Positions 1 through 44,926 of a stretch of DNA of 44,926 nt are shown here, piece after piece. How positions within the stretch are numbered: the first letter of the stretch is position 1; every line of letters begins with the position of its first letter. The position numbers were made by a program, and so were the translations under genes. The notes under the pieces are model-generated. The model did not search any database and was not told the DNA's origin. It saw nothing but the letters and a program-made list of their open reading frames with translations. This stretch comes from Malassezia furfur (Eukaryota). The stretch is taken from the NCBI GenBank assembly GCA_052055015.1, contig JBQJIT010000040.1; one strand, 5' to 3'.

Positions 1-88
1 AGGAGGCGGCGGGGGCGGGGGCAGCGTCCTGCGCGGCCACAACGGCGACCAGGGCAAACAGGGAAGCGAAACGGAGGTTCAGGAACAT
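1..88 (-). CDS. N-terminus of a probable secreted/cell-surface protein (truncated by window edge)
   Basis: ATG at 88 reads MFLNLRFASLFALVAVVAAQDAAPAPAAS...: basic residue, hydrophobic core and VAA|Q cleavage pattern of a signal peptide, then Ala/Pro-rich sequence. TATATA lies at 136-141 upstream. Not in the ORF track. Confidence 0.65.
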   Translation of the reverse strand, partial: MFLNLRFASLFALVAVVAAQDAAPAPAAS

Positions 89-375
89 GGGGGAGGATAG
101 CAAAAGGTGGCGTGTTGACGTCTGCGTGCGACTACTATATACCTACCCGCCCGCACCTGCAAACTAACACCGTGTTGAACTTGGGCGCCAAGCTCCATTC
201 ACATGTACGGATCGTGCAGATGCATCCTTGGCAGGGGCTTTCTCATTTGCCTGCCCTGCTTCCTTGTTCCGCTTATAGACGCATTGAGTTGATTTAGTCA
301 TGCATCATACGATCACAGACATCACGTGACGTTTCGCGACAGCGGCGGTGCTGCCGCAGTGACGCGTGTCTTCCA

Positions 376-1371
376 ATGCCGGCAGGCCAGCTGGTCGCGC
401 CGTCGCAGACAGAAGAGGCCTTTGTGCTCGAGGCGCTGCAGAGCGCCGCGCTCCGCACGGATGGGCGCAAATTTGCCCAGGCACGCCCCGTGAACATCGC
501 TTTTGGCGAGCAGCTCGGATGGTGTGAGGTGTCGCTGGGGAAGACGGTGTAAGTACACGTGTCCTGACGCAGCGTCGTCGCGTCCGTCGATGCTCTCGTC
601 GTGCCTCCGCGCGAGGAGCGCCCATACGAGGGAATGATCAATATAAATACCGATATCACCCCGATGGCTGGTATGGAGTACGACGCGGGCGGCGTCGCTG
701 GCGCAACCGAATCGCGCGAACGCGAGGCGCTCTTTGATCGCATGATGGAACGTGCGCTGCGCTACACCGAGGCCATTGACCGTGAGGCGCTGTGCATCAT
801 CGCAGGGAAAAAGGTGTGGTGCATCAACTTAACCATCCACCTCGTGTCGGACGAAGGCGCGGCACTGGACGCTGCGGTGTTGGCAAGTTTGGTCGCCTTA
901 CGACACTTCCGTCGGCCGGATGTGACCATCGCCGACGGCGAGGTCATTGTGCATTCACCGGACGAGCGCGTGCCCGTGCCGCTCGCGTGCCACCATCTGC
1001 CGCTGTGTGTGTCGTACGCCGTCTTTTTGCTGCGACCCAAAAGCGACGAGGAACGCAGCCTGCTCCTTGCGCAGTCGCGCACCGCCGCGCGCAACGACCA
1101 AATGGACGAAGACGTGGCGCAGACGGAAGTAGCCGCCGCACTACTCGATCCGTCGCTACTGGAGCAGACGCTGGCGCATACGAGCATAACATTTGTCATC
1201 AACGCTCAGCGCGAAGTGTGCGTGCTTGACAAGGCCGGAGGCGCACCGCTGCCATACCAGACGATTCTTGCGCTTCTGGGGGATGCTGCGAAACGTGCTG
1301 CTGAAATGGCTGCACTCCTGGAACGTGCCCTGGCTGACGACGCCCGTCACCGCGTAGTGTCTGTAGAGTAG
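376..1371 (+). CDS. RRP45: Exosome complex RNase PH-like subunit Rrp45 (EXOSC9)
   Basis: Exon 1 376-548 (LRTDGRKF..GWCEVSLGKT). The 24-nt intron 549-572 (GTAAGT..CTGACGCAG) removes an in-frame TAA. Exon 2 has AIDREALCIIAGKKVW, ALRHFRRPDVT and PVPLACHHLP. Confidence 0.93.
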
Positions 1372-1398
1372 CGCACACGAGATACCCACAACCTCCAC

Positions 1399-2787
1399 AT
1401 GGACGGTGCGCCGCCTGCCGCGGAGGCTCCAGAAGCAGCATGGACGGTGCAGACAGCGCCGCTACCCATCGAGGACCCAGTCGTGGATGTGCAGCGCATG
1501 CATGTGCCATCCTTTGGACCGCGTCCGAGCTACTTGCAGTCTAGTCAGGCACAGCACTGGACGTTTAGCACCGATCAACTCGCGCAACTACGCTCGCAGG
1601 CCAACCAGCAGGCGGCCGACGCCTTGAACCAGTACGCGAGCGACGCCAAGGTACGTACATCCCTGACACAGGAATCGGTTCCAGCGCTACTGAGCGTTGT
1701 AGATGAGCTTGCCATTATTCGCTTCTATCTGCTCCGCATTGGGCGTCTCGTGCGGGCCTTCCAATTGCCGTCGCTCATTGAATCCAGCGCGATGACCCTG
1801 ATGAAGCGCTTCTACTTGCGCAACTCGTGCATGCAGTTTCACCCCAAATTGATCATGTACGTGACATGCTCACCCAGGCTCACGAGCATCTACCTCGCAT
1901 CCAAGGCGGAAAACTACCCCTTGCCCCTCGCCAAGTTCTGTGCGCAGGTCAATGAGGCAAGCGCCGGGAAACAGACACCGACGCCCTCAAAACCCTCGGC
2001 TGCACGCGGCGATGTGACAGAAAGCATCATTCGCGACCTAGAGTTCGGTATGGTACAGAGCCTGGATTTCGAGCTGGCTGTACATGGAGCGCAGCGTGCA
2101 CTCTACGGCCTAATCCTCGACTTCCAAACGCTACCAGACCCGCTCTCACGAGAGGACCTGACGGCGTTTGCAGCGGCAGTGCAGGGATATGTACAGGGTG
2201 CGCGCCTCACCGATGCCGAATTCATCTACGCGCCTCCGCACATTGCGCTGGCCGCATGCTGGATGTGTGAAACGAAAGGACAGTCGGGCAACATTTCGGG
2301 CAAAGATGTTGTCCGGAAATGGCTCACAGCCAAGCGTGAGCGCGCATCTACGGCGCGCGTCGCACAGCTTGAGGCACGCACGAATTGGCGCACCAAGAAG
2401 CACGCCTTGGAAAAGGCGCAGCAGGACGCGTCGTCCAAGCAAGCGCCATCGCCGGCGACGTCCGAGCCGGCTGCTTCATTGGACTACAGTATGGAGCACA
2501 TCAAGGAATCCGGCGGGTTTTTGTCCACCGCGGAGCTCGAGCACATCCTAGATGAGATTGCCGCACAAATCCGCGGCCTGGCGCCGGACATCCCCGCTGG
2601 TGCGCCGCTCAAGCCCCAGGTGGATATGGAGCAGGTGAAGAAAATTGACCTTGCTTTGCGTGCGTGCCTCGTGCTCTTTGAATCGGGCAACCAGTCCAGC
2701 TCGCGGAAACGCAGTGCGCAGGACGACGACGGGCGCGCCAAGCGGCAGCGCACGGACGCCCCCGTGGATAGCGACGACGAATTGTAG
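1399..2787 (+). CDS. CCL1: Cyclin H / Ccl1 (TFIIH CAK cyclin)
   Basis: [28 protein letters not shown] and [17 protein letters not shown]. Two in-frame 21-nt introns, 1651-1671 and 1857-1877; removing the second restores [17 protein letters not shown]. Confidence 0.9.
1857..1877 (+). other. 21-nt in-frame, stop-free intron (CCL1)
   Basis: GTACGTGACATGCTCACCCAG; excision removes a 7-aa insertion from the cyclin-box helix. Confidence 0.85.
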
Positions 2788-2803
2788 CTTCTCCACATCT
2801 GGC

Positions 2804-4875
2804 ATGGCCGCGTCGAGCGAGACGCGCCGCGACGCGTGCCGTCCCATTGCACGGCTCGATGCCGATGTCGTAAACCGCATTGCTGCGGGCGAGATCATTC
2901 ATCGGCCCTCCAACGCACTCAAGGAACTGCTCGAGAACAGCCTCGATGCGGAGGCAACGCAGATCAAAATTACGCTGCAGGACGGCGGGCTTAAACTGTT
3001 GCAGATCCAAGACAACGGCAAGGGTATCCCCGTGCAGGATATGCCACTTCTGTGCGAGCGATTTGCTACGTCGAAACTGCGTGCATTTGCTGACCTCGAG
3101 TCTATGACGACGTTTGGCTTCCGCGGAGAAGCGCTGGCAAGCATCAGCTTTGTCTCTGCGTCCGTCACTGCGGTGAGCAAGACGCGCGACGAGGACGTGG
3201 CCTACCAGTATGTGTCACACCTAACACAGAGCGTCGTATTTTGCCGGCACACTGCAGCCCCCCGCGGAGGGCCAAGAAGCCAGGCCGAAGCCATGTGCAG
3301 GAACCGACGGGACGACCATCACCGTGCGAGACCTCTTCTTCAACGCACCCCAGCGGCGACACGTATTTAAGTCGCCGTCTGAGGAATACAACCGTGCGCT
3401 GGATGTCGCGACCAAGTACGCCATCCACTACGGACATCGAGGGGTCGGCATTTCTGTCAAAAAAGCTGGGTCGTCTTCGTTTGATCTCAACACGCCGGGC
3501 CAGACGGGGCAGTCGACGCTCGACGTGATCCGGAACGTGCACGGTGCAACATTAGCACGCGATCTACTACATCTCCAGCCCTTGCACATGGAGTCGCTTG
3601 GGTGCACCGTTGAAGGTTGGGTTAGCAACGGGAATTGGGCGTCGAAAAAGACCACGTTCCTGTGCTTCATCAACAACCGGCTGGTGGAAAGTGCATCACT
3701 TCGTCGGTCGCTCGACACCATGTATGCCACACTGCTTCCCAAGGGGCGGCATCCATGGATCTATTTGTCACTGTCCATTGTGCCCAACCGCATCGACGTC
3801 AACGTCCATCCCACGAAGCAAGAGGTCCACTTCCTGGAGGAGGACGAAATTGTGGAACGCATCACTGCCTATACCCAAGATATTGTGTCCCAGCACAGCT
3901 CGTGTCGCGTCTTTTCCTCGGGCTCCCCAATGGGAGTCGCAACCTCGGAGAATACCGTGCAAGGTGGGTGCCGTAACTTACCCAGTGCTCGGCCCGCGGC
4001 AAAAGGGCTCAGATCCCCGGCACCTGGTGCGTGTCGACCACCACGCGCAGTCCTTGGATGCGATGATGGCCTCCGACACAGCCTCGGCGCAGCGTGGCCT
4101 GCAGGAACGCATTGCAGAGAGCCCATGCGAACTGACCAGCGTCCAGGAGCTTCGTACGGCGGTGTACCTCAAGCGTAGCGTCCCGCTCTCCGAGGTGATT
4201 CAAAACCATAAGTTTGTCGGCATTGTCGATGCACAGCAGGGGCAGTCACTCATTCAGCATGGCACGCAACTCTATCTCGTGGACCATGCCGCAGTTATTG
4301 AGGAATTTGCGTACCAGCTTGCCTTGCGTCAATTTGCGTCTTTTACGCCGATCCGTTTGGACCCTGCTCCATCGCTACGTGACCTGATCGGTGTGGGATT
4401 TGATGCGGAGGACGATCCGGCTAAGGCGGGCCTGGACCGCGGCGCCGTCGTGCAAAAGATCTACGACACTCTCCTGGCACGCGCCGAGATGCTCGAGGAG
4501 TACTTTGCGATCCGACTCAACGCAGAAGAAGGCACGGTCGAGACGATACCGGCTCTGCTGCCTCGTCACGGTACCATGGGCCTCGTGCTTGAGCGCCTGC
4601 CGTCGCTCTTTTTCCGCCTGGGGCCTCAGGTGGACTGGAGTCACGAAAAAGCATGCCTGGACGGCCTCTGCCGCGAGTTGGCCTATGCGCACGTCCCCTT
4701 CTCAGTGGGCCACACGGGCTTCGAGCAGGACGACGCGTGGACCATCCAGCATGTCTGGTTTGCCAGTTTCCTCGGGTCACGCGGCAAAATGGTGGTCTCC
4801 AAGACACTCGCCGTGCAGGCCTTTGTGCAGGTTGCCAGCCTGCCCGATCTGTACCGCGTCTTCGAACGATGTTAG
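2804..4875 (+). CDS. MLH1: DNA mismatch repair protein MutL homolog Mlh1
   Basis: [47 protein letters not shown] and C-terminal LYRVFERC. The 22-nt introns 3208-3229 and 3964-3985 join three ORF-track frames and restore [19 protein letters not shown]. Confidence 0.96.
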
Positions 4876-4892
4876 GGAAGGGTATATGTACA

Positions 4893-5514
4893 TTATTTTG
4901 TAGCGGAGCCTACGTCAAACACGCTGAGAAGCGCGAAGCACGCGTAGAACAGGCCGACAGGGTAGGCGACCAAGAACCGCTGGTTGTGCATTCCCAGGAT
5001 CGAGACGAAGATGCCGGACGCTGCAGTGCAGCACCAGAGAATGAACAAGGGCGAGATGATGTACCCAAACGTGCTGTTCAGGCGAACGAACACATTCAGG
5101 CAGCTCAGCAGGCACAGAGGCAGCAAGCAGTAGCCTAGCACGCTCGTCACGCGCGACGCATCAATGCCGCCCTCGGACATCAGATTCAAGAGAAAGTAGA
5201 TGGAGAGCACGCCCATGAGCCCCACGCCGTACACATACCCAAACTGCGACTTGCCCGCCTGCGTCAGTGCCTTCAAAACGTACCAGCAGGAGTAGCATGC
5301 CAAACACGAAGCAGAACAGCAGCGGCCCGGCGAGGTCCGTGTCGTCCATCATGTGCGCATCCTTAGGGTGGTCCGGTGAGAACTTGTGGAATGGGTTGAG
5401 CACCGCAAGTGACTTGTCCCAGACATGCGACAAGTTGATGTCGAGCTCTTCCATCAACGATGGCTCGCCGGGGAGGCCTCCCGTGCCAAACGCGCTCAGC
5501 CAGTCCATGCTCAT
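4893..5514 (-). CDS. YIP1: Yip1-domain Golgi/ER membrane protein (YIPF5/Yip1)
   Basis: GEPSLMEELDIN, DTDLAGPLLFC and SVLGYCLLP. The 25-nt intron 5259-5283 gives LLLL|AGKSQFGYVYG. Start is uncertain (5514 or 5508). Confidence 0.9.
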
Positions 5515-5624
5515 GTTGGTGTGCACCCAACCGCGCGACCACCCGCTGACTCAGCAAGGAGCCTGGCGCCGCCCAAAACTTTTTTGTTTTCCTTTTATCT
5601 GCGCCACATTCAAGCGGGGTTGCC

Positions 5625-6413
5625 ATGCCGCAGAACGAGTATATCGAGGAGCACATCAAACGCCATGGCCGCCGCCTGGATCACGAGGAGCGCATGCGCA
5701 AGAAGGAGGCGCGTAGCGTGCACCGTGCCTCAGCTGTGGCGCAAAAGACCGTCGGTCTGAAGGCCAAGATGCTCAACAAGAAGCGCCGCGCCGAAAAGGT
5801 GCAGATGAAGAAGACGCTCAAGCAGCACGAGGAGCGCGATGTGAAGAAGTCCGCCGCTCCGAGCGATCCCGACACCGCGCTGCCTGCCTACCTGCTCGAC
5901 CGCGAGGGCCAGAAGGATGCCAAGGCGCTGTCGAGTGCGGTCAAGGAGCGGCGCAAAGACAAAGCCGCGCGGTACAGCGTGCCGCTGCCGCAGGTGCGCG
6001 GTATTGCCGAAGATGAGGCTTTCAAGGTGGTCAAGACGGGCAAGCGCAAGCAGAATGGCTGGAAGCGCATGGTGACCAAGGCGACGTTTGTCGGCGACAA
6101 CTTCACCCGCAAGCCGCCCAAGCTCGAGCGGTTCATCCGCCCGATGGGACTGCGTTTCAAGAAGGCACACATTACGCACCCCGACCTGAAGGCGACGTTC
6201 CAGCTGCCCATCATCGGTGTGAAGAAGAACCCACAGTCGCCCACCTACACCCAGCTTGGCGTGCTGACCAAGGGTACGATCATCGAAGTGAATGTGTCCG
6301 ACTTGGGTATGGTCACGTCCGGCGGCAAGGTCGTCTGGGGCAAGTATGCGCAGATCACCAACAATCCCGAGAACGACGGCTGTGTCAACGGTGTGCTGCT
6401 GCTCTCGTCCTAA
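5625..6413 (+). CDS. NSA2: Ribosome biogenesis protein Nsa2
   Basis: [35 protein letters not shown] and [14 protein letters not shown]; intronless. Confidence 0.97.
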
Positions 6414-6447
6414 ACCAGAGCCTTTCTTTCTGTACCATAGACGTTCC

Positions 6448-7468
6448 CTACATGAATCCATTCACACTGAGCTCCATCGCAATGCGCAGCTGCTCCTCCT
6501 CTGGGAGAGACTCAAAGTTGTCCGGCAGACCCTCGAGGGTGCCCGGCTCACTCTCCTGTAGGGCATCGCTGGCCGCCGTCTCGGCGGGTACGTCCGCGAC
6601 CTCGATGGGATCTTCGGTGCCGCCTGGCGCCGGGTCATCGGTCGCGCGAAAGCGTCCAACGTTGCGCGACGCGGTTGTTTCGCTCGGTTTGCGGTACACG
6701 CGGTCCGTACGGAATGCCTGCCGGAACGCCTTGGTGAGGTTGTCCACCTTCACTTCGCCCATGCCCGGCAGCATGGCCAGTTTTTCGGGCGGCGCACGTG
6801 CCATGTCCGCAAGCGACTGGGTGAGGGGAGCCACGTACCCCGATGTGCGTCGACAAGGTCATGACATCTGTCTTGTTTACTCCACGCACGCTCGTCAGTA
6901 CGGCGGCGAGCTGGCTGCCATAGGTCTCGCCGACGCGCGTGCGAATCAGATCGGGCGGGCGCTGTTCAAACGCCTTGTAAGTCTCCAGATACCGCGCCGC
7001 CTCTTCTTGCCTGGATCAGCAAAGGCCACATACGTCCATGCCACTAGCAGCACCATGCGGTTGACCAGTGCAATTTTGGTGAGCTCCTTGATCGCTTGCT
7101 GGTGATCGCTCTTGGATCAGTCGGGACACGTACCACATCGCACAACACGAGGAGGACACGGAGGGTATACATATGTGCGAGTTTCTGGATCCGCATGTGA
7201 ATGTATTCGGGATGCAACCGAAAGTAGCGCAAACTAGGTGAGTTGTGCATCGCGCCTACCTCAAGAAGAGCACGCCGCTCGAGAGACCCACTTGGTAGTC
7301 CGGCACGATATCGGCATACTCCCATGCGACGCCCTTGATGTGCTGCAGAATTGGATTGCCCCTCTGGCAGCTGTTCACCAGGATCGAGTTGGAGGAGGCA
7401 TGCGCGCCGCGGATCAGCGGGTGCGGCCGTGCGCGCTGCGGACTTGCGTCCTCGCGTGCCTGGGCCAT
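6448..7468 (-). CDS. RAD10: DNA excision repair protein ERCC1/Rad10/Swi10
   Basis: Five exons; introns 7234-7259 (26 nt), 7111-7133 (23), 7011-7033 (23) and 6817-6838 (22). Spliced product has ILVNSCQRGNPIL, IVPDYQVG, LFLSLRYFRLHPEYI, VAWTQEEAARYLETYK and the HhH region LTSVRGVNKTD...LPGMGEVKV. Start is tentative. Confidence 0.92.
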
Positions 7469-7600
7469 GCCGGCGCGGTCACGCCTCCACTTTCCAAGGG
7501 CTCGGAGATGGCGTGGTTTCTGCACGCTGAGTAAGCAAGAAAAGCGAGCTAGAGTGCGCGCCGCTGCTGCTTCTTCCCACCGATTGTGTTTGATTCCGAT

Positions 7601-9763
7601 ATGCCTGGGACACTCGCTCTAGCCGCCGCTGCGCTGGTCGGTGTGCTCACGCTGTACTTCCTCAGCGGGGTGCTTTTTGGTGGTGGCGAGTCGAAGCCGG
7701 TGGAGGAAGAGACGCGCGACGACACCAACTTCGTGGAGCGGATGGCGAGCCAAGTACGTTGCGCGCGACTCATGCAGAAAAAACGGCTCGTTGTCTTCTT
7801 TGGTTCGCAGACGGGTACAGCCGAGGAGTATGCTATCCGCCTGGCGCGCGAAGCTAAGGAGCGTTACGGTGTCGGTGTGTTGGTACTCGACATCCAGGAC
7901 GAAGAGATGGACAAGCTCGACCAACTGCCGGAAGATTCGGTTGCGATCTTCGTCATGGCGACGTACGGCGAGGGTGAACCGACGGACAATGCGGTTGAGT
8001 TTATGGAGTTCTTGCGGTCGCCGGATGTCGCCTTCAGCGAGAACTCGACGCTGAACAACGTGCACTACGTCGCGCTCGGCCTCGGCAACAAGACATACGA
8101 AATGTACAACGAGACCATCAAACAGCTCGACGAGCGCATGCACGAGCTGGGTGCACAGCGCATTGGCGAAGTTGGTCTGTGCGACGACGATGCAAGCATC
8201 GAGGAGGACTATCTTGCGTGGAAGGACCCCATGTTTGAGCAGCTCGCGAGCTACCTTAACCTCGAGGAGGGCAACACGGGCGACATGTCCGACTTTACCG
8301 TCACCGAAGCAACTGAGGTCGCAGACGCATCGCGCATCTACCATGGCGAGCACCACCCGCGTGCGCTCAGCGGCGTCAAGGGCAACCACGACGCCCGCAA
8401 CCCGTATCCTGCGAGTGTTGTGCGCACGCATGAGCTGTTTACCGAGGGCATCGCCAGCCGCTCGTGTGTGCACATGGAGTTTGATATTCAGGGCTCCGGC
8501 ATCACCTACCAACACGGTGACCACCTGGCCGTCTGGCCGGTGAACCCGGAGCCGCAGGTCGAGCGGATGCTTGCGGTGCTTGGTCTGCAGGACAAGCGCA
8601 ACACGGTGGTGCACATCAAGTCGCTCGACCCTGCGCTGGCCAAGGTGCCGTTCCCTCAGCCGACGACGTACGAGGCCATTTTCCGGTACTACCTGGACAT
8701 CAACGCGCACGCCAGCCGTCAGGCGCTCGCGAGCTTTGTACCGTTTGCGCCCAACGTCGCGGCGCGCGAGAAGCTCGAGCGTCTGAGCAAGGACCGCGAC
8801 TTTTTTCTGTCGCACGTGAGCGACTACGGCTACAAGCTCGGCGAGGTGCTTCAGATGGTCGCGGGCGACTCGACGCGCGACGAAGACATCTCGTCGTCGA
8901 CTGTGTGGCCCATTCCGTTCGACCGCGTGATCTCGTGCGTGTCGCGCCTGACACCGCGCTTCTACTCGATCTCTTCGAGCCCGAAGCTGTCGCCCGACCG
9001 CATCCACGTCACGGCGGTCGTGCTGCGCTACACGCCGTCTCAGGGTACCAAGGACGTGTACGGTCTTGCGAGCAACTTTATCAGCTCGGTCAAGATGGCG
9101 CAGAACAGCGAGACGCCCGGTCTGGAGGACCCGCGGCACGGCACGCCGCAGTACCACCTGCGCGGCCCGCGCGATGCGTACGTCGACGAGGCTGCCGGCC
9201 AGTACCGTGTGCCGATCCACGTGCGCCGCTCGACCTTCCGGCTGCCAACGAGCACCAAGATCCCGATTATCATGGTCGGCCCCGGCACGGGTGTGTCGCC
9301 TTTCCGTTCGTTTGTACAGGAGCGCGTCGCGAACGCGCTCAAGGCGAAGGTGAAGCTTGGCGCAGATGCGCTGCAAGACTGGGCGGACATTACGCTGTAC
9401 TACGGGTGCCGCCGGAGCAACGAGGACTTCCTGTACAAGGACGAGTGGCCCGAGTACGCCGAGAAGCTCGACAACAAGTTCAACCTGCGTGTTTCGCTGA
9501 GCCGTGAGGTGTTCAACCCAGACGGTTCGAAGAAGTACGTGCAGGACCTCATCTGGGAGGACCGCGAGAAGCTCGCGCACCAGATTCTCCAGCAGCGCGC
9601 CCACGTGTACATCTGCGGTGAGGGCAAAGGCATGGCGCAGGACGTGGAGCACACCCTGGCCAAGATCCTCGGTGAGGCCAAGGGCGGCGGCATTGATGTC
9701 GGCCTGGCGGAACTCAAGGTGCTCAAGGACCGGCACCGTTTGGCGCTGGATGTCTGGTCATAG
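7601..9763 (+). CDS. NCP1: NADPH-cytochrome P450 reductase
   Basis: N-terminal TM anchor, FFGSQTGTAEEYA, ATYGEGEPTDNA, RFYSISSS, MVGPGTGVSPFRSF and C-terminal DVWS. In-frame 24-nt intron 7754-7777. Confidence 0.96.
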   Translation: MPGTLALAAAALVGVLTLYFLSGVLFGGGESKPVEEETRDDTNFVERMASQVRCARLMQKKRLVVFFGSQTGTAEEYAIRLAREAKERYGVGVLVLDIQDEEMDKLDQLPEDSVAIFVMATYGEGEPTDNAVEFMEFLRSPDVAFSENSTLNNVHYVALGLGNKTYEMYNETIKQLDERMHELGAQRIGEVGLCDDDASIEEDYLAWKDPMFEQLASYLNLEEGNTGDMSDFTVTEATEVADASRIYHGEHHPRALSGVKGNHDARNPYPASVVRTHELFTEGIASRSCVHMEFDIQGSGITYQHGDHLAVWPVNPEPQVERMLAVLGLQDKRNTVVHIKSLDPALAKVPFPQPTTYEAIFRYYLDINAHASRQALASFVPFAPNVAAREKLERLSKDRDFFLSHVSDYGYKLGEVLQMVAGDSTRDEDISSSTVWPIPFDRVISCVSRLTPRFYSISSSPKLSPDRIHVTAVVLRYTPSQGTKDVYGLASNFISSVKMAQNSETPGLEDPRHGTPQYHLRGPRDAYVDEAAGQYRVPIHVRRSTFRLPTSTKIPIIMVGPGTGVSPFRSFVQERVANALKAKVKLGADALQDWADITLYYGCRRSNEDFLYKDEWPEYAEKLDNKFNLRVSLSREVFNPDGSKKYVQDLIWEDREKLAHQILQQRAHVYICGEGKGMAQDVEHTLAKILGEAKGGGIDVGLAELKVLKDRHRLALDVWS

Positions 9764-10578
9764 CTACGTAGTCGTATCCGGAGGTGGGAGCATCGCGCCG
9801 TGGTTGGCGAGCCTGCGTTAGTGGGCGCCAGCGTACCGGTCGGCCATCTCGTTGCCGTGCGTGCCGGCGTGCGCGCGCACGTACACGAGCGACGGGCGCG
9901 GCATGCGCGACGTGAGGGCGTGGTCCAGCGAGACAATCAAATCCTTGTTCTGTACGTCGCCGCCCGTGCTGGTACGCCAACCGTTGCGTTTCCACGTAGG
10001 GATCCATTGTGTGACGGCCTTCATTGCGTACTGGCTGTCGGTAAAGATGCGCAGCGGCTTGCTCGGCTCCGGGCATGTCTCGATTGCCCGCAGGATCGCC
10101 GTGAGCTCGGCGCGGTTATTGGTTTGCACGGGGCCGGCCAGGCGGCACGCCAGGTTCAGATGGTGGTAGCGCGCATCGCTCCAGTACACTCCATAGCCAG
10201 CGACCGCGCCATCACGTCCGTTGCCGCGCGACGAGCCGTCGGTGTACACGGTGAGGCCGCCGGGTGTTGCGTCCGGCAGAATGCGCACGGCCTTGGCGGG
10301 CGTGATGAGCTCATTGTCGTCGTCCTCAGCCTTCCGCTTGGGTGGTGCGGGTTTGGGTGCGGGCTTGGGGACAGACGCTACGCGCGGTGCATCCTCGCCT
10401 GCGACAAATGCGTCCGCCTCGGCGCGCGTGGGAAACGCCTTGTATCGGCTGCCGTTGTGCCGCTCGACCTGCGCCCTGCACTGTTCCCTGCGTGAGATGC
10501 GCCGACGTACCACGTTTCGTACACGCCCGGCTTGCGTCCGACGCGCACCGCGTAAAACTTCGTCTGCCGCCGGGCCAT
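9764..10578 (-). CDS. RNH1: Ribonuclease H1 (N-terminal hybrid-binding domain + RNase H domain)
   Basis: FYAVRVGRKPGVYETWEQCRAQV after the 23-nt intron 10488-10510, then VYTDGSSRGNG, QTNNRAEL and IFTDSQY. HGNEMADRLA forms after the 24-nt stop-containing intron 9813-9836. Confidence 0.93.
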
Positions 10579-10707
10579 GGCGCTCGCCGCGCCGTACCAC
10601 AGGATGTTCCCCCCCCGCACGATGCACGAGGCTGCTTAGGTAACGCGCGGACGCGCGCGCCGCGCGCCCAAACCCGTACACACCTCCACCCTCTCACCTC
10701 CGCGCGC

Positions 10708-12782
10708 ATGTCGCGAATGCCGCGGCCGTACACACGGCAGCCCTTGCGGGTAAAGAACGGCGGTGCGGAGCTGGAGCGTGTGCCTTCGGTGCTGGGCACA
10801 CCTCCACGCAAGCGTGAGGTGCCTGCGGACGATGTGCATGTGCGCAACATCCCAGAGTACGCGAGCGGCAAGCGCAGCCGCACGCGGTCGGCGCACGACG
10901 TGGCGACGACGCATGCGAGCCCCGCAGCGACGACGCTGCGCATCGACCATGCAACACGCATGAGCCGGGAGGAGCGGTACCAGCGCGAGCACCAAAAGGC
11001 TGCGTCGCAGCGGCAGTGGAAGGAGGCGTTCGTCAAGGCCTTCCCGAAGCTCGTCTTCTACCTCGACCATGTCGATGCCGCACAAAAGGCGCAGTTTACA
11101 CACCAGATCACGCAGCTCGGCGGCACCGTCGAGGCGTTCTTCTCGCGCAGCGTAACGCATGTCGTCACGACGCGCCCCATCCCCGTCGCGCGCGAGAAGG
11201 AAAACACTGAGCCACGCCGCGCGTGGCCCCGCGCGCTGGCCTCGCCGCATGCTGTGCCGCCCGCGGTCGCGGGGCCGGGGGCGGCCCGGTGCATTCGGAC
11301 AAGAACCCGCTGGACGATACGACGCCGGCGCTTCCGCCGAGCGACCTGCTGTGCAAGGCGCAGCAGTTTGGCATGAAAATTTGGCGGCAGGACAAGCTGC
11401 AGCACATCCTCTCGCTCCTGCTCGCCGAGGACACGGGTGCCGAGGACACGCGGCAGAACCTGTCCGAAATGCTCCACCAGGAAAAGCTGCACGGCACGAC
11501 GGAACGCGATCCGCAGGCGCTGCGGACCGACTACCACTACTTTGGCAAGCACAGTTACTATGTGCTCGTGACCGACGCCACGAACGAGCACCGTCCGATC
11601 GTCGTCGGCGAGTTTGACAAGACGGCGCACGAGGCGCAGCTCAAGCCACCGCCGTGGCCCGTGCTGTACGGCGATGTCGAGGGCCGCGGGCTGTTTGTGT
11701 ACGTCAAGCCCAAGGACCGGCAGCGCCTCGCGGCGCAGGACGGAGATGGGGCACGGCCGGCGCCGCTGTCGCTCCGCCGCGCCGCGTCACTAAACCTTGC
11801 GGGTGCACTGCCGCACGCACCGGCGTCGTCGCACGCGCCAGGCACCCCGTCGCTGATGGCGTCGGACAACAGCATCGCTTTGGCGTCGACGGTTGCGTCG
11901 ACGACCTCGGCGTCGCTGCACAGCCAAAGCACGCAGCTCGGCAGCAGCGCCATCGCCGACAAGCGCCTTGCGGAGCTCACGCGCCGCATGCATACCCCGG
12001 TCGACCTCAAGCGCGGTGCGGGCAGCGGTGCGGTGGTGCGCCGCATGCTGTCCTTGGCGCCGAACGAAACCGAAGCGCCTGGGCTGCGCCGTGCGCACAG
12101 TCTCTCGAGCGCGCGCGCCCCGCGCAAGCCGCGCGAGAAGCGGCCAGGACATTGTGAAAACTGCCGGTGCCGCTTTGAAGACTTTGACGAGCACACACGC
12201 AGCCGACGGCACCGCAAGTTTGCGATGGACGAGTCCAACTTCGTTGCGCTTGACGAGCTGCTACAGCGTGTGCAGCGCGAGCCGATCGACCAGGGCATCT
12301 GGGACGCGTATACCTGCCACGACACACTGAGTGACGATGCGCCGAGCGTTGCGGACAACGATGCGTACGTAGCGCAGGCGCCGTCGGACTACGTCGCGGG
12401 CAGCGACGTCGATGGCGAGCCGATGGACGCCGATGCGCTCGGCGTCGGCGCCGGCGTGGCGACCGACTCGTCGATCGAGGTTGTGGGCGAGCGGCGTGCC
12501 GATGTGGCGGCGGCGCCCGCGCTGCCTACGACGCTACGTGCAGACCTCGACGCAATCGTCGCCGAGGTCGAGCAGGCAGCAGGGGCGGGGGACGCCCAGG
12601 TTCCCCCGGCGACACACACTGCGGATGCACAGGTGGGGCAGGCTGCTGGGGCGGCCGACCCGCAAGGGGCGCCGGCGGCGCTCCTGCCTGCCGCGCTCGT
12701 CACCGAGGCGGCTGCGGCCCCCGTCGCAAGCCCGGCCAGAGAGCCCTTCTCGGGCCCTGTAGACACGCATGCTACGGAGTAG
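10708..12782 (+). CDS. DBF4: Cdc7 kinase regulatory subunit Dbf4/Dfp1 (apparent frameshift near 11211-11300)
   Basis: Motif N/BRCT (FPKLVFYLD..LGGTVEAFFSRSVTHVVTTR) is in one frame. DLLCKAQQFGMKIW, motif M (YVLVTDATNEHRPIVV) and zf-DBF (PGHCENCRCRFEDFDEHTRSRRHRKFA) are in another. D-box-like RQPL and a KEN box are present. Confidence 0.88.
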
Positions 12783-12953
12783 TGGATGTAGCAACGATAC
12801 CCGCGTGTTGGTGTAGATGCGCGTGCGCGCCAGGGAGCGTGGCTCAGCGGTGCATAACACACCACCGCCACAGGGCGTCCGGCATACCGCCGCCACAGGG
12901 CGCCGATACACCCGCTCTTGTATCCATCTACGCCATGTATGCATTCTACCACA

Positions 12954-15620
12954 CTATACCCGCTGGCCTAGCGCCTGTGCCTGCAGCTGCACACGCCCAC
13001 GCCCGCGGCCCTTGCGGCGCGCGTCGCGGCGGTTCTGGCTGTCGCGGTCGGTGCTGCCCTCGTGCGCATTGGCGTTGGCGTTGCCACCCGTGCTGCTCGA
13101 GCGCGAGTCGCCGAGCTTGGCATCGAGGAGCCACTCGTTCTGCTCAAGCATCGCACTCGCGCGGTCGGCGAGCGCGAGCGAGAGCTGCTGCACACGGTTC
13201 AGCTCCATGCGCTGGAACACGACGACGTTGTGCAGCGGGTCGAGCGTCGCGGCCAGCTCGTCGTTCCAGATCATGCGCGACACGATCGAGCGCACCGTCG
13301 ACTCGGGCAGCTCAAACGTCTCGGCAAGGAGCGCGAGGGAGAGCGCATCGTAGTGCGATGCAAAGTTGAACAGGTAGGTGCGCAGTCCCTCCTCCTGGAT
13401 GTGCCGCGCGACACGCGCGAGCACCTGGTCGCGGTCGGGAATGAGCTTCCAGATCTTGATCGCGTTCACCAGCTCGATGCACGCCTTCCAGTCGCCGTTT
13501 TGGAGCGCCTTGCACGCCTGCATCACGTGGTCGCGCGTGTTTTCGGGGGGGCCCGAGAAGACGAGGCGGTCGTTGTAGTCGAGCATCCGGCGGAAGGGGC
13601 GCGAGATGACCTTCTTGCGCAGCTCGGGGTCCGCACCGGCGTACGCCATGTTGGGCACCTCGAGGAGCATGCTCGCCACCAGGTACACACACTCGAGCAG
13701 CTCGAGGTTGATGTGCATGTGGAAGGGCAGCTGACGCTGGCGGTCGAGCTTCTCCTGCTCGGCGCTCACGGGGTTGTATGCGGTGCCCTTGGAGATGCCC
13801 TGGGCCAGCAGCTCCTTGACGCGGCCCGTGGTAAAGATCTCCTGGAGCGCCGCGTGGCACTCCTTGATCAGACCCACGCGGAAGGCACACAGCCCGAGCT
13901 GCACCAGCACGCGGTTGTACAGGATCTGCGTCGCGGCGTCCGCGAGGTGGATCGACTCTTGCAGGTGGCTCATCAGGAAGCGGTCGCGCGCGACGTGGTA
14001 GTCGGCGTGCAGCGCGTGGTGGTACACCTGCATGAGCATCGCACGCGTGCGCTGGCGCTCGCCGGACACCTCGGGGCGCTCGTAGAGGTACACACACAGC
14101 GCATGGATCAGCCGAGAAGGACCATCCGGCTGGTCGCGCACCTCGGCAAACGGCGGCGTAATGCGTGACGGCGGCAGCGACGCTTGCGCCTCGGCGTTGG
14201 CGCCCTCGAGCGCCAGCACAATCACATCCTGCTTCGAGTAGATGTGCTCCAGGCGGCGCATCACTACACGGCGCAGCGGCTCCGAGACAAACGTAACCAT
14301 CTTCTCGGGAAGCGGCTCCGCCAGCACGCCCTCAAAGTAGCTCTGCGCACGCACAATCGTCTGGTACAGCAGCTTTTCGTCGCCGAGGCGCTCGACGTAC
14401 TCGGTTGCATGGGGGTCGATGTTCTGCAGACTCTTCATGAACTCGTCCTCGAGGCGGTCCACAAAGCTGATCACACTGCCACGCACCGGCACCACGGCGC
14501 CCTCGCCGTTCTCATTGGGGCGGCGCTCAATCTGGTCGTCGTAGTCCTCGGTCTCCTCCAAGACAATGTACTCTTTGTTCTGCGCGAGCAGCGTCAGCAG
14601 CGAGTTGAGCTCATCACGCGCCTGGTGCCACAGGTCCAAGGGCATGTAGGCGTTCGCCGAGCTGCTGTAGTCGAAGCGCGACGCAATCAGCGCCAGAAGC
14701 ACACGCACGCGCTGGTACGGCGTGCCAGCAGCATCGAGCAGCTTGCTCAGCGTGCTGATCTGCTCGCCACGGTCGGTGCTCTTGCGGCCGCGCGCCTCCA
14801 TCACCGCCGCGAGGCTCTTGAAGAGCGCATCCGAGGTCATGCTCGCCTTGCCGCCCTTGCCGACCGTCTGGAACTCGTCGTCATCCGCGGGCTGCTCTGC
14901 GGCCGCGGGCACCGGCGCCTCGGCGATCGCCGGCGCCTTGACGCCTTTGCCAGACACGGGGAACACATCGGGAATCTTGGGCGCCGCCTGCGCGGCCTGC
15001 ACCTTTTCGTCGTACCCCTCGGGGTCGGCGCGGTACTGTTGCAGCGCCGCGTCGTTCTCCTTCACCGTCTTCTTCAACTTCTGCTTCATACCGTTCATCG
15101 CCTTGGCATTGGGCGCCTTCATCTTCTTCACGGCGTCCTTGTCAGCCAGCGACTTGGCCAGGAAGGCGTCCAGGCTCGACAGCAGCTTGATATACGACGA
15201 CGGGATCGACTCACCCAGCTTGCGCTGGCGGTCGCACAGACGCTGCAGCGCATCAAATTCCTTCGAGATGGTCACCCAGTCGTCGATCCGCTGCGCATTC
15301 TCAATGGTGTGCACCACGCCCTCGAACTCATCCAGGCGCTTGTCCTTGGCACTCTTGATCACCTTGCGCACCTCCTCCTCACTGTCGCTGTCGCTGTCCG
15401 CGTCACGCATGAACCGCGACATGGGCTTGCGCGCCTGCTGCGCGCCCGCATCGCTGTCGCTCTCCTCGTCACTTTCACTCTCGTCACTCGAGTCGCTCTC
15501 GTCCGAGCTTTTTTGGTCCTTCTTTCCCTGGGGCTGCTCGTCATCGGTGAGCAGCTCCTCCTCCTCAGAGGAGGACTCCGACTCGGAATCAGAGATCGCG
15601 CGGAAGAAGCGGCTGGACAT
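12954..15620 (-). CDS. NIP1: Eukaryotic translation initiation factor 3 subunit C
   Basis: MSSRFF acidic N-terminus, VIKSAKDKR, ARGRKSTDR, QLPFHMHINLELLECVYL, GPPENTRDHV and a PCI domain; single 888-aa ORF. Confidence 0.97.
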   Translation of the reverse strand: MSSRFFRAISDSESESSSEEEELLTDDEQPQGKKDQKSSDESDSSDESESDEESDSDAGAQQARKPMSRFMRDADSDSDSEEEVRKVIKSAKDKRLDEFEGVVHTIENAQRIDDWVTISKEFDALQRLCDRQRKLGESIPSSYIKLLSSLDAFLAKSLADKDAVKKMKAPNAKAMNGMKQKLKKTVKENDAALQQYRADPEGYDEKVQAAQAAPKIPDVFPVSGKGVKAPAIAEAPVPAAAEQPADDDEFQTVGKGGKASMTSDALFKSLAAVMEARGRKSTDRGEQISTLSKLLDAAGTPYQRVRVLLALIASRFDYSSSANAYMPLDLWHQARDELNSLLTLLAQNKEYIVLEETEDYDDQIERRPNENGEGAVVPVRGSVISFVDRLEDEFMKSLQNIDPHATEYVERLGDEKLLYQTIVRAQSYFEGVLAEPLPEKMVTFVSEPLRRVVMRRLEHIYSKQDVIVLALEGANAEAQASLPPSRITPPFAEVRDQPDGPSRLIHALCVYLYERPEVSGERQRTRAMLMQVYHHALHADYHVARDRFLMSHLQESIHLADAATQILYNRVLVQLGLCAFRVGLIKECHAALQEIFTTGRVKELLAQGISKGTAYNPVSAEQEKLDRQRQLPFHMHINLELLECVYLVASMLLEVPNMAYAGADPELRKKVISRPFRRMLDYNDRLVFSGPPENTRDHVMQACKALQNGDWKACIELVNAIKIWKLIPDRDQVLARVARHIQEEGLRTYLFNFASHYDALSLALLAETFELPESTVRSIVSRMIWNDELAATLDPLHNVVVFQRMELNRVQQLSLALADRASAMLEQNEWLLDAKLGDSRSSSTGGNANANAHEGSTDRDSQNRRDARRKGRGRGRVQLQAQALGQRV

Positions 15621-15749
15621 CGTCGCTAACGCGCCCCGCCAGGACGGCGCCGCATCTTTTCTTCTGCCCCCACGTGAAGGGTCACGTGACCCGCGGGCAG
15701 CGCCGGGCGCCAGCAGCCCCGAGCCGGAGCGTGGCTTTCCTGATCTACC
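15621..15749. promoter_or_regulatory. Bidirectional promoter NIP1/ATP5 with two E-boxes
   Basis: 129 bp between divergent ATGs; CACGTG at 15671-15676 and GTCACGTGAC at 15681-15690. Confidence 0.6.
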
Positions 15750-16546
15750 ATGGCCTCCCGTTTTGTGCCCCGTGTGCTGAGCCAGGTACGTGCGCGATCG
15801 CGCGATGAGTGGGCTGATACTGACCGATCCTAGACCCGCGGCTACGCGTCGCAGTCCGCTGCCGTCCGGCCCCCGCTCCAGATCAACACGCTGTCGGGTA
15901 CGTTTGCGTGTGATGGCTCCTTCGATACTGACCGCCAGGCCGCTACGCGTCGGCTGCCTACGTCGCCGCGCTCACCAAGGGCGAGAAGACCCTTGAGAAG
16001 GTGACCACCGACCTCAAGGGCTTCCACGAGGCGCTCGGTAGCAACTCGCCCGACGCCGTGAAGCTGCGCACGTTCCTTACCAACCCGACCATCTCGGCGT
16101 CGAACAAGGACCAGGTCTTCTCGGCGCTGAGCACCAAGGGTGGTGCGGATGAGATCACGCGGTACGCGAATGCATCTGACGCAGCAACCTGTTTGACACC
16201 CTGTCGGACAACAACCGCCTCAGCCTCACCGAAAAGGTGATCGACGACTTCCTGCAGCTCATCAGCGCGCACCAGGGTGAGGTCGCGATCCAGATCACGA
16301 GCGCCAAGCCGCTCGACAAGTCGACCATCTCGCGCCTCGAGTCGTCGCTCAAGCAGTCGCAGTTCGCCAGCGCCTCGGACGTGAAGAAGGTCAAGTTCGA
16401 GTACAGGGTCAACCCGAGCATCCAGGGTGGCCTCGAGGTGCACTTTGGTGACCGCACCGTCGACCTCAGCGTGTCGAGCCGCGTGAACAAGCTCAACGCG
16501 CTCCTGCGCGGTACGTCAAATCCACTGACCGACAGAGTCGATCTAG
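15750..16546 (+). CDS. ATP5: Mitochondrial ATP synthase subunit 5 (OSCP)
   Basis: Five exons; introns 15786-15833 (48 nt), 15898-15938 (41), 16162-16184 (23) and 16511-16535 (25). Product [89 protein letters not shown]. Confidence 0.93.
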
Positions 16547-16719
16547 ATATCGGTAGCCGCGATAGCTCACTCGATCTCTTAGCGATTCACTGCTTGCGAG
16601 CCCGTGTGGTTATGCGGCACGATGCCCGACATCGTGACGCCCATAGCCCCTAGCTCCGTGGCGTGTTTGGCCCCGACACGCCGGACGCCGCGACGGACAA
16701 CACTCCTCCACCTGCCAGC

Positions 16720-18180
16720 ATGGCGGATTGGCACGCGTACAAGGCCGAGAAGGAGGCGTTTGTCGCGGGGCAGGTCGGTTCGTCGGTTGTGCGGATCAAC
16801 GTAGTGTGCTCTACGGCGCTAGCATCGTACGTATTGTGGGCGTCGACGCGCCGCTACACCTTATGTGCGCGCTGCCCCGCAACCACCGACTGGCTTCTCC
16901 TCGTCGTGCCCATGTCCCTTGCCTGTACAGCACTTTCGGAGCACATCGGCACGCTGTTTCTTGGTATGATGAGTTTGGCTGCCGTCCTACATATTGCGAG
17001 CGGAGCACCGTCGGCGTCGGCCGCGCCCCAAAACCCCCATCACAAGGTGGCCCATGCGCCATCGTCACGACGTCCCGACGATGGTGCAGTGACAAAGGCG
17101 CCGCGTGTAGCTCCGTCGCCGGTGCTCACCGTCTACCGTACCTACCTTATGGTTCTCACAGTACTGTGCATTCTTGCTGTCGACTTCCGCGTCTTCCCGC
17201 GTGCGTTTGCCAAGTGTGAGACGTGGGGAACGAGCTTGATGGACCTCGGTGTGGGCTCGTTTGTCTTCTCGCATGGCCTCGTATCGGTGCGCACCCAGCG
17301 TCGTCCCCACTGGCGGCGCACGGCACGACGGACGCTGCCGCTATGGGTGCTTGGACTTGCCCGTGTCGTGCTGGTCAAGCGCACTGAATACCCCGAGCAT
17401 GTGACCGAGTACGGCGTGCACTGGAACTTTTTCCTGACGCTCGGCGTCGTGATCCCCGCTATCGATGTGCTGCAGGCGTACCTGCCACATTCGATGGGCA
17501 TCATGGGTGTGGCGCTTAGTGCTGTCTACGAAGTCGTGCTCACCACGACGCCGCTCGCCGCTTGGGCGTTGTCGGACGCACGCGATGCAGCGAGCATCGT
17601 TTCGCTGAACAAGGAAGGTCTTGCCAGTCTGCCCGGTACGTCGCGCGCTGACCCAGGGTATTTGGCTATTGCAATGCTCGGACTGGACGTCGGCACATTT
17701 GTGCGCAAGACGGAGCAGGTCATTCCGCGCCTCGCGTGGCGTGCGTGCGCCTACTGGGTGCTGTATGCAGCCGCCGCGGCGCGGGGGCTCGTCGCGAGTC
17801 GCCGCATGGTATGTCGAAGGCTGACCCAGGCGAATCTATCGTATGTGATATGGACAGCCGCCTTCAATACCCTCCTTTTGCTGTGCTTTGCGGCCTTGCA
17901 CACACTGTGGATGCGCTACGAGCCGCGCGCCACGTCGGCCCCCACACTGTTTGACTGGATCAACCGGCACTCGCTGCAGGTCTTTTTGCTGGTACGCCAT
18001 GCCCTAACGCAGTCGAATGTCGCGACCGGCCTGATCAATCTTCGTATTCAGACGATGCACTGTACCACGCCCGAGGCGATGCACATCCTCGGCGCCTACC
18101 TTGCCGTGGTGCTGGGCATCGTGCCGTGGGCCACGACGCATTGGCCATCTTGGATTAGTCATCGTAAAAACCAACCATGA
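16720..18180 (+). CDS. GWT1: GPI inositol acyltransferase Gwt1 (PIG-W)
   Basis: YKAEKEAFV, ILAVDFRVFPRAFAKCETWGTSLMDLGVGSFVFS and YPEHVTEYGVHWNFF. Three in-frame 21-nt introns (17636-17656, 17809-17829, 17992-18012) restore NKEGLASLPGYLAI, SRRMANLSY and FLLSNVATGLIN. Confidence 0.95.
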   Translation: MADWHAYKAEKEAFVAGQVGSSVVRINVVCSTALASYVLWASTRRYTLCARCPATTDWLLLVVPMSLACTALSEHIGTLFLGMMSLAAVLHIASGAPSASAAPQNPHHKVAHAPSSRRPDDGAVTKAPRVAPSPVLTVYRTYLMVLTVLCILAVDFRVFPRAFAKCETWGTSLMDLGVGSFVFSHGLVSVRTQRRPHWRRTARRTLPLWVLGLARVVLVKRTEYPEHVTEYGVHWNFFLTLGVVIPAIDVLQAYLPHSMGIMGVALSAVYEVVLTTTPLAAWALSDARDAASIVSLNKEGLASLPGTSRADPGYLAIAMLGLDVGTFVRKTEQVIPRLAWRACAYWVLYAAAAARGLVASRRMVCRRLTQANLSYVIWTAAFNTLLLLCFAALHTLWMRYEPRATSAPTLFDWINRHSLQVFLLVRHALTQSNVATGLINLRIQTMHCTTPEAMHILGAYLAVVLGIVPWATTHWPSWISHRKNQP

Positions 18181-19271
18181 TGTCCCTGGCGCGAGCGGTG
18201 CGGCCGATGCGCATGCATGCACCGATGCGTGCGGCGCTGAGCGTGCGGACGTATGCGAACAATGCCGATTCACTTCTAGAGCGTCTCACGAACGAGGCGG
18301 CGCCGGGCGAGACCGTCGAAGACAAGCGGCGTGCCAAATTTGATCAGTACAACCAGAAGCTTGCAGCCAAGGCGCAGGAGCGCGGCCTTGGCAGCGTGGA
18401 GGAGCTGGCGCAGAAGCACCGCGAGGAACTGGAAATGAAAAAGAAGCTGGAGCGTGAGGAGCTCGCGCGTGCCTACGCGGACCGTGTCGCTGCCGAGACT
18501 GCCGCGAAGCAAGGATCGGTGGAAGAGCGCGACCGCGCGCTGCAGGAGCGCCTGCGCCTGCGACGCGAGCAGGAAGAGGCGCGTAAGCTCCAGGCAGAGG
18601 GTGAGGATGCGATGGCCGGCCCCGTGAAGCCGCTGTCGTCCTTCCTCGACGTGGCTAAGATTGAAAAGGAGTCGCCGGAGAACATTACCAAGCTTTGGGC
18701 GAGCTACCACACGATGCGCGGCAAGCTTTCGGCCGTGATTCCGGCAGAGACGTATGCGCGCATGGTGGACACGGCGCGTAAGTACCCCCAGTTTGTTCTG
18801 CCGCTGCCGAAGAGCGATGCGGCGGCGGACGAGGCAGCGGACAGTGCGTTCGAGATGCAGTTCCTGCAGTGGGCGTTCCTGGCGCGCCCGCCGACGGTGT
18901 CGTCGACGACGCCCCCGCCATCTGCGGTGCTGTTTACGTCGCTGGCCGAGTACAAGCTGCGACAAGAGTTTGCACAGATGTCGCTTGTCCTCACGCACTA
19001 CACTGAGCTGATCGAGTCCAAGGGCCTGGTGTTGATGCGCGGCGATGTCACCGAGCGCCAGACCGCCGAGTCGGACGAGGTGAAGCAGGTGATGGCACAA
19101 AAGGAGGCGCAGCTACTTGCGTTGTGCGCGCAGCGCTTCTACAACGTGGACTGGAACAAGACGCTCGACGCGCAGGACGAGCTGCGCCGCGAGCTGCTGC
19201 ACAACTTCCACCACCACCCCACGCAGTTTTCGCTCGAGAAACTCCTCGAGGCATCGTTCCAGCTGGGCTAA
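18177..19271 (+). CDS. ATP11: Mitochondrial F1-ATPase assembly factor Atp11 (ATPAF1)
   Basis: Arg-rich presequence, VKPLSSFLDVAKI, ARKYPQFVLPLP, FLQW, VLFTSLAEYK, HYTELIESKGLVLMRG and QRFY. Confidence 0.9.
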   Translation: MMSLARAVRPMRMHAPMRAALSVRTYANNADSLLERLTNEAAPGETVEDKRRAKFDQYNQKLAAKAQERGLGSVEELAQKHREELEMKKKLEREELARAYADRVAAETAAKQGSVEERDRALQERLRLRREQEEARKLQAEGEDAMAGPVKPLSSFLDVAKIEKESPENITKLWASYHTMRGKLSAVIPAETYARMVDTARKYPQFVLPLPKSDAAADEAADSAFEMQFLQWAFLARPPTVSSTTPPPSAVLFTSLAEYKLRQEFAQMSLVLTHYTELIESKGLVLMRGDVTERQTAESDEVKQVMAQKEAQLLALCAQRFYNVDWNKTLDAQDELRRELLHNFHHHPTQFSLEKLLEASFQLG

Positions 19272-19287
19272 ACACCCTACATACATA

Positions 19288-21369
19288 CTACACATAACGG
19301 GGGGACACCGCGGGCCGCTCGCCCACGGACGGATCGGGGGGAGAAAGCGTTGCGTGCAGCGAGCGCGTGACACTCATGTAGCTGCTCTTCCGTAGCAGGC
19401 GCGGCGCTTCTGTCGGTGTGCTCGTGGGATACACGCTGTCGGAGCGCGAGCGCCGGTCCATCGACAGGCGCCCATGGTGCGGCGACGTCGACGCGCGCCA
19501 GTGCGGCTGCAGCTCGCGCCCACGCCGGAAGGAGAGGCCGTGCGGCGAGGCGTAGCCGCTGCCCTGCGGCGACGCACACGCGCTACACGCCTCCAACGAG
19601 GGCGACCCCACCGCGCGCCGGAGCACGGGAGAGTGTGACACGCCTTCTTCCGCACTGCTTGCGCCCTCGTCGTCGCTCGAGCGCGGCGCAGATGACGCAG
19701 GCGTCCACTCCTGTGCGTCGTGCTCGACGTCCGGCGATTTGTGCAAGAGCAACATCTCGGCGGCAAGCGCAAGCTCGTCGGCCGTGTCAAGCCGCTCGCC
19801 GTGGGAGCCGGTATAGTGCATCGTTGGCTCGGTGAGCATCAGCGAGTGCAGCACGCTGGGCCGCCGACGCGCGCCCGGGCGCGGGGGGACGCGGCAGGTA
19901 CACACCGCGTCGGGCGTACGCGACGCCGAAGACACCGGCACGGCGTCGTCGGCGTCGGCGTCGATGCTTTCGTTGGCCCACGCTGCGCACGGGTCCATGC
20001 TGGTGTCGGCGGCTTCGGCGGCACGGTGCGACGGCGGCGCAGGGGCGGTCGCCTCCTCGTCGACGATTGCCTCCTCGTCGACCGCCTCATCGCTGCTCGT
20101 GGCGTACTCGCTGCACTCGTCCTCTTCGTCGTCCTCTTCGGAACTCGCAACCTCTTTAGGCTTGGGGCTCCGTGGGCGCGTCTGAACGAGGTGCGGCGAG
20201 CGCACCTGCAAGCGGCCTCCCTCGTCGTCGTCCGCCGCATCGCTGCTGCACTCCGTCGCTTCCGAGTCAAGCGACGAAACGCGGTGCGGTGTGTCGAACA
20301 GGTTCGTCGCCGGCGACGACATCGACGACACCATCGGCGACACGACCATGCGCCGCGTCCCGTGCGTGCGGTGCGTGCTCAGCAGCCGGTCACGCTCCTT
20401 GAGCTCAAACGGGCTCGCGGCGAACGCGAGGCTGCGTCGTCGTGGCACGGACTGCGACGCCTGCGTCGCGGCAGGGGGGGTATGGTCCGAGAACGACAGC
20501 GCACGCCGCTTGGTGATCTGTGCGAGCGATGTGGAGCCGGAAGACAGCGACGTGCGCAGCGGCGGCGAGCGGCCAATGAGGCCGGCAGGCACAGGGGGCG
20601 ATGCCTCTTCGTCGTCACTCGATGCCCGCTCGTCCGTGTCACTCGCCTCGGTATCCTCGTCTGTTTCGCCATCCTCCACGCCAACACCGTCGCTCTCTTC
20701 GTCACTCGCGTTGTCATCGCTCTCCTCGTCACCTGTCTCGACGCCCGACTCGACGTCCGACTCGCTCGCGCTCGACACGGCCGGCCCCAGCGCGTCCGGC
20801 GCATCGGGGCGCAACGCCGAGCCAAGTTGCGCCATCTGCGAGCGCAGCAGCATGCGTGGTGACGTGCTCCGCGCACGCATGTGTGGCTCCAGGAACGTCA
20901 CACTCGGACACCGCGGCTCAGGGCGATGGTACGACTTGCGTGCCTGTGGGGAGACGGGCGCCGACTTGGTGCGCGACGCGACGCTGCGTGCGCGCCGCGG
21001 CGGCTTGACCGGCTCAATAAAATGCGTGCGTGTACCCGTGGCCGGTGCGCGCGGCTCGTCGGGGATTTGCAATGCGTGTGCGTCGTCGTTGTGTTTCAAA
21101 ATGCCCGTGGTGCACGCGGCGCCACAGCCAGGCACGCATCCGGACGAACGCTTGGGTGCGTGTGTGGCGTCCTGCGGCAACAGTGGCGATCGCAGCGCGT
21201 CCGACAGCAGCGACATGCGCCGCGGGCGCATGGGTGCCGGCGCTTCCTCGGCATCGAGCGGCAGACGCGGCGGCAGCTTGCGTTTGGAAAAGTCCAGAGG
21301 CGACGCATCGGCGTCGTCACTGGGCGCCTTGCATGCCAGGCCCGGCTTCGCCTGCGAGTCGACTGCCAT
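19288..21369 (-). CDS. Uncharacterised, largely disordered Ser/Pro/acidic protein (693 aa)
   Basis: Long ATG-initiated ORF filling the space between ATP11 and PP2C, with acidic tracts and RRxS motifs. No globular domain recognised. Confidence 0.7.
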   Translation of the reverse strand: MAVDSQAKPGLACKAPSDDADASPLDFSKRKLPPRLPLDAEEAPAPMRPRRMSLLSDALRSPLLPQDATHAPKRSSGCVPGCGAACTTGILKHNDDAHALQIPDEPRAPATGTRTHFIEPVKPPRRARSVASRTKSAPVSPQARKSYHRPEPRCPSVTFLEPHMRARSTSPRMLLRSQMAQLGSALRPDAPDALGPAVSSASESDVESGVETGDEESDDNASDEESDGVGVEDGETDEDTEASDTDERASSDDEEASPPVPAGLIGRSPPLRTSLSSGSTSLAQITKRRALSFSDHTPPAATQASQSVPRRRSLAFAASPFELKERDRLLSTHRTHGTRRMVVSPMVSSMSSPATNLFDTPHRVSSLDSEATECSSDAADDDEGGRLQVRSPHLVQTRPRSPKPKEVASSEEDDEEDECSEYATSSDEAVDEEAIVDEEATAPAPPSHRAAEAADTSMDPCAAWANESIDADADDAVPVSSASRTPDAVCTCRVPPRPGARRRPSVLHSLMLTEPTMHYTGSHGERLDTADELALAAEMLLLHKSPDVEHDAQEWTPASSAPRSSDDEGASSAEEGVSHSPVLRRAVGSPSLEACSACASPQGSGYASPHGLSFRRGRELQPHWRASTSPHHGRLSMDRRSRSDSVYPTSTPTEAPRLLRKSSYMSVTRSLHATLSPPDPSVGERPAVSPRYV

Positions 21370-21558
21370 GACGCTATGCGCTGCAGCTCATCCACGGACC
21401 TCCTGGCGAGCCTCGCCGCGATACAGAAAGGATTGCGCAGGTGGAGCAGCTCGATCGGCCCCCTGACCAGTCGGCTGACCAACGGCAGGCCGCCAGCCGC
21501 AGTAGGGAATCACGTGGGTCCATTGGGGGGAGAGGGCACGCCATCGACGCACCGCGCG

Positions 21559-22442
21559 CTACGCTATGGACGGGGACGCGCTGCGCTGGAATCGGACAAC
21601 CATCACAGACGTGTTGTCTGTGCTGAAATTGTCCATTGCGTATTTGAGGAGCTTGTCCGCTGCGACCTGCGCGTCGGTCTCGTTCGAAATATGATCGACG
21701 GCTTCCTGGTCGCCAATAACGTCCCACAGCTGTGTCAGTAGCTCGTACATACACCATCACACGCAACAATGAGGAACGCATCGTCGTCCTCTAGAGCAAT
21801 GCTCGTGGTAAACGGTGAGCCCACCACAAACTCCTTCATCGAAAAGTCGCCAAAGGATCTCGTCACCGCCAACACACCATTCACCCGGTTGTTGAGCAGG
21901 AAGCCGCCCTTCTCAGTAATGCGCCGTGCCTCGAGCTCGTCCGAGCCCTTGTGGTCGTAGGTTAGCCGCACCGCCCTGCCATTCCGAGCGAGTACACTCC
22001 GAGCGTCGCCCACATTTGCCGTGTATAGCACGCGCCGCTCCTTGTCTCCTTCAGACTCGACACGCAGCAGCGACGTCACAGCCGTACATCCGCTCCGGAC
22101 ACCGGCCTTTTCCGAATCCACTTCGAGCTGGCGGTCGACGCGCATGTAAGTATTGTTCAGCACTTCGCGCACGTCCATTGTGGGATGCGCATGCAGTTCT
22201 TCGGCAAGGATGGGCGCAAGGTGGTCGCGACACCACTCCGCCGCAAACTTGCCCGCGTGTCCATCAAACACACCAAACAGCGCCTGGCCGGACACATGGT
22301 CAAAGTCGAGGAGACTCATATGCGCATCCTCCATGGTGCGCCGCCAGCGCGTGTTGCAATCGGTCGCGACTCCAACAGTGATCTGCCATGGGTTCGCACT
22401 GCCTGTCCCTTGCCGCTCCTGCAATGAGCTTTCGGCACGCAT
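21559..22442 (-). CDS. PTC1: Protein phosphatase 2C (Ptc1-like)
   Basis: RRTMEDAH, FGVFDGHAG, LYTANVGDAR and RVNGVLAVTRSFGD. The 23-nt intron 21730-21752 restores LIVACDG|LWDV; STDNTSVMVV follows. Confidence 0.92.
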
Positions 22443-22571
22443 GGCTCCAGGTGGAAGACCCTCGGAAGCTATCTGGGTGCGTCTCCCCCGCTCCTGCTCC
22501 TACAGGTCCGCGATCGTTCCGGATAAGTAGGGGCCACCTACGGACACGGTCACGTGATACATACCCCGGGG

Positions 22572-23876
22572 CTAAGGACGCCGCTTGTCTCCGCGGCGCG
22601 CAGTGCGCGGCGCGTGCACGGCTGCCTGCGCCAGCTGGGTGAGTTGCAACCGACGTACGAAGTCGAGGTAGAGCTTGGACACGTGTAACGACCATTGCAC
22701 ACTTGCAATTTGTAGGCTCGGCAAGGTCCGAGGGTCGGCAGATGGAGACGGGAGGGTATCATGGTCGACCTCGGGCGTCGTCGCGCGCGCTTCAGTAGGT
22801 GGAGCATCCGGGCCTTCGGGTACTCCGTCAAATGGAGGGGGAGACACCGAATCAAAGCCCGATTCCACTTCGGACTCGAGTGAAAAGTAGCTCGCGTGCG
22901 GCAGACGCATCTCGTCCCCGGAGTCAGACCCAGCCTCATCCAGCAATGTGGGCGACGCATGCGACGCATGCGACGTATGTGCTGCGTCGGTCGCCACCGG
23001 TGCGTCCAAGGCACCAAACACCCAGCCACTGTCGCGCATCGAGCGCCACATTTGTTCGCGGTGGGTTTTGGCGAGCCTGGTCAGTTTGGCCAGGCGCTGT
23101 TCATGCATACGCATGCGGTGCCGGAACGCGTAGTTTTGCAGGTCGGTAAACTTTTCGGCGACTTTCACCGCATTTTCAAAGTGCAGCTGCGCTGTGCGGC
23201 GAACCGAGTCGGGCACGCAAGCAACGACGTTGATGGGCACATGCAAGCTGGGGCCGGGGGTATCGGGGGTATCGTGGGAGGTGGTGAATGTCCCTAGGTA
23301 CAGGGTGAGGAGCCCCAGATAGGTGTGCAGTTGCGGGTTGTGACGGTAAGGGAAGGAGGCAATGACACTGTGTGAGGCAGAGACATACCTGTTGGTCTCC
23401 TCCATGGCGTCTTGATAGCGCCCAGAGGCAATGAGCTCGCGAACCAGATGCGGCAAGACATAGGGACGCTTCGTAAGTGCATGACGTACCAGAACCGTGC
23501 GTGTGCGGGCGATGTACTGCAAGTAGCGCAGCGGTGCCAAAGACTCAGTTTCCGACATGGACGCAACCTCAAGGCCCAATTTCCACAGCTCAATTGGGCG
23601 CCATTCCGGTGCGTGCATCAGGAGCTTGAGGCACCGAGCCGCACGGCGGGTATCGCGACGCAGCAGCATGAGCTGCAAGAGGTCATACAAACGGCGCACG
23701 TGGATCCGGCGCTGATCCGCAAGCACTTTGGGGTTCACTGCGTGCGGGTCGAGTGGATTCGTGTGGGGAGTGAGGTATGATGACGCAGGGATCCCGTGCG
23801 TATACACATAGTCATCGCCATCCATATACGCCGGCGGCGGCTGGAACAGCGCCGCCTGCCTGGGGCCGCCGGCCAT
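22572..23876 (-). CDS. RRN11: Probable RNA polymerase I core-factor subunit Rrn11 (TAF1A-like)
   Basis: HVRRLYDLLQLMLLRRDTRRAARC..LWKLGLEV and FPYRHNPQLHTYLGLL resemble basidiomycete Rrn11 family sequences as I recall them. In-frame micro-introns at 23469-23489 (21 nt), 23368-23388 (21) and 22635-22658 (24). Confidence 0.65.
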   Translation of the reverse strand: MAGGPRQAALFQPPPAYMDGDDYVYTHGIPASSYLTPHTNPLDPHAVNPKVLADQRRIHVRRLYDLLQLMLLRRDTRRAARCLKLLMHAPEWRPIELWKLGLEVASMSETESLAPLRYLQYIARTRTVLVRHALTKRPYVLPHLVRELIASGRYQDAMEETNRYVSASHSVIASFPYRHNPQLHTYLGLLTLYLGTFTTSHDTPDTPGPSLHVPINVVACVPDSVRRTAQLHFENAVKVAEKFTDLQNYAFRHRMRMHEQRLAKLTRLAKTHREQMWRSMRDSGWVFGALDAPVATDAAHTSHASHASPTLLDEAGSDSGDEMRLPHASYFSLESEVESGFDSVSPPPFDGVPEGPDAPPTEARATTPEVDHDTLPSPSADPRTLPSLQIASVQWSLHVSKLYLDFVRRLQLTQLAQAAVHAPRTARRGDKRRP

Positions 23877-23991
23877 GGGTGGAGGATGGGTGGAGGTACG
23901 CTTGGCCGCGCATTATGTACTGCAGATTGGACACGACCCCCACGTGTAGGCAAGTTTGCTCCTCCCCTACCCTATCGGACCCGTTGCTTGA

Positions 23992-25953
23992 ATGGTGTAC
24001 GCGAATGACGCAGATGAGCGCACGCCGCTTCTGCAGTCCACGCAGACGTCATCGCGTCAGGAGCGTCGCCCCATGAGTGTCGGTGTCCGTGGGGCAGCGC
24101 CGGCCGACTACGTCGTGAGCGTGTTTGAGCCCGAGCGTGGGGGGAAGAGTCCGTATGCAAACAACCGGCCCGTGAACGATGCCGCCTTCTTCCGGATGAT
24201 GGACGAAATTGAGGCCTCGATGCAGGCCGGCATCCAGCCGCGTATGATTTCGGTTGGGACGAGCGGCTCGTACTTTGTCTACGTGAAGGACGGCGAGTCG
24301 ACGCGGATCGCCGCCGTGTTCAAGCCGATGGACGAGGAGCCGTACGGAAATCTGAAGTATGTGAAGTGCTGACGCAGTCCCAAGCGCGTGTTCCTGCGCA
24401 AGTACTTTTGGTGGGCCATGGGCCGGCCATGGTACGTGATAAGCTCACGCAGTTTGATCCCCAATTTCTCGTACCTGTCCGAGGTCGGCGCATCGTTTCT
24501 TGACAACCAGCTGCAGCTGGGCCTTGTACCGCAGACCCGCCTTGTGGCGCTGTCCAGCCCGTCGTTCCACTACCTGTACCGCGACCGGAAGCGCTACGAG
24601 CGCGGCCTGGCGCCCCTGCCGCCCAAGCTAGGGTCACTACAGCAGTTTTTGACCGATTACAAGAACGCGAGCCAGTTCCTGCACCAGAACCCCCCGCCTG
24701 GGCGCCCGCGCTCGCTGGTCGAGCGCGATCTGAGCGAGGAGCATGCGGCGCACCGGATGAGCCGGCGGAAGCAGCGCGCGCGCTTGCGCATGTGCTTCAT
24801 TGCGATCAAACGGCTGCTGTTGTGCCGCTATGGCCCCGGCCCCTACGGGAGCCCCGGACCGAGCGAGGCAGAGCAGGCGGAGCGCCCGCCGGAGCTCCAC
24901 CTCGGCGGGCAGTCGACCGCGTACCCCGCGGCGGCGCCGATGCGTGCCGGCGCGTCGCGGCGGACGTTTACGTGGAACGCACGCACCATGTCCGAGTTCC
25001 GCCTTGAGCTCGAGAAGCTCGTGGTACTCGACTTTCTCATGCGCAACACGGACCGCGGTCTGGACAACTTCATGGTGCATTACAACCCCGACGCGGGGCC
25101 AGACGAGCGGTCGGTGCGCATCGGGGCAATCGACAATTCGCTGGCGTTCCCCCACCAGCATCCGCGGGGCCTACGCGACTACCCATATGGCTGGCTCTTT
25201 CTGCCGACCAACCTGATCGGCGGCGCGTTTTCCGACGAAACGCGCGCACTCTTCCTCCCGAAGCTGAGCGACCCCGTATGGTGGGCGTCAACGATCGAGG
25301 GACTGCGCCGCATCTTCCGGCAGGACACCCACTTTCACGACCGCATCTTCCAGAACCAGATGGACGTGATGCGCGGCCAGGGCCTCATCCTCGTCGAGTG
25401 TCTCCAGCAGCACGACCAGGGGCCCATCGAGCTGTGTGCATATCCCAAACGTCTGGTACGCCAATCGGTGATGTTTTTGTCGCCACAGGAGCTCGGCAAG
25501 CACACGTTTGCGGACCTCACGCGTGGTCGCATTTCGCGTGCCGACGAGCCGGCCCAGGATACCCAGCCCGTCGCAATCCGCGCGCCGCGCCGGCCCAACG
25601 CTAGCAACGCACATGCAAGCTCGGCACCGAATGCAATCGGCACCGCATTCCCCGCCAGCAACGAGCAGCTGGCGATCGACGTCGTAGAGCGTATCAACGC
25701 GCGCGACAAGCGGGCGTCGATCGCCGCGACACGCCCTCGCCCAATTCACGCGCAGACGTCGCGCCGCGTGAACGAAAGCCCAGTGTTTTCGCGCACCTTG
25801 GACGACACCCCGCGACAGATGCGCTCGCTCGACCTGGCCGAGGGGCCAGAACCTGCCGCCTCTGCCGCCTCCGACCTGCCGCAGGTGCCCGTGCCGGTGG
25901 TGGTCGAGCGCGTTGAGCCCGAGACGCGCCGCCCGTGGCTGTGGTGGTATTAG
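23992..25953 (+). CDS. LSB6: Type II phosphatidylinositol 4-kinase Lsb6
   Basis: GTSGSYFV, VFKPMDEEPYGNL|NPK (21-nt stop-containing intron 24357-24377), GRP|CLIPNFSYLSE (21-nt intron 24432-24452), KLGSLQQF, LDFLMRNTDRGLDN and AIDNSLAFP. Confidence 0.94.
24357..24377 (+). other. 21-nt spliceosomal intron with in-frame stop (LSB6)
   Basis: GTATGTGAAGTGCTGACGCAG contains an in-frame TGA; excision gives the conserved EEPYGNLNPK. Confidence 0.9.
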
Positions 25954-27533
25954 GTGTGCGCAAGTGCACGCGCATCGACCGCGGCACGCAGCCGCTCGCC
26001 CAGCTCGTAGCCGGCCTCTTGCATTTCTTGTACTAATGCCTTCCATCGTGGATCCTCATGCACCAGGCACGTCCAGACCATTGCGGCATAGGTGCGCCGC
26101 GACGGCACACAGTCCAGCTCTTTGACGCGCTCCAGGTTGGCAAACGCCTCCTCGTAGTCCAGCTGCCGGAGGTACAGGCGCGCCATGCGCTCGTACAGCG
26201 ATGCGGTCGGCGTCAGCTTCCGCCGCGCCATGCTCTTCCACACACGGTCGGCCGCGGCGGTGTCGCCGGTGGCAATGCAGCACAGCAAAAATGCCTGGTG
26301 CGTGTCGAGGTCGGGCACAAACGCCTTGCGCCGCGTCGCAGCCTCCCACACCTGGAGCGCCACGGGCATCGATGCGCGTTCCGCCGCTGCATACAGCACC
26401 GCGTTCGCCACAACCGTCGGAAGCGGCCGCTTGTCGCGTAGCACAGTGTCGGCCGTCGACGTGAGCGCCGCATCACTCGATGCCGCATGCTCCGTGAGCG
26501 CAATAAGCGCCTTGGGGTTCGGGCCGGGGTCGTCGGGTAGCCGCATCCACCGGTGCACGACCGTCAGCGCGTCGTCGAGGCGCCCCGCACGGCAGTAGCC
26601 CTCGAGCGCAGGCGCTAGGTGATAGGACTGCAGCTTGGTGCCCTGGCACAATGGGTAAAACGCACGCTGGAGCGCCGCAATCAGCTCCGCATCGGCCGCA
26701 CGCGCAGCGCTCAGCAGCATTTGCAGGTAGAGCCCTTCGTCCATCTGCAGCGGCGATGTGCGCTTCCACGCCTCGGCGAGCACCGGTGCATAGGCGCATT
26801 GTGCCGCGATACGCAGCACCTCCATCCAGACGGCTGGGGTCTGCGTGCCGTGTGCCTGGACAAGCTCGAAAGCGAGCCGCGGCTCCTTGGCGCGGTCGAG
26901 GCACTGGAGCAGCGCAAACAGCGCCTCGTCTTCCATCGCAACACCCATTTCGCGCGCCGTGAACCACAGCGCGAGTGCCAGTTCAAGATTGTTCGTCTTG
27001 GCACAAAACTCCAACGCATGGGCGTACGCCTTGGGCGTCCAGCGCGCAAAGGCGAGCAGCGATGAGGAGGCTGGGGCGGGTGCCTCGGGGCTTCCGGCAC
27101 GGCGCAGGAGCATCTCCATCACCTGCGCATCCTCGCCGATTTTGGCGGCCTCGACGAGGTACTCGTGCGCGGTCGGCGTCAGCGGCACCGGACTGGCCTC
27201 GATGTCCTCGAGCACAAACATGGCATCGCGCGCGAGCCCGCGCTCGGCCAGCACGCTAAGCAGCAGTTCATACGTGTGGCGCTGGATCTCGTCGGCGATG
27301 GGCGACTTGGGGTGCTTCCGCACCGTCTTTTTGGTGAGCCGGCATGTCTCGATCAGGTGCTTCGCATCGCGTCGTACCGCCTCTTTAGCGAGCCGGCGCC
27401 GCACGTCATCGAACTGCGCCGCCACCAGTGAGTTGGGCTTTTTGGCTCGCGCCACGGAGGTAAGCAGTGTGCGCCGCGCCAGCCACAGCCCGGCCCGGTG
27501 TATCCCGCCGGGCATGGCGCACGGACGTTTCAT
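25950..27533 (-). CDS. Pentatricopeptide-repeat (PPR) protein, probably mitochondrial
   Basis: Basic presequence-like N-terminus and repeated ~35-aa helical units (PDLDTHQAFLLCCIATGDTAAADRVWKSMARRKLTPTASLYERMARLY; PSRRTYAAMV..EMQEAGY). Start is uncertain (27611, 27533 or 27515). Confidence 0.8.
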   Translation of the reverse strand: MKRPCAMPGGIHRAGLWLARRTLLTSVARAKKPNSLVAAQFDDVRRRLAKEAVRRDAKHLIETCRLTKKTVRKHPKSPIADEIQRHTYELLLSVLAERGLARDAMFVLEDIEASPVPLTPTAHEYLVEAAKIGEDAQVMEMLLRRAGSPEAPAPASSSLLAFARWTPKAYAHALEFCAKTNNLELALALWFTAREMGVAMEDEALFALLQCLDRAKEPRLAFELVQAHGTQTPAVWMEVLRIAAQCAYAPVLAEAWKRTSPLQMDEGLYLQMLLSAARAADAELIAALQRAFYPLCQGTKLQSYHLAPALEGYCRAGRLDDALTVVHRWMRLPDDPGPNPKALIALTEHAASSDAALTSTADTVLRDKRPLPTVVANAVLYAAAERASMPVALQVWEAATRRKAFVPDLDTHQAFLLCCIATGDTAAADRVWKSMARRKLTPTASLYERMARLYLRQLDYEEAFANLERVKELDCVPSRRTYAAMVWTCLVHEDPRWKALVQEMQEAGYELGERLRAAVDARALAHT

Positions 27534-27649
27534 CGTCGTCAAAGGGAGGCCCACGTGAAATATCCGGGCGTAACGTGTTACACAAAAATTAACTCCGGTG
27601 ACGCGATGCATGAAATAGGCGCGTCGGTGGTCTCGCCTGATTCGTGACC

Positions 27650-29158
27650 ATGTCCACCACCAAGTCGGATCCGCCCACGCCGGACTCGGGGAGTATCGAC
27701 TCGGAGATCCGCGAGGCCCACGAGCTCCAGATCAAAAATGTGTACCACAACCTCGCGTACAGCTTCATTATCAGTGCGACGCAAATGTTTAGCGTCGCGG
27801 GCCTCGGCATCGCCGCGTTCACTGCGCGCGATGTCGCCAAGGGGATCAACGCATCAGAAACGGATACAGTGTGGTTCCTCGCCGCATACTCGCTCACTGG
27901 TGGCGTGTTCGTACTCATCGCGGGGAGCATTGGCGACGTCATTGGGCCCAAGAATGTCCTGTGCATTGGCTGGCTCTGTGCCGCTGTGTTCACGCTGATC
28001 TCGGGCTTTGCGGTGAATGCCATCATGTTTGATGTAATGCGTGGCCTTGCCGGCGTCGGCAATGCGCTCATGATCCCCAACGCAGTTGCCCTCTTGGCCC
28101 GTGCTTATCCGCCGGGGAGCGCCTGGAAGAATTTCTCGTTTGCGCTTCTCGGCTTCTTTGCGCCGTCTGGGTTCGTGATTGGTGGCGCGATCGGCGCAGG
28201 AATGACGCACTTGTATACCTGGAAGTGGGGCTACTGGTTGTACGCCATCATTTGCTTCACCTTCTGCGTGATGACCTTCCTCGTCGTGCCGCACCGGCTC
28301 GGCACCGGTCTCCCGCATGCAACCCTACGCCAGTTCGACTACCTTGGCAGCTTTTTTGGCGTGGCAGGACTCCTCCTGTTTGCCTTTGCGTGGAACCAGG
28401 CGGATCTGGTGGGCTGGGAAACGACATATACCTACGTGCTCCTCATTGTGGGCGTTGTGATGCTCGCGGCCTTTGTGTTGTGGGAGAATTACGTGGAGCA
28501 TCCGGTGCTCCCTCCGTCGATGTGGACGCGCAAAGGCTTCACACCCGTGATTCTGGCGCTGCTGTTCGGCTGGATGTCATTTGGCATCTTTTTGTATTTC
28601 GCCCCGGAATACCTTATGACCTTCCGCAACGTTTCCAGTCTGAATGCCGTCGGTGAGTTTTCTCCGGTGGTCGTGTGCGGCTTTATTGCGACAATGAGCG
28701 TCGCACTACTCGTGGATCGATTCCCTGTGCAGTACTTCTTCATGCTCTCCTCGTTCGGCTTCATGTTCGGTAACATCATGTTTGCCAATACCCCGATGGA
28801 GCAGACGTACTGGGCCATGGCGTTCCCCGCATTCTCCCTGGTCGCATTGGGGCCAGATTTGAGCTTCACCGCGGGCAGCATCGTTATCTCTAATACACTC
28901 ACGCACCACGAGCAGGCCAAGGGGGGGAGTATGGTCAATACGATGGTGCTCTATGGCGCTGGCCTGGGCATGGGCTTTGGCGGATGCATTGAGCACTACG
29001 TCATGCGCAACCATAACGACAAGCGCCTGGCTTTCCGCAGCGCCCTGTTTTTCGCATTTGGGCTGGCCGCTTTGACCTTCCTGATTGTGGTCTTCTTTAT
29101 CCGCGACGAACGGTTCCGGAAAAAGAAGCCCTCGGAGAAGGAGATGGAACTAGCATAG
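27650..29158 (+). CDS. MFS transporter, DHA2 / Atr1-Amf1-like
   Basis: ~14 hydrophobic segments, WFLAAYSLTGGVFVLIAGSIGDVIGPK, RGLAGVGNALMIPNAVALL, FDYLG and QTYWAMAF; intronless. Confidence 0.88.
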   Translation: MSTTKSDPPTPDSGSIDSEIREAHELQIKNVYHNLAYSFIISATQMFSVAGLGIAAFTARDVAKGINASETDTVWFLAAYSLTGGVFVLIAGSIGDVIGPKNVLCIGWLCAAVFTLISGFAVNAIMFDVMRGLAGVGNALMIPNAVALLARAYPPGSAWKNFSFALLGFFAPSGFVIGGAIGAGMTHLYTWKWGYWLYAIICFTFCVMTFLVVPHRLGTGLPHATLRQFDYLGSFFGVAGLLLFAFAWNQADLVGWETTYTYVLLIVGVVMLAAFVLWENYVEHPVLPPSMWTRKGFTPVILALLFGWMSFGIFLYFAPEYLMTFRNVSSLNAVGEFSPVVVCGFIATMSVALLVDRFPVQYFFMLSSFGFMFGNIMFANTPMEQTYWAMAFPAFSLVALGPDLSFTAGSIVISNTLTHHEQAKGGSMVNTMVLYGAGLGMGFGGCIEHYVMRNHNDKRLAFRSALFFAFGLAALTFLIVVFFIRDERFRKKKPSEKEMELA

Positions 29159-29180
29159 TAAATACAGGTTAGATGAGACG

Positions 29181-30777
29181 TTAGTTTGATCGTGCGTGGA
29201 TGAGCGGTACGACTGTCCATGGGCGCGGTTCGTCTGCGGACGGTTCGGCTGACCCCAGCGCGGCTCGGTGGCATGCGTCGCAGCAGTACGTCACAATTTG
29301 TGCCATGCCATCCAGACGTACTTTCTCGCCATTTTGACTCTTAACCGCATCGCCACCGAGTACGGCTACCGTTGCGTCGCGCATCCCGCCACACACTTCA
29401 CATGGGACATCCTGCTCGCCACGCACCACGAGTTTCCGCGGTGCGTAATATTGCCTAGCGAGTGACGCCAACATCCACCGCCGCAAGAATATGGTCCGTG
29501 GATACGCATCCAACGCCATGCGAGGGAGTAAAGGTCTGGGTCAGAACGCGACGTACTGCGCCCAGTCAATCGTCCATAGGTGTTCACAGTCTCCTCCGTG
29601 CAGCAACCAGTAGGGTTGGGCGAATGCCGTCGGCGGTAATGCATCCAGTCGTGTCGTAAGAGGTCCACCGTACATGGTGCAAGAGGGAAGCCCAGAATCG
29701 GAGGTGCCTAACAGCGCCCGGACGTAGCTGTCGTCCGATTCGGGGTCGAGTCGGGCATACAACTGATTCTCAAGAAGAACGGCGACGTCGGTCTCTAGTC
29801 GGCGCCCGGTGTAGCGTGGGTATGCCGTACCTTGCCCGGCGTCATGGGGCCCTGTCCAGTGTCCTGCAAGGCCGGGTGCATCGTTATGCATGGTTCCACG
29901 CCTACCCTCGCGTTCGGGAATTTCAGCGTTCCGGCACATCATTTCGTCGACCAAATCGGCCAGGGTATGCCGCGTGGTGAGGTGTATGCGCTGGGCAAGA
30001 ATAATCTCGCCATCTATCTCATCCGTCGTCGGTGTTTCAAAAGTGCCGCTTGCGACGCCTACGCGGCTGCGCATCTTGCGCGTCAGGGCAACAGCGCGGC
30101 GAGCGTACACCGAAATCTGCAAAAGGGCGGGTGTACCATCCGTAGGCACGGGTCGTATCGGCTGCGACAGCCGCTGAGGCTGCATTAGCAAAGTGCTTAC
30201 CTTGTTCTCCATCGCGTCCTGATCCTGCACCGAGAGGATGCGCGCATACAGAGGGAGGTTGTCATACCTAGGTCAGCTTCACCACGCACTTGTCCATGCG
30301 AAAAGCCGGCGGCGCCATCTCGGCAATCATCTTACGTTGTTCAGCGCATCCTTCTGGAATATTCATATATGTTCCTGATGCATATTCCATCCAAGTGGCC
30401 GCGATAGTGGGCACCAGATCAGCGTGCGGGACCTCGCACCGTGTGGCTGCTGCTTCGCATCGCTGCTGCACCAGAAGTCTAGCACGTTCGTCGAGTTCCG
30501 TCGTATATAATGGCTGCGTGCACTCCACTGCCAGCCGCTTCTCGGCCTCTACGAGCGGAGCTGGCTCCGTCGGGACACCGAGCTCAAGCTGCGCCGTACT
30601 CATGCACGTCGTCCACGAAGGCACACAGGCCTCCACATCGCGCAGCCCGTCGCCATGAGCGACAGTGCGCTTAGCGTTCACAAAACCCGCGCGGTGATCT
30701 ATGAGTTTAGGCAGGTTGTCTGCAATTGAGTGTACATGAACGATGCAGTCGTGCAATCGGTGCGGGCCGGGTGACAT
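29181..30777 (-). CDS. SNAPC3: snRNA-activating protein complex subunit 3 (SNAP50/SNAPC3)-like
   Basis: PYWLLHGGDCEHLWTID, YPRTIF, CEVC and CCDACH zinc-finger motifs. Introns 30268-30289 (22 nt), 30180-30200 (21, in-frame) and 29536-29556 (21, in-frame TGA) join three ORFs. Confidence 0.75.
29536..29556 (-). other. 21-nt spliceosomal intron with in-frame stop (SNAPC3)
   Basis: GTACGTCGCGTTCTGACCCAG contains an in-frame TGA; excision joins the HxGxCEH segment to the C-terminal Cys motifs. Confidence 0.85.
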
Positions 30778-30802
30778 AGCATAGCATCTACGATGAACAA
30801 TG

Positions 30803-31110
30803 TTACAAGTGCACACCAACAGCGTTAAACAGAGCAACGACGCCGGTGCCCGCAAATAGGCTCGCTCCAACGGCGAGCAATGCTTTTTGCAGGGAACGCT
30901 TGCCGCGCGGGAAGCTGGGTAAGCGGACCACGTACGTCGAGAAGAAGAACGCAAGCGCAAAGGCCAGCACGAGCGAAACTAGCGCAATGGCGCGCATCGC
31001 GTGCACCGGAATCATTGGCCGCGCATCTGGAAGGGTACGAAACTCATCCTGGGGTCAGCCGCTTTCCAACGCACCTGTACCGCTTTGTACGCCGCGTAGT
31101 CCACCGTCAT
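30803..31110 (-). CDS. OST5: Oligosaccharyltransferase small subunit Ost5/TMEM258
   Basis: Spliced ~86-aa two-TM protein MTVDYAAYKAVQ|DEFRTLP..LAFALAFFFST|FPRG..ASLFAGTGVVALFNAVGVHL. Introns 31049-31074 (26 nt) and 30915-30935 (21 nt). Confidence 0.78.
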
Positions 31111-31228
31111 ACCGCTCGGAGTCGACGTGGGACGTGCGGAGATATTCGGCCGATGTGAATTTTGACCCTGCTGTGCAGTGCATCAGGCGATTTTAGGAGG
31201 GCACCACCACCCGGCTAGGCACACAGCG

Positions 31229-32735
31229 ATGAAAGTAGTCGCGGCGGTGGTCAACCGCGGGTTCCGCCGTGTGGAACGCGCGGCCGAGCGCGTCATTGGT
31301 CGTGCCGGCCCCCTGTTTGTCGCCATTTATCTCGGCTTGGTTGGTACAGGCGTTTGGCTGTTCTGTACGTTGCATCACTGACCCAGTCGCGTGTGTTTTC
31401 CCGACGCTCGTCTCGGTTCCTACGCCATTACAGCGCTTGTTCTCGATTGGAAACCCGGGGCATATTTTGCTCGGCCTGCCCATGGCCATACATGACAGCT
31501 GCAGGCAGGAACCGCGTGCGATGCTCCGTTGCGTTTGGCTCACGGTAGGCTGTTTCTACCTGGCATCCATGATGGGCTGGTCTTACTACATGGCTTGCAC
31601 CGAGCCGCCTGGGTCTCCATCGCATGGCATGTCTGAAAAGCTACACGAGCGCCGCATCGGGCCTGGGAGCGGCATGTGGTGGCAACAAAAGTGCGAGCGC
31701 ATTACCAGCGCCACTTTTGGGCTGCCATGCAACGAAGAGGAGGAGGGTCGCGCGCACGACTCGATTCCTTATGCTCACTCGACGTGCGACCGCCTGACGC
31801 CGCGCAAGGTTGCGCCGGGACCCAAAGCTACCTACGAGCCCAACGCCGACCTCTCCACATCTTACCGCTTCTGCAAGAAATGTGCGCAGGTGCCTCTGGT
31901 AGAAGCCATTGCGCGGCTCCCACCTGAGCTGCGTAAGGTTGAAAAATGGAACCGGCGTGACCATCTACTCCGCATGAAGCAGAAGGCGGCGGAGGAAGGT
32001 GCTGCTTCAGCGCAGGATGTCGCAGAACTCTCGTCCAGCCTGCCGCCCGAGCTGTTCATTGACAGTGACGAGGAAAGTTTGTGCGATATTTCACAATGGC
32101 TTGGAGAGGATGCGCAAAACACTGTGCTACCTCCCAAACCAGAGCGCGCGCACCATTGCAAGACATGCAAAATGTGTGTGTTCAAATTTGACCACCACTG
32201 TCCCTGGATTAACCAGTGCGTCGGGCTGGGTAATGAGCGCTACTTTGTCTTGTTCATGCTCTGGTTTTCGCTGGGTACCTCTGTATTTGGCGTAACGGCG
32301 TGGGAAATTGTGAACGAGGCGCTGTGGCACTACAAGTGGCCGTATCGATATGCGCCGCGTGTCTTGTTCATCGCGATCTATGCCAAGGCGGTCGTTATGG
32401 GTGCGGCCGTGTTTGTGCTGGCACTGTGGCACCTCTACCTCGTTTCCAAAGGCGAGACGAGCGTTGAGAGCCAGGACAATGCACACTACCGAAAAATGGC
32501 CAAGGAGCGGAACGACTGCTTTGTGAATGTGTACGATATGGGTCGTCTGCGAAATCTCCAGATCTTCTTTAATGTCGGACGCGGCCTGAAATACGGCTAT
32601 TATACCCTCCTTCTTCCGTGCCGTATCGAGCCCTACTCGGACGGCTGGCGCTATGCCAAGAGCCCCGGCCTGCTAGGCCGCCACATGGGTATCAAGCAAG
32701 AAGAAGAGTTTACCGACGACGACGGCGAGCCTTAG
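31229..32735 (+). CDS. DHHC palmitoyltransferase (ZDHHC16-like)
   Basis: [44 protein letters not shown] and [11 protein letters not shown]. The 22-nt intron 31365-31386 links exon 1 ([19 protein letters not shown]). Confidence 0.92.
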
Positions 32736-32879
32736 GATGAATAAAAATGCTCTTCACATGTAGAGATGCGAAGCTTATGTATAGTGCAGTGACCAATACA
32801 ACTATGGTCTGATGGAGACGAAGCAGGTATGCTAGATTGGTGACAGGGTATAGTCCAGTACAGAATCAGATCGTGTCTT

Positions 32880-34538
32880 TCAAATAGGAGTTTTTTTGTC
32901 GTCCGACTTGTCATCACTCAGGTGGATTCCTTTTTCATATTCATACGCGTCGGGATCCTTGACGTAAGCGTCGGAGTCCCGCACCTGGTGAGCCGCTTCA
33001 ATGTCCCGGCCCTCGACTCGCGTAAGTACTTCCTCGGCATTCGTGCCTTCAACGTGGTCATCAATCTGGAGCTCATCACCACGACGCTCCACGCCAAACA
33101 CAAGAAGAACGGTGAGATAGCCCACCACACAGGCAAGCAAGATGGCACTGACCGTCGCATAGTCAGCAATTTTCTGGCCAGGGTGCTTCGGGTCGTCCAT
33201 AAGAATATTCTGACCGCCGCGACTCTCGATTGTGGACGATGCAGAACTGGCCATGTTACCAAGCTGGTACGCGAGGCCAGGGAACGTCGCACGGAAAGCT
33301 GCCGGTGAAATTTCGCTCAGGTACACCGGAATGACTCCCCAGGCACCTTGCACACCGACCTGGATAAAGAAGCCACCCGCGGCCAGTCCACTAAACGAGT
33401 TGGGAAGGATCCAGGCGGGGATCATGCATCCGGCGAAGATGATGAACGTGAGCATCGCAAGACGGCGGCCAATGTATTGCGAGAGGTAACCGGCGATCAT
33501 GCCACCAGTGATGGCACCGCAGTTAGCAATGATTGTTGCAACAGACGACTGGTCGGCCGTGAGCATCTTCGCTTTCTGAAGCATGACAGGGTAAAGATCT
33601 TGGGATGAGTGGCTCAGGAAGTTGAAACCAGTCATGACAAGGATGGCATAGATGCACATTTTCCACTGCTCTTTAAGCATCTGACCAGTTTCCACGAAGA
33701 ATTGCTTCACAGGAGCTTTGCTGATAGGCTGCAAGCTCCGCAGGCGTTTTTGTTCGAGGAACTTCGGACTTTCGGGGAGAACAGCCCGGACAATACCAGC
33801 AGCAAGTGAAAGACCAGCACCAAGGTAAAAAAGCAACTCCCATTCACCCTTGCCATTGTGGGCCTTGTTAGCCCAGCCGAGGTTGACCGCCGCTGCAATC
33901 AAGTAGCCCATGGCATAACCTTGCTGTAAAATACCCGAGAAAAGTCCACGCGCCGCGGTTGGCATGTTTTCCAGAGCAGTTGCCGTCGACATACCCCAGA
34001 TACCACCCATGCCGATACCAAAAATAGCACGAACCCCAAGGAACTTACCATACGTATCCGCGTACGCAGTTCCCAGAGAAAGTGCAGCGACAATCAGCAT
34101 ATTGACAGAAAGAACCCAGCGACGCCCAAAACGATCCGCAATCACACCAAACATGACCGCCCCAAGCGAACGCAGTAGAAGGGTGAGCATGATAGCGTAG
34201 TTGACTTGGCTCGTTCGTTCACTCCTATCCTTTTCGTTCGTAGGGTGGAAAAATGTTTCGACAAGCTTTGAGACACTCATCGACACCGCGAAAAAATCGT
34301 ACGAGTCCATGATCCAGCAGAAAAGACCGCACAAAAACCATGCCCATTGAATTCCATTGAGCATGGCAAAAATCTTGAGTGGGTTTAAAGGTGCACCCGC
34401 GCGCAGGCGCTCGCGCTCCCGCTTATCTGGCACATGGAAGAGACCATTAGTGGGGTCTTTAGCAAAGAGCTTAGACACCATCCTATTGCAGAAACCAAGC
34501 AGAGCAATGGTAGGGGGGAAAGACAGACTCTCGGGCAT
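32880..34538 (-). CDS. JEN1: Jen1-like carboxylate:H+ symporter (SHS family, MFS)
   Basis: WIMDSYDFF, LLLRSLGAVMFGVIADRFGRRW, ARGLFSGILQQGYAMGY, signature NFLSHSSQDLYP and QGAWGVIPVYLSE. The true start may be 34481. Confidence 0.92.
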   Translation of the reverse strand: MPESLSFPPTIALLGFCNRMVSKLFAKDPTNGLFHVPDKRERERLRAGAPLNPLKIFAMLNGIQWAWFLCGLFCWIMDSYDFFAVSMSVSKLVETFFHPTNEKDRSERTSQVNYAIMLTLLLRSLGAVMFGVIADRFGRRWVLSVNMLIVAALSLGTAYADTYGKFLGVRAIFGIGMGGIWGMSTATALENMPTAARGLFSGILQQGYAMGYLIAAAVNLGWANKAHNGKGEWELLFYLGAGLSLAAGIVRAVLPESPKFLEQKRLRSLQPISKAPVKQFFVETGQMLKEQWKMCIYAILVMTGFNFLSHSSQDLYPVMLQKAKMLTADQSSVATIIANCGAITGGMIAGYLSQYIGRRLAMLTFIIFAGCMIPAWILPNSFSGLAAGGFFIQVGVQGAWGVIPVYLSEISPAAFRATFPGLAYQLGNMASSASSTIESRGGQNILMDDPKHPGQKIADYATVSAILLACVVGYLTVLLVFGVERRGDELQIDDHVEGTNAEEVLTRVEGRDIEAAHQVRDSDAYVKDPDAYEYEKGIHLSDDKSDDKKTPI

Positions 34539-35247
34539 CTTGGTTTTTTTAAGTTCCCTTCCTGAATTCAGCTAAAGCCGATACTAGTCCAATGGGGACC
34601 CTTCCTGGGGCCATAATCGCAGCAGCCCCGCACTGAATTGCCGCAGGAATGCAAAAGCCATGCGCTACTTGATGCAGAGAATGTGGGGTTTTCTCTTGCT
34701 GACTCGTACGCCTCGCTCAACTTTTTGTCTACAGCCAATCAAGATTGGCAACGCGTGAAAAATGGAAAAAAATGCTCAGCTAAGGACGTGCGAAGCCGCA
34801 ATAAATTTTGCCAGTGCGTGATCGGCTCAGTGAGGGGTTTCCACTGGGCCCCACAGTGGGGGAGATATCCAAGTCGTTGGGAAAGACTTATCATGGTCAG
34901 GTGACACTTGGCCGCAATTTCATTGGTCTGGAGAGACATGGTGAGGAGCGGGAGAAGAGACCACCTCTGATCGTGCCTTTTTGAGGTACACAGCTATGGC
35001 GTGTGCACCGGGGCCTTCCCAGTTCGATAATTGTCGCCTACCGTACAGCCTTCCTGTATTACGCCGTAGTAGAAGGGTTCTGTAACAGTTAGCTTCGTAC
35101 TCCTTAATATCTGCTTGAGCAGTCTGCGTGGCTCCAAGTTGATCTGGCATTACATGCTATAGGTCACGTTCGATCTTAGTGGATGGCGTAAAGCCGACGC
35201 CGCCCGCTAACCACCTCCACTACATCCTCCACACGGCCACCGCCTTG
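34539..35247. promoter_or_regulatory. Long divergent promoter JEN1/Rab with clustered SYGGRG (CreA/Mig1-type) sites
   Basis: Largest intergenic region (~700 bp; about 48% GC in two hand-counted 60-nt lines). SYGGRG matches at 34605, 34626(rc), 34683, 34849(rc), 34856 and 34928. Confidence 0.45.
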
Positions 35248-35914
35248 ATGTCCTCGACACGGCCGTCATGGGATTACATTTTAAAGTTTATTATTATCGG
35301 TGACGCATCCGTCGGCAAGTCATCGCTCCTTGTGCGTTTGACTGAGGACCGGTTTTTGGTGAACTCGGATGCGACGATCGGGATCGAGTTTGGCTCGCAT
35401 ATCATTTCGCTCGAGTCGGGCGAGCGGCTGAAACTCCAGGTGTGGGACACAGCCGGGAGCGAGCAGTTCCGGAGCGTACGTATAAGCAGCGGCTTACACA
35501 GATCACACGCTCTTACTACAAAGGTGCAGCTGGGTGCCTGCTGGTGTATGACGTAACCGTGCGCGACACCTTTGCCCACCTGCCCTCTTGGCTACATGAT
35601 GTGCGCGAACAGGCCGAAGAAAACGCGACGATTGCGCTCGTCGGCAACATGGCCGATCGCCCGGCTGATCAGCGCGCTGTGTCTAAGGAAGAGGCTGAGA
35701 CATTCGCGGCAGAGAATAAGTACGTGACGTCCGCTGATGCAGCCTCTTGTTTTTCGAGACGAGCGCCAAGACGGGCGAGAATGTCGTTGAAGTGTTCACG
35801 GCCGTCGCAAGTGCGATCCTCGCGCGCTACAAAGCCAGCCCACCCGACGAACAACCATCTTCCACAACAGTAGACCCGCGTGCGCGTCCCGCGCAGGGCG
35901 GATGTTGCTCGTGA
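35248..35914 (+). CDS. Rab-family small GTPase (Rab2/4/14-like)
   Basis: IGDASVGKSS, TIGIEFGS, WDTAGSEQFRS|ITRSYY (26-nt intron 35476-35501), LLFFETSAKTGENV after the 23-nt intron 35720-35742, and a C-terminal GGCCS prenylation motif. Confidence 0.9.
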
Positions 35915-35952
35915 TCTATGTGTACAGTAGGTAGACACTACCTTTTTTCGGC

Positions 35953-36711
35953 TCATGCGGCAGCGGCTGCTGGCGCCTGAGATTCGGACGGTGCTGGCGC
36001 CACACGCCAGTCGCCGCCGCTTGCACCCTGGCGCCAATCACGCGGCGCCGGGGCCGGCAGCGGCAAGTGTTGCCGTGCGGCTTCGGCCTCCTGCATCGCG
36101 AGGCGTTCCTTCCATCCAAGGCGCAAGAATGCCTCGCGCGCAAATTGCTCGCGCCGGCGCTCGCGACTCTCGACTTGGAGCTCGTGGTGCAGCTCGCGCG
36201 CCAGTTCCGGGGATGGGTGGCGCAGGTGCATAAAGTTGCACAACCCTCCGCGGTTGCATTCGTTCGTCTCGTTCTGCCGGCAGCACGCCTCGCGGAAGTC
36301 AGTGACGGGCGAAAGCTCCGCAAAGAGCGGCTTGCCGTTGAACCAGCGCATGTTGAGTTCGTCCACAGCATGCTGTGCATCGTCTTCGGTCTTGAACCGC
36401 GCGTAGACATTGCCGATGAGGTGGTCGCCGACGTTATCGCAGACGTGCATCTCGACAAGTTCTCCAAGTTTCCCGAGCTCGACAAACATGTCCTGGTAAA
36501 AGTCGTCGAACTGTGCCTGGAGTTCGGCATCGGTGAGGGTACAGTTGGGGTTCAGGTGACGGGGGTTCTGGTACACGTTGGAGAGGAGGATAGTGCGCGA
36601 TGCTGTAGGCTCAACGTGCCTTCGTGAGCACCGCTCACCGTGCCGGCATGCACCGATCTTGAAATAGAACGAGCAGTTGACCTTGTCCTGCTCAGAACCA
36701 AAGTTGCTCAT
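35953..36711 (-). CDS. U2AF1: Splicing factor U2AF small subunit (U2AF35/U2AF23)
   Basis: FGSEQDKVNCSFYFKIGACRHGERCSRRH (ZnF1), UHM VCDNVGDHLIGNVY and ELSPVTDFREACCRQ..CNRGGLCNFMH (ZnF2). Confidence 0.95.
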   Translation of the reverse strand: MSNFGSEQDKVNCSFYFKIGACRHGERCSRRHVEPTASRTILLSNVYQNPRHLNPNCTLTDAELQAQFDDFYQDMFVELGKLGELVEMHVCDNVGDHLIGNVYARFKTEDDAQHAVDELNMRWFNGKPLFAELSPVTDFREACCRQNETNECNRGGLCNFMHLRHPSPELARELHHELQVESRERRREQFAREAFLRLGWKERLAMQEAEAARQHLPLPAPAPRDWRQGASGGDWRVAPAPSESQAPAAAAA

Positions 36712-36804
36712 CGTGGTGGCGCGCCAAGCGCCGTCGTCGCCGACCCTCCACATAAACCCACGTGGCACCCGCGCCGTCGACGCGACACGGTGCGGACGAC
36801 GGCG

Positions 36805-38774
36805 ATGACGGTGAGCCATCGGAAGCCGCGGCCGACGCAGCCGAATCAGGACCGGACTGGTACGTGTGTGTTGCTGAGTATGCAGCTGCGGAGCCTGGCG
36901 TGCGCTACCACTGCGATGTGTGTGGTGCCGACATCACGCTGACCGTGCGCATTCGGTGTGCGGGTGGGTGCGAAGACTTTGACCTGTGCGGTACGTGCTT
37001 CTGCACAGGCGCCGAAGTCGGCAAGCACAAGGCGTGGCATGACTACCGCGTGATTGAGCAGCATTCGCAGCCAATCTACTGTCCCGACTGGGGCGTCGAC
37101 GAGGAGCTGTTGCTCATTGATGGGTGCCAGCTGTATGGCCTGGGCAACTGGGCTGATATTGCCGACCACATCGGCAATCGGACCAAGGAGGAGGTCGAGC
37201 ACCACTTCATCAGCGTGTACATTGAGGGCAAGAATGGGCTGCCATCCGGCAACGCGCGCGCGGCTGAGGCCGTGACGGCCTGGCGCGAGGCGCACCCCGA
37301 GGCCGCCGATGCGCCGGGCGAGGAGCCGCTGCCGATCGTGGGCCCCGACCCCAACTTTGCGTACGACATTGCGCCCGAGGACTTTTTGCGCGAGCGGCGC
37401 GAGCGCATCGAGCGGCTGCGCGAGGCGCAGGCCGCGTTTGTGCCGCCCAAGCCGAACGCCAAGCCGCTGGTGTCGGCGCCGACGACGCACAGTGAGCTCA
37501 CCGGGTTCATGCCCGGGCGCCTCGAGTTTGAGCATGAGTTTGAGCAGGACGCCGAGCACCTCGTGAAGGACATGGAGTTCGGGCGTGTGTACGCGTTCGG
37601 CGGCGATGCGATGCCGAACGAGTTTGACGCGCTCGGCGAGCAAGGCGCAACACAGGGCCATGCGCGCATGGAGGCGAGCGGGCGCGGTGGGCCCGTGAAC
37701 CAGCGCACTAGCGAGGGGTCCACGGACGAGAACGAGGACGAGTTTACCGACGCGCCCGAAGAGGCAGCGGCCGACGATGCCGCGTCGGCAGCGACCGCAT
37801 CCAAGACGCACACCAAGGCGGAGGCCGAGGCGCTGGGCAATGCAGCGGCCGACGAGGCGGAGGCGAGTGCGCCGGTGGATGCGGCCAAGCCCAAGGCCGA
37901 TGGGGAGGCGGTTGGGGACAAGCCCGAGGGCGACAAGGACGCCGCCGAGACGACCGACGACCGGGCGCCTGACTGGGACGAAGACCCGCTGGACCTCGAC
38001 CTGAAGCTGGCGGTGCTCGACATGTACAACGATGCGCTGGACAAGCGCGGGCGCAAGAAGCGCTTCCTGTTTGAGCGCAATCTGGTCGATTACCGGCGCA
38101 ACGTCGCCGCCGAGCGGCGGCGGCCGAAAGAGGAGCGCGACCTGCTGGCGCGCATCCGGCACTTTGCCACGCTGCAGACGGCGGCCGATTTTGAAGAACT
38201 GTACCATAATCTCTGCTACGAAGAGGCACTCAAAAAGACGGTGCACCAGCTGCAGCAGTACCGGCGTGTGGGCCTCACGACCTTTGCCGAGGCGGCGCGC
38301 TACGACAAGGAGGCCGCCGAGCGCACCAAGCGGCAGCTCGAGGCGGCCGAGGGCACGCTTTCGCTCGGCGGCGCGCACGCGGGGCGTGTGCGGCACCGCG
38401 AGCGGAGCGTCTCGGCGCTGGACGACGCCAAGGCGGACGACTTTTCGTTTGCGAATGCGCCGGGCATCCAGCTGCTCAGTGCGCAGGAGCAGCAGCTGTG
38501 CTCGCTGCTGCACATCCTGCCCGAGCCCTTTTTGGTGCTCAAGGCGGCGCTGCTCACCTACGCATACGCACACCACAAGGCGCTCACGCTGACGCACTGC
38601 CAGACGCTGTGCAACATTGCGCCGCGCAAGCTGAGCCGCGTGTACGACTTTTTCGTGCAGCAGGGCTACGTGCACGCCGTGCTGGATGCGTGCGACTGGC
38701 GCAGCGAGCGCGCGACCAAGCGCGCGCGGCGCAGCGCCTCGTCTGGGACGCCCGTATACCCCGCCGATACCTAG
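36805..38774 (+). CDS. ADA2: SAGA transcriptional adaptor Ada2
   Basis: Exon 1 MTVSHRKPR.., then a 26-nt intron 36860-36885. ZZ finger (YHCDVC..FDLCGTCF), SANT (WGVDEELLLIDG..GLGNWADIADHIG), GFMPGRLEFEHEF and SWIRM (LLSAQEQQLC). Confidence 0.95.
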
Positions 38775-38784
38775 ACTATAGCGA

Positions 38785-41700
38785 CTACTTGTGCTCGGCC
38801 AAGAATGCGTACGCGTTCTCAAACATGCGGAACCACGGCCCGTGGCCGCGCCACGACGCCGCCTCGGGCGGCGCATAGCTCAGCGCGGTCGCCGCCGTGG
38901 CGCGCTCCGGGTGCGGCATGCAGATGAGCACGCGGCCGTCGAGCGCCGTGACACCCGCAATGTTGCCCGTGCTGCCGTTGGGGTTGAGCGGGTAACGCTG
39001 GTCGACATAGCGCATCGCCACGAGCTGCTCGGCCTCGCACTGCTGGTGCAGCGCGTCCGAGTCGAACGCGGCACGTCCCTCGCCGTGCGCGACCGGCACC
39101 GCGAGGCGCGAGCCGCCCATGCCCCGGAAAAAGATGCTGTTGGTGGTCTTCGGGATCTCGACCGGGAGCAGGCGCGCCTCGAAGCGGCCGCTCTCGTTCG
39201 GCGAGAAGGCCGGCCAGATGCGGCCCGCGCCCGGGATCAGGCCGTGCCGGCCCAGGTCCGACAGCATCTGGCACCCGTTGCACACGCCGAGCGCAAACGT
39301 GTTGGGCCGCGCAAAGAACGCACGGAACTCGGCGTTGACGTCCTTGTTTATCAGCACGGTGCTGGCCCAGCCGCGCCCGGCACCCAGCACGTCGCCGTAC
39401 GAGAAGCCGCCGCACGCCGCAATGCCGTGCACCGCCTCGAGGCGCACGCGGCCCGCGAGCAGGTCCGTCATGTGCACGTCGAGCACGGTGAAGCCCGCGC
39501 GCGCAAACGCCCAGGCCATCTCGACGTGCCCGTTGACGCCCTGCTCGCGCAGGATCGCGACACGCGGCGCCGCGGCGAGCGGGCGCTCAATGTGGGCGTC
39601 GCGCACCGTGTCGCCGGGCGTGTAGGTCAGGTCGTACGCGAGCTCCGACACGCCGCCCGGCGCCTCGTCGATCCACTGGCGCTCCTCGAGCGCCAAATCA
39701 GGGTTGTCGCGCAGCGCCTGCATCTCGTACGACGTCGCGGACCACGCCCGCTGCAGCTCGGCGCGCGTGCCGGTGAAGAGCGTCGAGCCGTGCGACACGA
39801 TTTCGACCTGCTCGTCGGCGTCGCGCACGGCGCCGACGACGTGCAGCGCCGAGGCCGGCAGCCCAAACGTCGTGAGCAGCGTCTCGACCGCCTTGACGTC
39901 GGAGCGGCGCACCTGCAGCACCGCACCGAGCTCCTCGTTAAACAGCGCGGGGGTCGGCGGCGTGCCGGCCTTGTGCAGCGACGACAGGTCGAGCGTCACG
40001 CCGACACGGCCCGCGAACGCCATCTCGAGCACGGTGACGAGCAGACCACCGTCCGAGCGGTCGTGGTACGCGTGCACGAGGCCGGGCACGTCGCGCTTGC
40101 CCACCTGCAGCTGCTTGAGCGTCGCCATGCCGTTGAAGAAGGCGCGCAGCACCTCGGCGCTCTCGACGTCCGGCGCCGCGTCGCCGAGCTGCTTGTACAC
40201 CTGCGCGAGCGCCGAGCCGCCCAGGCGCTGCTTGCCCTGCGCCAGGTCCACCAGCAGCAGCACCGAGTCGCGCGTCGGCAGGCGCTGCAGCTGCGGCGTC
40301 CACGTGTTGTGCACGTCGACCACGGGGGCGAACGCCGTGATGATGGGGCTCAGCGGCGCCATCACCTCGCGCCGCTCGCCGTTCTCGTGCCAGGCCATGC
40401 CCATCGACATCGAGTCCTTCCCGACGGGGATCGCCAGGCCCAGCGCGGGGCACAGGTCGAGGCCCACGGCCTGCACGGCGTCGTACAGCGCCGCACCATC
40501 GTGCTCGTGCCACGAGGCGCACATCCAGTTGGCGCTCAGCTTGACCTGCTCGAGCGCATCGACGTGCGCGGCCACGAGGTTCGTGAGCGACTCGGCAACG
40601 GCCATGCGCGCCGCCGCCGCGCCGGACAGCAGCGCAAGCGGCGTGCGCTCACCGCTCGCGGTGGCATCGCCCGTGCGCGACTCGTCGAAGCCGTACGACG
40701 TGCGCGTCACCGCGACGTCCGCCACGGGCACCTGCCACGGGCCGACCATCTGGTCGCGCGCCACCAGGCCCGTGACGCTCCGGTCGCCGATCGTGATCAG
40801 GAACGCCTTGGAGGCAACCGCGGGGAGGTGCAGCACGCGGTCGATCGCGTCGCGCAGGCGGCTCGCGTCGTCGCCCTCGACGTACGACGCAAGCGTCGCG
40901 TCGAACGGCACAAACGCAGGCTGCGCATGCGTCGAGGTGCGCTCCATCTTGGGCGGCTTGTTGAAGAGCGTCGCCATGGGCAGGTCGATCGGCGTCGTGC
41001 CAAACAGGCGGTCGGTCAGCACGAGCTGCGGCTCGGCCGTGGCGTGGCCGACGACGGCAAACGGACACCGCTCGCGCATGGCGAGCGCCTCGAAGCGCTC
41101 CAGGTTCGCGGGGCGCACCGCAAGCACGTAGCGCTCCTGGCTCTCGTTGCACCAGATCGCTGCAGGGCTCATGCTCTTGCTCCCGAGCGGGATGTTGCGC
41201 AGCTCAAAGCGCGCACCGAGACCCGCGTCGTGCACCAGCTCGGGGAACGCGTTGCTCAGGCCGCCCGCACCCACGTCGTGGATGCTGACGATCGGGTTCT
41301 CCGCCGCAGAGCAGCACGCATCGATCACCTGCTGGCACCGGCGCTCCATCTCGGGGTTCTCGCGGCTGACACTCACAAAGTCGAGCTGCGCACGGTCCGA
41401 CTCGCCCGCACCGCCCGTCACCTGCGACGACGACGTGCCACCGCCCAGGCCGATCAGGTAGCCGGGGCCACCGAGCACAATGAGCGCATCGCCGGGCTGG
41501 ATCTTGCCCTTGAACACGTACTGCGGCCGCACCGTTCCGACACCGCCCGCAAGCATGATGGGCTTGTGGTAGCCACGCAGCTCAGGGCCGTCCGCGCCGG
41601 GCACGCGCTCGCAGAACGTGCGCCAGAACCCACCGAGCGCGGGGCGCCCAAACTCGTTGTTGAACGCCGCGGCACCGATCGGCGCATCGCACATGATCTC

Positions 41701-42963
41701 GAGCGCAGACGCAACGTGGCTCGGCTTGCCCACGTCCTCTTCCCACGGCTGCACAAAGCCGGGCACAAGCAGGTCCGACGTCATGAACCCGGCCAAGCCC
41801 GCCTTGGGCTTGGAGCCCTGGCCGACGGCGCCCTCGTCGCGGATCTCGCCGCCCGAGCCCGTCGCGGCGCCGGGGTACGGCGACACGGCGGTGGGGTGGT
41901 TGTGCGTCTCCACCTTGGCGAGGATCGGCATCTCCTCGGCGTGGCCCACGTACACGTTCGGCACCGCCTCGTCGCCGAGCGGCGTCGCGTCGGGCACAGG
42001 CAGGTAGCGCACGCCGACCGCGCCCTCAAACACCGCCGCATTGTCCGAGTAGGCACTCAGCGTAAACTGCGGCGTGACCTTGTGCGTGTTGCGGATCATG
42101 CCGAACAGCGAGTGCGGCATCACCGCCCCGTCAATCGTCCACGTCGCGTTGAAGATCTTGTGCCGGCAGTGCTCCGAGTTGACCTGCGCAAACATGAACA
42201 GCTCCACGTCGGTCGGGTTGCGGTGCAGCGGCGGCTCGCCCGAGGCGCCGCGCACGAACGCATCGACAAGGTACTCGATCTCATCGGGCGACAGCGCCAG
42301 ACCGTACTTGGCGTTGGCACTCTCGAGGCGCTGCCGCGCGCTCTCCCAGTCCTCGCGGCAGTCCTTCAGTGCACCCAGGTCCACCGTGTTGAGCGGCTGC
42401 GGCTCGGCACTCACGAACAGCGTTGCACAGCTCTCGGGCGAGGCGTTCCGCGCGACGGTGTGCGTCATGCGGTCGTGCACCACCGCCGCGAGCGCATCGA
42501 CCTCGTCGTCGCTGATCGGCGTGCGCGTGCGAATCACCAGCGCGTAGCCGCGCTCGATGCGCTCCACGTACTCGTCCAGGTGCGTGACGTTGGCGATGTT
42601 GGTCGCCTTAGACGACCACGGCGACACGGTGCCTGGACGCGGGCCGACGAACAGCACCGTCTCGAGCGGGTCGTGTTGGCCGTGCAGCGCGTTGCGCAGG
42701 GTCTGCACCGTGCCCTCCACCTCGAAGTGGTCACCGTAGTTGAGCAGCTCGTCCAAGCGCTTGCGCGCGTCGCTCTTGGGATCCTGCAGCGTGCGCATCG
42801 CCGACTCGGACGTCGCCTGAATAAAGTGCAGGAACACGCCGTCCAGGCTCTCGACCTTCTCATTCACGCTCTGGAGCTTGCGAAGCCCCTGACGCCGCTT
42901 CGCCTCCAGCGCCGTCGAGGGGCCCAGCAGCGTGAAGCAGTGTAGCGGCTCCGGGCAGGCCAT
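38785..42963 (-). CDS. ADE6: Phosphoribosylformylglycinamidine synthase (large-type PurL)
   Basis: FAQVNSEHCRHKIFNA, KVETHNHPTAVSP, GGEIRDEGA, IHDVGAGGLSNA, ILREQGVNG, LGVCNGCQM and MPHPER; intronless. Confidence 0.98.
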   Translation of the reverse strand: MACPEPLHCFTLLGPSTALEAKRRQGLRKLQSVNEKVESLDGVFLHFIQATSESAMRTLQDPKSDARKRLDELLNYGDHFEVEGTVQTLRNALHGQHDPLETVLFVGPRPGTVSPWSSKATNIANVTHLDEYVERIERGYALVIRTRTPISDDEVDALAAVVHDRMTHTVARNASPESCATLFVSAEPQPLNTVDLGALKDCREDWESARQRLESANAKYGLALSPDEIEYLVDAFVRGASGEPPLHRNPTDVELFMFAQVNSEHCRHKIFNATWTIDGAVMPHSLFGMIRNTHKVTPQFTLSAYSDNAAVFEGAVGVRYLPVPDATPLGDEAVPNVYVGHAEEMPILAKVETHNHPTAVSPYPGAATGSGGEIRDEGAVGQGSKPKAGLAGFMTSDLLVPGFVQPWEEDVGKPSHVASALEIMCDAPIGAAAFNNEFGRPALGGFWRTFCERVPGADGPELRGYHKPIMLAGGVGTVRPQYVFKGKIQPGDALIVLGGPGYLIGLGGGTSSSQVTGGAGESDRAQLDFVSVSRENPEMERRCQQVIDACCSAAENPIVSIHDVGAGGLSNAFPELVHDAGLGARFELRNIPLGSKSMSPAAIWCNESQERYVLAVRPANLERFEALAMRERCPFAVVGHATAEPQLVLTDRLFGTTPIDLPMATLFNKPPKMERTSTHAQPAFVPFDATLASYVEGDDASRLRDAIDRVLHLPAVASKAFLITIGDRSVTGLVARDQMVGPWQVPVADVAVTRTSYGFDESRTGDATASGERTPLALLSGAAAARMAVAESLTNLVAAHVDALEQVKLSANWMCASWHEHDGAALYDAVQAVGLDLCPALGLAIPVGKDSMSMGMAWHENGERREVMAPLSPIITAFAPVVDVHNTWTPQLQRLPTRDSVLLLVDLAQGKQRLGGSALAQVYKQLGDAAPDVESAEVLRAFFNGMATLKQLQVGKRDVPGLVHAYHDRSDGGLLVTVLEMAFAGRVGVTLDLSSLHKAGTPPTPALFNEELGAVLQVRRSDVKAVETLLTTFGLPASALHVVGAVRDADEQVEIVSHGSTLFTGTRAELQRAWSATSYEMQALRDNPDLALEERQWIDEAPGGVSELAYDLTYTPGDTVRDAHIERPLAAAPRVAILREQGVNGHVEMAWAFARAGFTVLDVHMTDLLAGRVRLEAVHGIAACGGFSYGDVLGAGRGWASTVLINKDVNAEFRAFFARPNTFALGVCNGCQMLSDLGRHGLIPGAGRIWPAFSPNESGRFEARLLPVEIPKTTNSIFFRGMGGSRLAVPVAHGEGRAAFDSDALHQQCEAEQLVAMRYVDQRYPLNPNGSTGNIAGVTALDGRVLICMPHPERATAATALSYAPPEAASWRGHGPWFRMFENAYAFLAEHK

Positions 42964-43052
42964 CGTCGTGACTCGCAAAAACTTGGCTCACGCCTGGGCG
43001 CCGGCAGACGACACGCTGAGTCAGCCGCCTCATGCCTCCACCCCTTGCCACC
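42964..43052. promoter_or_regulatory. Bidirectional promoter ADE6/CWC24 with Gcn4/AP-1-like sites
   Basis: TGACTC at 42969-42974 and GCTGAGTCAGC at 43015-43025 within an 89-bp divergent spacer. Confidence 0.5.
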
Positions 43053-44009
43053 ATGACGGACGTCGTGTTCAAGAAGAAGGCGCGCGGCGTGCGCGACGTG
43101 CGCAAGCGCACCGCCGATGACGACGCCGACGATGCGGCAGGCGTCGCACCGTCGGCGGTCGTCACCAAGAAGCGCCGCGATGTGCCCGCCACCGCCAGCG
43201 ACGCCGAAGCACCTCGCGCGCCCGACCGCTTCGGGCAGACGACCGTGCATGCGGCCGCCCACGCCACCCACACGCCCAGCCATGCACACAACACGAACCG
43301 AGACGATGCTACGCGCAGCACCGAATGGGATCTGGAGCAGGAGTTTGCGCGTGAACTCGGCACCGCCGCCAAACCCGCCAAACCAGCGGCGACGAACGAC
43401 GACGGTAAGTACCGCGGCATGGCAAATTACGCCAAGTACACCGAGGAGCGCGACGACGGCTCCTCGGCCAAGTTCCGCACCAAGGGGCCGATGCAGGCGC
43501 CCACCAACGTGCGCACCATCACCGTCGTCGACTACCAGCCCGACATCTGCAAGGACTACAAAGAGACGGGGTATTGTGGGTTTGGCGACACGTGCAAGTT
43601 TTTGCACGACCGCAGCGACTACCTGGCGGGCTGGCAGCTTGAGGGCAGCAACGAGGTCGCCGATGCGCGCGCCGGGACGTACGGCGCGGGGCTCGACGAC
43701 GACGACGATGAGGAAGACGTGCCGTTTGCGTGCCTGATCTGCCGCAAGCCGTTTACGGACCCAGTGGTGACGCTGTGCGGGCACTACTTCTGCGCGTCGT
43801 GCGCAATCAAGCGCTTCGCCAAAACGCCCAAATGCTTTGCGTGCGGCGCCAAGACCCACGGCCTGTTCAACTCCGCGACCAAGATCCTGGACCGCATGGC
43901 GAAGCGGAACGCACGCCGCGCCGACGAGCGGCGCGAGGCGCGTGTGCAGCACGGCCTCGACGACCCGAACGAGGTACTGGATGGTGTGGTGGTCGACACC
44001 GAGGCGTAG
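43053..44009 (+). CDS. CWC24: Pre-mRNA splicing factor Cwc24 (RNF113A; CCCH + RING)
   Basis: DYQPDICKDYKETGYCGFGDTCKFLHDRSDY and PFACLICRKPFTDPVVTLCGHYFCASC. GCCACCATG context at 43053 (alternative ATG at 43032). Confidence 0.96.
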   Translation: MTDVVFKKKARGVRDVRKRTADDDADDAAGVAPSAVVTKKRRDVPATASDAEAPRAPDRFGQTTVHAAAHATHTPSHAHNTNRDDATRSTEWDLEQEFARELGTAAKPAKPAATNDDGKYRGMANYAKYTEERDDGSSAKFRTKGPMQAPTNVRTITVVDYQPDICKDYKETGYCGFGDTCKFLHDRSDYLAGWQLEGSNEVADARAGTYGAGLDDDDDEEDVPFACLICRKPFTDPVVTLCGHYFCASCAIKRFAKTPKCFACGAKTHGLFNSATKILDRMAKRNARRADERREARVQHGLDDPNEVLDGVVVDTEA

Positions 44010-44054
44010 GACGCCTACATACCCTATAGACGATGCACCTGTATTTTAGCCGGC

Positions 44055-44926
44055 CTACTCGCGCATGCGCCGCTTGTACTCGCCGGGCGTCTCTATGTTG
44101 CGCCCATGCGACCACATGCCGAGACGCATCAGCTTGGCGTACTCCTCGGCGCGCTCAAGCGCGCGCCGGCCCGACTTGGCGTGCAGCAGCGTGCGCTGCA
44201 AAAACGTCGGCGGGCCGTAGGCAGCACCCGCGTTGCGGTACACGGTCGCGAGGCCCTTGCGCACCATCGCCAGCGACACATTGGTGCGCCCAAACACATA
44301 CGGCCAGCGGAACACGTACGGCGTCGCGACCAAGCGCTGGTACTGGTCGATGTGCGCCACGTCGAGCCACACCGTCTTGCCCTCGACGAGCCGCTTCAGC
44401 TCTTCTTTGGCCTCGTCCGCAAACGGCTGCGCCTCGCGTCCAAAATGGGCGGCCTCGGGCGCATCGGCGCCTGCCAGGCGCACCGAAATGGTCTGGTTGC
44501 GCAGCCCCGCCTTGGACGTCGGCACGGGGTGCAAATAGTTGCGCAGCAGCGGCAATCCAGGGGTATGGTAGAAACGGAAGCCATCCGCGTCGCCGACCGA
44601 CGTCACGCGGCCCACCAGCGTGCGCCGCATCTTGAGCACACGCGGCGTGAGCTCGTTGGCGGTCGCATAGCGCCGCAAGTACCGCACATACAGCAGCCGC
44701 CCCCCGACGAGCGCCGCACCCGTCGTAAGCGCCGCGCCGACGGGCGTCGAGATGGTCGCGAGCACGAGGCGCACGGGCGTCGGGAACGCGTCGGCGGGCG
44801 CTGTCTCGTACGCGGCGTGCACAGGGTAGGCAGGGTCGTCGCGCTTCGCGCCGTTGTCGTACGTCCGCCGTGCAAACTGGCGCAGCCAGTCGTCGCCGGC
44901 GTCGCCACGCAGCTGCTCGATGCGCT
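44055..44926 (-). CDS. LCL3: Staphylococcal-nuclease-like endonuclease Lcl3 (5' end beyond window)
   Basis: TM segment followed by YLRR, GRVTSVGDADGFRFYHTPG, TISVRLAGADAPEAAHFG, DQYQRLVA, MVRKGLATVY and GMWS..ETPGEYK. The frame is open to the window end. Confidence 0.9.
   Translation of the reverse strand, partial: RIEQLRGDAGDDWLRQFARRTYDNGAKRDDPAYPVHAAYETAPADAFPTPVRLVLATISTPVGAALTTGAALVGGRLLYVRYLRRYATANELTPRVLKMRRTLVGRVTSVGDADGFRFYHTPGLPLLRNYLHPVPTSKAGLRNQTISVRLAGADAPEAAHFGREAQPFADEAKEELKRLVEGKTVWLDVAHIDQYQRLVATPYVFRWPYVFGRTNVSLAMVRKGLATVYRNAGAAYGPPTFLQRTLLHAKSGRRALERAEEYAKLMRLGMWSHGRNIETPGEYKRRMRE

Follow-up and report, generated by a model that had tools for sequence, protein, structure and literature searches.

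Predicted GT-AG micro-introns with a nearly fixed minimal layout in a 45-kb window of Malassezia furfur

Seventeen genes of the window, by which we mean the whole stretch of 44,926 nt analysed here, are interrupted by GT-AG micro-introns which sequence comparison confirms as genuine. These are very probably ordinary major-type (U2-dependent) introns, which in the M. furfur/M. brasiliensis clade would have shrunk to an almost invariant minimal form. An independent reconstruction yielded 35 GT..AG introns across 17 genes, with 549 and 36885 as outermost coordinates: twelve of 21 nt, five of 22, six of 23, four of 24, two of 25, four of 26 and one each of 41 and 48 nt (median 23, mean 24.0). Intron and gene counts, length histogram and outer limits are identical to those of the original prediction. 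Once the 35 segments are excised, each of the 17 genes reads as an uninterrupted CDS, with a Met start and a terminal stop shown in 15; the outer coordinates of RNH1 and OST5, both outside these 15, are approximate. Frame breaks are mended by 18 of the 35 introns, whose length is not a multiple of 3. Among the 17 others, twelve are free of stops and five contain an in-frame stop: 549-572 (RRP45), 9813-9836 (RNH1), 24357-24377 (LSB6) and 29536-29556 (SNAPC3), all four of which had been predicted, and additionally the 48-nt ATP5 intron. Taken together, 28 introns draw support from homologues, from the continuity of Pfam profiles or from a related species whose DNA is free of the intron, five from frame logic alone and two from the motif only (30180-30200 in the SNAPC3-like gene and 30915-30935 in OST5).

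The architecture of these introns is GTAYGT, 6 nt or more of spacer, CTNAY, 1 nt and YAG, the minimal sum of which is 21 nt. The 6 nt donor is GTACGT in 20 of the 35 introns and GTATGT in six, and the 5 nt branch motif is CTGAC in 15 and CTCAC in seven; in two introns (7111-7133 and 23469-23489) the acceptor is AAG instead of YAG. The predicted branch adenosine is found at intron position 16 or later in all 35 introns and exactly 5 nt from the intron end in 29. The predicted pile-up with a lower edge at 21 nt, corresponding to a predicted branch adenosine at position 16, holds within the window. When the fixed 21-nt pattern GTRNGYNNNNNNCTNAYNYAG was compared with 100 dinucleotide shuffles, 11 matches were found where 0.08 are expected (the largest number in any shuffle was one), all of them on the coding strand of an interrupted gene. 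When CTNAY and YAG were kept one base apart, spacers of 6, 7, 8, 9, 10 and 11 nt gave 11, 5, 5, 4, 1 and 2 matches in the window, at an expectation of at most 0.15 for each; spacers of 0–5 nt gave none, and with zero bases before YAG there was no match at any spacer. A looser scan of both strands (GT[AG]NG[TC]..[CT]TNA[CT]..YAG, 100 Markov shuffles) returned 35 matches of 21–26 nt versus 7.8 expected, and two of 12–20 nt versus 4.5 expected. Twenty-nine of these 35 matches were taken as introns. The six discarded ones, approximately the number predicted by chance, are 8466-8491 (+), 8689-8710 (-), 16252-16272 (-), 26643-26665 (-), 15809-15833 (+), which is nested inside the 48-nt ATP5 intron, and the longer member of a nested pair.

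Two syntenic contigs were used for comparison, L001 from a related Malassezia and L003 from another Malassezia lineage. Uninterrupted L001 DNA bridges 17 of the 19 exon junctions tested, 15 of them ungapped and two with an indel of 1–2 aa; at the remaining two, L001 has its own introns of 39 and 40 nt. The 16 verified L003 introns measure 24 (two), 25 (six), 26, 28, 29 (two), 30, 34, 40 and 45 nt, with at least 18 nt from donor to branch adenosine and 6–8 from there to the end. Thus, the shortest intron has 24 nt in L003 but 21 nt in the window. At four of 11 measurable orthologous sites the L003 intron is 1–3 nt shorter than that of the window, therefore the latter are not always the shorter ones, and the clear difference in length is the 21-nt class. 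Altogether, the intron sites of the window are in related Malassezia either precisely intron-free or occupied by orthologous introns which are mostly longer.

The RRP45 (RNase PH) intron of 24 nt (549..572, +) lies at a junction which is ungapped in L001 and holds a 34-nt intron in L003. Both introns of the cyclin H/CCL1 gene have 21 nt. The first (1651..1671, +) shows the fixed pattern, has no in-frame stop and is moderately supported; L001 continues across the site with an indel of 1 aa, and human cyclin H has a 5-aa gap there. Across the second (1857..1877, +) L001 aligns ungapped and with identity at 35 of 36 residues, the L003 intron measures 28 nt, and the read-through meets a 7-aa gap in human cyclin H (1kxu). 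Frame shifts are repaired by the two 22-nt introns of MLH1, at 3208..3229 (+), where L001 is ungapped, and at 3964..3985 (+), where L001 and L003 are continuous with 2-aa indels. The same holds for the 25-nt YIP1 intron (5259..5283, -; L001 ungapped, L003 intron 24 nt) and, in ERCC1/Rad10, for intron 4 (22 nt, 6817..6838, -) and intron 3 (23 nt, 7011..7033, -), both ungapped in L001 and L003, and intron 2 (23 nt, AAG acceptor, 7111..7133, -), ungapped in L001 and orthologous to a 25-nt intron in L003. ERCC1 intron 1 (26 nt, 7234..7259, -) is likewise ungapped in L001 and has 25 nt in L003; the Pfam Rad10 profile runs from 1-43 and then 45-78 over its two exons. For the 24-nt intron of NADPH-cytochrome P450 reductase (7754..7777, +) the GenBank protein of M. 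brasiliensis (P0121, 712 aa; 97% identity) is spliced exactly at this place, and the junction is continuous in L001 without a gap and in L003 with a 3-aa indel upstream. In the M. psittaci reductase model, 11 conserved residues are missing at the intron site.

In RNase H1, intron 2 (24 nt, 9813..9836, -) would be read through into an in-frame TAA; where the exon ends, the RNase_H profile extends to 133 of 141, and a short last exon follows. Intron 1 (23 nt, 10488..10510, -) repairs a frame shift, and on the first residue after it the profile of the N-terminal domain restarts at 18 of 44. The two longest introns of the set belong to ATP5/OSCP: intron 1 (48 nt, 15786..15833, +), with its in-frame stop, is orthologous to a 45-nt intron of L003 and a 39-nt intron of L001, and intron 2 (41 nt, 15898..15938, +), a frame-shift repair, has orthologous introns of 40 nt in both. 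At intron 3 (23 nt, 16162..16184, +) L001 is ungapped, L003 has a 25-nt intron and the OSCP profile runs from 4-67 and then 71-171. Intron 4 (25 nt, 16511..16535, +) again repairs the frame; in L001 the joined C-terminus is encoded without a gap as far as the stop, and a candidate intron of 33 nt lies at 20002-20034 of L003. All three GWT1 introns, at 17636..17656, 17809..17829 and 17992..18012 (all +), have 21 nt and are ungapped in L001, and the GWT1 profile ends and resumes across them at 283 and 286, 339 and 340, and 397 and 398, respectively. L003 has a 30-nt intron at the first and a 26-nt intron at the third site; at the second its read-through meets a stop. The 7 aa added by reading through intron 1 are a gap in 12 homologues (10 of them named fungal proteins), for intron 2 in the same 12 except one ORF call reading into its own intron, and for intron 3 in the 10 named proteins, the other two homologues ending before the site. 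The only sequences retaining such 7-aa segments are unspliced ORF calls from close relatives, in which the donor and CTGAC-N-CAG are conserved. In a relative with 81% GWT1 identity all three introns have 21 nt, judged from in-frame 7-aa read-throughs.

The PP2C phosphatase (PTC1) intron of 23 nt (21730..21752, -) separates profile positions 3-211 from 212-255, and its read-through stops after 6 codons. In the Rrn11-like gene, intron 3 (24 nt, 22635..22658, -) is moderately supported: it contains no in-frame stop and the first one on read-through comes after 29 codons; unspliced ORF calls of four relatives start with 'VR..' exactly there, the signature of a GTRCGT donor. The read-throughs of the 21-nt introns 2 (23368..23388, -; RYVSASH) and 1 (23469..23489, -; VRHALTK, AAG acceptor) are 7-aa gaps in homologues, for the latter in P0362-P0366 and others, and unspliced relatives show 'VR..' and '..LTQ' at opposite ends of intron 1. 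In the type II PI 4-kinase gene LSB6 a micro-exon of 54 nt (24378..24431, +) is enclosed by two 21-nt introns. It encodes the conserved NPKRVFLRKYFWWAMGRP, which is present in Ustilago, Ceraceosorus, Meira, Rhodotorula and three named Malassezia proteins. Intron 1 (24357..24377, +) contains an in-frame TGA, and its spliced junction (..EEPYGNL joined to NPK..) is matched by eight of 11 full-length homologues aligned, the exon being skipped in the other three. Intron 2 (24432..24452, +) has no in-frame stop; every homologue spanning the site has a 7-aa gap in place of its read-through. Within the SNAPC3-like gene, intron 3 (21 nt, 29536..29556, -) combines the fixed pattern with an in-frame TGA, and intron 1 (22 nt, 30268..30289, -) repairs a frame shift, with a read-through stop after 8 codons. 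Intron 2 (21 nt, 30180..30200, -) shows the fixed pattern and no in-frame stop, and a PDB search for it gave no usable match. OST5 intron 1 (26 nt, 31049..31074, -) repairs a frame shift, and its removal puts the Ost5 domain in frame with the exon holding the ATG. The least certain of all is OST5 intron 2 (21 nt, 30915..30935, -), a stop-free instance of the fixed pattern: for 13 profile positions the unspliced form provides 15 residues and the spliced one 8. Frame shifts are repaired also by the 22-nt intron of a DHHC palmitoyltransferase (31365..31386, +; read-through stop after 6 codons, no ATG in the downstream frame for about 80 codons) and by the 26-nt ADA2 intron with the branch motif CTGAG (36860..36885, +), where the sole upstream ATG is in another frame and the ZZ_ADA2 domain begins at residue 9 of exon 2. 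In the Rab GTPase gene the Ras profile runs from 1-63, 64-133 and 137-161 across intron 1 (26 nt, 35476..35501, +) and intron 2 (23 nt, 35720..35742, +), the latter a frame-shift repair.

That these segments are no introns at all but chance motif matches, assembly errors or pseudogene lesions has a practically negligible probability. Nothing beyond the six discarded motif matches speaks for it, whereas the 17 genes are uninterrupted only once the segments are removed, at the 17 of 19 junctions the boundaries agree with orthologous DNA free of introns, L003 has orthologous introns of other lengths at the same sites, and for M. brasiliensis, the nearest named species, the GenBank model uses the same boundary. 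Some of the twelve stop-free segments could instead be translated insertions of 7–8 aa or be optionally retained, so that the 21-nt class would be over-counted. The high share of such segments among the multiples of 3, the two motif-only introns without homologue support and the Ost5 profile spacing together with the collinear alignment to human TMEM258, both slightly favouring read-through, would agree with this. However, ten of the twelve are lacking in homologues or in uninterrupted L001 DNA, and because the fixed pattern is expected only 0.08 times in the window, the motif-only introns are unlikely to be coincidences; we consider over-counting improbable.

A somewhat more serious, though still doubtful, alternative is that the floor at 21 nt is a small-sample effect, with a genome-wide tail of shorter introns, for instance of 18–20 nt; after all, the set comprises 35 introns from one 45-kb window. 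Against this, the distribution drops abruptly and without taper, from 12 at the minimum followed by 5, 6, 4, 2 and 4, both spacings (donor to branch and branch to YAG) are sharp-edged, and the relative with 81% GWT1 identity has the same length in all three introns. The twelve introns of exactly 21 nt with none smaller, and the empty spacer classes of 0–5 nt, could also reflect a universal spliceosome minimum, with a lariat loop never below about 16 nt. This is very unlikely. According to PMC9505925, Stentor coeruleus splices introns of 15–16 nt with the branch adenosine at position 10, whereas in the window introns have at least 21 nt and the predicted adenosine is at position 16 or later; PMC13644364 cites the short Stentor introns as well. 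Moreover, the edge shifts between close relatives. As L003 has its edge at 24 nt and Stentor goes down to 15–16 nt, the 21-nt floor would be lineage-specific and not a general limit, and the suggestion that splicing operates here near the steric limit of a spliceosome is not upheld.

Short introns are a recognised trait of Malassezia. In M. sympodialis they have a mean of 30 bp (5350 introns, 99% RNA-seq supported; PMC5389616, Table 2), in agreement with the figure of about 30 nt given in the original prediction; a median of 30 is published for M. restricta, the annotation of which used minimum intron lengths of 15–20 (PMC6473144). The window is an extreme case of this trait, not a new splicing system. 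Because of these published short introns and the spliced GenBank entry for the M. brasiliensis reductase, the micro-intron system is neither new in kind nor unannotated. The expectation that it would be largely unannotated is also at odds with the low minimum allowed in M. restricta and with the LSB6 models, as three of six named Malassezia proteins keep the micro-exon between the 21-nt introns. What stands of this concern is that public Malassezia gene models err at some micro-introns, as in the three LSB6 models skipping the exon and in the M. psittaci reductase. No paper stating a 21-nt intron mode for the M. furfur/M. brasiliensis clade was found in the literature, and only the extreme values of this clade seem to be unreported.

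The anatomy of the introns suggests how they may be spliced. Recognition would occur across the intron (intron definition), and the acceptor may simply be the first usable AG 3' of the branch. Since five bases after the branch leave no space for a polypyrimidine tract, a pyrimidine-tract factor may be absent. The genome is compact, with roughly 7–9 Mb according to published values. The pile-up at 21 nt could result from deletion pressure in such a genome acting against a lineage-specific minimum spacing, presumably that needed for simultaneous recognition of donor and branch. With the 35 introns of this 45-kb window as its basis, the preferred reading is that the 21-nt floor is a setting of this lineage. 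As the minimum varies between Malassezia lineages, 21 versus 24 nt, it would be a property of the lineage's own splicing machinery.

Independent tracing of every gene, by three-frame translation together with a relaxed motif scan, placed 35 introns in 17 genes of this compact fungal stretch of about 62% G+C, with a median length of 23 nt and a mean of 24.0 nt. Both the number of introns and genes and the length histogram match the original prediction exactly: 12 introns have 21 nt, five 22 nt, six 23 nt, four 24 nt, two 25 nt and four 26 nt, and the two remaining ones, both in ATP5, have 41 and 48 nt; 33 out of 35 lie between 21 and 26 nt. The introns, about 35 in 37 kb, interrupt 17 out of approximately 30 genes. 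Within the window, the narrow length distribution and the median below 30 nt are those of an ultra-short-intron genome.

Chance matches were estimated by a strict scan of both strands (donor GT[AG]NG[TC], branch-like [CT]TNA[CT], YAG acceptor), with 100 Markov shuffles as control. For lengths of 21, 22, 23, 24, 25 and 26 nt we observed 12, 6, 6, 4, 3 and 4 matches, where one would expect 1.1–1.5 for each length. Neither below 21 nt (two matches versus 4.5 expected) nor above 26 nt did the numbers rise over background. The six strict-motif matches of 21–26 nt which we judged not to be introns correspond to what chance would yield (7.8 expected). Three introns fall outside the strict motif, two with an AAG acceptor (7111–7133 and 23469–23489) and one with the branch motif CTGAG (36860–36885). 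Several candidates were rejected. A 25 nt segment at 15809–15833, nested in the 48 nt ATP5 intron, is in the wrong frame, and the matches at 8466–8491, 8689–8710, 16252–16272 and 26643–26665 are antisense to a gene or would break an open frame. Among the shorter ones, a 14 nt match at 17371–17384 is antisense to GWT1, an 18 nt match at 8693–8710 is antisense to the P450 reductase gene, and a 17 nt GT..AG segment at 23997–24013 would break the LSB6 frame. An Rfam scan of the window (1–44926) returned no family at the gathering score.

All 35 introns start with GT and end with AG, and their composition is 57% G+C. The donor is GTACGT in 20 and GTATGT in six of them and conforms to GTRNGY throughout. 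A predicted branch motif CTNAY is present in 34 out of 35 introns, the remaining one having CTGAG; the most frequent form is CTGAC (15), followed by CTCAC (7), CTTAC (4), CTAAC (3) and CTGAT (3), with three others. The acceptor is CAG in 30, TAG in three and AAG in two introns. The spacing is rigid. The predicted branch A is at position 16 in 12 introns, 17 in six, 18 in seven, 19 in four, 20 in two and 21 in two, and at positions 34 and 38 in the two long introns; in none of the 35 is it found below position 16, and in 29 it is located exactly 5 nt before the intron end. In a matrix of spacer lengths, with CTNAY and YAG separated by a single base, spacers of 6 to 11 nt gave 11, 5, 5, 4, 1 and 2 matches and spacers of 0–5 nt gave none, and with zero bases before YAG there was no match whatever the spacer. 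The 21 nt unit is therefore composed of 6 + 6 + 5 + 1 + 3 nt. This fixed pattern occurs 11 times in the window, each time on the coding strand, versus 0.08 occurrences expected by chance. The fall-off from 21 nt has no 3 nt rhythm, 24 nt not being favoured over 22 or 23 nt, so that the minimum being a multiple of three looks incidental.

These features are those of U2-type introns, with GT..AG termini, donors whose consensus can pair with U1 as well as U6, and a predicted branch A motif. Introns of the minor, U12 type have a rigid /RTATCCTT-type donor and a TCCTTAAC-like branch, and neither form is found among the donors or branch motifs of the 35 introns. Short introns can also be removed outside the spliceosome, as in the IRE1/HAC1-XBP1 and tRNA-type systems. 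Judged by motifs and spacing, and taking as the tested type paired stem-loop cleavage sites that lack GT-AG and a branch motif, this explanation does not fit either, since 35 out of 35 introns combine GT-AG with a branch motif at fixed spacing. The introns of the window reveal no new kind of splicing.

The coding sequence is uninterrupted in 17 out of 17 genes once the 35 segments are excised, and for 15 of these a Met start and a terminal stop were shown. Eighteen introns, with a length not divisible by three, repair frame breaks. In the other 17 (49%) the length is a multiple of three; five of these contain an in-frame stop, including the four for which this had been predicted originally and, newly added, the 48 nt ATP5 intron. 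The remaining 12 are free of stops, and outside evidence is needed for them. Altogether, homologues, continuous Pfam profiles or orthologous DNA lacking the intron support 28 out of 35 introns, the frame or an in-frame stop a further five, and the motif two. Pfam coordinates continue from exon to exon in Ras (1–63, 64–133, 137–161), PP2C (3–211, 212–255), GWT1 (to 283, then 286–339, 340–397, 398–434), Rad10 (1–43, 45–78) and OSCP (4–67, 71–171). For RNase H1, the profile of the N-terminal domain picks up at position 18 where an exon begins and that of RNase_H has reached 133/141 where an exon ends, and human cyclin H has a 7 aa gap at intron 2 of CCL1. In the two phase-2 introns of 21 nt at 24357–24377 and 29536–29556, the in-frame TGA comes from the branch motif CTGAC itself; versions with CTCAC or CTTAC stay open. 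Retention of a stop-free multiple-of-3 intron (12 of the 17) would lengthen the protein by 7–8 residues instead of truncating it; a sample of this size does not suffice to judge any selection on this class.

For GWT1, the 7 aa read-throughs of three 21 nt introns, that is, the translations of the unspliced introns, coincide with gaps in ten out of ten named fungal proteins. These segments are kept only in two unspliced ORF calls from close relatives (99% and 81% identical), and in the 81% relative they again have 7 aa and still encode both the donor signal and CTGAC-N-CAG. Among the best 120 matches there was no GWT1 protein from a named Malassezia, whereas the searches with the reductase and LSB6 did return named Malassezia. 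Malassezia GWT1 may be hidden in clusters fronted by longer unspliced ORF calls, or may be mis-modelled in the records. Likewise, the read-throughs VRHALTK and RYVSASH of the Rrn11-like gene are 7 aa gaps in homologues, and at its third intron the unspliced ORFs of relatives begin with 'VR..' at the identical point. The two introns placed by the fixed pattern alone are 30180–30200 in the SNAPC3-like gene and 30915–30935 in OST5. For the former, a comparison of the read-through with PDB gave a chance match only. For the latter, the Ost5 profile and the spacing in TMEM258 suit the unspliced reading slightly better, the alignment to PDB TMEM258 being weak. The OST5 gene itself, at 30806–31111 (-) and left unnamed originally, codes for a small two-helix membrane protein, a subunit of oligosaccharyltransferase (Pfam PF05251, E = 6e-14), and is interrupted by introns of 26 and 21 nt.

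The P450 reductase exon is 97% identical to the M. brasiliensis GenBank protein, 85% to that of M. psittaci and 66–70% to those of four other named Malassezia species. The closest named proteins and the conserved gene order place the window in the genus Malassezia. An origin outside this genus, initially considered since named Malassezia were missing from the GWT1 matches, was rejected in view of the reductase result. According to a 2023 study, parental lineage 1 of M. furfur is nearer to M. brasiliensis than to lineage 2 (PMC10410736). On the basis of this placement and of the reductase identity, the window belongs to the M. furfur/M. brasiliensis clade.

Scanning metagenomes with a reductase alignment restricted to Malassezia led to two 22 kb contig pieces from other Malassezia-like lineages, here called L001 and L003, whose gene order fully matches the first 19.7 kb of the window (1–19763 versus 1–21986 in each). 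In L001 the DNA is unbroken across 17 out of 19 tested junctions, 15 of them ungapped and two with an indel of 1–2 aa; the other two correspond to introns 1 and 2 of ATP5, where L001 is itself interrupted by introns of 39 and 40 nt, the only two in the matching 22 kb. When junctions were tested reciprocally on L003 and L001, many low-scoring false positives appeared, and only scores of at least 85 were counted. This left 16 verified introns in L003 (two of 24 nt, six of 25, one of 26, one of 28, two of 29 and one each of 30, 34, 40 and 45 nt). By inspection, their donor-to-A distance is at least 18 nt and A is followed by 6–8 nt to the intron end. At the 11 orthologous sites that could be measured L003 has introns of 24–45 nt, longer than those of the window at seven sites and 1–3 nt shorter at four; window introns of 21 nt correspond there to 28, 30 and 26 nt. 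The position, strand and signals of the introns as well as their precise presence or absence across the lineages can be read directly from the DNA. Despite the identical gene order, intron content varies from 24 in positions 1–19763 of the window and at least 16 in L003 to two in L001, and each lineage has private introns, the extra ones of L003 being in MLH1, YIP1, eIF3c, ATP5 and GWT1. ATP5 intron 1 is long in all three (window 15786–15833 (+), 48 nt; L003 19247–19291, 45 nt; L001 17499–17537, 39 nt), and so is intron 2 (window 15898–15938 (+), 41 nt; L003 19353–19392, 40 nt; L001 17599–17638, 40 nt). Being long in three lineages and the only introns of L001 in 22 kb, there seems to be a reason for keeping them, for example that they influence how a highly expressed gene is expressed.

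Several aligners and gene finders have a default minimum intron length at or above 21 nt; STAR treats gaps under 21 as deletions, and the default minimum of AUGUSTUS is higher. Since introns of 21 nt lie at or below such defaults, gene models in this clade are fragile. The LSB6 protein is an example. With both 21 nt introns spliced it reads ..DEEPYGNL, NPKRVFLRKYFWWAMGRP, CLIPNFSYLSE.. and is collinear with the proteins of Ustilago, Ceraceosorus, Meira, Rhodotorula and three named Malassezia. The middle part is encoded by a 54 nt micro-exon (24378–24431 (+)) between the two introns, whose motif is conserved from Rhodotorula to Ustilago. These 18 aa are missing from three out of six named Malassezia proteins (M. 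psittaci, Malassezia sp. CBS 17886 and M. pachydermatis), and the micro-exon was probably skipped in the annotation of these three GenBank models. Similarly, one of the six named reductases, that of M. psittaci (P0123, 702 aa), is without 11 conserved residues at the intron site (7754–7810 (+)), which form the start of the flavodoxin domain directly after it; this looks like an over-long intron call and is likely an annotation error. The wider expectation that such introns are largely unannotated was not borne out. The M. brasiliensis GenBank reductase has 712 residues, the length of the spliced model, and is already spliced exactly at the 24 nt intron, and the annotators of M. restricta used minimum intron lengths of 15–20 (PMC6473144). 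Genomes of the M. furfur clade were annotated by funannotate, guided by M. sympodialis proteins and, where available, RNA-seq (PMC10410736).

Short introns as such are known from this genus, for which a review mentions 'very short introns' (PMC7426719). The curated set of M. sympodialis comprises 5350 introns with a mean of 30 bp, 99% of them supported by RNA-seq (PMC5389616, Table 2), which confirms the value of about 30 nt given originally for this species. The introns of M. restricta have a mean of 37.2 and a median of 30, with the minimum in annotation set at 15–20 (PMC6473144, PMC9241646), and older annotations of M. globosa give averages of 76–79 (PMC4634964). M. sympodialis, M. restricta and M. 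arunalokei share with the window the genus, a compact genome and GT-AG introns of a few tens of bases; its median of 23 nt and its mode and minimum of 21 nt are, however, clearly under the published averages for the first two. Within the accessible full texts searched, including PMC3560662, PMC5654937, PMC4634964 and PMC8476143, there is no statement of a 21 nt mode or floor in Malassezia. The text of the literature searched, apart from the intron-size distribution in Fig. S8 of PMC5389616, likewise gives neither a mode or minimum nor a distance from branch to acceptor for any Malassezia, and the available parts of a fungal intron survey (PMC8476143) do not mention Malassezia intron length. 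The 21 nt mode and floor, the fixed 5 nt from branch to end and the different floor of the sister lineage thus seem to be unreported in the searchable literature. Ultra-short spliceosomal introns are a known feature of this genus, and those of the window are an extreme case of this kind.

More extreme introns exist elsewhere. Those of Stentor coeruleus are 15–16 nt long, and their branch A occupies position 10 (PMC9505925). The proposal that 21 nt is a steric limit of the spliceosome is therefore not tenable, all the more as the edge shifts within Malassezia to 24 nt in L003. Stentor resembles the window in having ultra-short, near-fixed GT-AG introns with the A located 5 nt before the end, as in 29 of our 35, but its donor-to-branch distance is 10 nt versus at least 16 nt, and its introns are rich in A and U and have a weak consensus at the branch, in contrast to 57% G+C and a strong CTNAY (PMC9505925). 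The shared 5 nt from branch to end may hence be near a general minimum; the 16 nt from donor to branch is no general minimum. Other ciliates have introns of about 25 bp (PMC5014332), and microsporidia, dicyemids and myxozoans have medians of 22–27 bp (PMC13644364). All these groups share with the window narrow length distributions in the low 20s. They are protists, parasites or highly reduced animals, whereas the host of the window is a free-living, culturable basidiomycete yeast. The accessible text of the 2026 survey names ciliates, microsporidia, dicyemids and now myxozoans as lineages below 30 bp and Malassezia is absent from it (PMC13644364), so that describing these introns across a whole genome would close a small gap. 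Intron-poor eukaryotes, with their fixed branch-to-acceptor motifs (Irimia and Roy 2008, PMC2483917), likewise keep the branch point at a very short, constrained distance from the 3' splice site; the window, however, is not intron-poor, and this likeness is a lead only.

These are most likely major-type introns, recognised across the intron. The acceptor would be the first usable AG past the branch, because 5 nt leave no room for a pyrimidine tract. Under deletion pressure, the introns of a compact genome would shrink until the spacing needed for recognition of donor and branch reaches a minimum specific to the lineage, which may explain the accumulation at 21 nt. The interesting biology is the sharp double edge, a spacer of at least 6 nt together with exactly 1 nt before YAG. 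This, and the different edge in a sister lineage, make the question of minimum spacing testable in a yeast which can be grown and transformed. A further-reaching idea, which we offer tentatively and with some doubt, is that the intron-length mode of the M. furfur/M. brasiliensis lineage is the shortest yet recorded in Dikarya, built on a quantised 21 nt unit with a 16 nt lariat loop and 5 nt from branch to acceptor, and with its lower bound moved by 3 nt compared to the sister lineage (24 nt). If true, this would point to a recent co-evolution of spliceosome geometry, or to lost or altered 3'-site factors, inside one genus, and it would provide a culturable, transformable yeast model of minimal-intron splicing which the literature on intron evolution has overlooked.

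Follow-up and report, generated by a model that had tools for sequence, protein, structure and literature searches.

How a spliceosome that requires some 50 nt from donor to branch site in its human form (PMC6692369) can remove introns of 15-25 nt is a standing question. It has been asked chiefly of ciliates, microsporidia and parasitic animals, whose signals are degenerate. The window analyzed here, 44,926 nt of Malassezia furfur DNA, raises it with strong signals, so that both minimum distances involved (15 + 6 nt) can be read straight from the genome. The original prediction held that 29 of 35 introns end in one 9-nt cassette, with the branch A fixed at -6 and no polypyrimidine tract.

We called 34 introns within 549-35742, and all 34 have GT...AG ends with a donor consensus. 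The 3' end of 29 of them is CT[ACGT]A[CT]NNAG; the other five carry the same branch motif with the A further out, at -7 (n = 2), -8 (n = 2) or -11 (n = 1). The 29 cassette ends of the prediction were thus recovered, on a total of 34; its 35th call was not identified. The introns measure 21-26 nt in 32 of 34 cases (12 are 21 nt), the other two being 41 and 48 nt, with a median of 22.5 nt. Across the whole window, donor plus cassette matched 38 times, compared with 5.2 ± 2.7 in 30 dinucleotide shuffles. The other 11 spacings showed no enrichment over dinucleotide shuffles in the window alone.

The M. furfur assembly comprises two subgenomes, and the homeologous contig, at 88% identity, was used for comparison. 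Positions +1, +2, +5, -8, -6, -2 and -1 are kept in 29/29 introns and -9 in 28/29, while the intron middles keep 119 of 186 positions. In the following, the branch A lies at -6 unless stated otherwise, and strands are given in brackets. Pfam positions run continuously across seven splice junctions: in Rad10 at 7111..7133 (-; 23 nt, A at -7, AAG acceptor; 45-77 joined to 79-102, homeolog in agreement) and 7234..7259 (-; 26 nt, TAG acceptor; 1-43/45-77), in the N-terminal domain of RNase H1 at 10488..10510 (-; 23 nt; 1-16/18-44), in ATP5/OSCP at 16162..16184 (+; 23 nt; OSCP 4-67/71-171), in PP2C at 21730..21752 (-; 23 nt; 211/212) and in a Rab GTPase at 35476..35501 (+; 26 nt; Ras 63/64) and 35720..35742 (+; 23 nt; Ras 133/137). 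Three stopless 21-nt introns interrupt GWT1 (17636..17656, 17809..17829 and 17992..18012; +). Their retention creates exact 7-aa insertions relative to homologs, and the independent public M. furfur model WFD47252.1 matches all three junctions.

Retention leads to a stop, with the homeolog in support, for 549..572 (+; 24 nt) in an Rrp45-like exosome gene, where the homeolog keeps the signals, for 24357..24377 (+; 21 nt) in a PI4-kinase and for 29536..29556 (-; 21 nt). In MLH1, retention of 3208..3229 (+; 22 nt) breaks the reading frame, and both homeolog and Pfam agree. Homeolog and reading-frame checks together support 1857..1877 (+; 21 nt, in-frame and stopless) in a cyclin gene, 3964..3985 (+; 22 nt) in MLH1, 5259..5283 (-; 25 nt; also Pfam) in Yip1, 6817..6838 (-; 22 nt, 24 nt in the homeolog) and 7011..7033 (-; 23 nt) in Rad10, 7754..7777 (+; 24 nt, in-frame and stopless) in a gene which we take to be P450 reductase-like, 9813..9836 (-; 24 nt) in RNase H1, 30268..30289 (-; 22 nt, TAG acceptor, AAG in the homeolog) and 31365..31386 (+; 22 nt) in a presumably DHHC-type gene. 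The same two checks support the remaining ATP5/OSCP introns at 15786..15833 (+; 48 nt, A at -11), 15898..15938 (+; 41 nt, A at -8) and 16511..16535 (+; 25 nt, A at -8).

Support comes from the homeolog for 1651..1671 (+; 21 nt, in-frame and stopless, signals kept) in the cyclin gene, 30180..30200 (-; 21 nt, stopless), 30915..30935 (-; 21 nt) in a small membrane-protein gene and 31049..31074 (-; 26 nt, A at -7), whose homeolog has a GC donor. Motif and homeolog alone identify 22635..22658 (-; 24 nt) and 23368..23388 (-; 21 nt), both stopless and in unnamed genes, and 23469..23489 (-; 21 nt, AAG acceptor, TAG in the homeolog). The weakest support of the set is that of 24432..24452 (+; 21 nt, stopless) in the PI4-kinase, since its homeolog is identical. 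Beyond 549-35742, a probable further intron of 26 nt with a branch-like A at -9 lies at 36860..36885 (+) in a presumably Ada2-like gene; the homeolog keeps its ends and has diverged in the middle. Motif matches at 36620-36638 and 36988-37009 were dropped as introns after homeolog and reading-frame checks. Judged by homologs, reading frames, Pfam and WFD47252.1, intron removal restores conserved proteins. With homology, Pfam continuity, the homeolog and one public model in agreement, the reality of the window introns is confirmed as far as sequence comparison reaches.

The signals were then followed across the genome, where donor plus cassette matched 3,776 times against 120 for a reversed-pattern control; the shortest intron among the 100 genome-wide matches listed is 21 nt. 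By these motif counts M. furfur has thousands of 21-26-nt introns. Spacing and composition were measured in a sample of 395 kb with 251 motif-called introns (about 37 of the 251 expected to be false) and with reversed-sequence controls. Outside the window, introns were called by motif and up to a maximum length, so that long or weak ones are undercounted. When positions were freed singly, C was found at -9 in 123/130, T at -8 in 123/131, A at -6 in 123/129 and a pyrimidine at -5 in 123/124. The third branch position, predicted to be fully degenerate, does accept all four bases but is skewed to G and C (G 52, C 42, T 15, A 14; n = 123). Likewise, the AAG and TAG acceptors said to be tolerated both occur, but rarely (CAG 117, TAG 6, AAG 1; n = 124). 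The base before the cassette is a purine in 196/251, which gives a branch motif RCTNAY, and donor +4 is C in 167/251; overall the signals read GTAYGT ... RCTNAY ... YAG. The claimed absence of a polypyrimidine tract was borne out, as intron middles contain 49.6% C+T compared with 49.9% in the exon flanks and T runs of at least 4 occur in only 8/251 introns. The data also support the broader claim of spliceosomal introns with juxtaposed branch point and acceptor.

On the donor side, the sample contained 57 branch adenines at +16 (2.6 expected), 1 at +15 (4.3) and 2 at +14 (1.7). This 5' floor was seen at every spacing between branch A and acceptor, resulting in minimum lengths of 21, 22, 23 and 24 nt. 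For the distance from branch A to the 3' end, observed versus control counts were 18 vs 12.1 at -5, 184 vs 31 at -6, 48 vs 18 at -7, 37 vs 15.5 at -8, 36 vs 9.5 at -9 and 15 vs 13.8 at -10. Some 66% of the excess over control falls at -6 and the rest at -7 to -9, with 99% within -6 to -9; the distance is a narrow mode and not a single value. Introns near the floor are more often of the -6 type (odds ratio 2.7-2.9), which makes the two distances partly dependent on each other. Fifteen nucleotides from donor to branch A plus 6 nt from A to the end give the 21-nt minimum intron. In human splicing the minimum from donor to branch site is about 50-52 nt (PMC6692369). Judged from these genomic counts, the 15-nt floor, which was absent from the original prediction, is the larger anomaly compared with the 3' spacing. 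Our main reading, to which we assign a probability of about 0.72, is that these are U2-type introns pressed against two floors, with the A at +16 or beyond and at least 6 nt to the end.

The prediction of a fixed ruler, with the acceptor set at exactly 6 nt past the branch A, was not supported as stated; on such a ruler, the -7 to -9 introns would be mis-called or use another A. A strict ruler would fit the -6 position of 29/34 window introns and of most of the genome-sample excess, as well as the 75% of near-floor introns that are -6. Against this, the -7, -8 and -9 classes exceed controls 2.4- to 3.8-fold, the -7 intron of Rad10 is fixed by Pfam continuity and the -8 and -11 introns of OSCP by reading frame and homeolog. 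Furthermore, AG is purged from exon +1 to +5 behind -6 introns (2, 0, 5, 6 and 1 of 240, compared with 11.3 expected), which a ruler does not require and which suggests that nearby acceptors compete. A single spacing blind to nearby AGs was not what we found, and we regard a strict ruler as highly unlikely; on the counts, the spacing is a floor, with about one third of the excess at -7 to -9. A different objection is that in-frame segments of 21 or 24 nt are largely kept or poorly spliced and act as coding insertions. Of the window introns, 17 are in frame (3n) and twelve of these lack a stop; none of the three GWT1 introns is removed in two NCBI M. furfur models, and microsporidian tiny introns are reported to splice inefficiently (PMC13644364). 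However, the GWT1 insertions break gap-free conserved blocks, the third model removes all three, intron middles diverge like neutral sequence around invariant signals, and in M. sympodialis, whose introns average 30 nt, RNA-seq supports 5,271/5,350 of them (PMC5389616). Selection for stop codons in 3n introns was suggestive only (22/54 vs 23/92, p = 0.063; 146 of 257 introns with confident phase). We consider coding insertions barely credible. Stopless introns of 21 and 24 nt escape gene finders, and two of three NCBI GWT1 models carry false 7-residue insertions.

It is unlikely, in our estimate, that the floors chiefly reflect a remodelled assembly, with a diverged U1 or little U1 pairing (U2, then the U6 ACAGAGA) and no normal A complex. 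The 15-nt span, set against about 50 nt in humans, would suit such a pathway, as would the prevalent C at donor +4 and an N-terminal domain of U1-70K that scores only 30 bits. In addition, U2, U5 and U6 snRNAs were found at once, while U1 was not: RF00003 (Rfam, two runs) gave no match with 41 of 173 candidates scored, and seven pattern searches based on U1 motifs or the shared snRNA promoter gave none either. The promoter searches returned only U2 and U5; for one pattern, 100 of 270 matches were listed, with loci for 30. The U1 candidate loci inspected with cmscan were reverse-strand donors or coding DNA, which does not imply that U1 is absent. Against a remodelled assembly, the genome encodes U1-70K as well as a zinc finger of U1C type, the Rfam search scored just that part of its candidates, and the assembly of 1,856 contigs holds U2 in one subgenome only. 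As U1 was not found, the donor side of the two-floor model is incomplete. Compensatory changes in U2 or U6 were rejected. The recognition sequences of U2, U5 and U6 are canonical; opposite the canonical U2 branch-recognition sequence, the introns fix C, T, A and Y with a purine upstream. No pairing of U2 or U6 with the introns was found to reach past the core. The pairing registers +1..+6 (U1) and about +11..+17 (U2) do not overlap. It seems plausible that U1 and U2 would be unable to bind one intron together.

Among the protein factors, the inspection of U2AF65 gave a positive result. All six RNP aromatics are kept in 0/20 Malassezia-type proteins versus 99/99 other fungal proteins. In the Malassezia type, the RRMs share an identity of 0.29-0.55 with those of distant fungi, compared with 0.48-0.80 in smut relatives; the UHM shows no such drop, and both ULM and UHM are kept. 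The U2AF65 RRMs thus look partly decayed throughout the genus, matching the lack of a pyrimidine tract. Co-evolution of U2AF65 and the pyrimidine tract was reportedly described by Schwartz et al. in 2008, which may partly pre-empt this result. The counterparts of human K260 and F304, two residues important for poly-U binding (PMC3616741), are still present in RRM2, and RNA binding may therefore be weakened rather than lost. The U2AF35/U2AF1 gene lies in the window (35953..36711, -; E 3e-80 to S. pombe U2AF23); in the alignment, both zinc fingers and the UHM are intact and a conserved N-terminal segment is lost. Neither SF1 nor SF3B1, as far as the latter was recovered, shows truncation, so that a truncated SF1 or an altered SF3B1 HEAT region was ruled out for the recovered parts (the SF3B1 N-terminus is off-contig). 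Slu7 is dispensable below 9 nt, and seven nucleotides are ordered in the P complex (10.1101/212811). The short spacing is not explained by a loss of Slu7, Prp18 or Fyv6, as all three are present, and there is no sign of simplification in the step-2 machinery. The window further contains a CCCH + RING gene (43020..44009, +; Pfam zf-CCCH and RING), presumably a Cwc24-like spliceosome factor.

The signals, both floors, the -7 to -9 tail, the missing pyrimidine tract and the eroded U2AF65 RRMs are shown here at the level of genome and protein sequence. In the two-floor model, most introns would sit at or near both floors. SF1 would read RCUNAY beside U2AF35 zinc fingers reading YAG, with U2AF65 serving mainly as a protein tether through its ULM and UHM. 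U2 pairing would span some 5-6 nt and leave a position free ahead of the bulged A; the lariat loop minimum would be 16 nt, and the acceptor would be the first AG at or past a steric minimum in a short window instead of a counted position. The U6/5'SS and U2/branch helices in their extended human form, together with a linker, do not fit into 15 nt, so each of the two would be trimmed and assembly would be sequential or rearranged. Tentatively, Malassezia may have evolved an assembly across 15 nt in which an RNA-blind U2AF65 tethers SF1 to U2AF35, both sitting on one fused element of 10 nt, with U1 snRNA either altered past the reach of Rfam or reduced in role and no canonical cross-intron A complex. 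If true, a yeast of the Dikarya that can be cultured would possess a tiny-intron spliceosome, with U2/U5/U6, SF3B1 and step-2 factors otherwise intact. Malassezia grows in culture, which puts extracts, lariat mapping and cryo-EM within reach.

We found no paper on Malassezia intron architecture in the literature covered, which mostly excluded subscription papers, and no mention of Malassezia in the Sales-Lee preprint. A metagenome scan for relatives gave one match, L095, a bacterial false positive. Published annotations agree on short introns in comparable number within the genus: a mean of 30 nt in M. sympodialis (PMC5389616) and a mean of 37.2 and median of 30 in M. restricta (PMC9241646), for which the minimum intron was set to 15-20 (PMC6473144). 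In their available parts they report averages, without branch geometry, floors or splicing-factor changes. Myxozoans, dicyemids and microsporidia have sub-30-nt introns (median 22-27 nt) with an absent or very short pyrimidine tract, as in M. furfur, but only GTa/AG remains of their signals, and their U2AF is described as conserved (PMC13644364); the accessible part of that paper names ciliates, Microsporidia, Dicyemida and myxozoans as exceptions, leaving Malassezia unmentioned.

Two systems come closest. Yarrowia lipolytica has 719 introns with a median of 204 nt, a strict ACTAAC and an AC spacer (Irimia and Roy 2008, PMC2483917). As in M. furfur, just 2 nt separate the branch motif from the final AG (A at -6), and a polypyrimidine tract is missing. 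M. furfur differs in having thousands of introns, whose median length is about 23-24 nt; its RCTNAY is degenerate, its branch spacing has a tail at -7 to -9, and a 5' floor of 15 nt applies. Of the constrained class formed by Yarrowia, Trichomonas and Giardia, M. furfur shares the short anchored spacing and the missing tract, but not the strict WCTRAY in an intron-poor genome: C or T occupies the third position in 115/251 introns, and introns number in the thousands. Stentor coeruleus has introns of 15-16 nt, in which position 10 of 15 is the branch A (PMC9505925). It resembles M. furfur in thousands of tiny introns, a branch A at -6, canonical U2/U6 recognition and the presence of U2AF1 and U2AF2 orthologs. 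Stentor introns are shorter, with a lariat loop of 10 nt, near-fixed in length and AU-rich, and only the branch A is conserved, whereas M. furfur combines a strong donor and branch consensus with GC-rich DNA and lengths that decay from the floor; it thus falls outside the heterotrich class, where nearly all introns are AU-rich, 15-16 nt long and without branch consensus. In summary, the comparison supports the convergence with Yarrowia, in its 2 nt between branch motif and AG, and with Stentor, in the placement of its branch A, that the original prediction had proposed.

A donor followed within ~40 nt by the intron end CTNAYNNAG (the cassette) was found 38 times in the window, against 5.2±2.7 in 30 shuffles. 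With GTAYGT donors only, the genome-wide count was 3,776 against 120 for the reversed pattern. Between 549 and 35742 we called 34 introns instead of the 35 originally predicted. Of the 34, 29 end in the cassette; the other five have longer spacing, with the branch A at -7, -7, -8, -8 and -11 from the intron 3' end. Taking the GTAYGT-donor and -6-spacing fractions as ~2/3 each, arithmetic gives ~8,000 introns for the two subgenomes combined, a number consistent with the 5,350 of haploid M. sympodialis (PMC5389616). The window is gene-dense eukaryotic DNA (GC 53-71%) from an assembly of 13.68 Mb in 1,856 contigs. Proteins under the name Malassezia furfur agree with its GWT1 at 483 of 486 residues and with its U2AF35 at 251 of 252. 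A homeologous contig, C33, is collinear with the window at ~88% identity, as expected of doubled M. furfur hybrid assemblies (PMC4634964). Relative to this homeolog, an 8-nt insertion at ~11272-11280 causes a frameshift in a gene that we take to be Dbf4-like, which reflects either a disrupted allele or a fault in the assembly. A low-GC (53%) stretch at 32466-34744, with a membrane-transporter-like ORF lacking introns, aligns to C33 in two places, which suggests a tandem duplication in the homeolog.

Four lines of sequence evidence indicate that the window segments are introns. In GWT1 (16720-18177), three stopless 21-nt segments each stand as an insertion of exactly seven residues relative to fungal homologs, in an alignment of 15 of 120 matches; two of these 15 are themselves predictions that leave near-identical DNA unspliced. 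Of three NCBI M. furfur models, KAI3613466.1 and KAI3623779.1 keep all three segments in, and WFD47252.1 removes them at the junctions called here; the latter is 779 aa long, apparently through fusion to the next gene. Pfam positions continue across the junctions in Rad10 (43/45 and 77/79), PP2C (211/212), the Ras-family Rab GTPase (63/64 and 133/137), RNase H1 (16/18) and OSCP (67/71), in a scan of 27 segments of which five had no match. In named genes, retention of introns whose length is not a multiple of three shortens the ORF. Finally, the homeolog keeps positions +1, +2, +5, -8, -6, -2 and -1 in 29/29 cassette introns, -9 in 28 and -7 in 23; intron middles are conserved at 119/186 positions versus 318/348 in exon flanks. 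Support is weaker for the stopless multiple-of-three introns of unnamed genes at 22635, 23368 and 23469, and for the intron at 24432, whose sequence is identical in the homeolog. In the genome sample, 22/54 multiple-of-three introns contain an in-frame stop versus 23/92 others (p = 0.063), an enrichment that is weak at best; stopless 21-nt introns are tolerated in large number.

The core set comprises 251 calls, 37 of them expected to be false, with a median length of 24 nt; the branch A was limited to +32 from the donor, so that longer introns are undercounted by design. Its donors, searched as seven hexamers, were GTACGT (122), GTATGT (45), GTGCGT (25), GTAGGT (21), GTACGC (20), GTAAGT (12) and GTATGC (6). 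Donor +4 is C in 167/251, a mismatch to the U6 ACAGAGA adenosine that may be linked to METTL16/SNRNP27K variation. The branch consensus is RCTNAY (purine in 196/251). Its third position, originally described as fully degenerate, accepts all four bases with a G/C skew (G101 C82 A35 T33, n=251), and the tolerated TAG and AAG acceptors proved rare (6 and 1 of 124, with 117 CAG). Intron middles equal exon flanks in base composition, so the core set has no pyrimidine tract at any place within the intron, as predicted. The intron at 31049-31074 (minus strand), whose homeologous copy opens with GC instead of GT, belongs, with that at 30915-30935, to a separate gene of ~86 aa.

Geometry was measured from donors in 394,926 nt (the window and parts of four further contigs, 2.9% of the assembly), with reversed sequence as control. 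The branch A was observed at -5 in 18 cases (12.1 expected), at -6 in 184 (31.0), at -7 in 48 (18.1), at -8 in 37 (15.5), at -9 in 36 (9.5) and at -10 in 15 (13.8); -6 to -9 account for 66, 13, 9 and 11% of the excess. A stricter donor set gave 128, 31, 23 and 17 versus 9, 6, 5 and 4. Thus -6 is floor and mode and no constant, which speaks against the strict ruler of the original prediction, with the 3' splice site at a fixed 6 nt from the branch A. Such a ruler would not need purging of AGs near the acceptor. After -6 introns, AG starts at exon +1 to +5 in 2, 0, 5, 6 and 1 of 240 against 11.3 expected, in a set that includes loci fetched for other searches, some picked by donor-like patterns and some homeologous; an unbiased set gave 2, 0, 2, 4 and 1 of 125 against 5.8. 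This depletion fits competition within a window of positions. The 5' side has a floor as well: the branch A lies at +16 in 57 cases (2.6 expected), +17 in 52 and +18 in 35, and at +15 in one (4.3 expected) and +14 in two (1.7 expected). This floor is equal for every 3' spacing, with shortest introns of 21, 22, 23 and 24 nt for A at -6, -7, -8 and -9, so the 21-nt limit equals 15 + 6. Splicing in HeLa extract is lost when donor and branch are 46 nt apart, and the human B complex points to ~52 nt (PMC6692369). The ATP5/OSCP gene (15750-16547) holds three of the five long-spacing introns of the window and both introns >40 nt; its first, of 48 nt, is 94% identical in the homeolog. In the U1-70K, Fyv6 and Prp18 genes the branch A lies beyond -6 in 9/11 motif-called introns versus ~1/3 elsewhere; this difference, noted post hoc, could reflect feedback control.

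Among the splicing proteins, U2AF65 (N-terminus off-contig), one of the factors originally proposed for inspection, has eroded RRMs. It keeps three of six RNP aromatic positions, and all six are kept in 0/20 Malassezia-type proteins (the query, six with a Malassezia name and 13 without a name that were classed by rank and sequence, one of the 13 once the alignment had been viewed) versus 99/99 other fungi (two of 101 outgroup rows dropped for gaps). RRM1 and RRM2 diverge faster than in smut relatives; the UHM does not. The equivalent of human N289 is D; those of K260 and F304, which are important for poly-U binding (PMC3616741), are kept. U2AF35 (35953-36711, minus strand, no introns) conserves both zinc fingers and has lost its N-terminal segment, as have four named Malassezia proteins aligned; in the S. 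pombe structure this segment does not touch RNA (PMC7505975). SF1 and SF3B1, also proposed for inspection, show no truncation in the parts recovered: SF3B1 gives an alignment of 1,292 bits over residues 399-1304, and SF1 keeps what we take to be the ULM-like motif, helix-hairpin, KH domain and zinc knuckles. In SF3B1 the human K666 position is R; E622, R625, H662 and K700 are kept. Slu7, Prp18, Fyv6, U1-70K and a U1C-type finger are all present, as is a Cwc24-like CCCH/RING spliceosome factor (43020-44009, plus strand, no introns).

One U2, two U5 and two U6 snRNA copies were found, with canonical U2 branch-recognition, U5 loop 1 and U6 ACAGAGA sequences. U1 snRNA did not turn up in the assembly, which has U2 in one subgenome only, either in two Rfam searches or in seven answered searches by pattern; the Rfam search scored 41 of 173 candidates, and one pattern listed 100 of 270 matches, with loci for 30 that lie outside this negative result. 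An AACGGCC element lies upstream of the U2, U5 and U6 genes alike; U2 and U5 have in addition a second upstream element and a TATA box, and their Sm sites end in UUUUUCGA. Genome-wide, the two-element promoter pattern returned only the three Pol II snRNA loci (U2, U5).

We consider it likely (probability about 0.7) that the major spliceosome works here on introns squeezed to its own steric limits. The SF1 footprint is ~7 nt around the branch A. U2AF35 holds positions -3 to +1 (PMC7505975), so a branch A at -6 would bring both footprints edge to edge, leaving neither room nor need for tract binding, and U2AF65 may serve as a tether between them. The acceptor would be the first AG beyond the floor, within a few nt, a distance that would nearly match the seven nucleotides seen ordered in the P complex of yeast (10.1101/212811). 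About 4 nt would lie between the pairing registers of U1 and U2.

The literature searched contained no report on Malassezia intron architecture or U2AF65, some of which subscription papers, a published Malassezia intron size distribution (Figure S8) and supplementary tables of fungal intron surveys could contain; the available text of PMC8476143, PMC3560662 and PMC12862383 has nothing on Malassezia intron architecture. Short Malassezia introns have been published as averages (PMC5389616, PMC9241646, PMC6473144). Judged from the DNA, M. furfur introns with tight geometry are real. Tiny introns occur in ciliates, microsporidia, dicyemids and myxozoans (PMC13644364), and M. furfur shares its 3' geometry with Yarrowia (PMC2483917) and Stentor (PMC9505925).

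Follow-up and report, generated by a model that had tools for sequence, protein, structure and literature searches.

We analysed a window of 44,926 nt from Malassezia furfur (GCA_052055015.1 JBQJIT010000040.1), whose genes include CCL1 (cyclin H), NCP1 (NADPH-P450 reductase), GWT1, RRN11, LSB6 (type II PI 4-kinase), SNAPC3 and OST5. The named best matches of the window's proteins are Malassezia, and the window was assigned to a yeast of the M. brasiliensis group. The window holds 35 coding introns (Table 1), 17 of which have a length that is a multiple of three (3n); 12 of these 17 contain no in-frame stop codon. This independent count matched the 35, 17 and 12 given in the original prediction, which had been made from the sequence. 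The tally refers to coding introns, including those of PP2C and ADA2, and may lack introns in UTRs and very atypical ones.

Table 1. Coding introns of the window, grouped by length class and stop content (positions counted from the first letter of the window)
Intron	Position	Strand	Length (nt)	Phase	Class	Remarks
CCL1 intron 1	1651-1671	+	21	0	3n, stop-free	reads VRTSLTQ
CCL1 intron 2	1857-1877	+	21	2	3n, stop-free	branch CTCAC
NCP1 intron	7754-7777	+	24	0	3n, stop-free	reads VRCARLMQ
GWT1 intron 1	17636-17656	+	21	1	3n, stop-free	
GWT1 intron 2	17809-17829	+	21	0	3n, stop-free	reads VCRRLTQ
GWT1 intron 3	17992-18012	+	21	0	3n, stop-free	reads VRHALTQ
RRN11 intron 1	23469-23489	-	21	0	3n, stop-free	reads VRHALTK, 3' end AAG
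RRN11 intron 2	23368-23388	-	21	2	3n, stop-free	branch CTCAC
RRN11 intron 3	22635-22658	-	24	0	3n, stop-free	reads VRRLQLTQ
LSB6 intron 2	24432-24452	+	21	2	3n, stop-free	branch CTCAC
SNAPC3 intron	30180-30200	-	21	0	3n, stop-free	reads VSTLLMQ
OST5 intron 2	30915-30935	-	21	2	3n, stop-free	branch CTTAC
RRP45-like gene intron	549-572	+	24	2	3n, stop	TAA from donor GTAAGT
RNase H1 intron 2	9813-9836	-	24	2	3n, stop	TAA from branch CTAAC
ATP5 intron 1	15786-15833	+	48	0	3n, stop	TAG at 3' splice site
LSB6 intron 1	24357-24377	+	21	2	3n, stop	TGA from branch CTGAC
SNAPC3 intron 3	29536-29556	-	21	2	3n, stop	TGA from branch CTGAC
MLH1 intron 1	3208-3229	+	22		non-3n	
MLH1 intron 2	3964-3985	+	22		non-3n	
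Yip1-family gene intron	5259-5283	-	25		non-3n	
Gene 6448-7468	6817-6838	-	22		non-3n	
Gene 6448-7468	7011-7033	-	23		non-3n	
Gene 6448-7468	7111-7133	-	23		non-3n	
Gene 6448-7468	7234-7259	-	26		non-3n	
RNase H1 intron 1	10488-10510	-	23		non-3n	
ATP5 intron 2	15898-15938	+	41		non-3n	
ATP5 intron 3	16162-16184	+	23		non-3n	
ATP5 intron 4	16511-16535	+	25		non-3n	
PP2C intron	21730-21752	-	23	0	non-3n	
SNAPC3 intron 1	30268-30289	-	22		non-3n	
OST5 intron 1	31049-31074	-	26		non-3n	
DHHC palmitoyltransferase intron	31365-31386	+	22		non-3n	
Rab GTPase intron	35476-35501	+	26		non-3n	
Rab GTPase intron	35720-35742	+	23		non-3n	
ADA2 intron (35th)	36861-36886	+	26		non-3n	atypical branch CTGAG

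All 35 introns have GT-AG ends, with the extended donor GTAYGT in 26 and a CAG end in 30. A script placed the branch site in 31 introns, and in 29 of these its A is 5 nt away from the 3' end. Lengths are tightly distributed (21 nt, 12 introns; 22 nt, five; 23 nt, six; 24 nt, four; 25 nt, two; 26 nt, four; 41 and 48 nt, one each), and the 21-nt class stands out with 12 introns against at most 6 in any other. No intron shorter than 21 nt was found among the 35 coding introns of the 45-kb window.

The 12 stop-free segments that had been predicted within open reading frames proved to be real and correctly placed; each is bounded by GT and AG and carries a donor of the GTAYGT type and a branch site of the CTNAC type. 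Their length is 21 or 24 nt, and none has a stop in the phase set by the gene models. The extended donor GTAYGT is present in 10 of the 12, and all 12 carry a CTNAC, CTNAT or CTAAT branch motif with its A 5 nt from the 3' end. Translation recovered all six predicted insert peptides (VRTSLTQ, VCRRLTQ, VRHALTQ, VRHALTK, VRRLQLTQ and YVSASHS). The 21-nt pattern GTAHGY-N6-CTNAY-N-MAG occurred 12 times in the window compared with a mean of 0.01 in 100 shuffles; all 12 matches were on the sense strand of a gene, and nine were predicted introns.

Comparison with orthologues showed, for each of the 12 segments, either a gap of 7-8 residues or a different-length intron at the site; the gap was clean for 10 of the 12, in a comparison that had some unspliced ORF calls among the orthologue sequences. 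The two exceptions, CCL1 intron 1 and OST5 intron 2, lie in variable stretches: the one around the former is 6-10 alignment columns shorter in other Malassezia cyclin H proteins, and that of OST5 is missing in four orthologues, while two others have longer unrelated stretches starting WV or YV. At CCL1 intron 2, seven residues are unpaired with human cyclin H within a conserved block, and the gap is exact in nine of 13 aligned homologues. GWT1 intron 1 corresponds to an exact 7-residue gap in 12 homologues, in Malassezia contig L002 and in L003. For GWT1 intron 2 the gap is exact in most homologues and in L002, and L003 has a different, frame-shifting sequence there. For GWT1 intron 3 it is exact in L002 and L003, and in several further Malassezia proteins the frame is broken or shifted precisely at this site. 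L002 also shows exact gaps of eight residues at the NCP1 intron and of seven at the SNAPC3 intron (30180-30200).

In RRN11, whose protein is 81% identical (89% in alignment) to that of M. brasiliensis, intron 1 matches an exact 7-residue gap in 11 orthologues as well as in L002 and L003, and intron 2 an exact 7-residue gap that is also present in the NCBI M. brasiliensis protein P0121. Intron 3 is removed in P0121, and ORF-called orthologues run there into unrelated sequence starting VR. The two LSB6 introns are 21 + 21 nt long here, 25 + 26 nt in L002 and ~50 + ~45 nt in L003, where the ~45 extra nucleotides hold a stop. Taken together, the signals and the orthologue gaps identify the 12 segments, at the level of sequence, as ordinary U2-type (GT-AG) spliceosomal introns. 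All 12 are 3n and stop-free in the frame of the upstream exon; their retention would keep the frame open, and the unspliced message would thus be unseen by nonsense-mediated decay (NMD).

We then compared the number of stop-free 3n introns with neutral expectations. The share of 3n introns (17/35) slightly exceeds one third (one-sided binomial p = 0.044). With 12 of 17 3n introns stop-free, the count is close to the 12.3 expected under random phase and to the 11.1 ± 0.9 expected when signals and phase are fixed and only the spacer is randomized. Stops are about as frequent in 3n introns (5/17) as in the non-3n introns that formed the control set (4/18; Fisher p = 0.71), and all five stops in 3n introns derive from splice signals (GTAAGT donor, one; CTGAC or CTAAC branch, three; 3' TAG, one). 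A regime in which 80% of 3n introns contain stops is rejected (p = 9e-6), as is one with 60% (p = 0.011). The predicted absence of a deficit of stop-free 3n introns therefore holds for the window, and a depletion of the Paramecium type was not seen among the 35 introns of this single 45-kb stretch. The stop-free 3n introns also showed no stronger signals, with all three consensus elements present in 3/12 versus 8/23 (p = 0.71), so that extra error prevention as in Paramecium (PMC5663052) is not visible here.

These findings can be explained by intron architecture. A typical intron here has four parts: a donor of 6 nt, mostly GTACGT; a spacer of 6-11 nt; a branch site of 5 nt (CTNAC); and an invariable tail of 4 nt (N+CAG). 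Their smallest sizes, 6 + 6 + 5 + 4, would therefore set a minimum of 21 nt. This floor is our reading of the length distribution of 35 introns. The 12 segments would then be introns shrunk to, or near, the smallest size allowed in the lineage, with lengths crowding at the floor, and about half of all introns would be 3n because the floor itself is a multiple of three. In phases 0 and 1 the typical signals are free of stop codons; in phase 2 they contain one only with the branch CTGAC or CTAAC. Since the splice signals hold so few stops, depending on phase, most 3n introns would be stop-free by default. We infer that the cell depends on the accurate splicing of introns with strong signals at rigid spacing rather than on NMD, that is, on error prevention and not on error mitigation; retained forms would be infrequent by-products, mostly without function, and would not be regulated isoforms. 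We give this explanation, shrinkage to the floor combined with accurate splicing, a probability of roughly 70%. The original prediction had offered either exceptionally efficient splicing or switch isoforms, and the evidence is compatible with the former.

Alternatively, NMD may be weak, lost or uncoupled from intron retention, or unspliced transcripts may be kept in the nucleus. In-frame stops would then bring no selective gain, whatever the accuracy of splicing. In favour of this alternative, the window shows neither a 3n deficit nor an enrichment of stops, and the unremarkable signals of the stop-free 3n introns fit a situation where being visible to decay makes no difference. UPF1, however, is present in most fungi, which counts against weak or lost decay. 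We regard this alternative as unlikely, but it is compatible with the architectural explanation and may be part of it.

The window could also be atypical, and the usual shortage of stop-free 3n introns might exist genome-wide. The sample is small (n = 35) and the excess of 3n introns marginal. Against such a sampling accident, rigid architecture would account for the dominance of the 21-nt class, a strong purge was rejected even at this sample size, and the same introns are still 21 nt long and stop-free in close relatives. Together these points make a sampling accident quite unlikely.

The suggestion that retention could create on/off switches was not supported. Under regulated retention, stop-free 3n introns would be kept in a controlled share of transcripts, yielding exitron-like isoforms with insertions of 7-8 residues that would switch proteins off or alter them. 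Such forms would escape NMD and preserve the frame, and the genes carrying stop-free 3n introns here are of varied function; one 60-nt stop-free intron of Yarrowia stays in part of the transcripts, with both forms possibly functional according to the authors (PMC2911113). However, at these sites other Malassezia species have no insert or an intron of a different length, and close relatives conserve only those parts of the inserts that are encoded by splice signals. Among proteins 82-91% identical, the inserts differ almost only at residues from the spacer or the variable fourth donor base, and residues from the rest of the donor, the branch site and the tail are unchanged. Moreover, several inserts would split ungapped, highly conserved blocks (GWT1 ...SL/PGY... 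and ...SRRx/ANL...; cyclin H ...IM/LT...; slashes mark the sites), which makes a working insertion isoform unlikely, and a number of stop-free introns equal to the neutral expectation does not suggest that they are favoured. We therefore consider regulated retention highly unlikely. That the segments are never spliced and represent true lineage-specific protein insertions, as their open frames and their translation by ORF-calling pipelines (P0001, P0138) might suggest, is extremely improbable, given that all 12 have a complete donor, branch and acceptor at fixed spacing where 0.01 patterns are expected by chance, that the same signals flank 18 frame-shifting introns whose removal the conserved proteins require, that most insert ends coincide with the edges of orthologue gaps, and that RRN11 introns 2 and 3 and CCL1 intron 2 are spliced out in the NCBI models of M. 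brasiliensis.

The original prediction had also warned that database proteins from this lineage may carry false, intron-derived inserts. This warning is right, as ORF-called proteins carry them and similar inserts occur in one NCBI Malassezia protein.

Very short introns are a known trait of the genus, as the curated annotation of M. sympodialis lists 5350 introns, 30 bp long on average and 99% of them supported by RNA-seq (PMC5389616, Zhu et al. 2017). The main text of that paper uses neither 'retention' nor 'nonsense-mediated', and the passages cited are silent on a 21-nt mode and 3n classes as well as on in-frame stops and decay.

Several other systems, taken as the cited passages describe them, resemble the present introns in part. 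The 3n introns of Paramecium tetraurelia are a depleted class in which in-frame stops are enriched, and for 80.1% of all its introns retention is predicted to be visible (PMC5663052, Saudemont et al. 2017); translational control of splicing in Paramecium was described by Jaillon et al. 2008, as cited in PMC2911113 and PMC5014332. Both systems have introns of ~20-30 nt, near the lower size limit, and raise the same question of visibility to decay. Unlike in Paramecium, 17/35 introns here are 3n, 12 of these 17 are stop-free and retention would yield a premature stop in 22/35 (63%). The 15-nt introns of the heterotrich ciliates Stentor and Blepharisma (PMC11441545) have likewise collapsed to one modal length that is a multiple of three, but the mode is 15 nt in these ciliates and 21 nt in the present fungus.

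Yarrowia lipolytica shows an under-representation of 3n introns (29.4%), and 93.7% of these contain a stop (PMC2911113, Mekouar et al. 2010). In both fungi, phase decides whether a donor, branch or acceptor motif brings an in-frame stop; here the stops come from CTGAC/CTAAC and GTAAGT in phase 2 and from TAG in phase 0. In contrast, Yarrowia introns are much longer, and their donor GTGAGT makes a stop, whereas GTACGT, the commonest donor here, makes none.

Exitron retention, as the concept is used, yields an ordinary coding isoform whose extra segment is true and conserved coding sequence. Exitrons are introns within an apparently open coding exon, stop-free and often 3n (Marquez et al. 2015, PMC4484396; PMC10985678). 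The present segments are also stop-free 3n introns inside open coding exons, and their retention would likewise give a protein. Unlike exitrons, they are absent from orthologues, so that it is splicing which gives the conserved protein; sequence conservation tracks the splice signals rather than a retained coding sequence. Finally, ultra-short introns of Tetrahymena, in which 3n lengths are over-represented and stops depleted, were judged likely annotation artefacts that match insertions relative to orthologues (PMC5014332). The introns described here are similarly very short, often 3n and then mostly stop-free, but the situation is the reverse: the segments are absent from orthologues and bounded by full splice signals.

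The original prediction had placed twelve short introns in the window, each a multiple of three nucleotides long (3n) and without an in-frame stop when retained, and hence unseen by nonsense-mediated decay. The six segments to which it gave coordinates all begin with GT and end with AG, and the GWT1 and RRN11 introns, which it had named without coordinates, have now been placed. Read in the frames of gene models that yield clean conserved proteins, nine of the introns are of 21 nt and three of 24 nt, all are open in the frame of the upstream exon, and the six insert peptides quoted earlier were reproduced without exception. A strict 21-nt pattern (donor, N6, branch motif, N, MAG) matched 12 times in the window, compared with a mean of 0.01 in 100 shuffles, and all 12 matches are within genes and in sense orientation. 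GWT1 intron 3 and RRN11 intron 1 agree at 17 of 21 bases (VRHALTQ and VRHALTK); this likeness is probably due to chance, because the twelve 21-nt introns form 66 pairs and most positions are fixed by the signals.

Stop-free 3n introns and their positions in the window
Gene	Intron	Position	Strand
CCL1		1651-1671	
CCL1		1857-1877	
NCP1		7754-7777	
GWT1	first	17636-17656	+
GWT1	second	17809-17829	+
GWT1	third	17992-18012	+
RRN11	first	23469-23489	-
RRN11	second	23368-23388	-
RRN11	third	22635-22658	-
LSB6		24432-24452	
SNAPC3		30180-30200	
OST5		30915-30935	

As far as comparison with orthologues shows, the twelve segments are introns. All three GWT1 inserts correspond to exact 7-residue gaps within invariant blocks in most homologues, and the same gaps are found in L002 and L003, two Malassezia metagenome contigs syntenic with parts of the window, except at the second site of L003, which carries a different, frame-shifting sequence. 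For the first two RRN11 inserts, 11 orthologues show exact gaps; the third insert is taken out in the NCBI model of M. brasiliensis, and its site in ORF-called orthologues holds an unrelated read-through starting with VR, the translated donor. Within a conserved helix, seven residues from CCL1 intron 2 are unmatched in human cyclin H, and they form an exact gap in 9 of 13 aligned homologues. The stretch around CCL1 intron 1 is more variable, and the other Malassezia sequences are 6-10 columns shorter in it. The OST5 stretch is absent from four orthologues and replaced in two by longer unrelated stretches with the translated donor at their start. For NCP1, LSB6 and SNAPC3, PDB alignments were uninformative, since those of NCP1 and LSB6 begin just past the intron and SNAPC3 had no PDB hit; these sites were settled by the metagenome contigs. 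The NCP1 and SNAPC3 inserts are exact gaps of 8 and 7 residues, respectively, in L002, and at the LSB6 site L002 has an intron of 26 nt, L003 ~45 additional bases that include a stop.

Our independent count yielded 35 coding introns (33 from gene models, one in the PP2C gene and one in ADA2), 17 of them 3n and 12 of these stop-free, which are the figures originally reported. Several further candidates were excluded. Removal of 23077-23110 (34 nt) turns the RRN11 C-terminus into nonsense and removal of 18251-18279 destroys the ATP11 frame; the gap expected for 27348-27377 (30 nt, PPR gene) is absent in L003, and 8420-8446 and 9535-9559 lie within conserved, ungapped NCP1 sequence. The ADA2 intron (36861-36886, + strand) has an atypical branch-like CTGAG, and its removal links a short first exon (ATG at 36805) with the ZZ-finger exon, for a protein of 647 residues. 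ATP5 (15786-16535) holds the only long introns of the window, of 48 and 41 nt, and three of its four introns have their branch-like CTGAC at a distance of 7-10 nt from the 3' end, where 5 is usual.

The absence of a deficit, also part of the original prediction, holds at the level of the window. The share of 3n introns is, if anything, above one third (17/35; one-sided p = 0.044; p = 0.98 for a deficit), and the 12 stop-free 3n introns fit two neutral expectations: 12.3 with a random phase for each intron, and 11.1 ± 0.9 with phase and signals kept and the spacer randomised. In-intron stops are not commoner in 3n than in non-3n introns (5/17 versus 4/18; p = 0.71). Retention would create a premature stop for 22 of the 35 introns (17 of 18 non-3n introns plus the five stop-containing 3n introns) and none for 13, namely the twelve and the last ATP5 intron, whose retention merely lengthens the C-terminus.

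The architecture of these introns is rigid. Of the 31 introns with a script-placed branch site, 29 have the branch A 5 nt from the 3' end; the four introns without such a placement have a more distant upstream branch or a CTGAG motif. Only the spacer between donor hexamer and branch pentamer varies freely; it measures 6 nt in 12 introns, 7 in six, 8 in five, 9 in four, and 10 and 11 in two each. None of the 35 introns is shorter than 21 nt, and lengths tail off from this wall. With GTACGT, the commonest donor (20/35), a 21-nt intron in phase 0 reads V-R-x-x-L-T-Q, so that the signals cannot create a stop, and in phase 2 the reading is x-Y-V-x-x, after which a stop comes only from a CTGAC or CTAAC branch. 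Four of the eight 3n introns in phase 2 have CTGAC or CTAAC and a stop, and the other four have CTCAC or CTTAC and none. All five stops in 3n introns derive from signals: one from a GTAAGT donor, three from the branch and one from a 3' TAG. Mekouar et al. describe an identical phase logic for Yarrowia (PMC2911113).

We put at about one in two the probability that this Malassezia lineage has undergone a genome-wide collapse of intron size onto a 21-nt steric floor, the floor being 3n by happenstance, with neither a purge of stop-free 3n introns nor a compensating strengthening of their signals. In our preferred reading, intron lengths would be set by a deletion-driven collapse onto a physical minimum, and strong signals at fixed distances would make splicing accurate enough, we infer, for decay to contribute little. 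Stronger signals were not found in the stop-free 3n introns of the window, as all three consensus elements occur together in 3 of the 12 and in 8 of the remaining 23.

Alternatively, the decay pathway may be weak or uncoupled. The counts may also be a sampling accident; five or fewer stops among 17 3n introns would have p = 9×10−6 if 80% carried stops and p = 0.011 if 60% did. The orthologue comparison goes against the proposal that stop-free 3n introns are retained as on/off-switch isoforms: in other Malassezia species the inserts are absent or the introns differ in length (the LSB6 pair is 21 + 21 nt in the window, 25 + 26 in L002 and ~50 + ~45 in L003), and several insert sites lie within invariant protein blocks. 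Among relatives at 82-91% protein identity, moreover, nearly all differences between inserts fall on residues specified by the spacer or the variable fourth base of the donor, and residues from the remaining signals are kept. GWT1 variants are VCRRLTQ, VRRRLTQ and VRRWLTQ at one site and VRHALTQ, VCRTLTQ and VRRALTQ at another; RRN11 has RYVSASH and RYAFISH, and CCL1 has YVTCSPR and YVACLPR.

Eukaryotic genes crowd both strands of the window (53-71% G+C). Searches of Pfam and PDB identified an RNase PH-type exosome subunit, cyclin H (CCL1), MLH1, a Yip1-family protein, an NSA2-like protein, NADPH-P450 reductase (NCP1), RNase H1, a Dbf4-like protein, eIF3c, ATP5, GWT1, ATP11, a PP2C phosphatase, RRN11, type II PI 4-kinase (LSB6), a PPR protein, two MFS transporters, SNAPC3 (a weak match), OST5, a DHHC palmitoyltransferase, a Rab GTPase, a U2AF35-like zinc-finger protein, ADA2, FGAM synthase, a CCCH/RING protein and a staphylococcal-nuclease-domain protein. 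Packing is extreme in places: the GWT1 stop codon shares 4 nt with the first ATG of the ATP11 frame (18177-18180), and LSB6 and the PPR gene, which are convergent, share 4 nt at their stops (25950-25953). A Ser/Asp/Glu-rich open frame of 693 residues (19288-21369, - strand) had no Pfam match and no tblastn match in L002 or L003, and its neighbours are syntenic. Scans for Rfam families and tRNAs gave no hits in the window.

In three protein searches every best named hit was from Malassezia. Identity to M. brasiliensis was 86% for CCL1 and, for RRN11, 81% by BLASTP and 89% in the alignment. These searches returned no annotated protein of the exact species, and the only matches at 99-100% were ORF-called read-archive copies (P0001, P0122 and P0138). 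Contigs of bacterial and archaeal genomes were searched via eIF3c for contaminant Malassezia DNA; of 41 pattern matches, none was confirmed. L002:1-21263 (another Malassezia, 55% G+C), compared with window 5600-30300, seems to be without most window introns, which suggests that intron density differs strongly within Malassezia. A single ungapped match spans 20 of 25 junctions in a quick test, a rough count only, as the test errs near match ends and conflicts with the L003 alignment at GWT1 intron 2.

The original warning that database proteins of this lineage carry false inserts was borne out by ORF-called as well as NCBI/UniRef models. Inserts are present in the ORF-called homologues P0001-P0003, P0122, P0123, P0138, P0139 and P0183 (read-archive and ENA assemblies), and several NCBI/UniRef models from other species of Malassezia seem to be faulty near tiny introns. 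P0125 (M. vespertilionis, NCBI/UniRef) is an RRN11-PP2C fusion and, compared with the window's spliced PP2C, has two in-frame inserts (9 and 10 residues), the second coinciding exactly with the window's PP2C intron. In the NCBI models P0004 (M. psittaci) and P0013 (M. yamatoensis), GWT1 is fused into ATP11 and ATP5 into GWT1, respectively. Two M. brasiliensis models have lost residues, as if a longer intron had been forced: P0140 lacks 16 at CCL1 intron 1, 9 of them conserved and beyond the intron itself, and P0121 lacks 26 at RRN11 intron 1, 19 of them conserved and beyond it. ORF callers are blind to tiny in-frame introns and gene predictors mishandle them, so that public Malassezia proteins carry false inserts of 7-10 residues, have lost conserved residues next to introns, or are fused to neighbours. 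Such errors can mislead alignments, structure predictions and drug-target work on skin yeasts, GWT1, an antifungal target, being an example.

Very short introns in Malassezia are already known: M. sympodialis has 5350 introns with a mean of 30 bp (PMC5389616), and a review makes the same point (PMC7426719). The open-access literature searched contained nothing on a 21-nt mode, on 3n or stop-free introns or on decay in Malassezia. A shortage of stop-free 3n introns is widely cited as a sign that decay backs up error-prone splicing of short introns. Reports on Paramecium, on other ciliates and on Yarrowia describe an under-representation of 3n introns and an enrichment of stops in them (PMC5014332, PMC2911113, PMC11441545), and the few decay-invisible introns of Paramecium have stronger signals and are spliced more accurately (PMC5663052). 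The window differs from these systems in showing neither a shortage of 3n introns nor an enrichment of stops, and its 35 introns give no sign of a Paramecium-type strengthening of signals in the decay-invisible class. If the collapse is genome-wide, roughly one third of all introns would be invisible to decay when retained, and this lineage would provide a natural system for the accuracy limits of the spliceosome on 21-nt introns without a decay safety net. Among fungi it would then be an exception to the rule derived from Paramecium, from other ciliates and from Yarrowia; a yeast averaging about one intron per gene, with a 21-nt mode and no shortage, would show that this rule depends on the position of the size floor and on signal strength.
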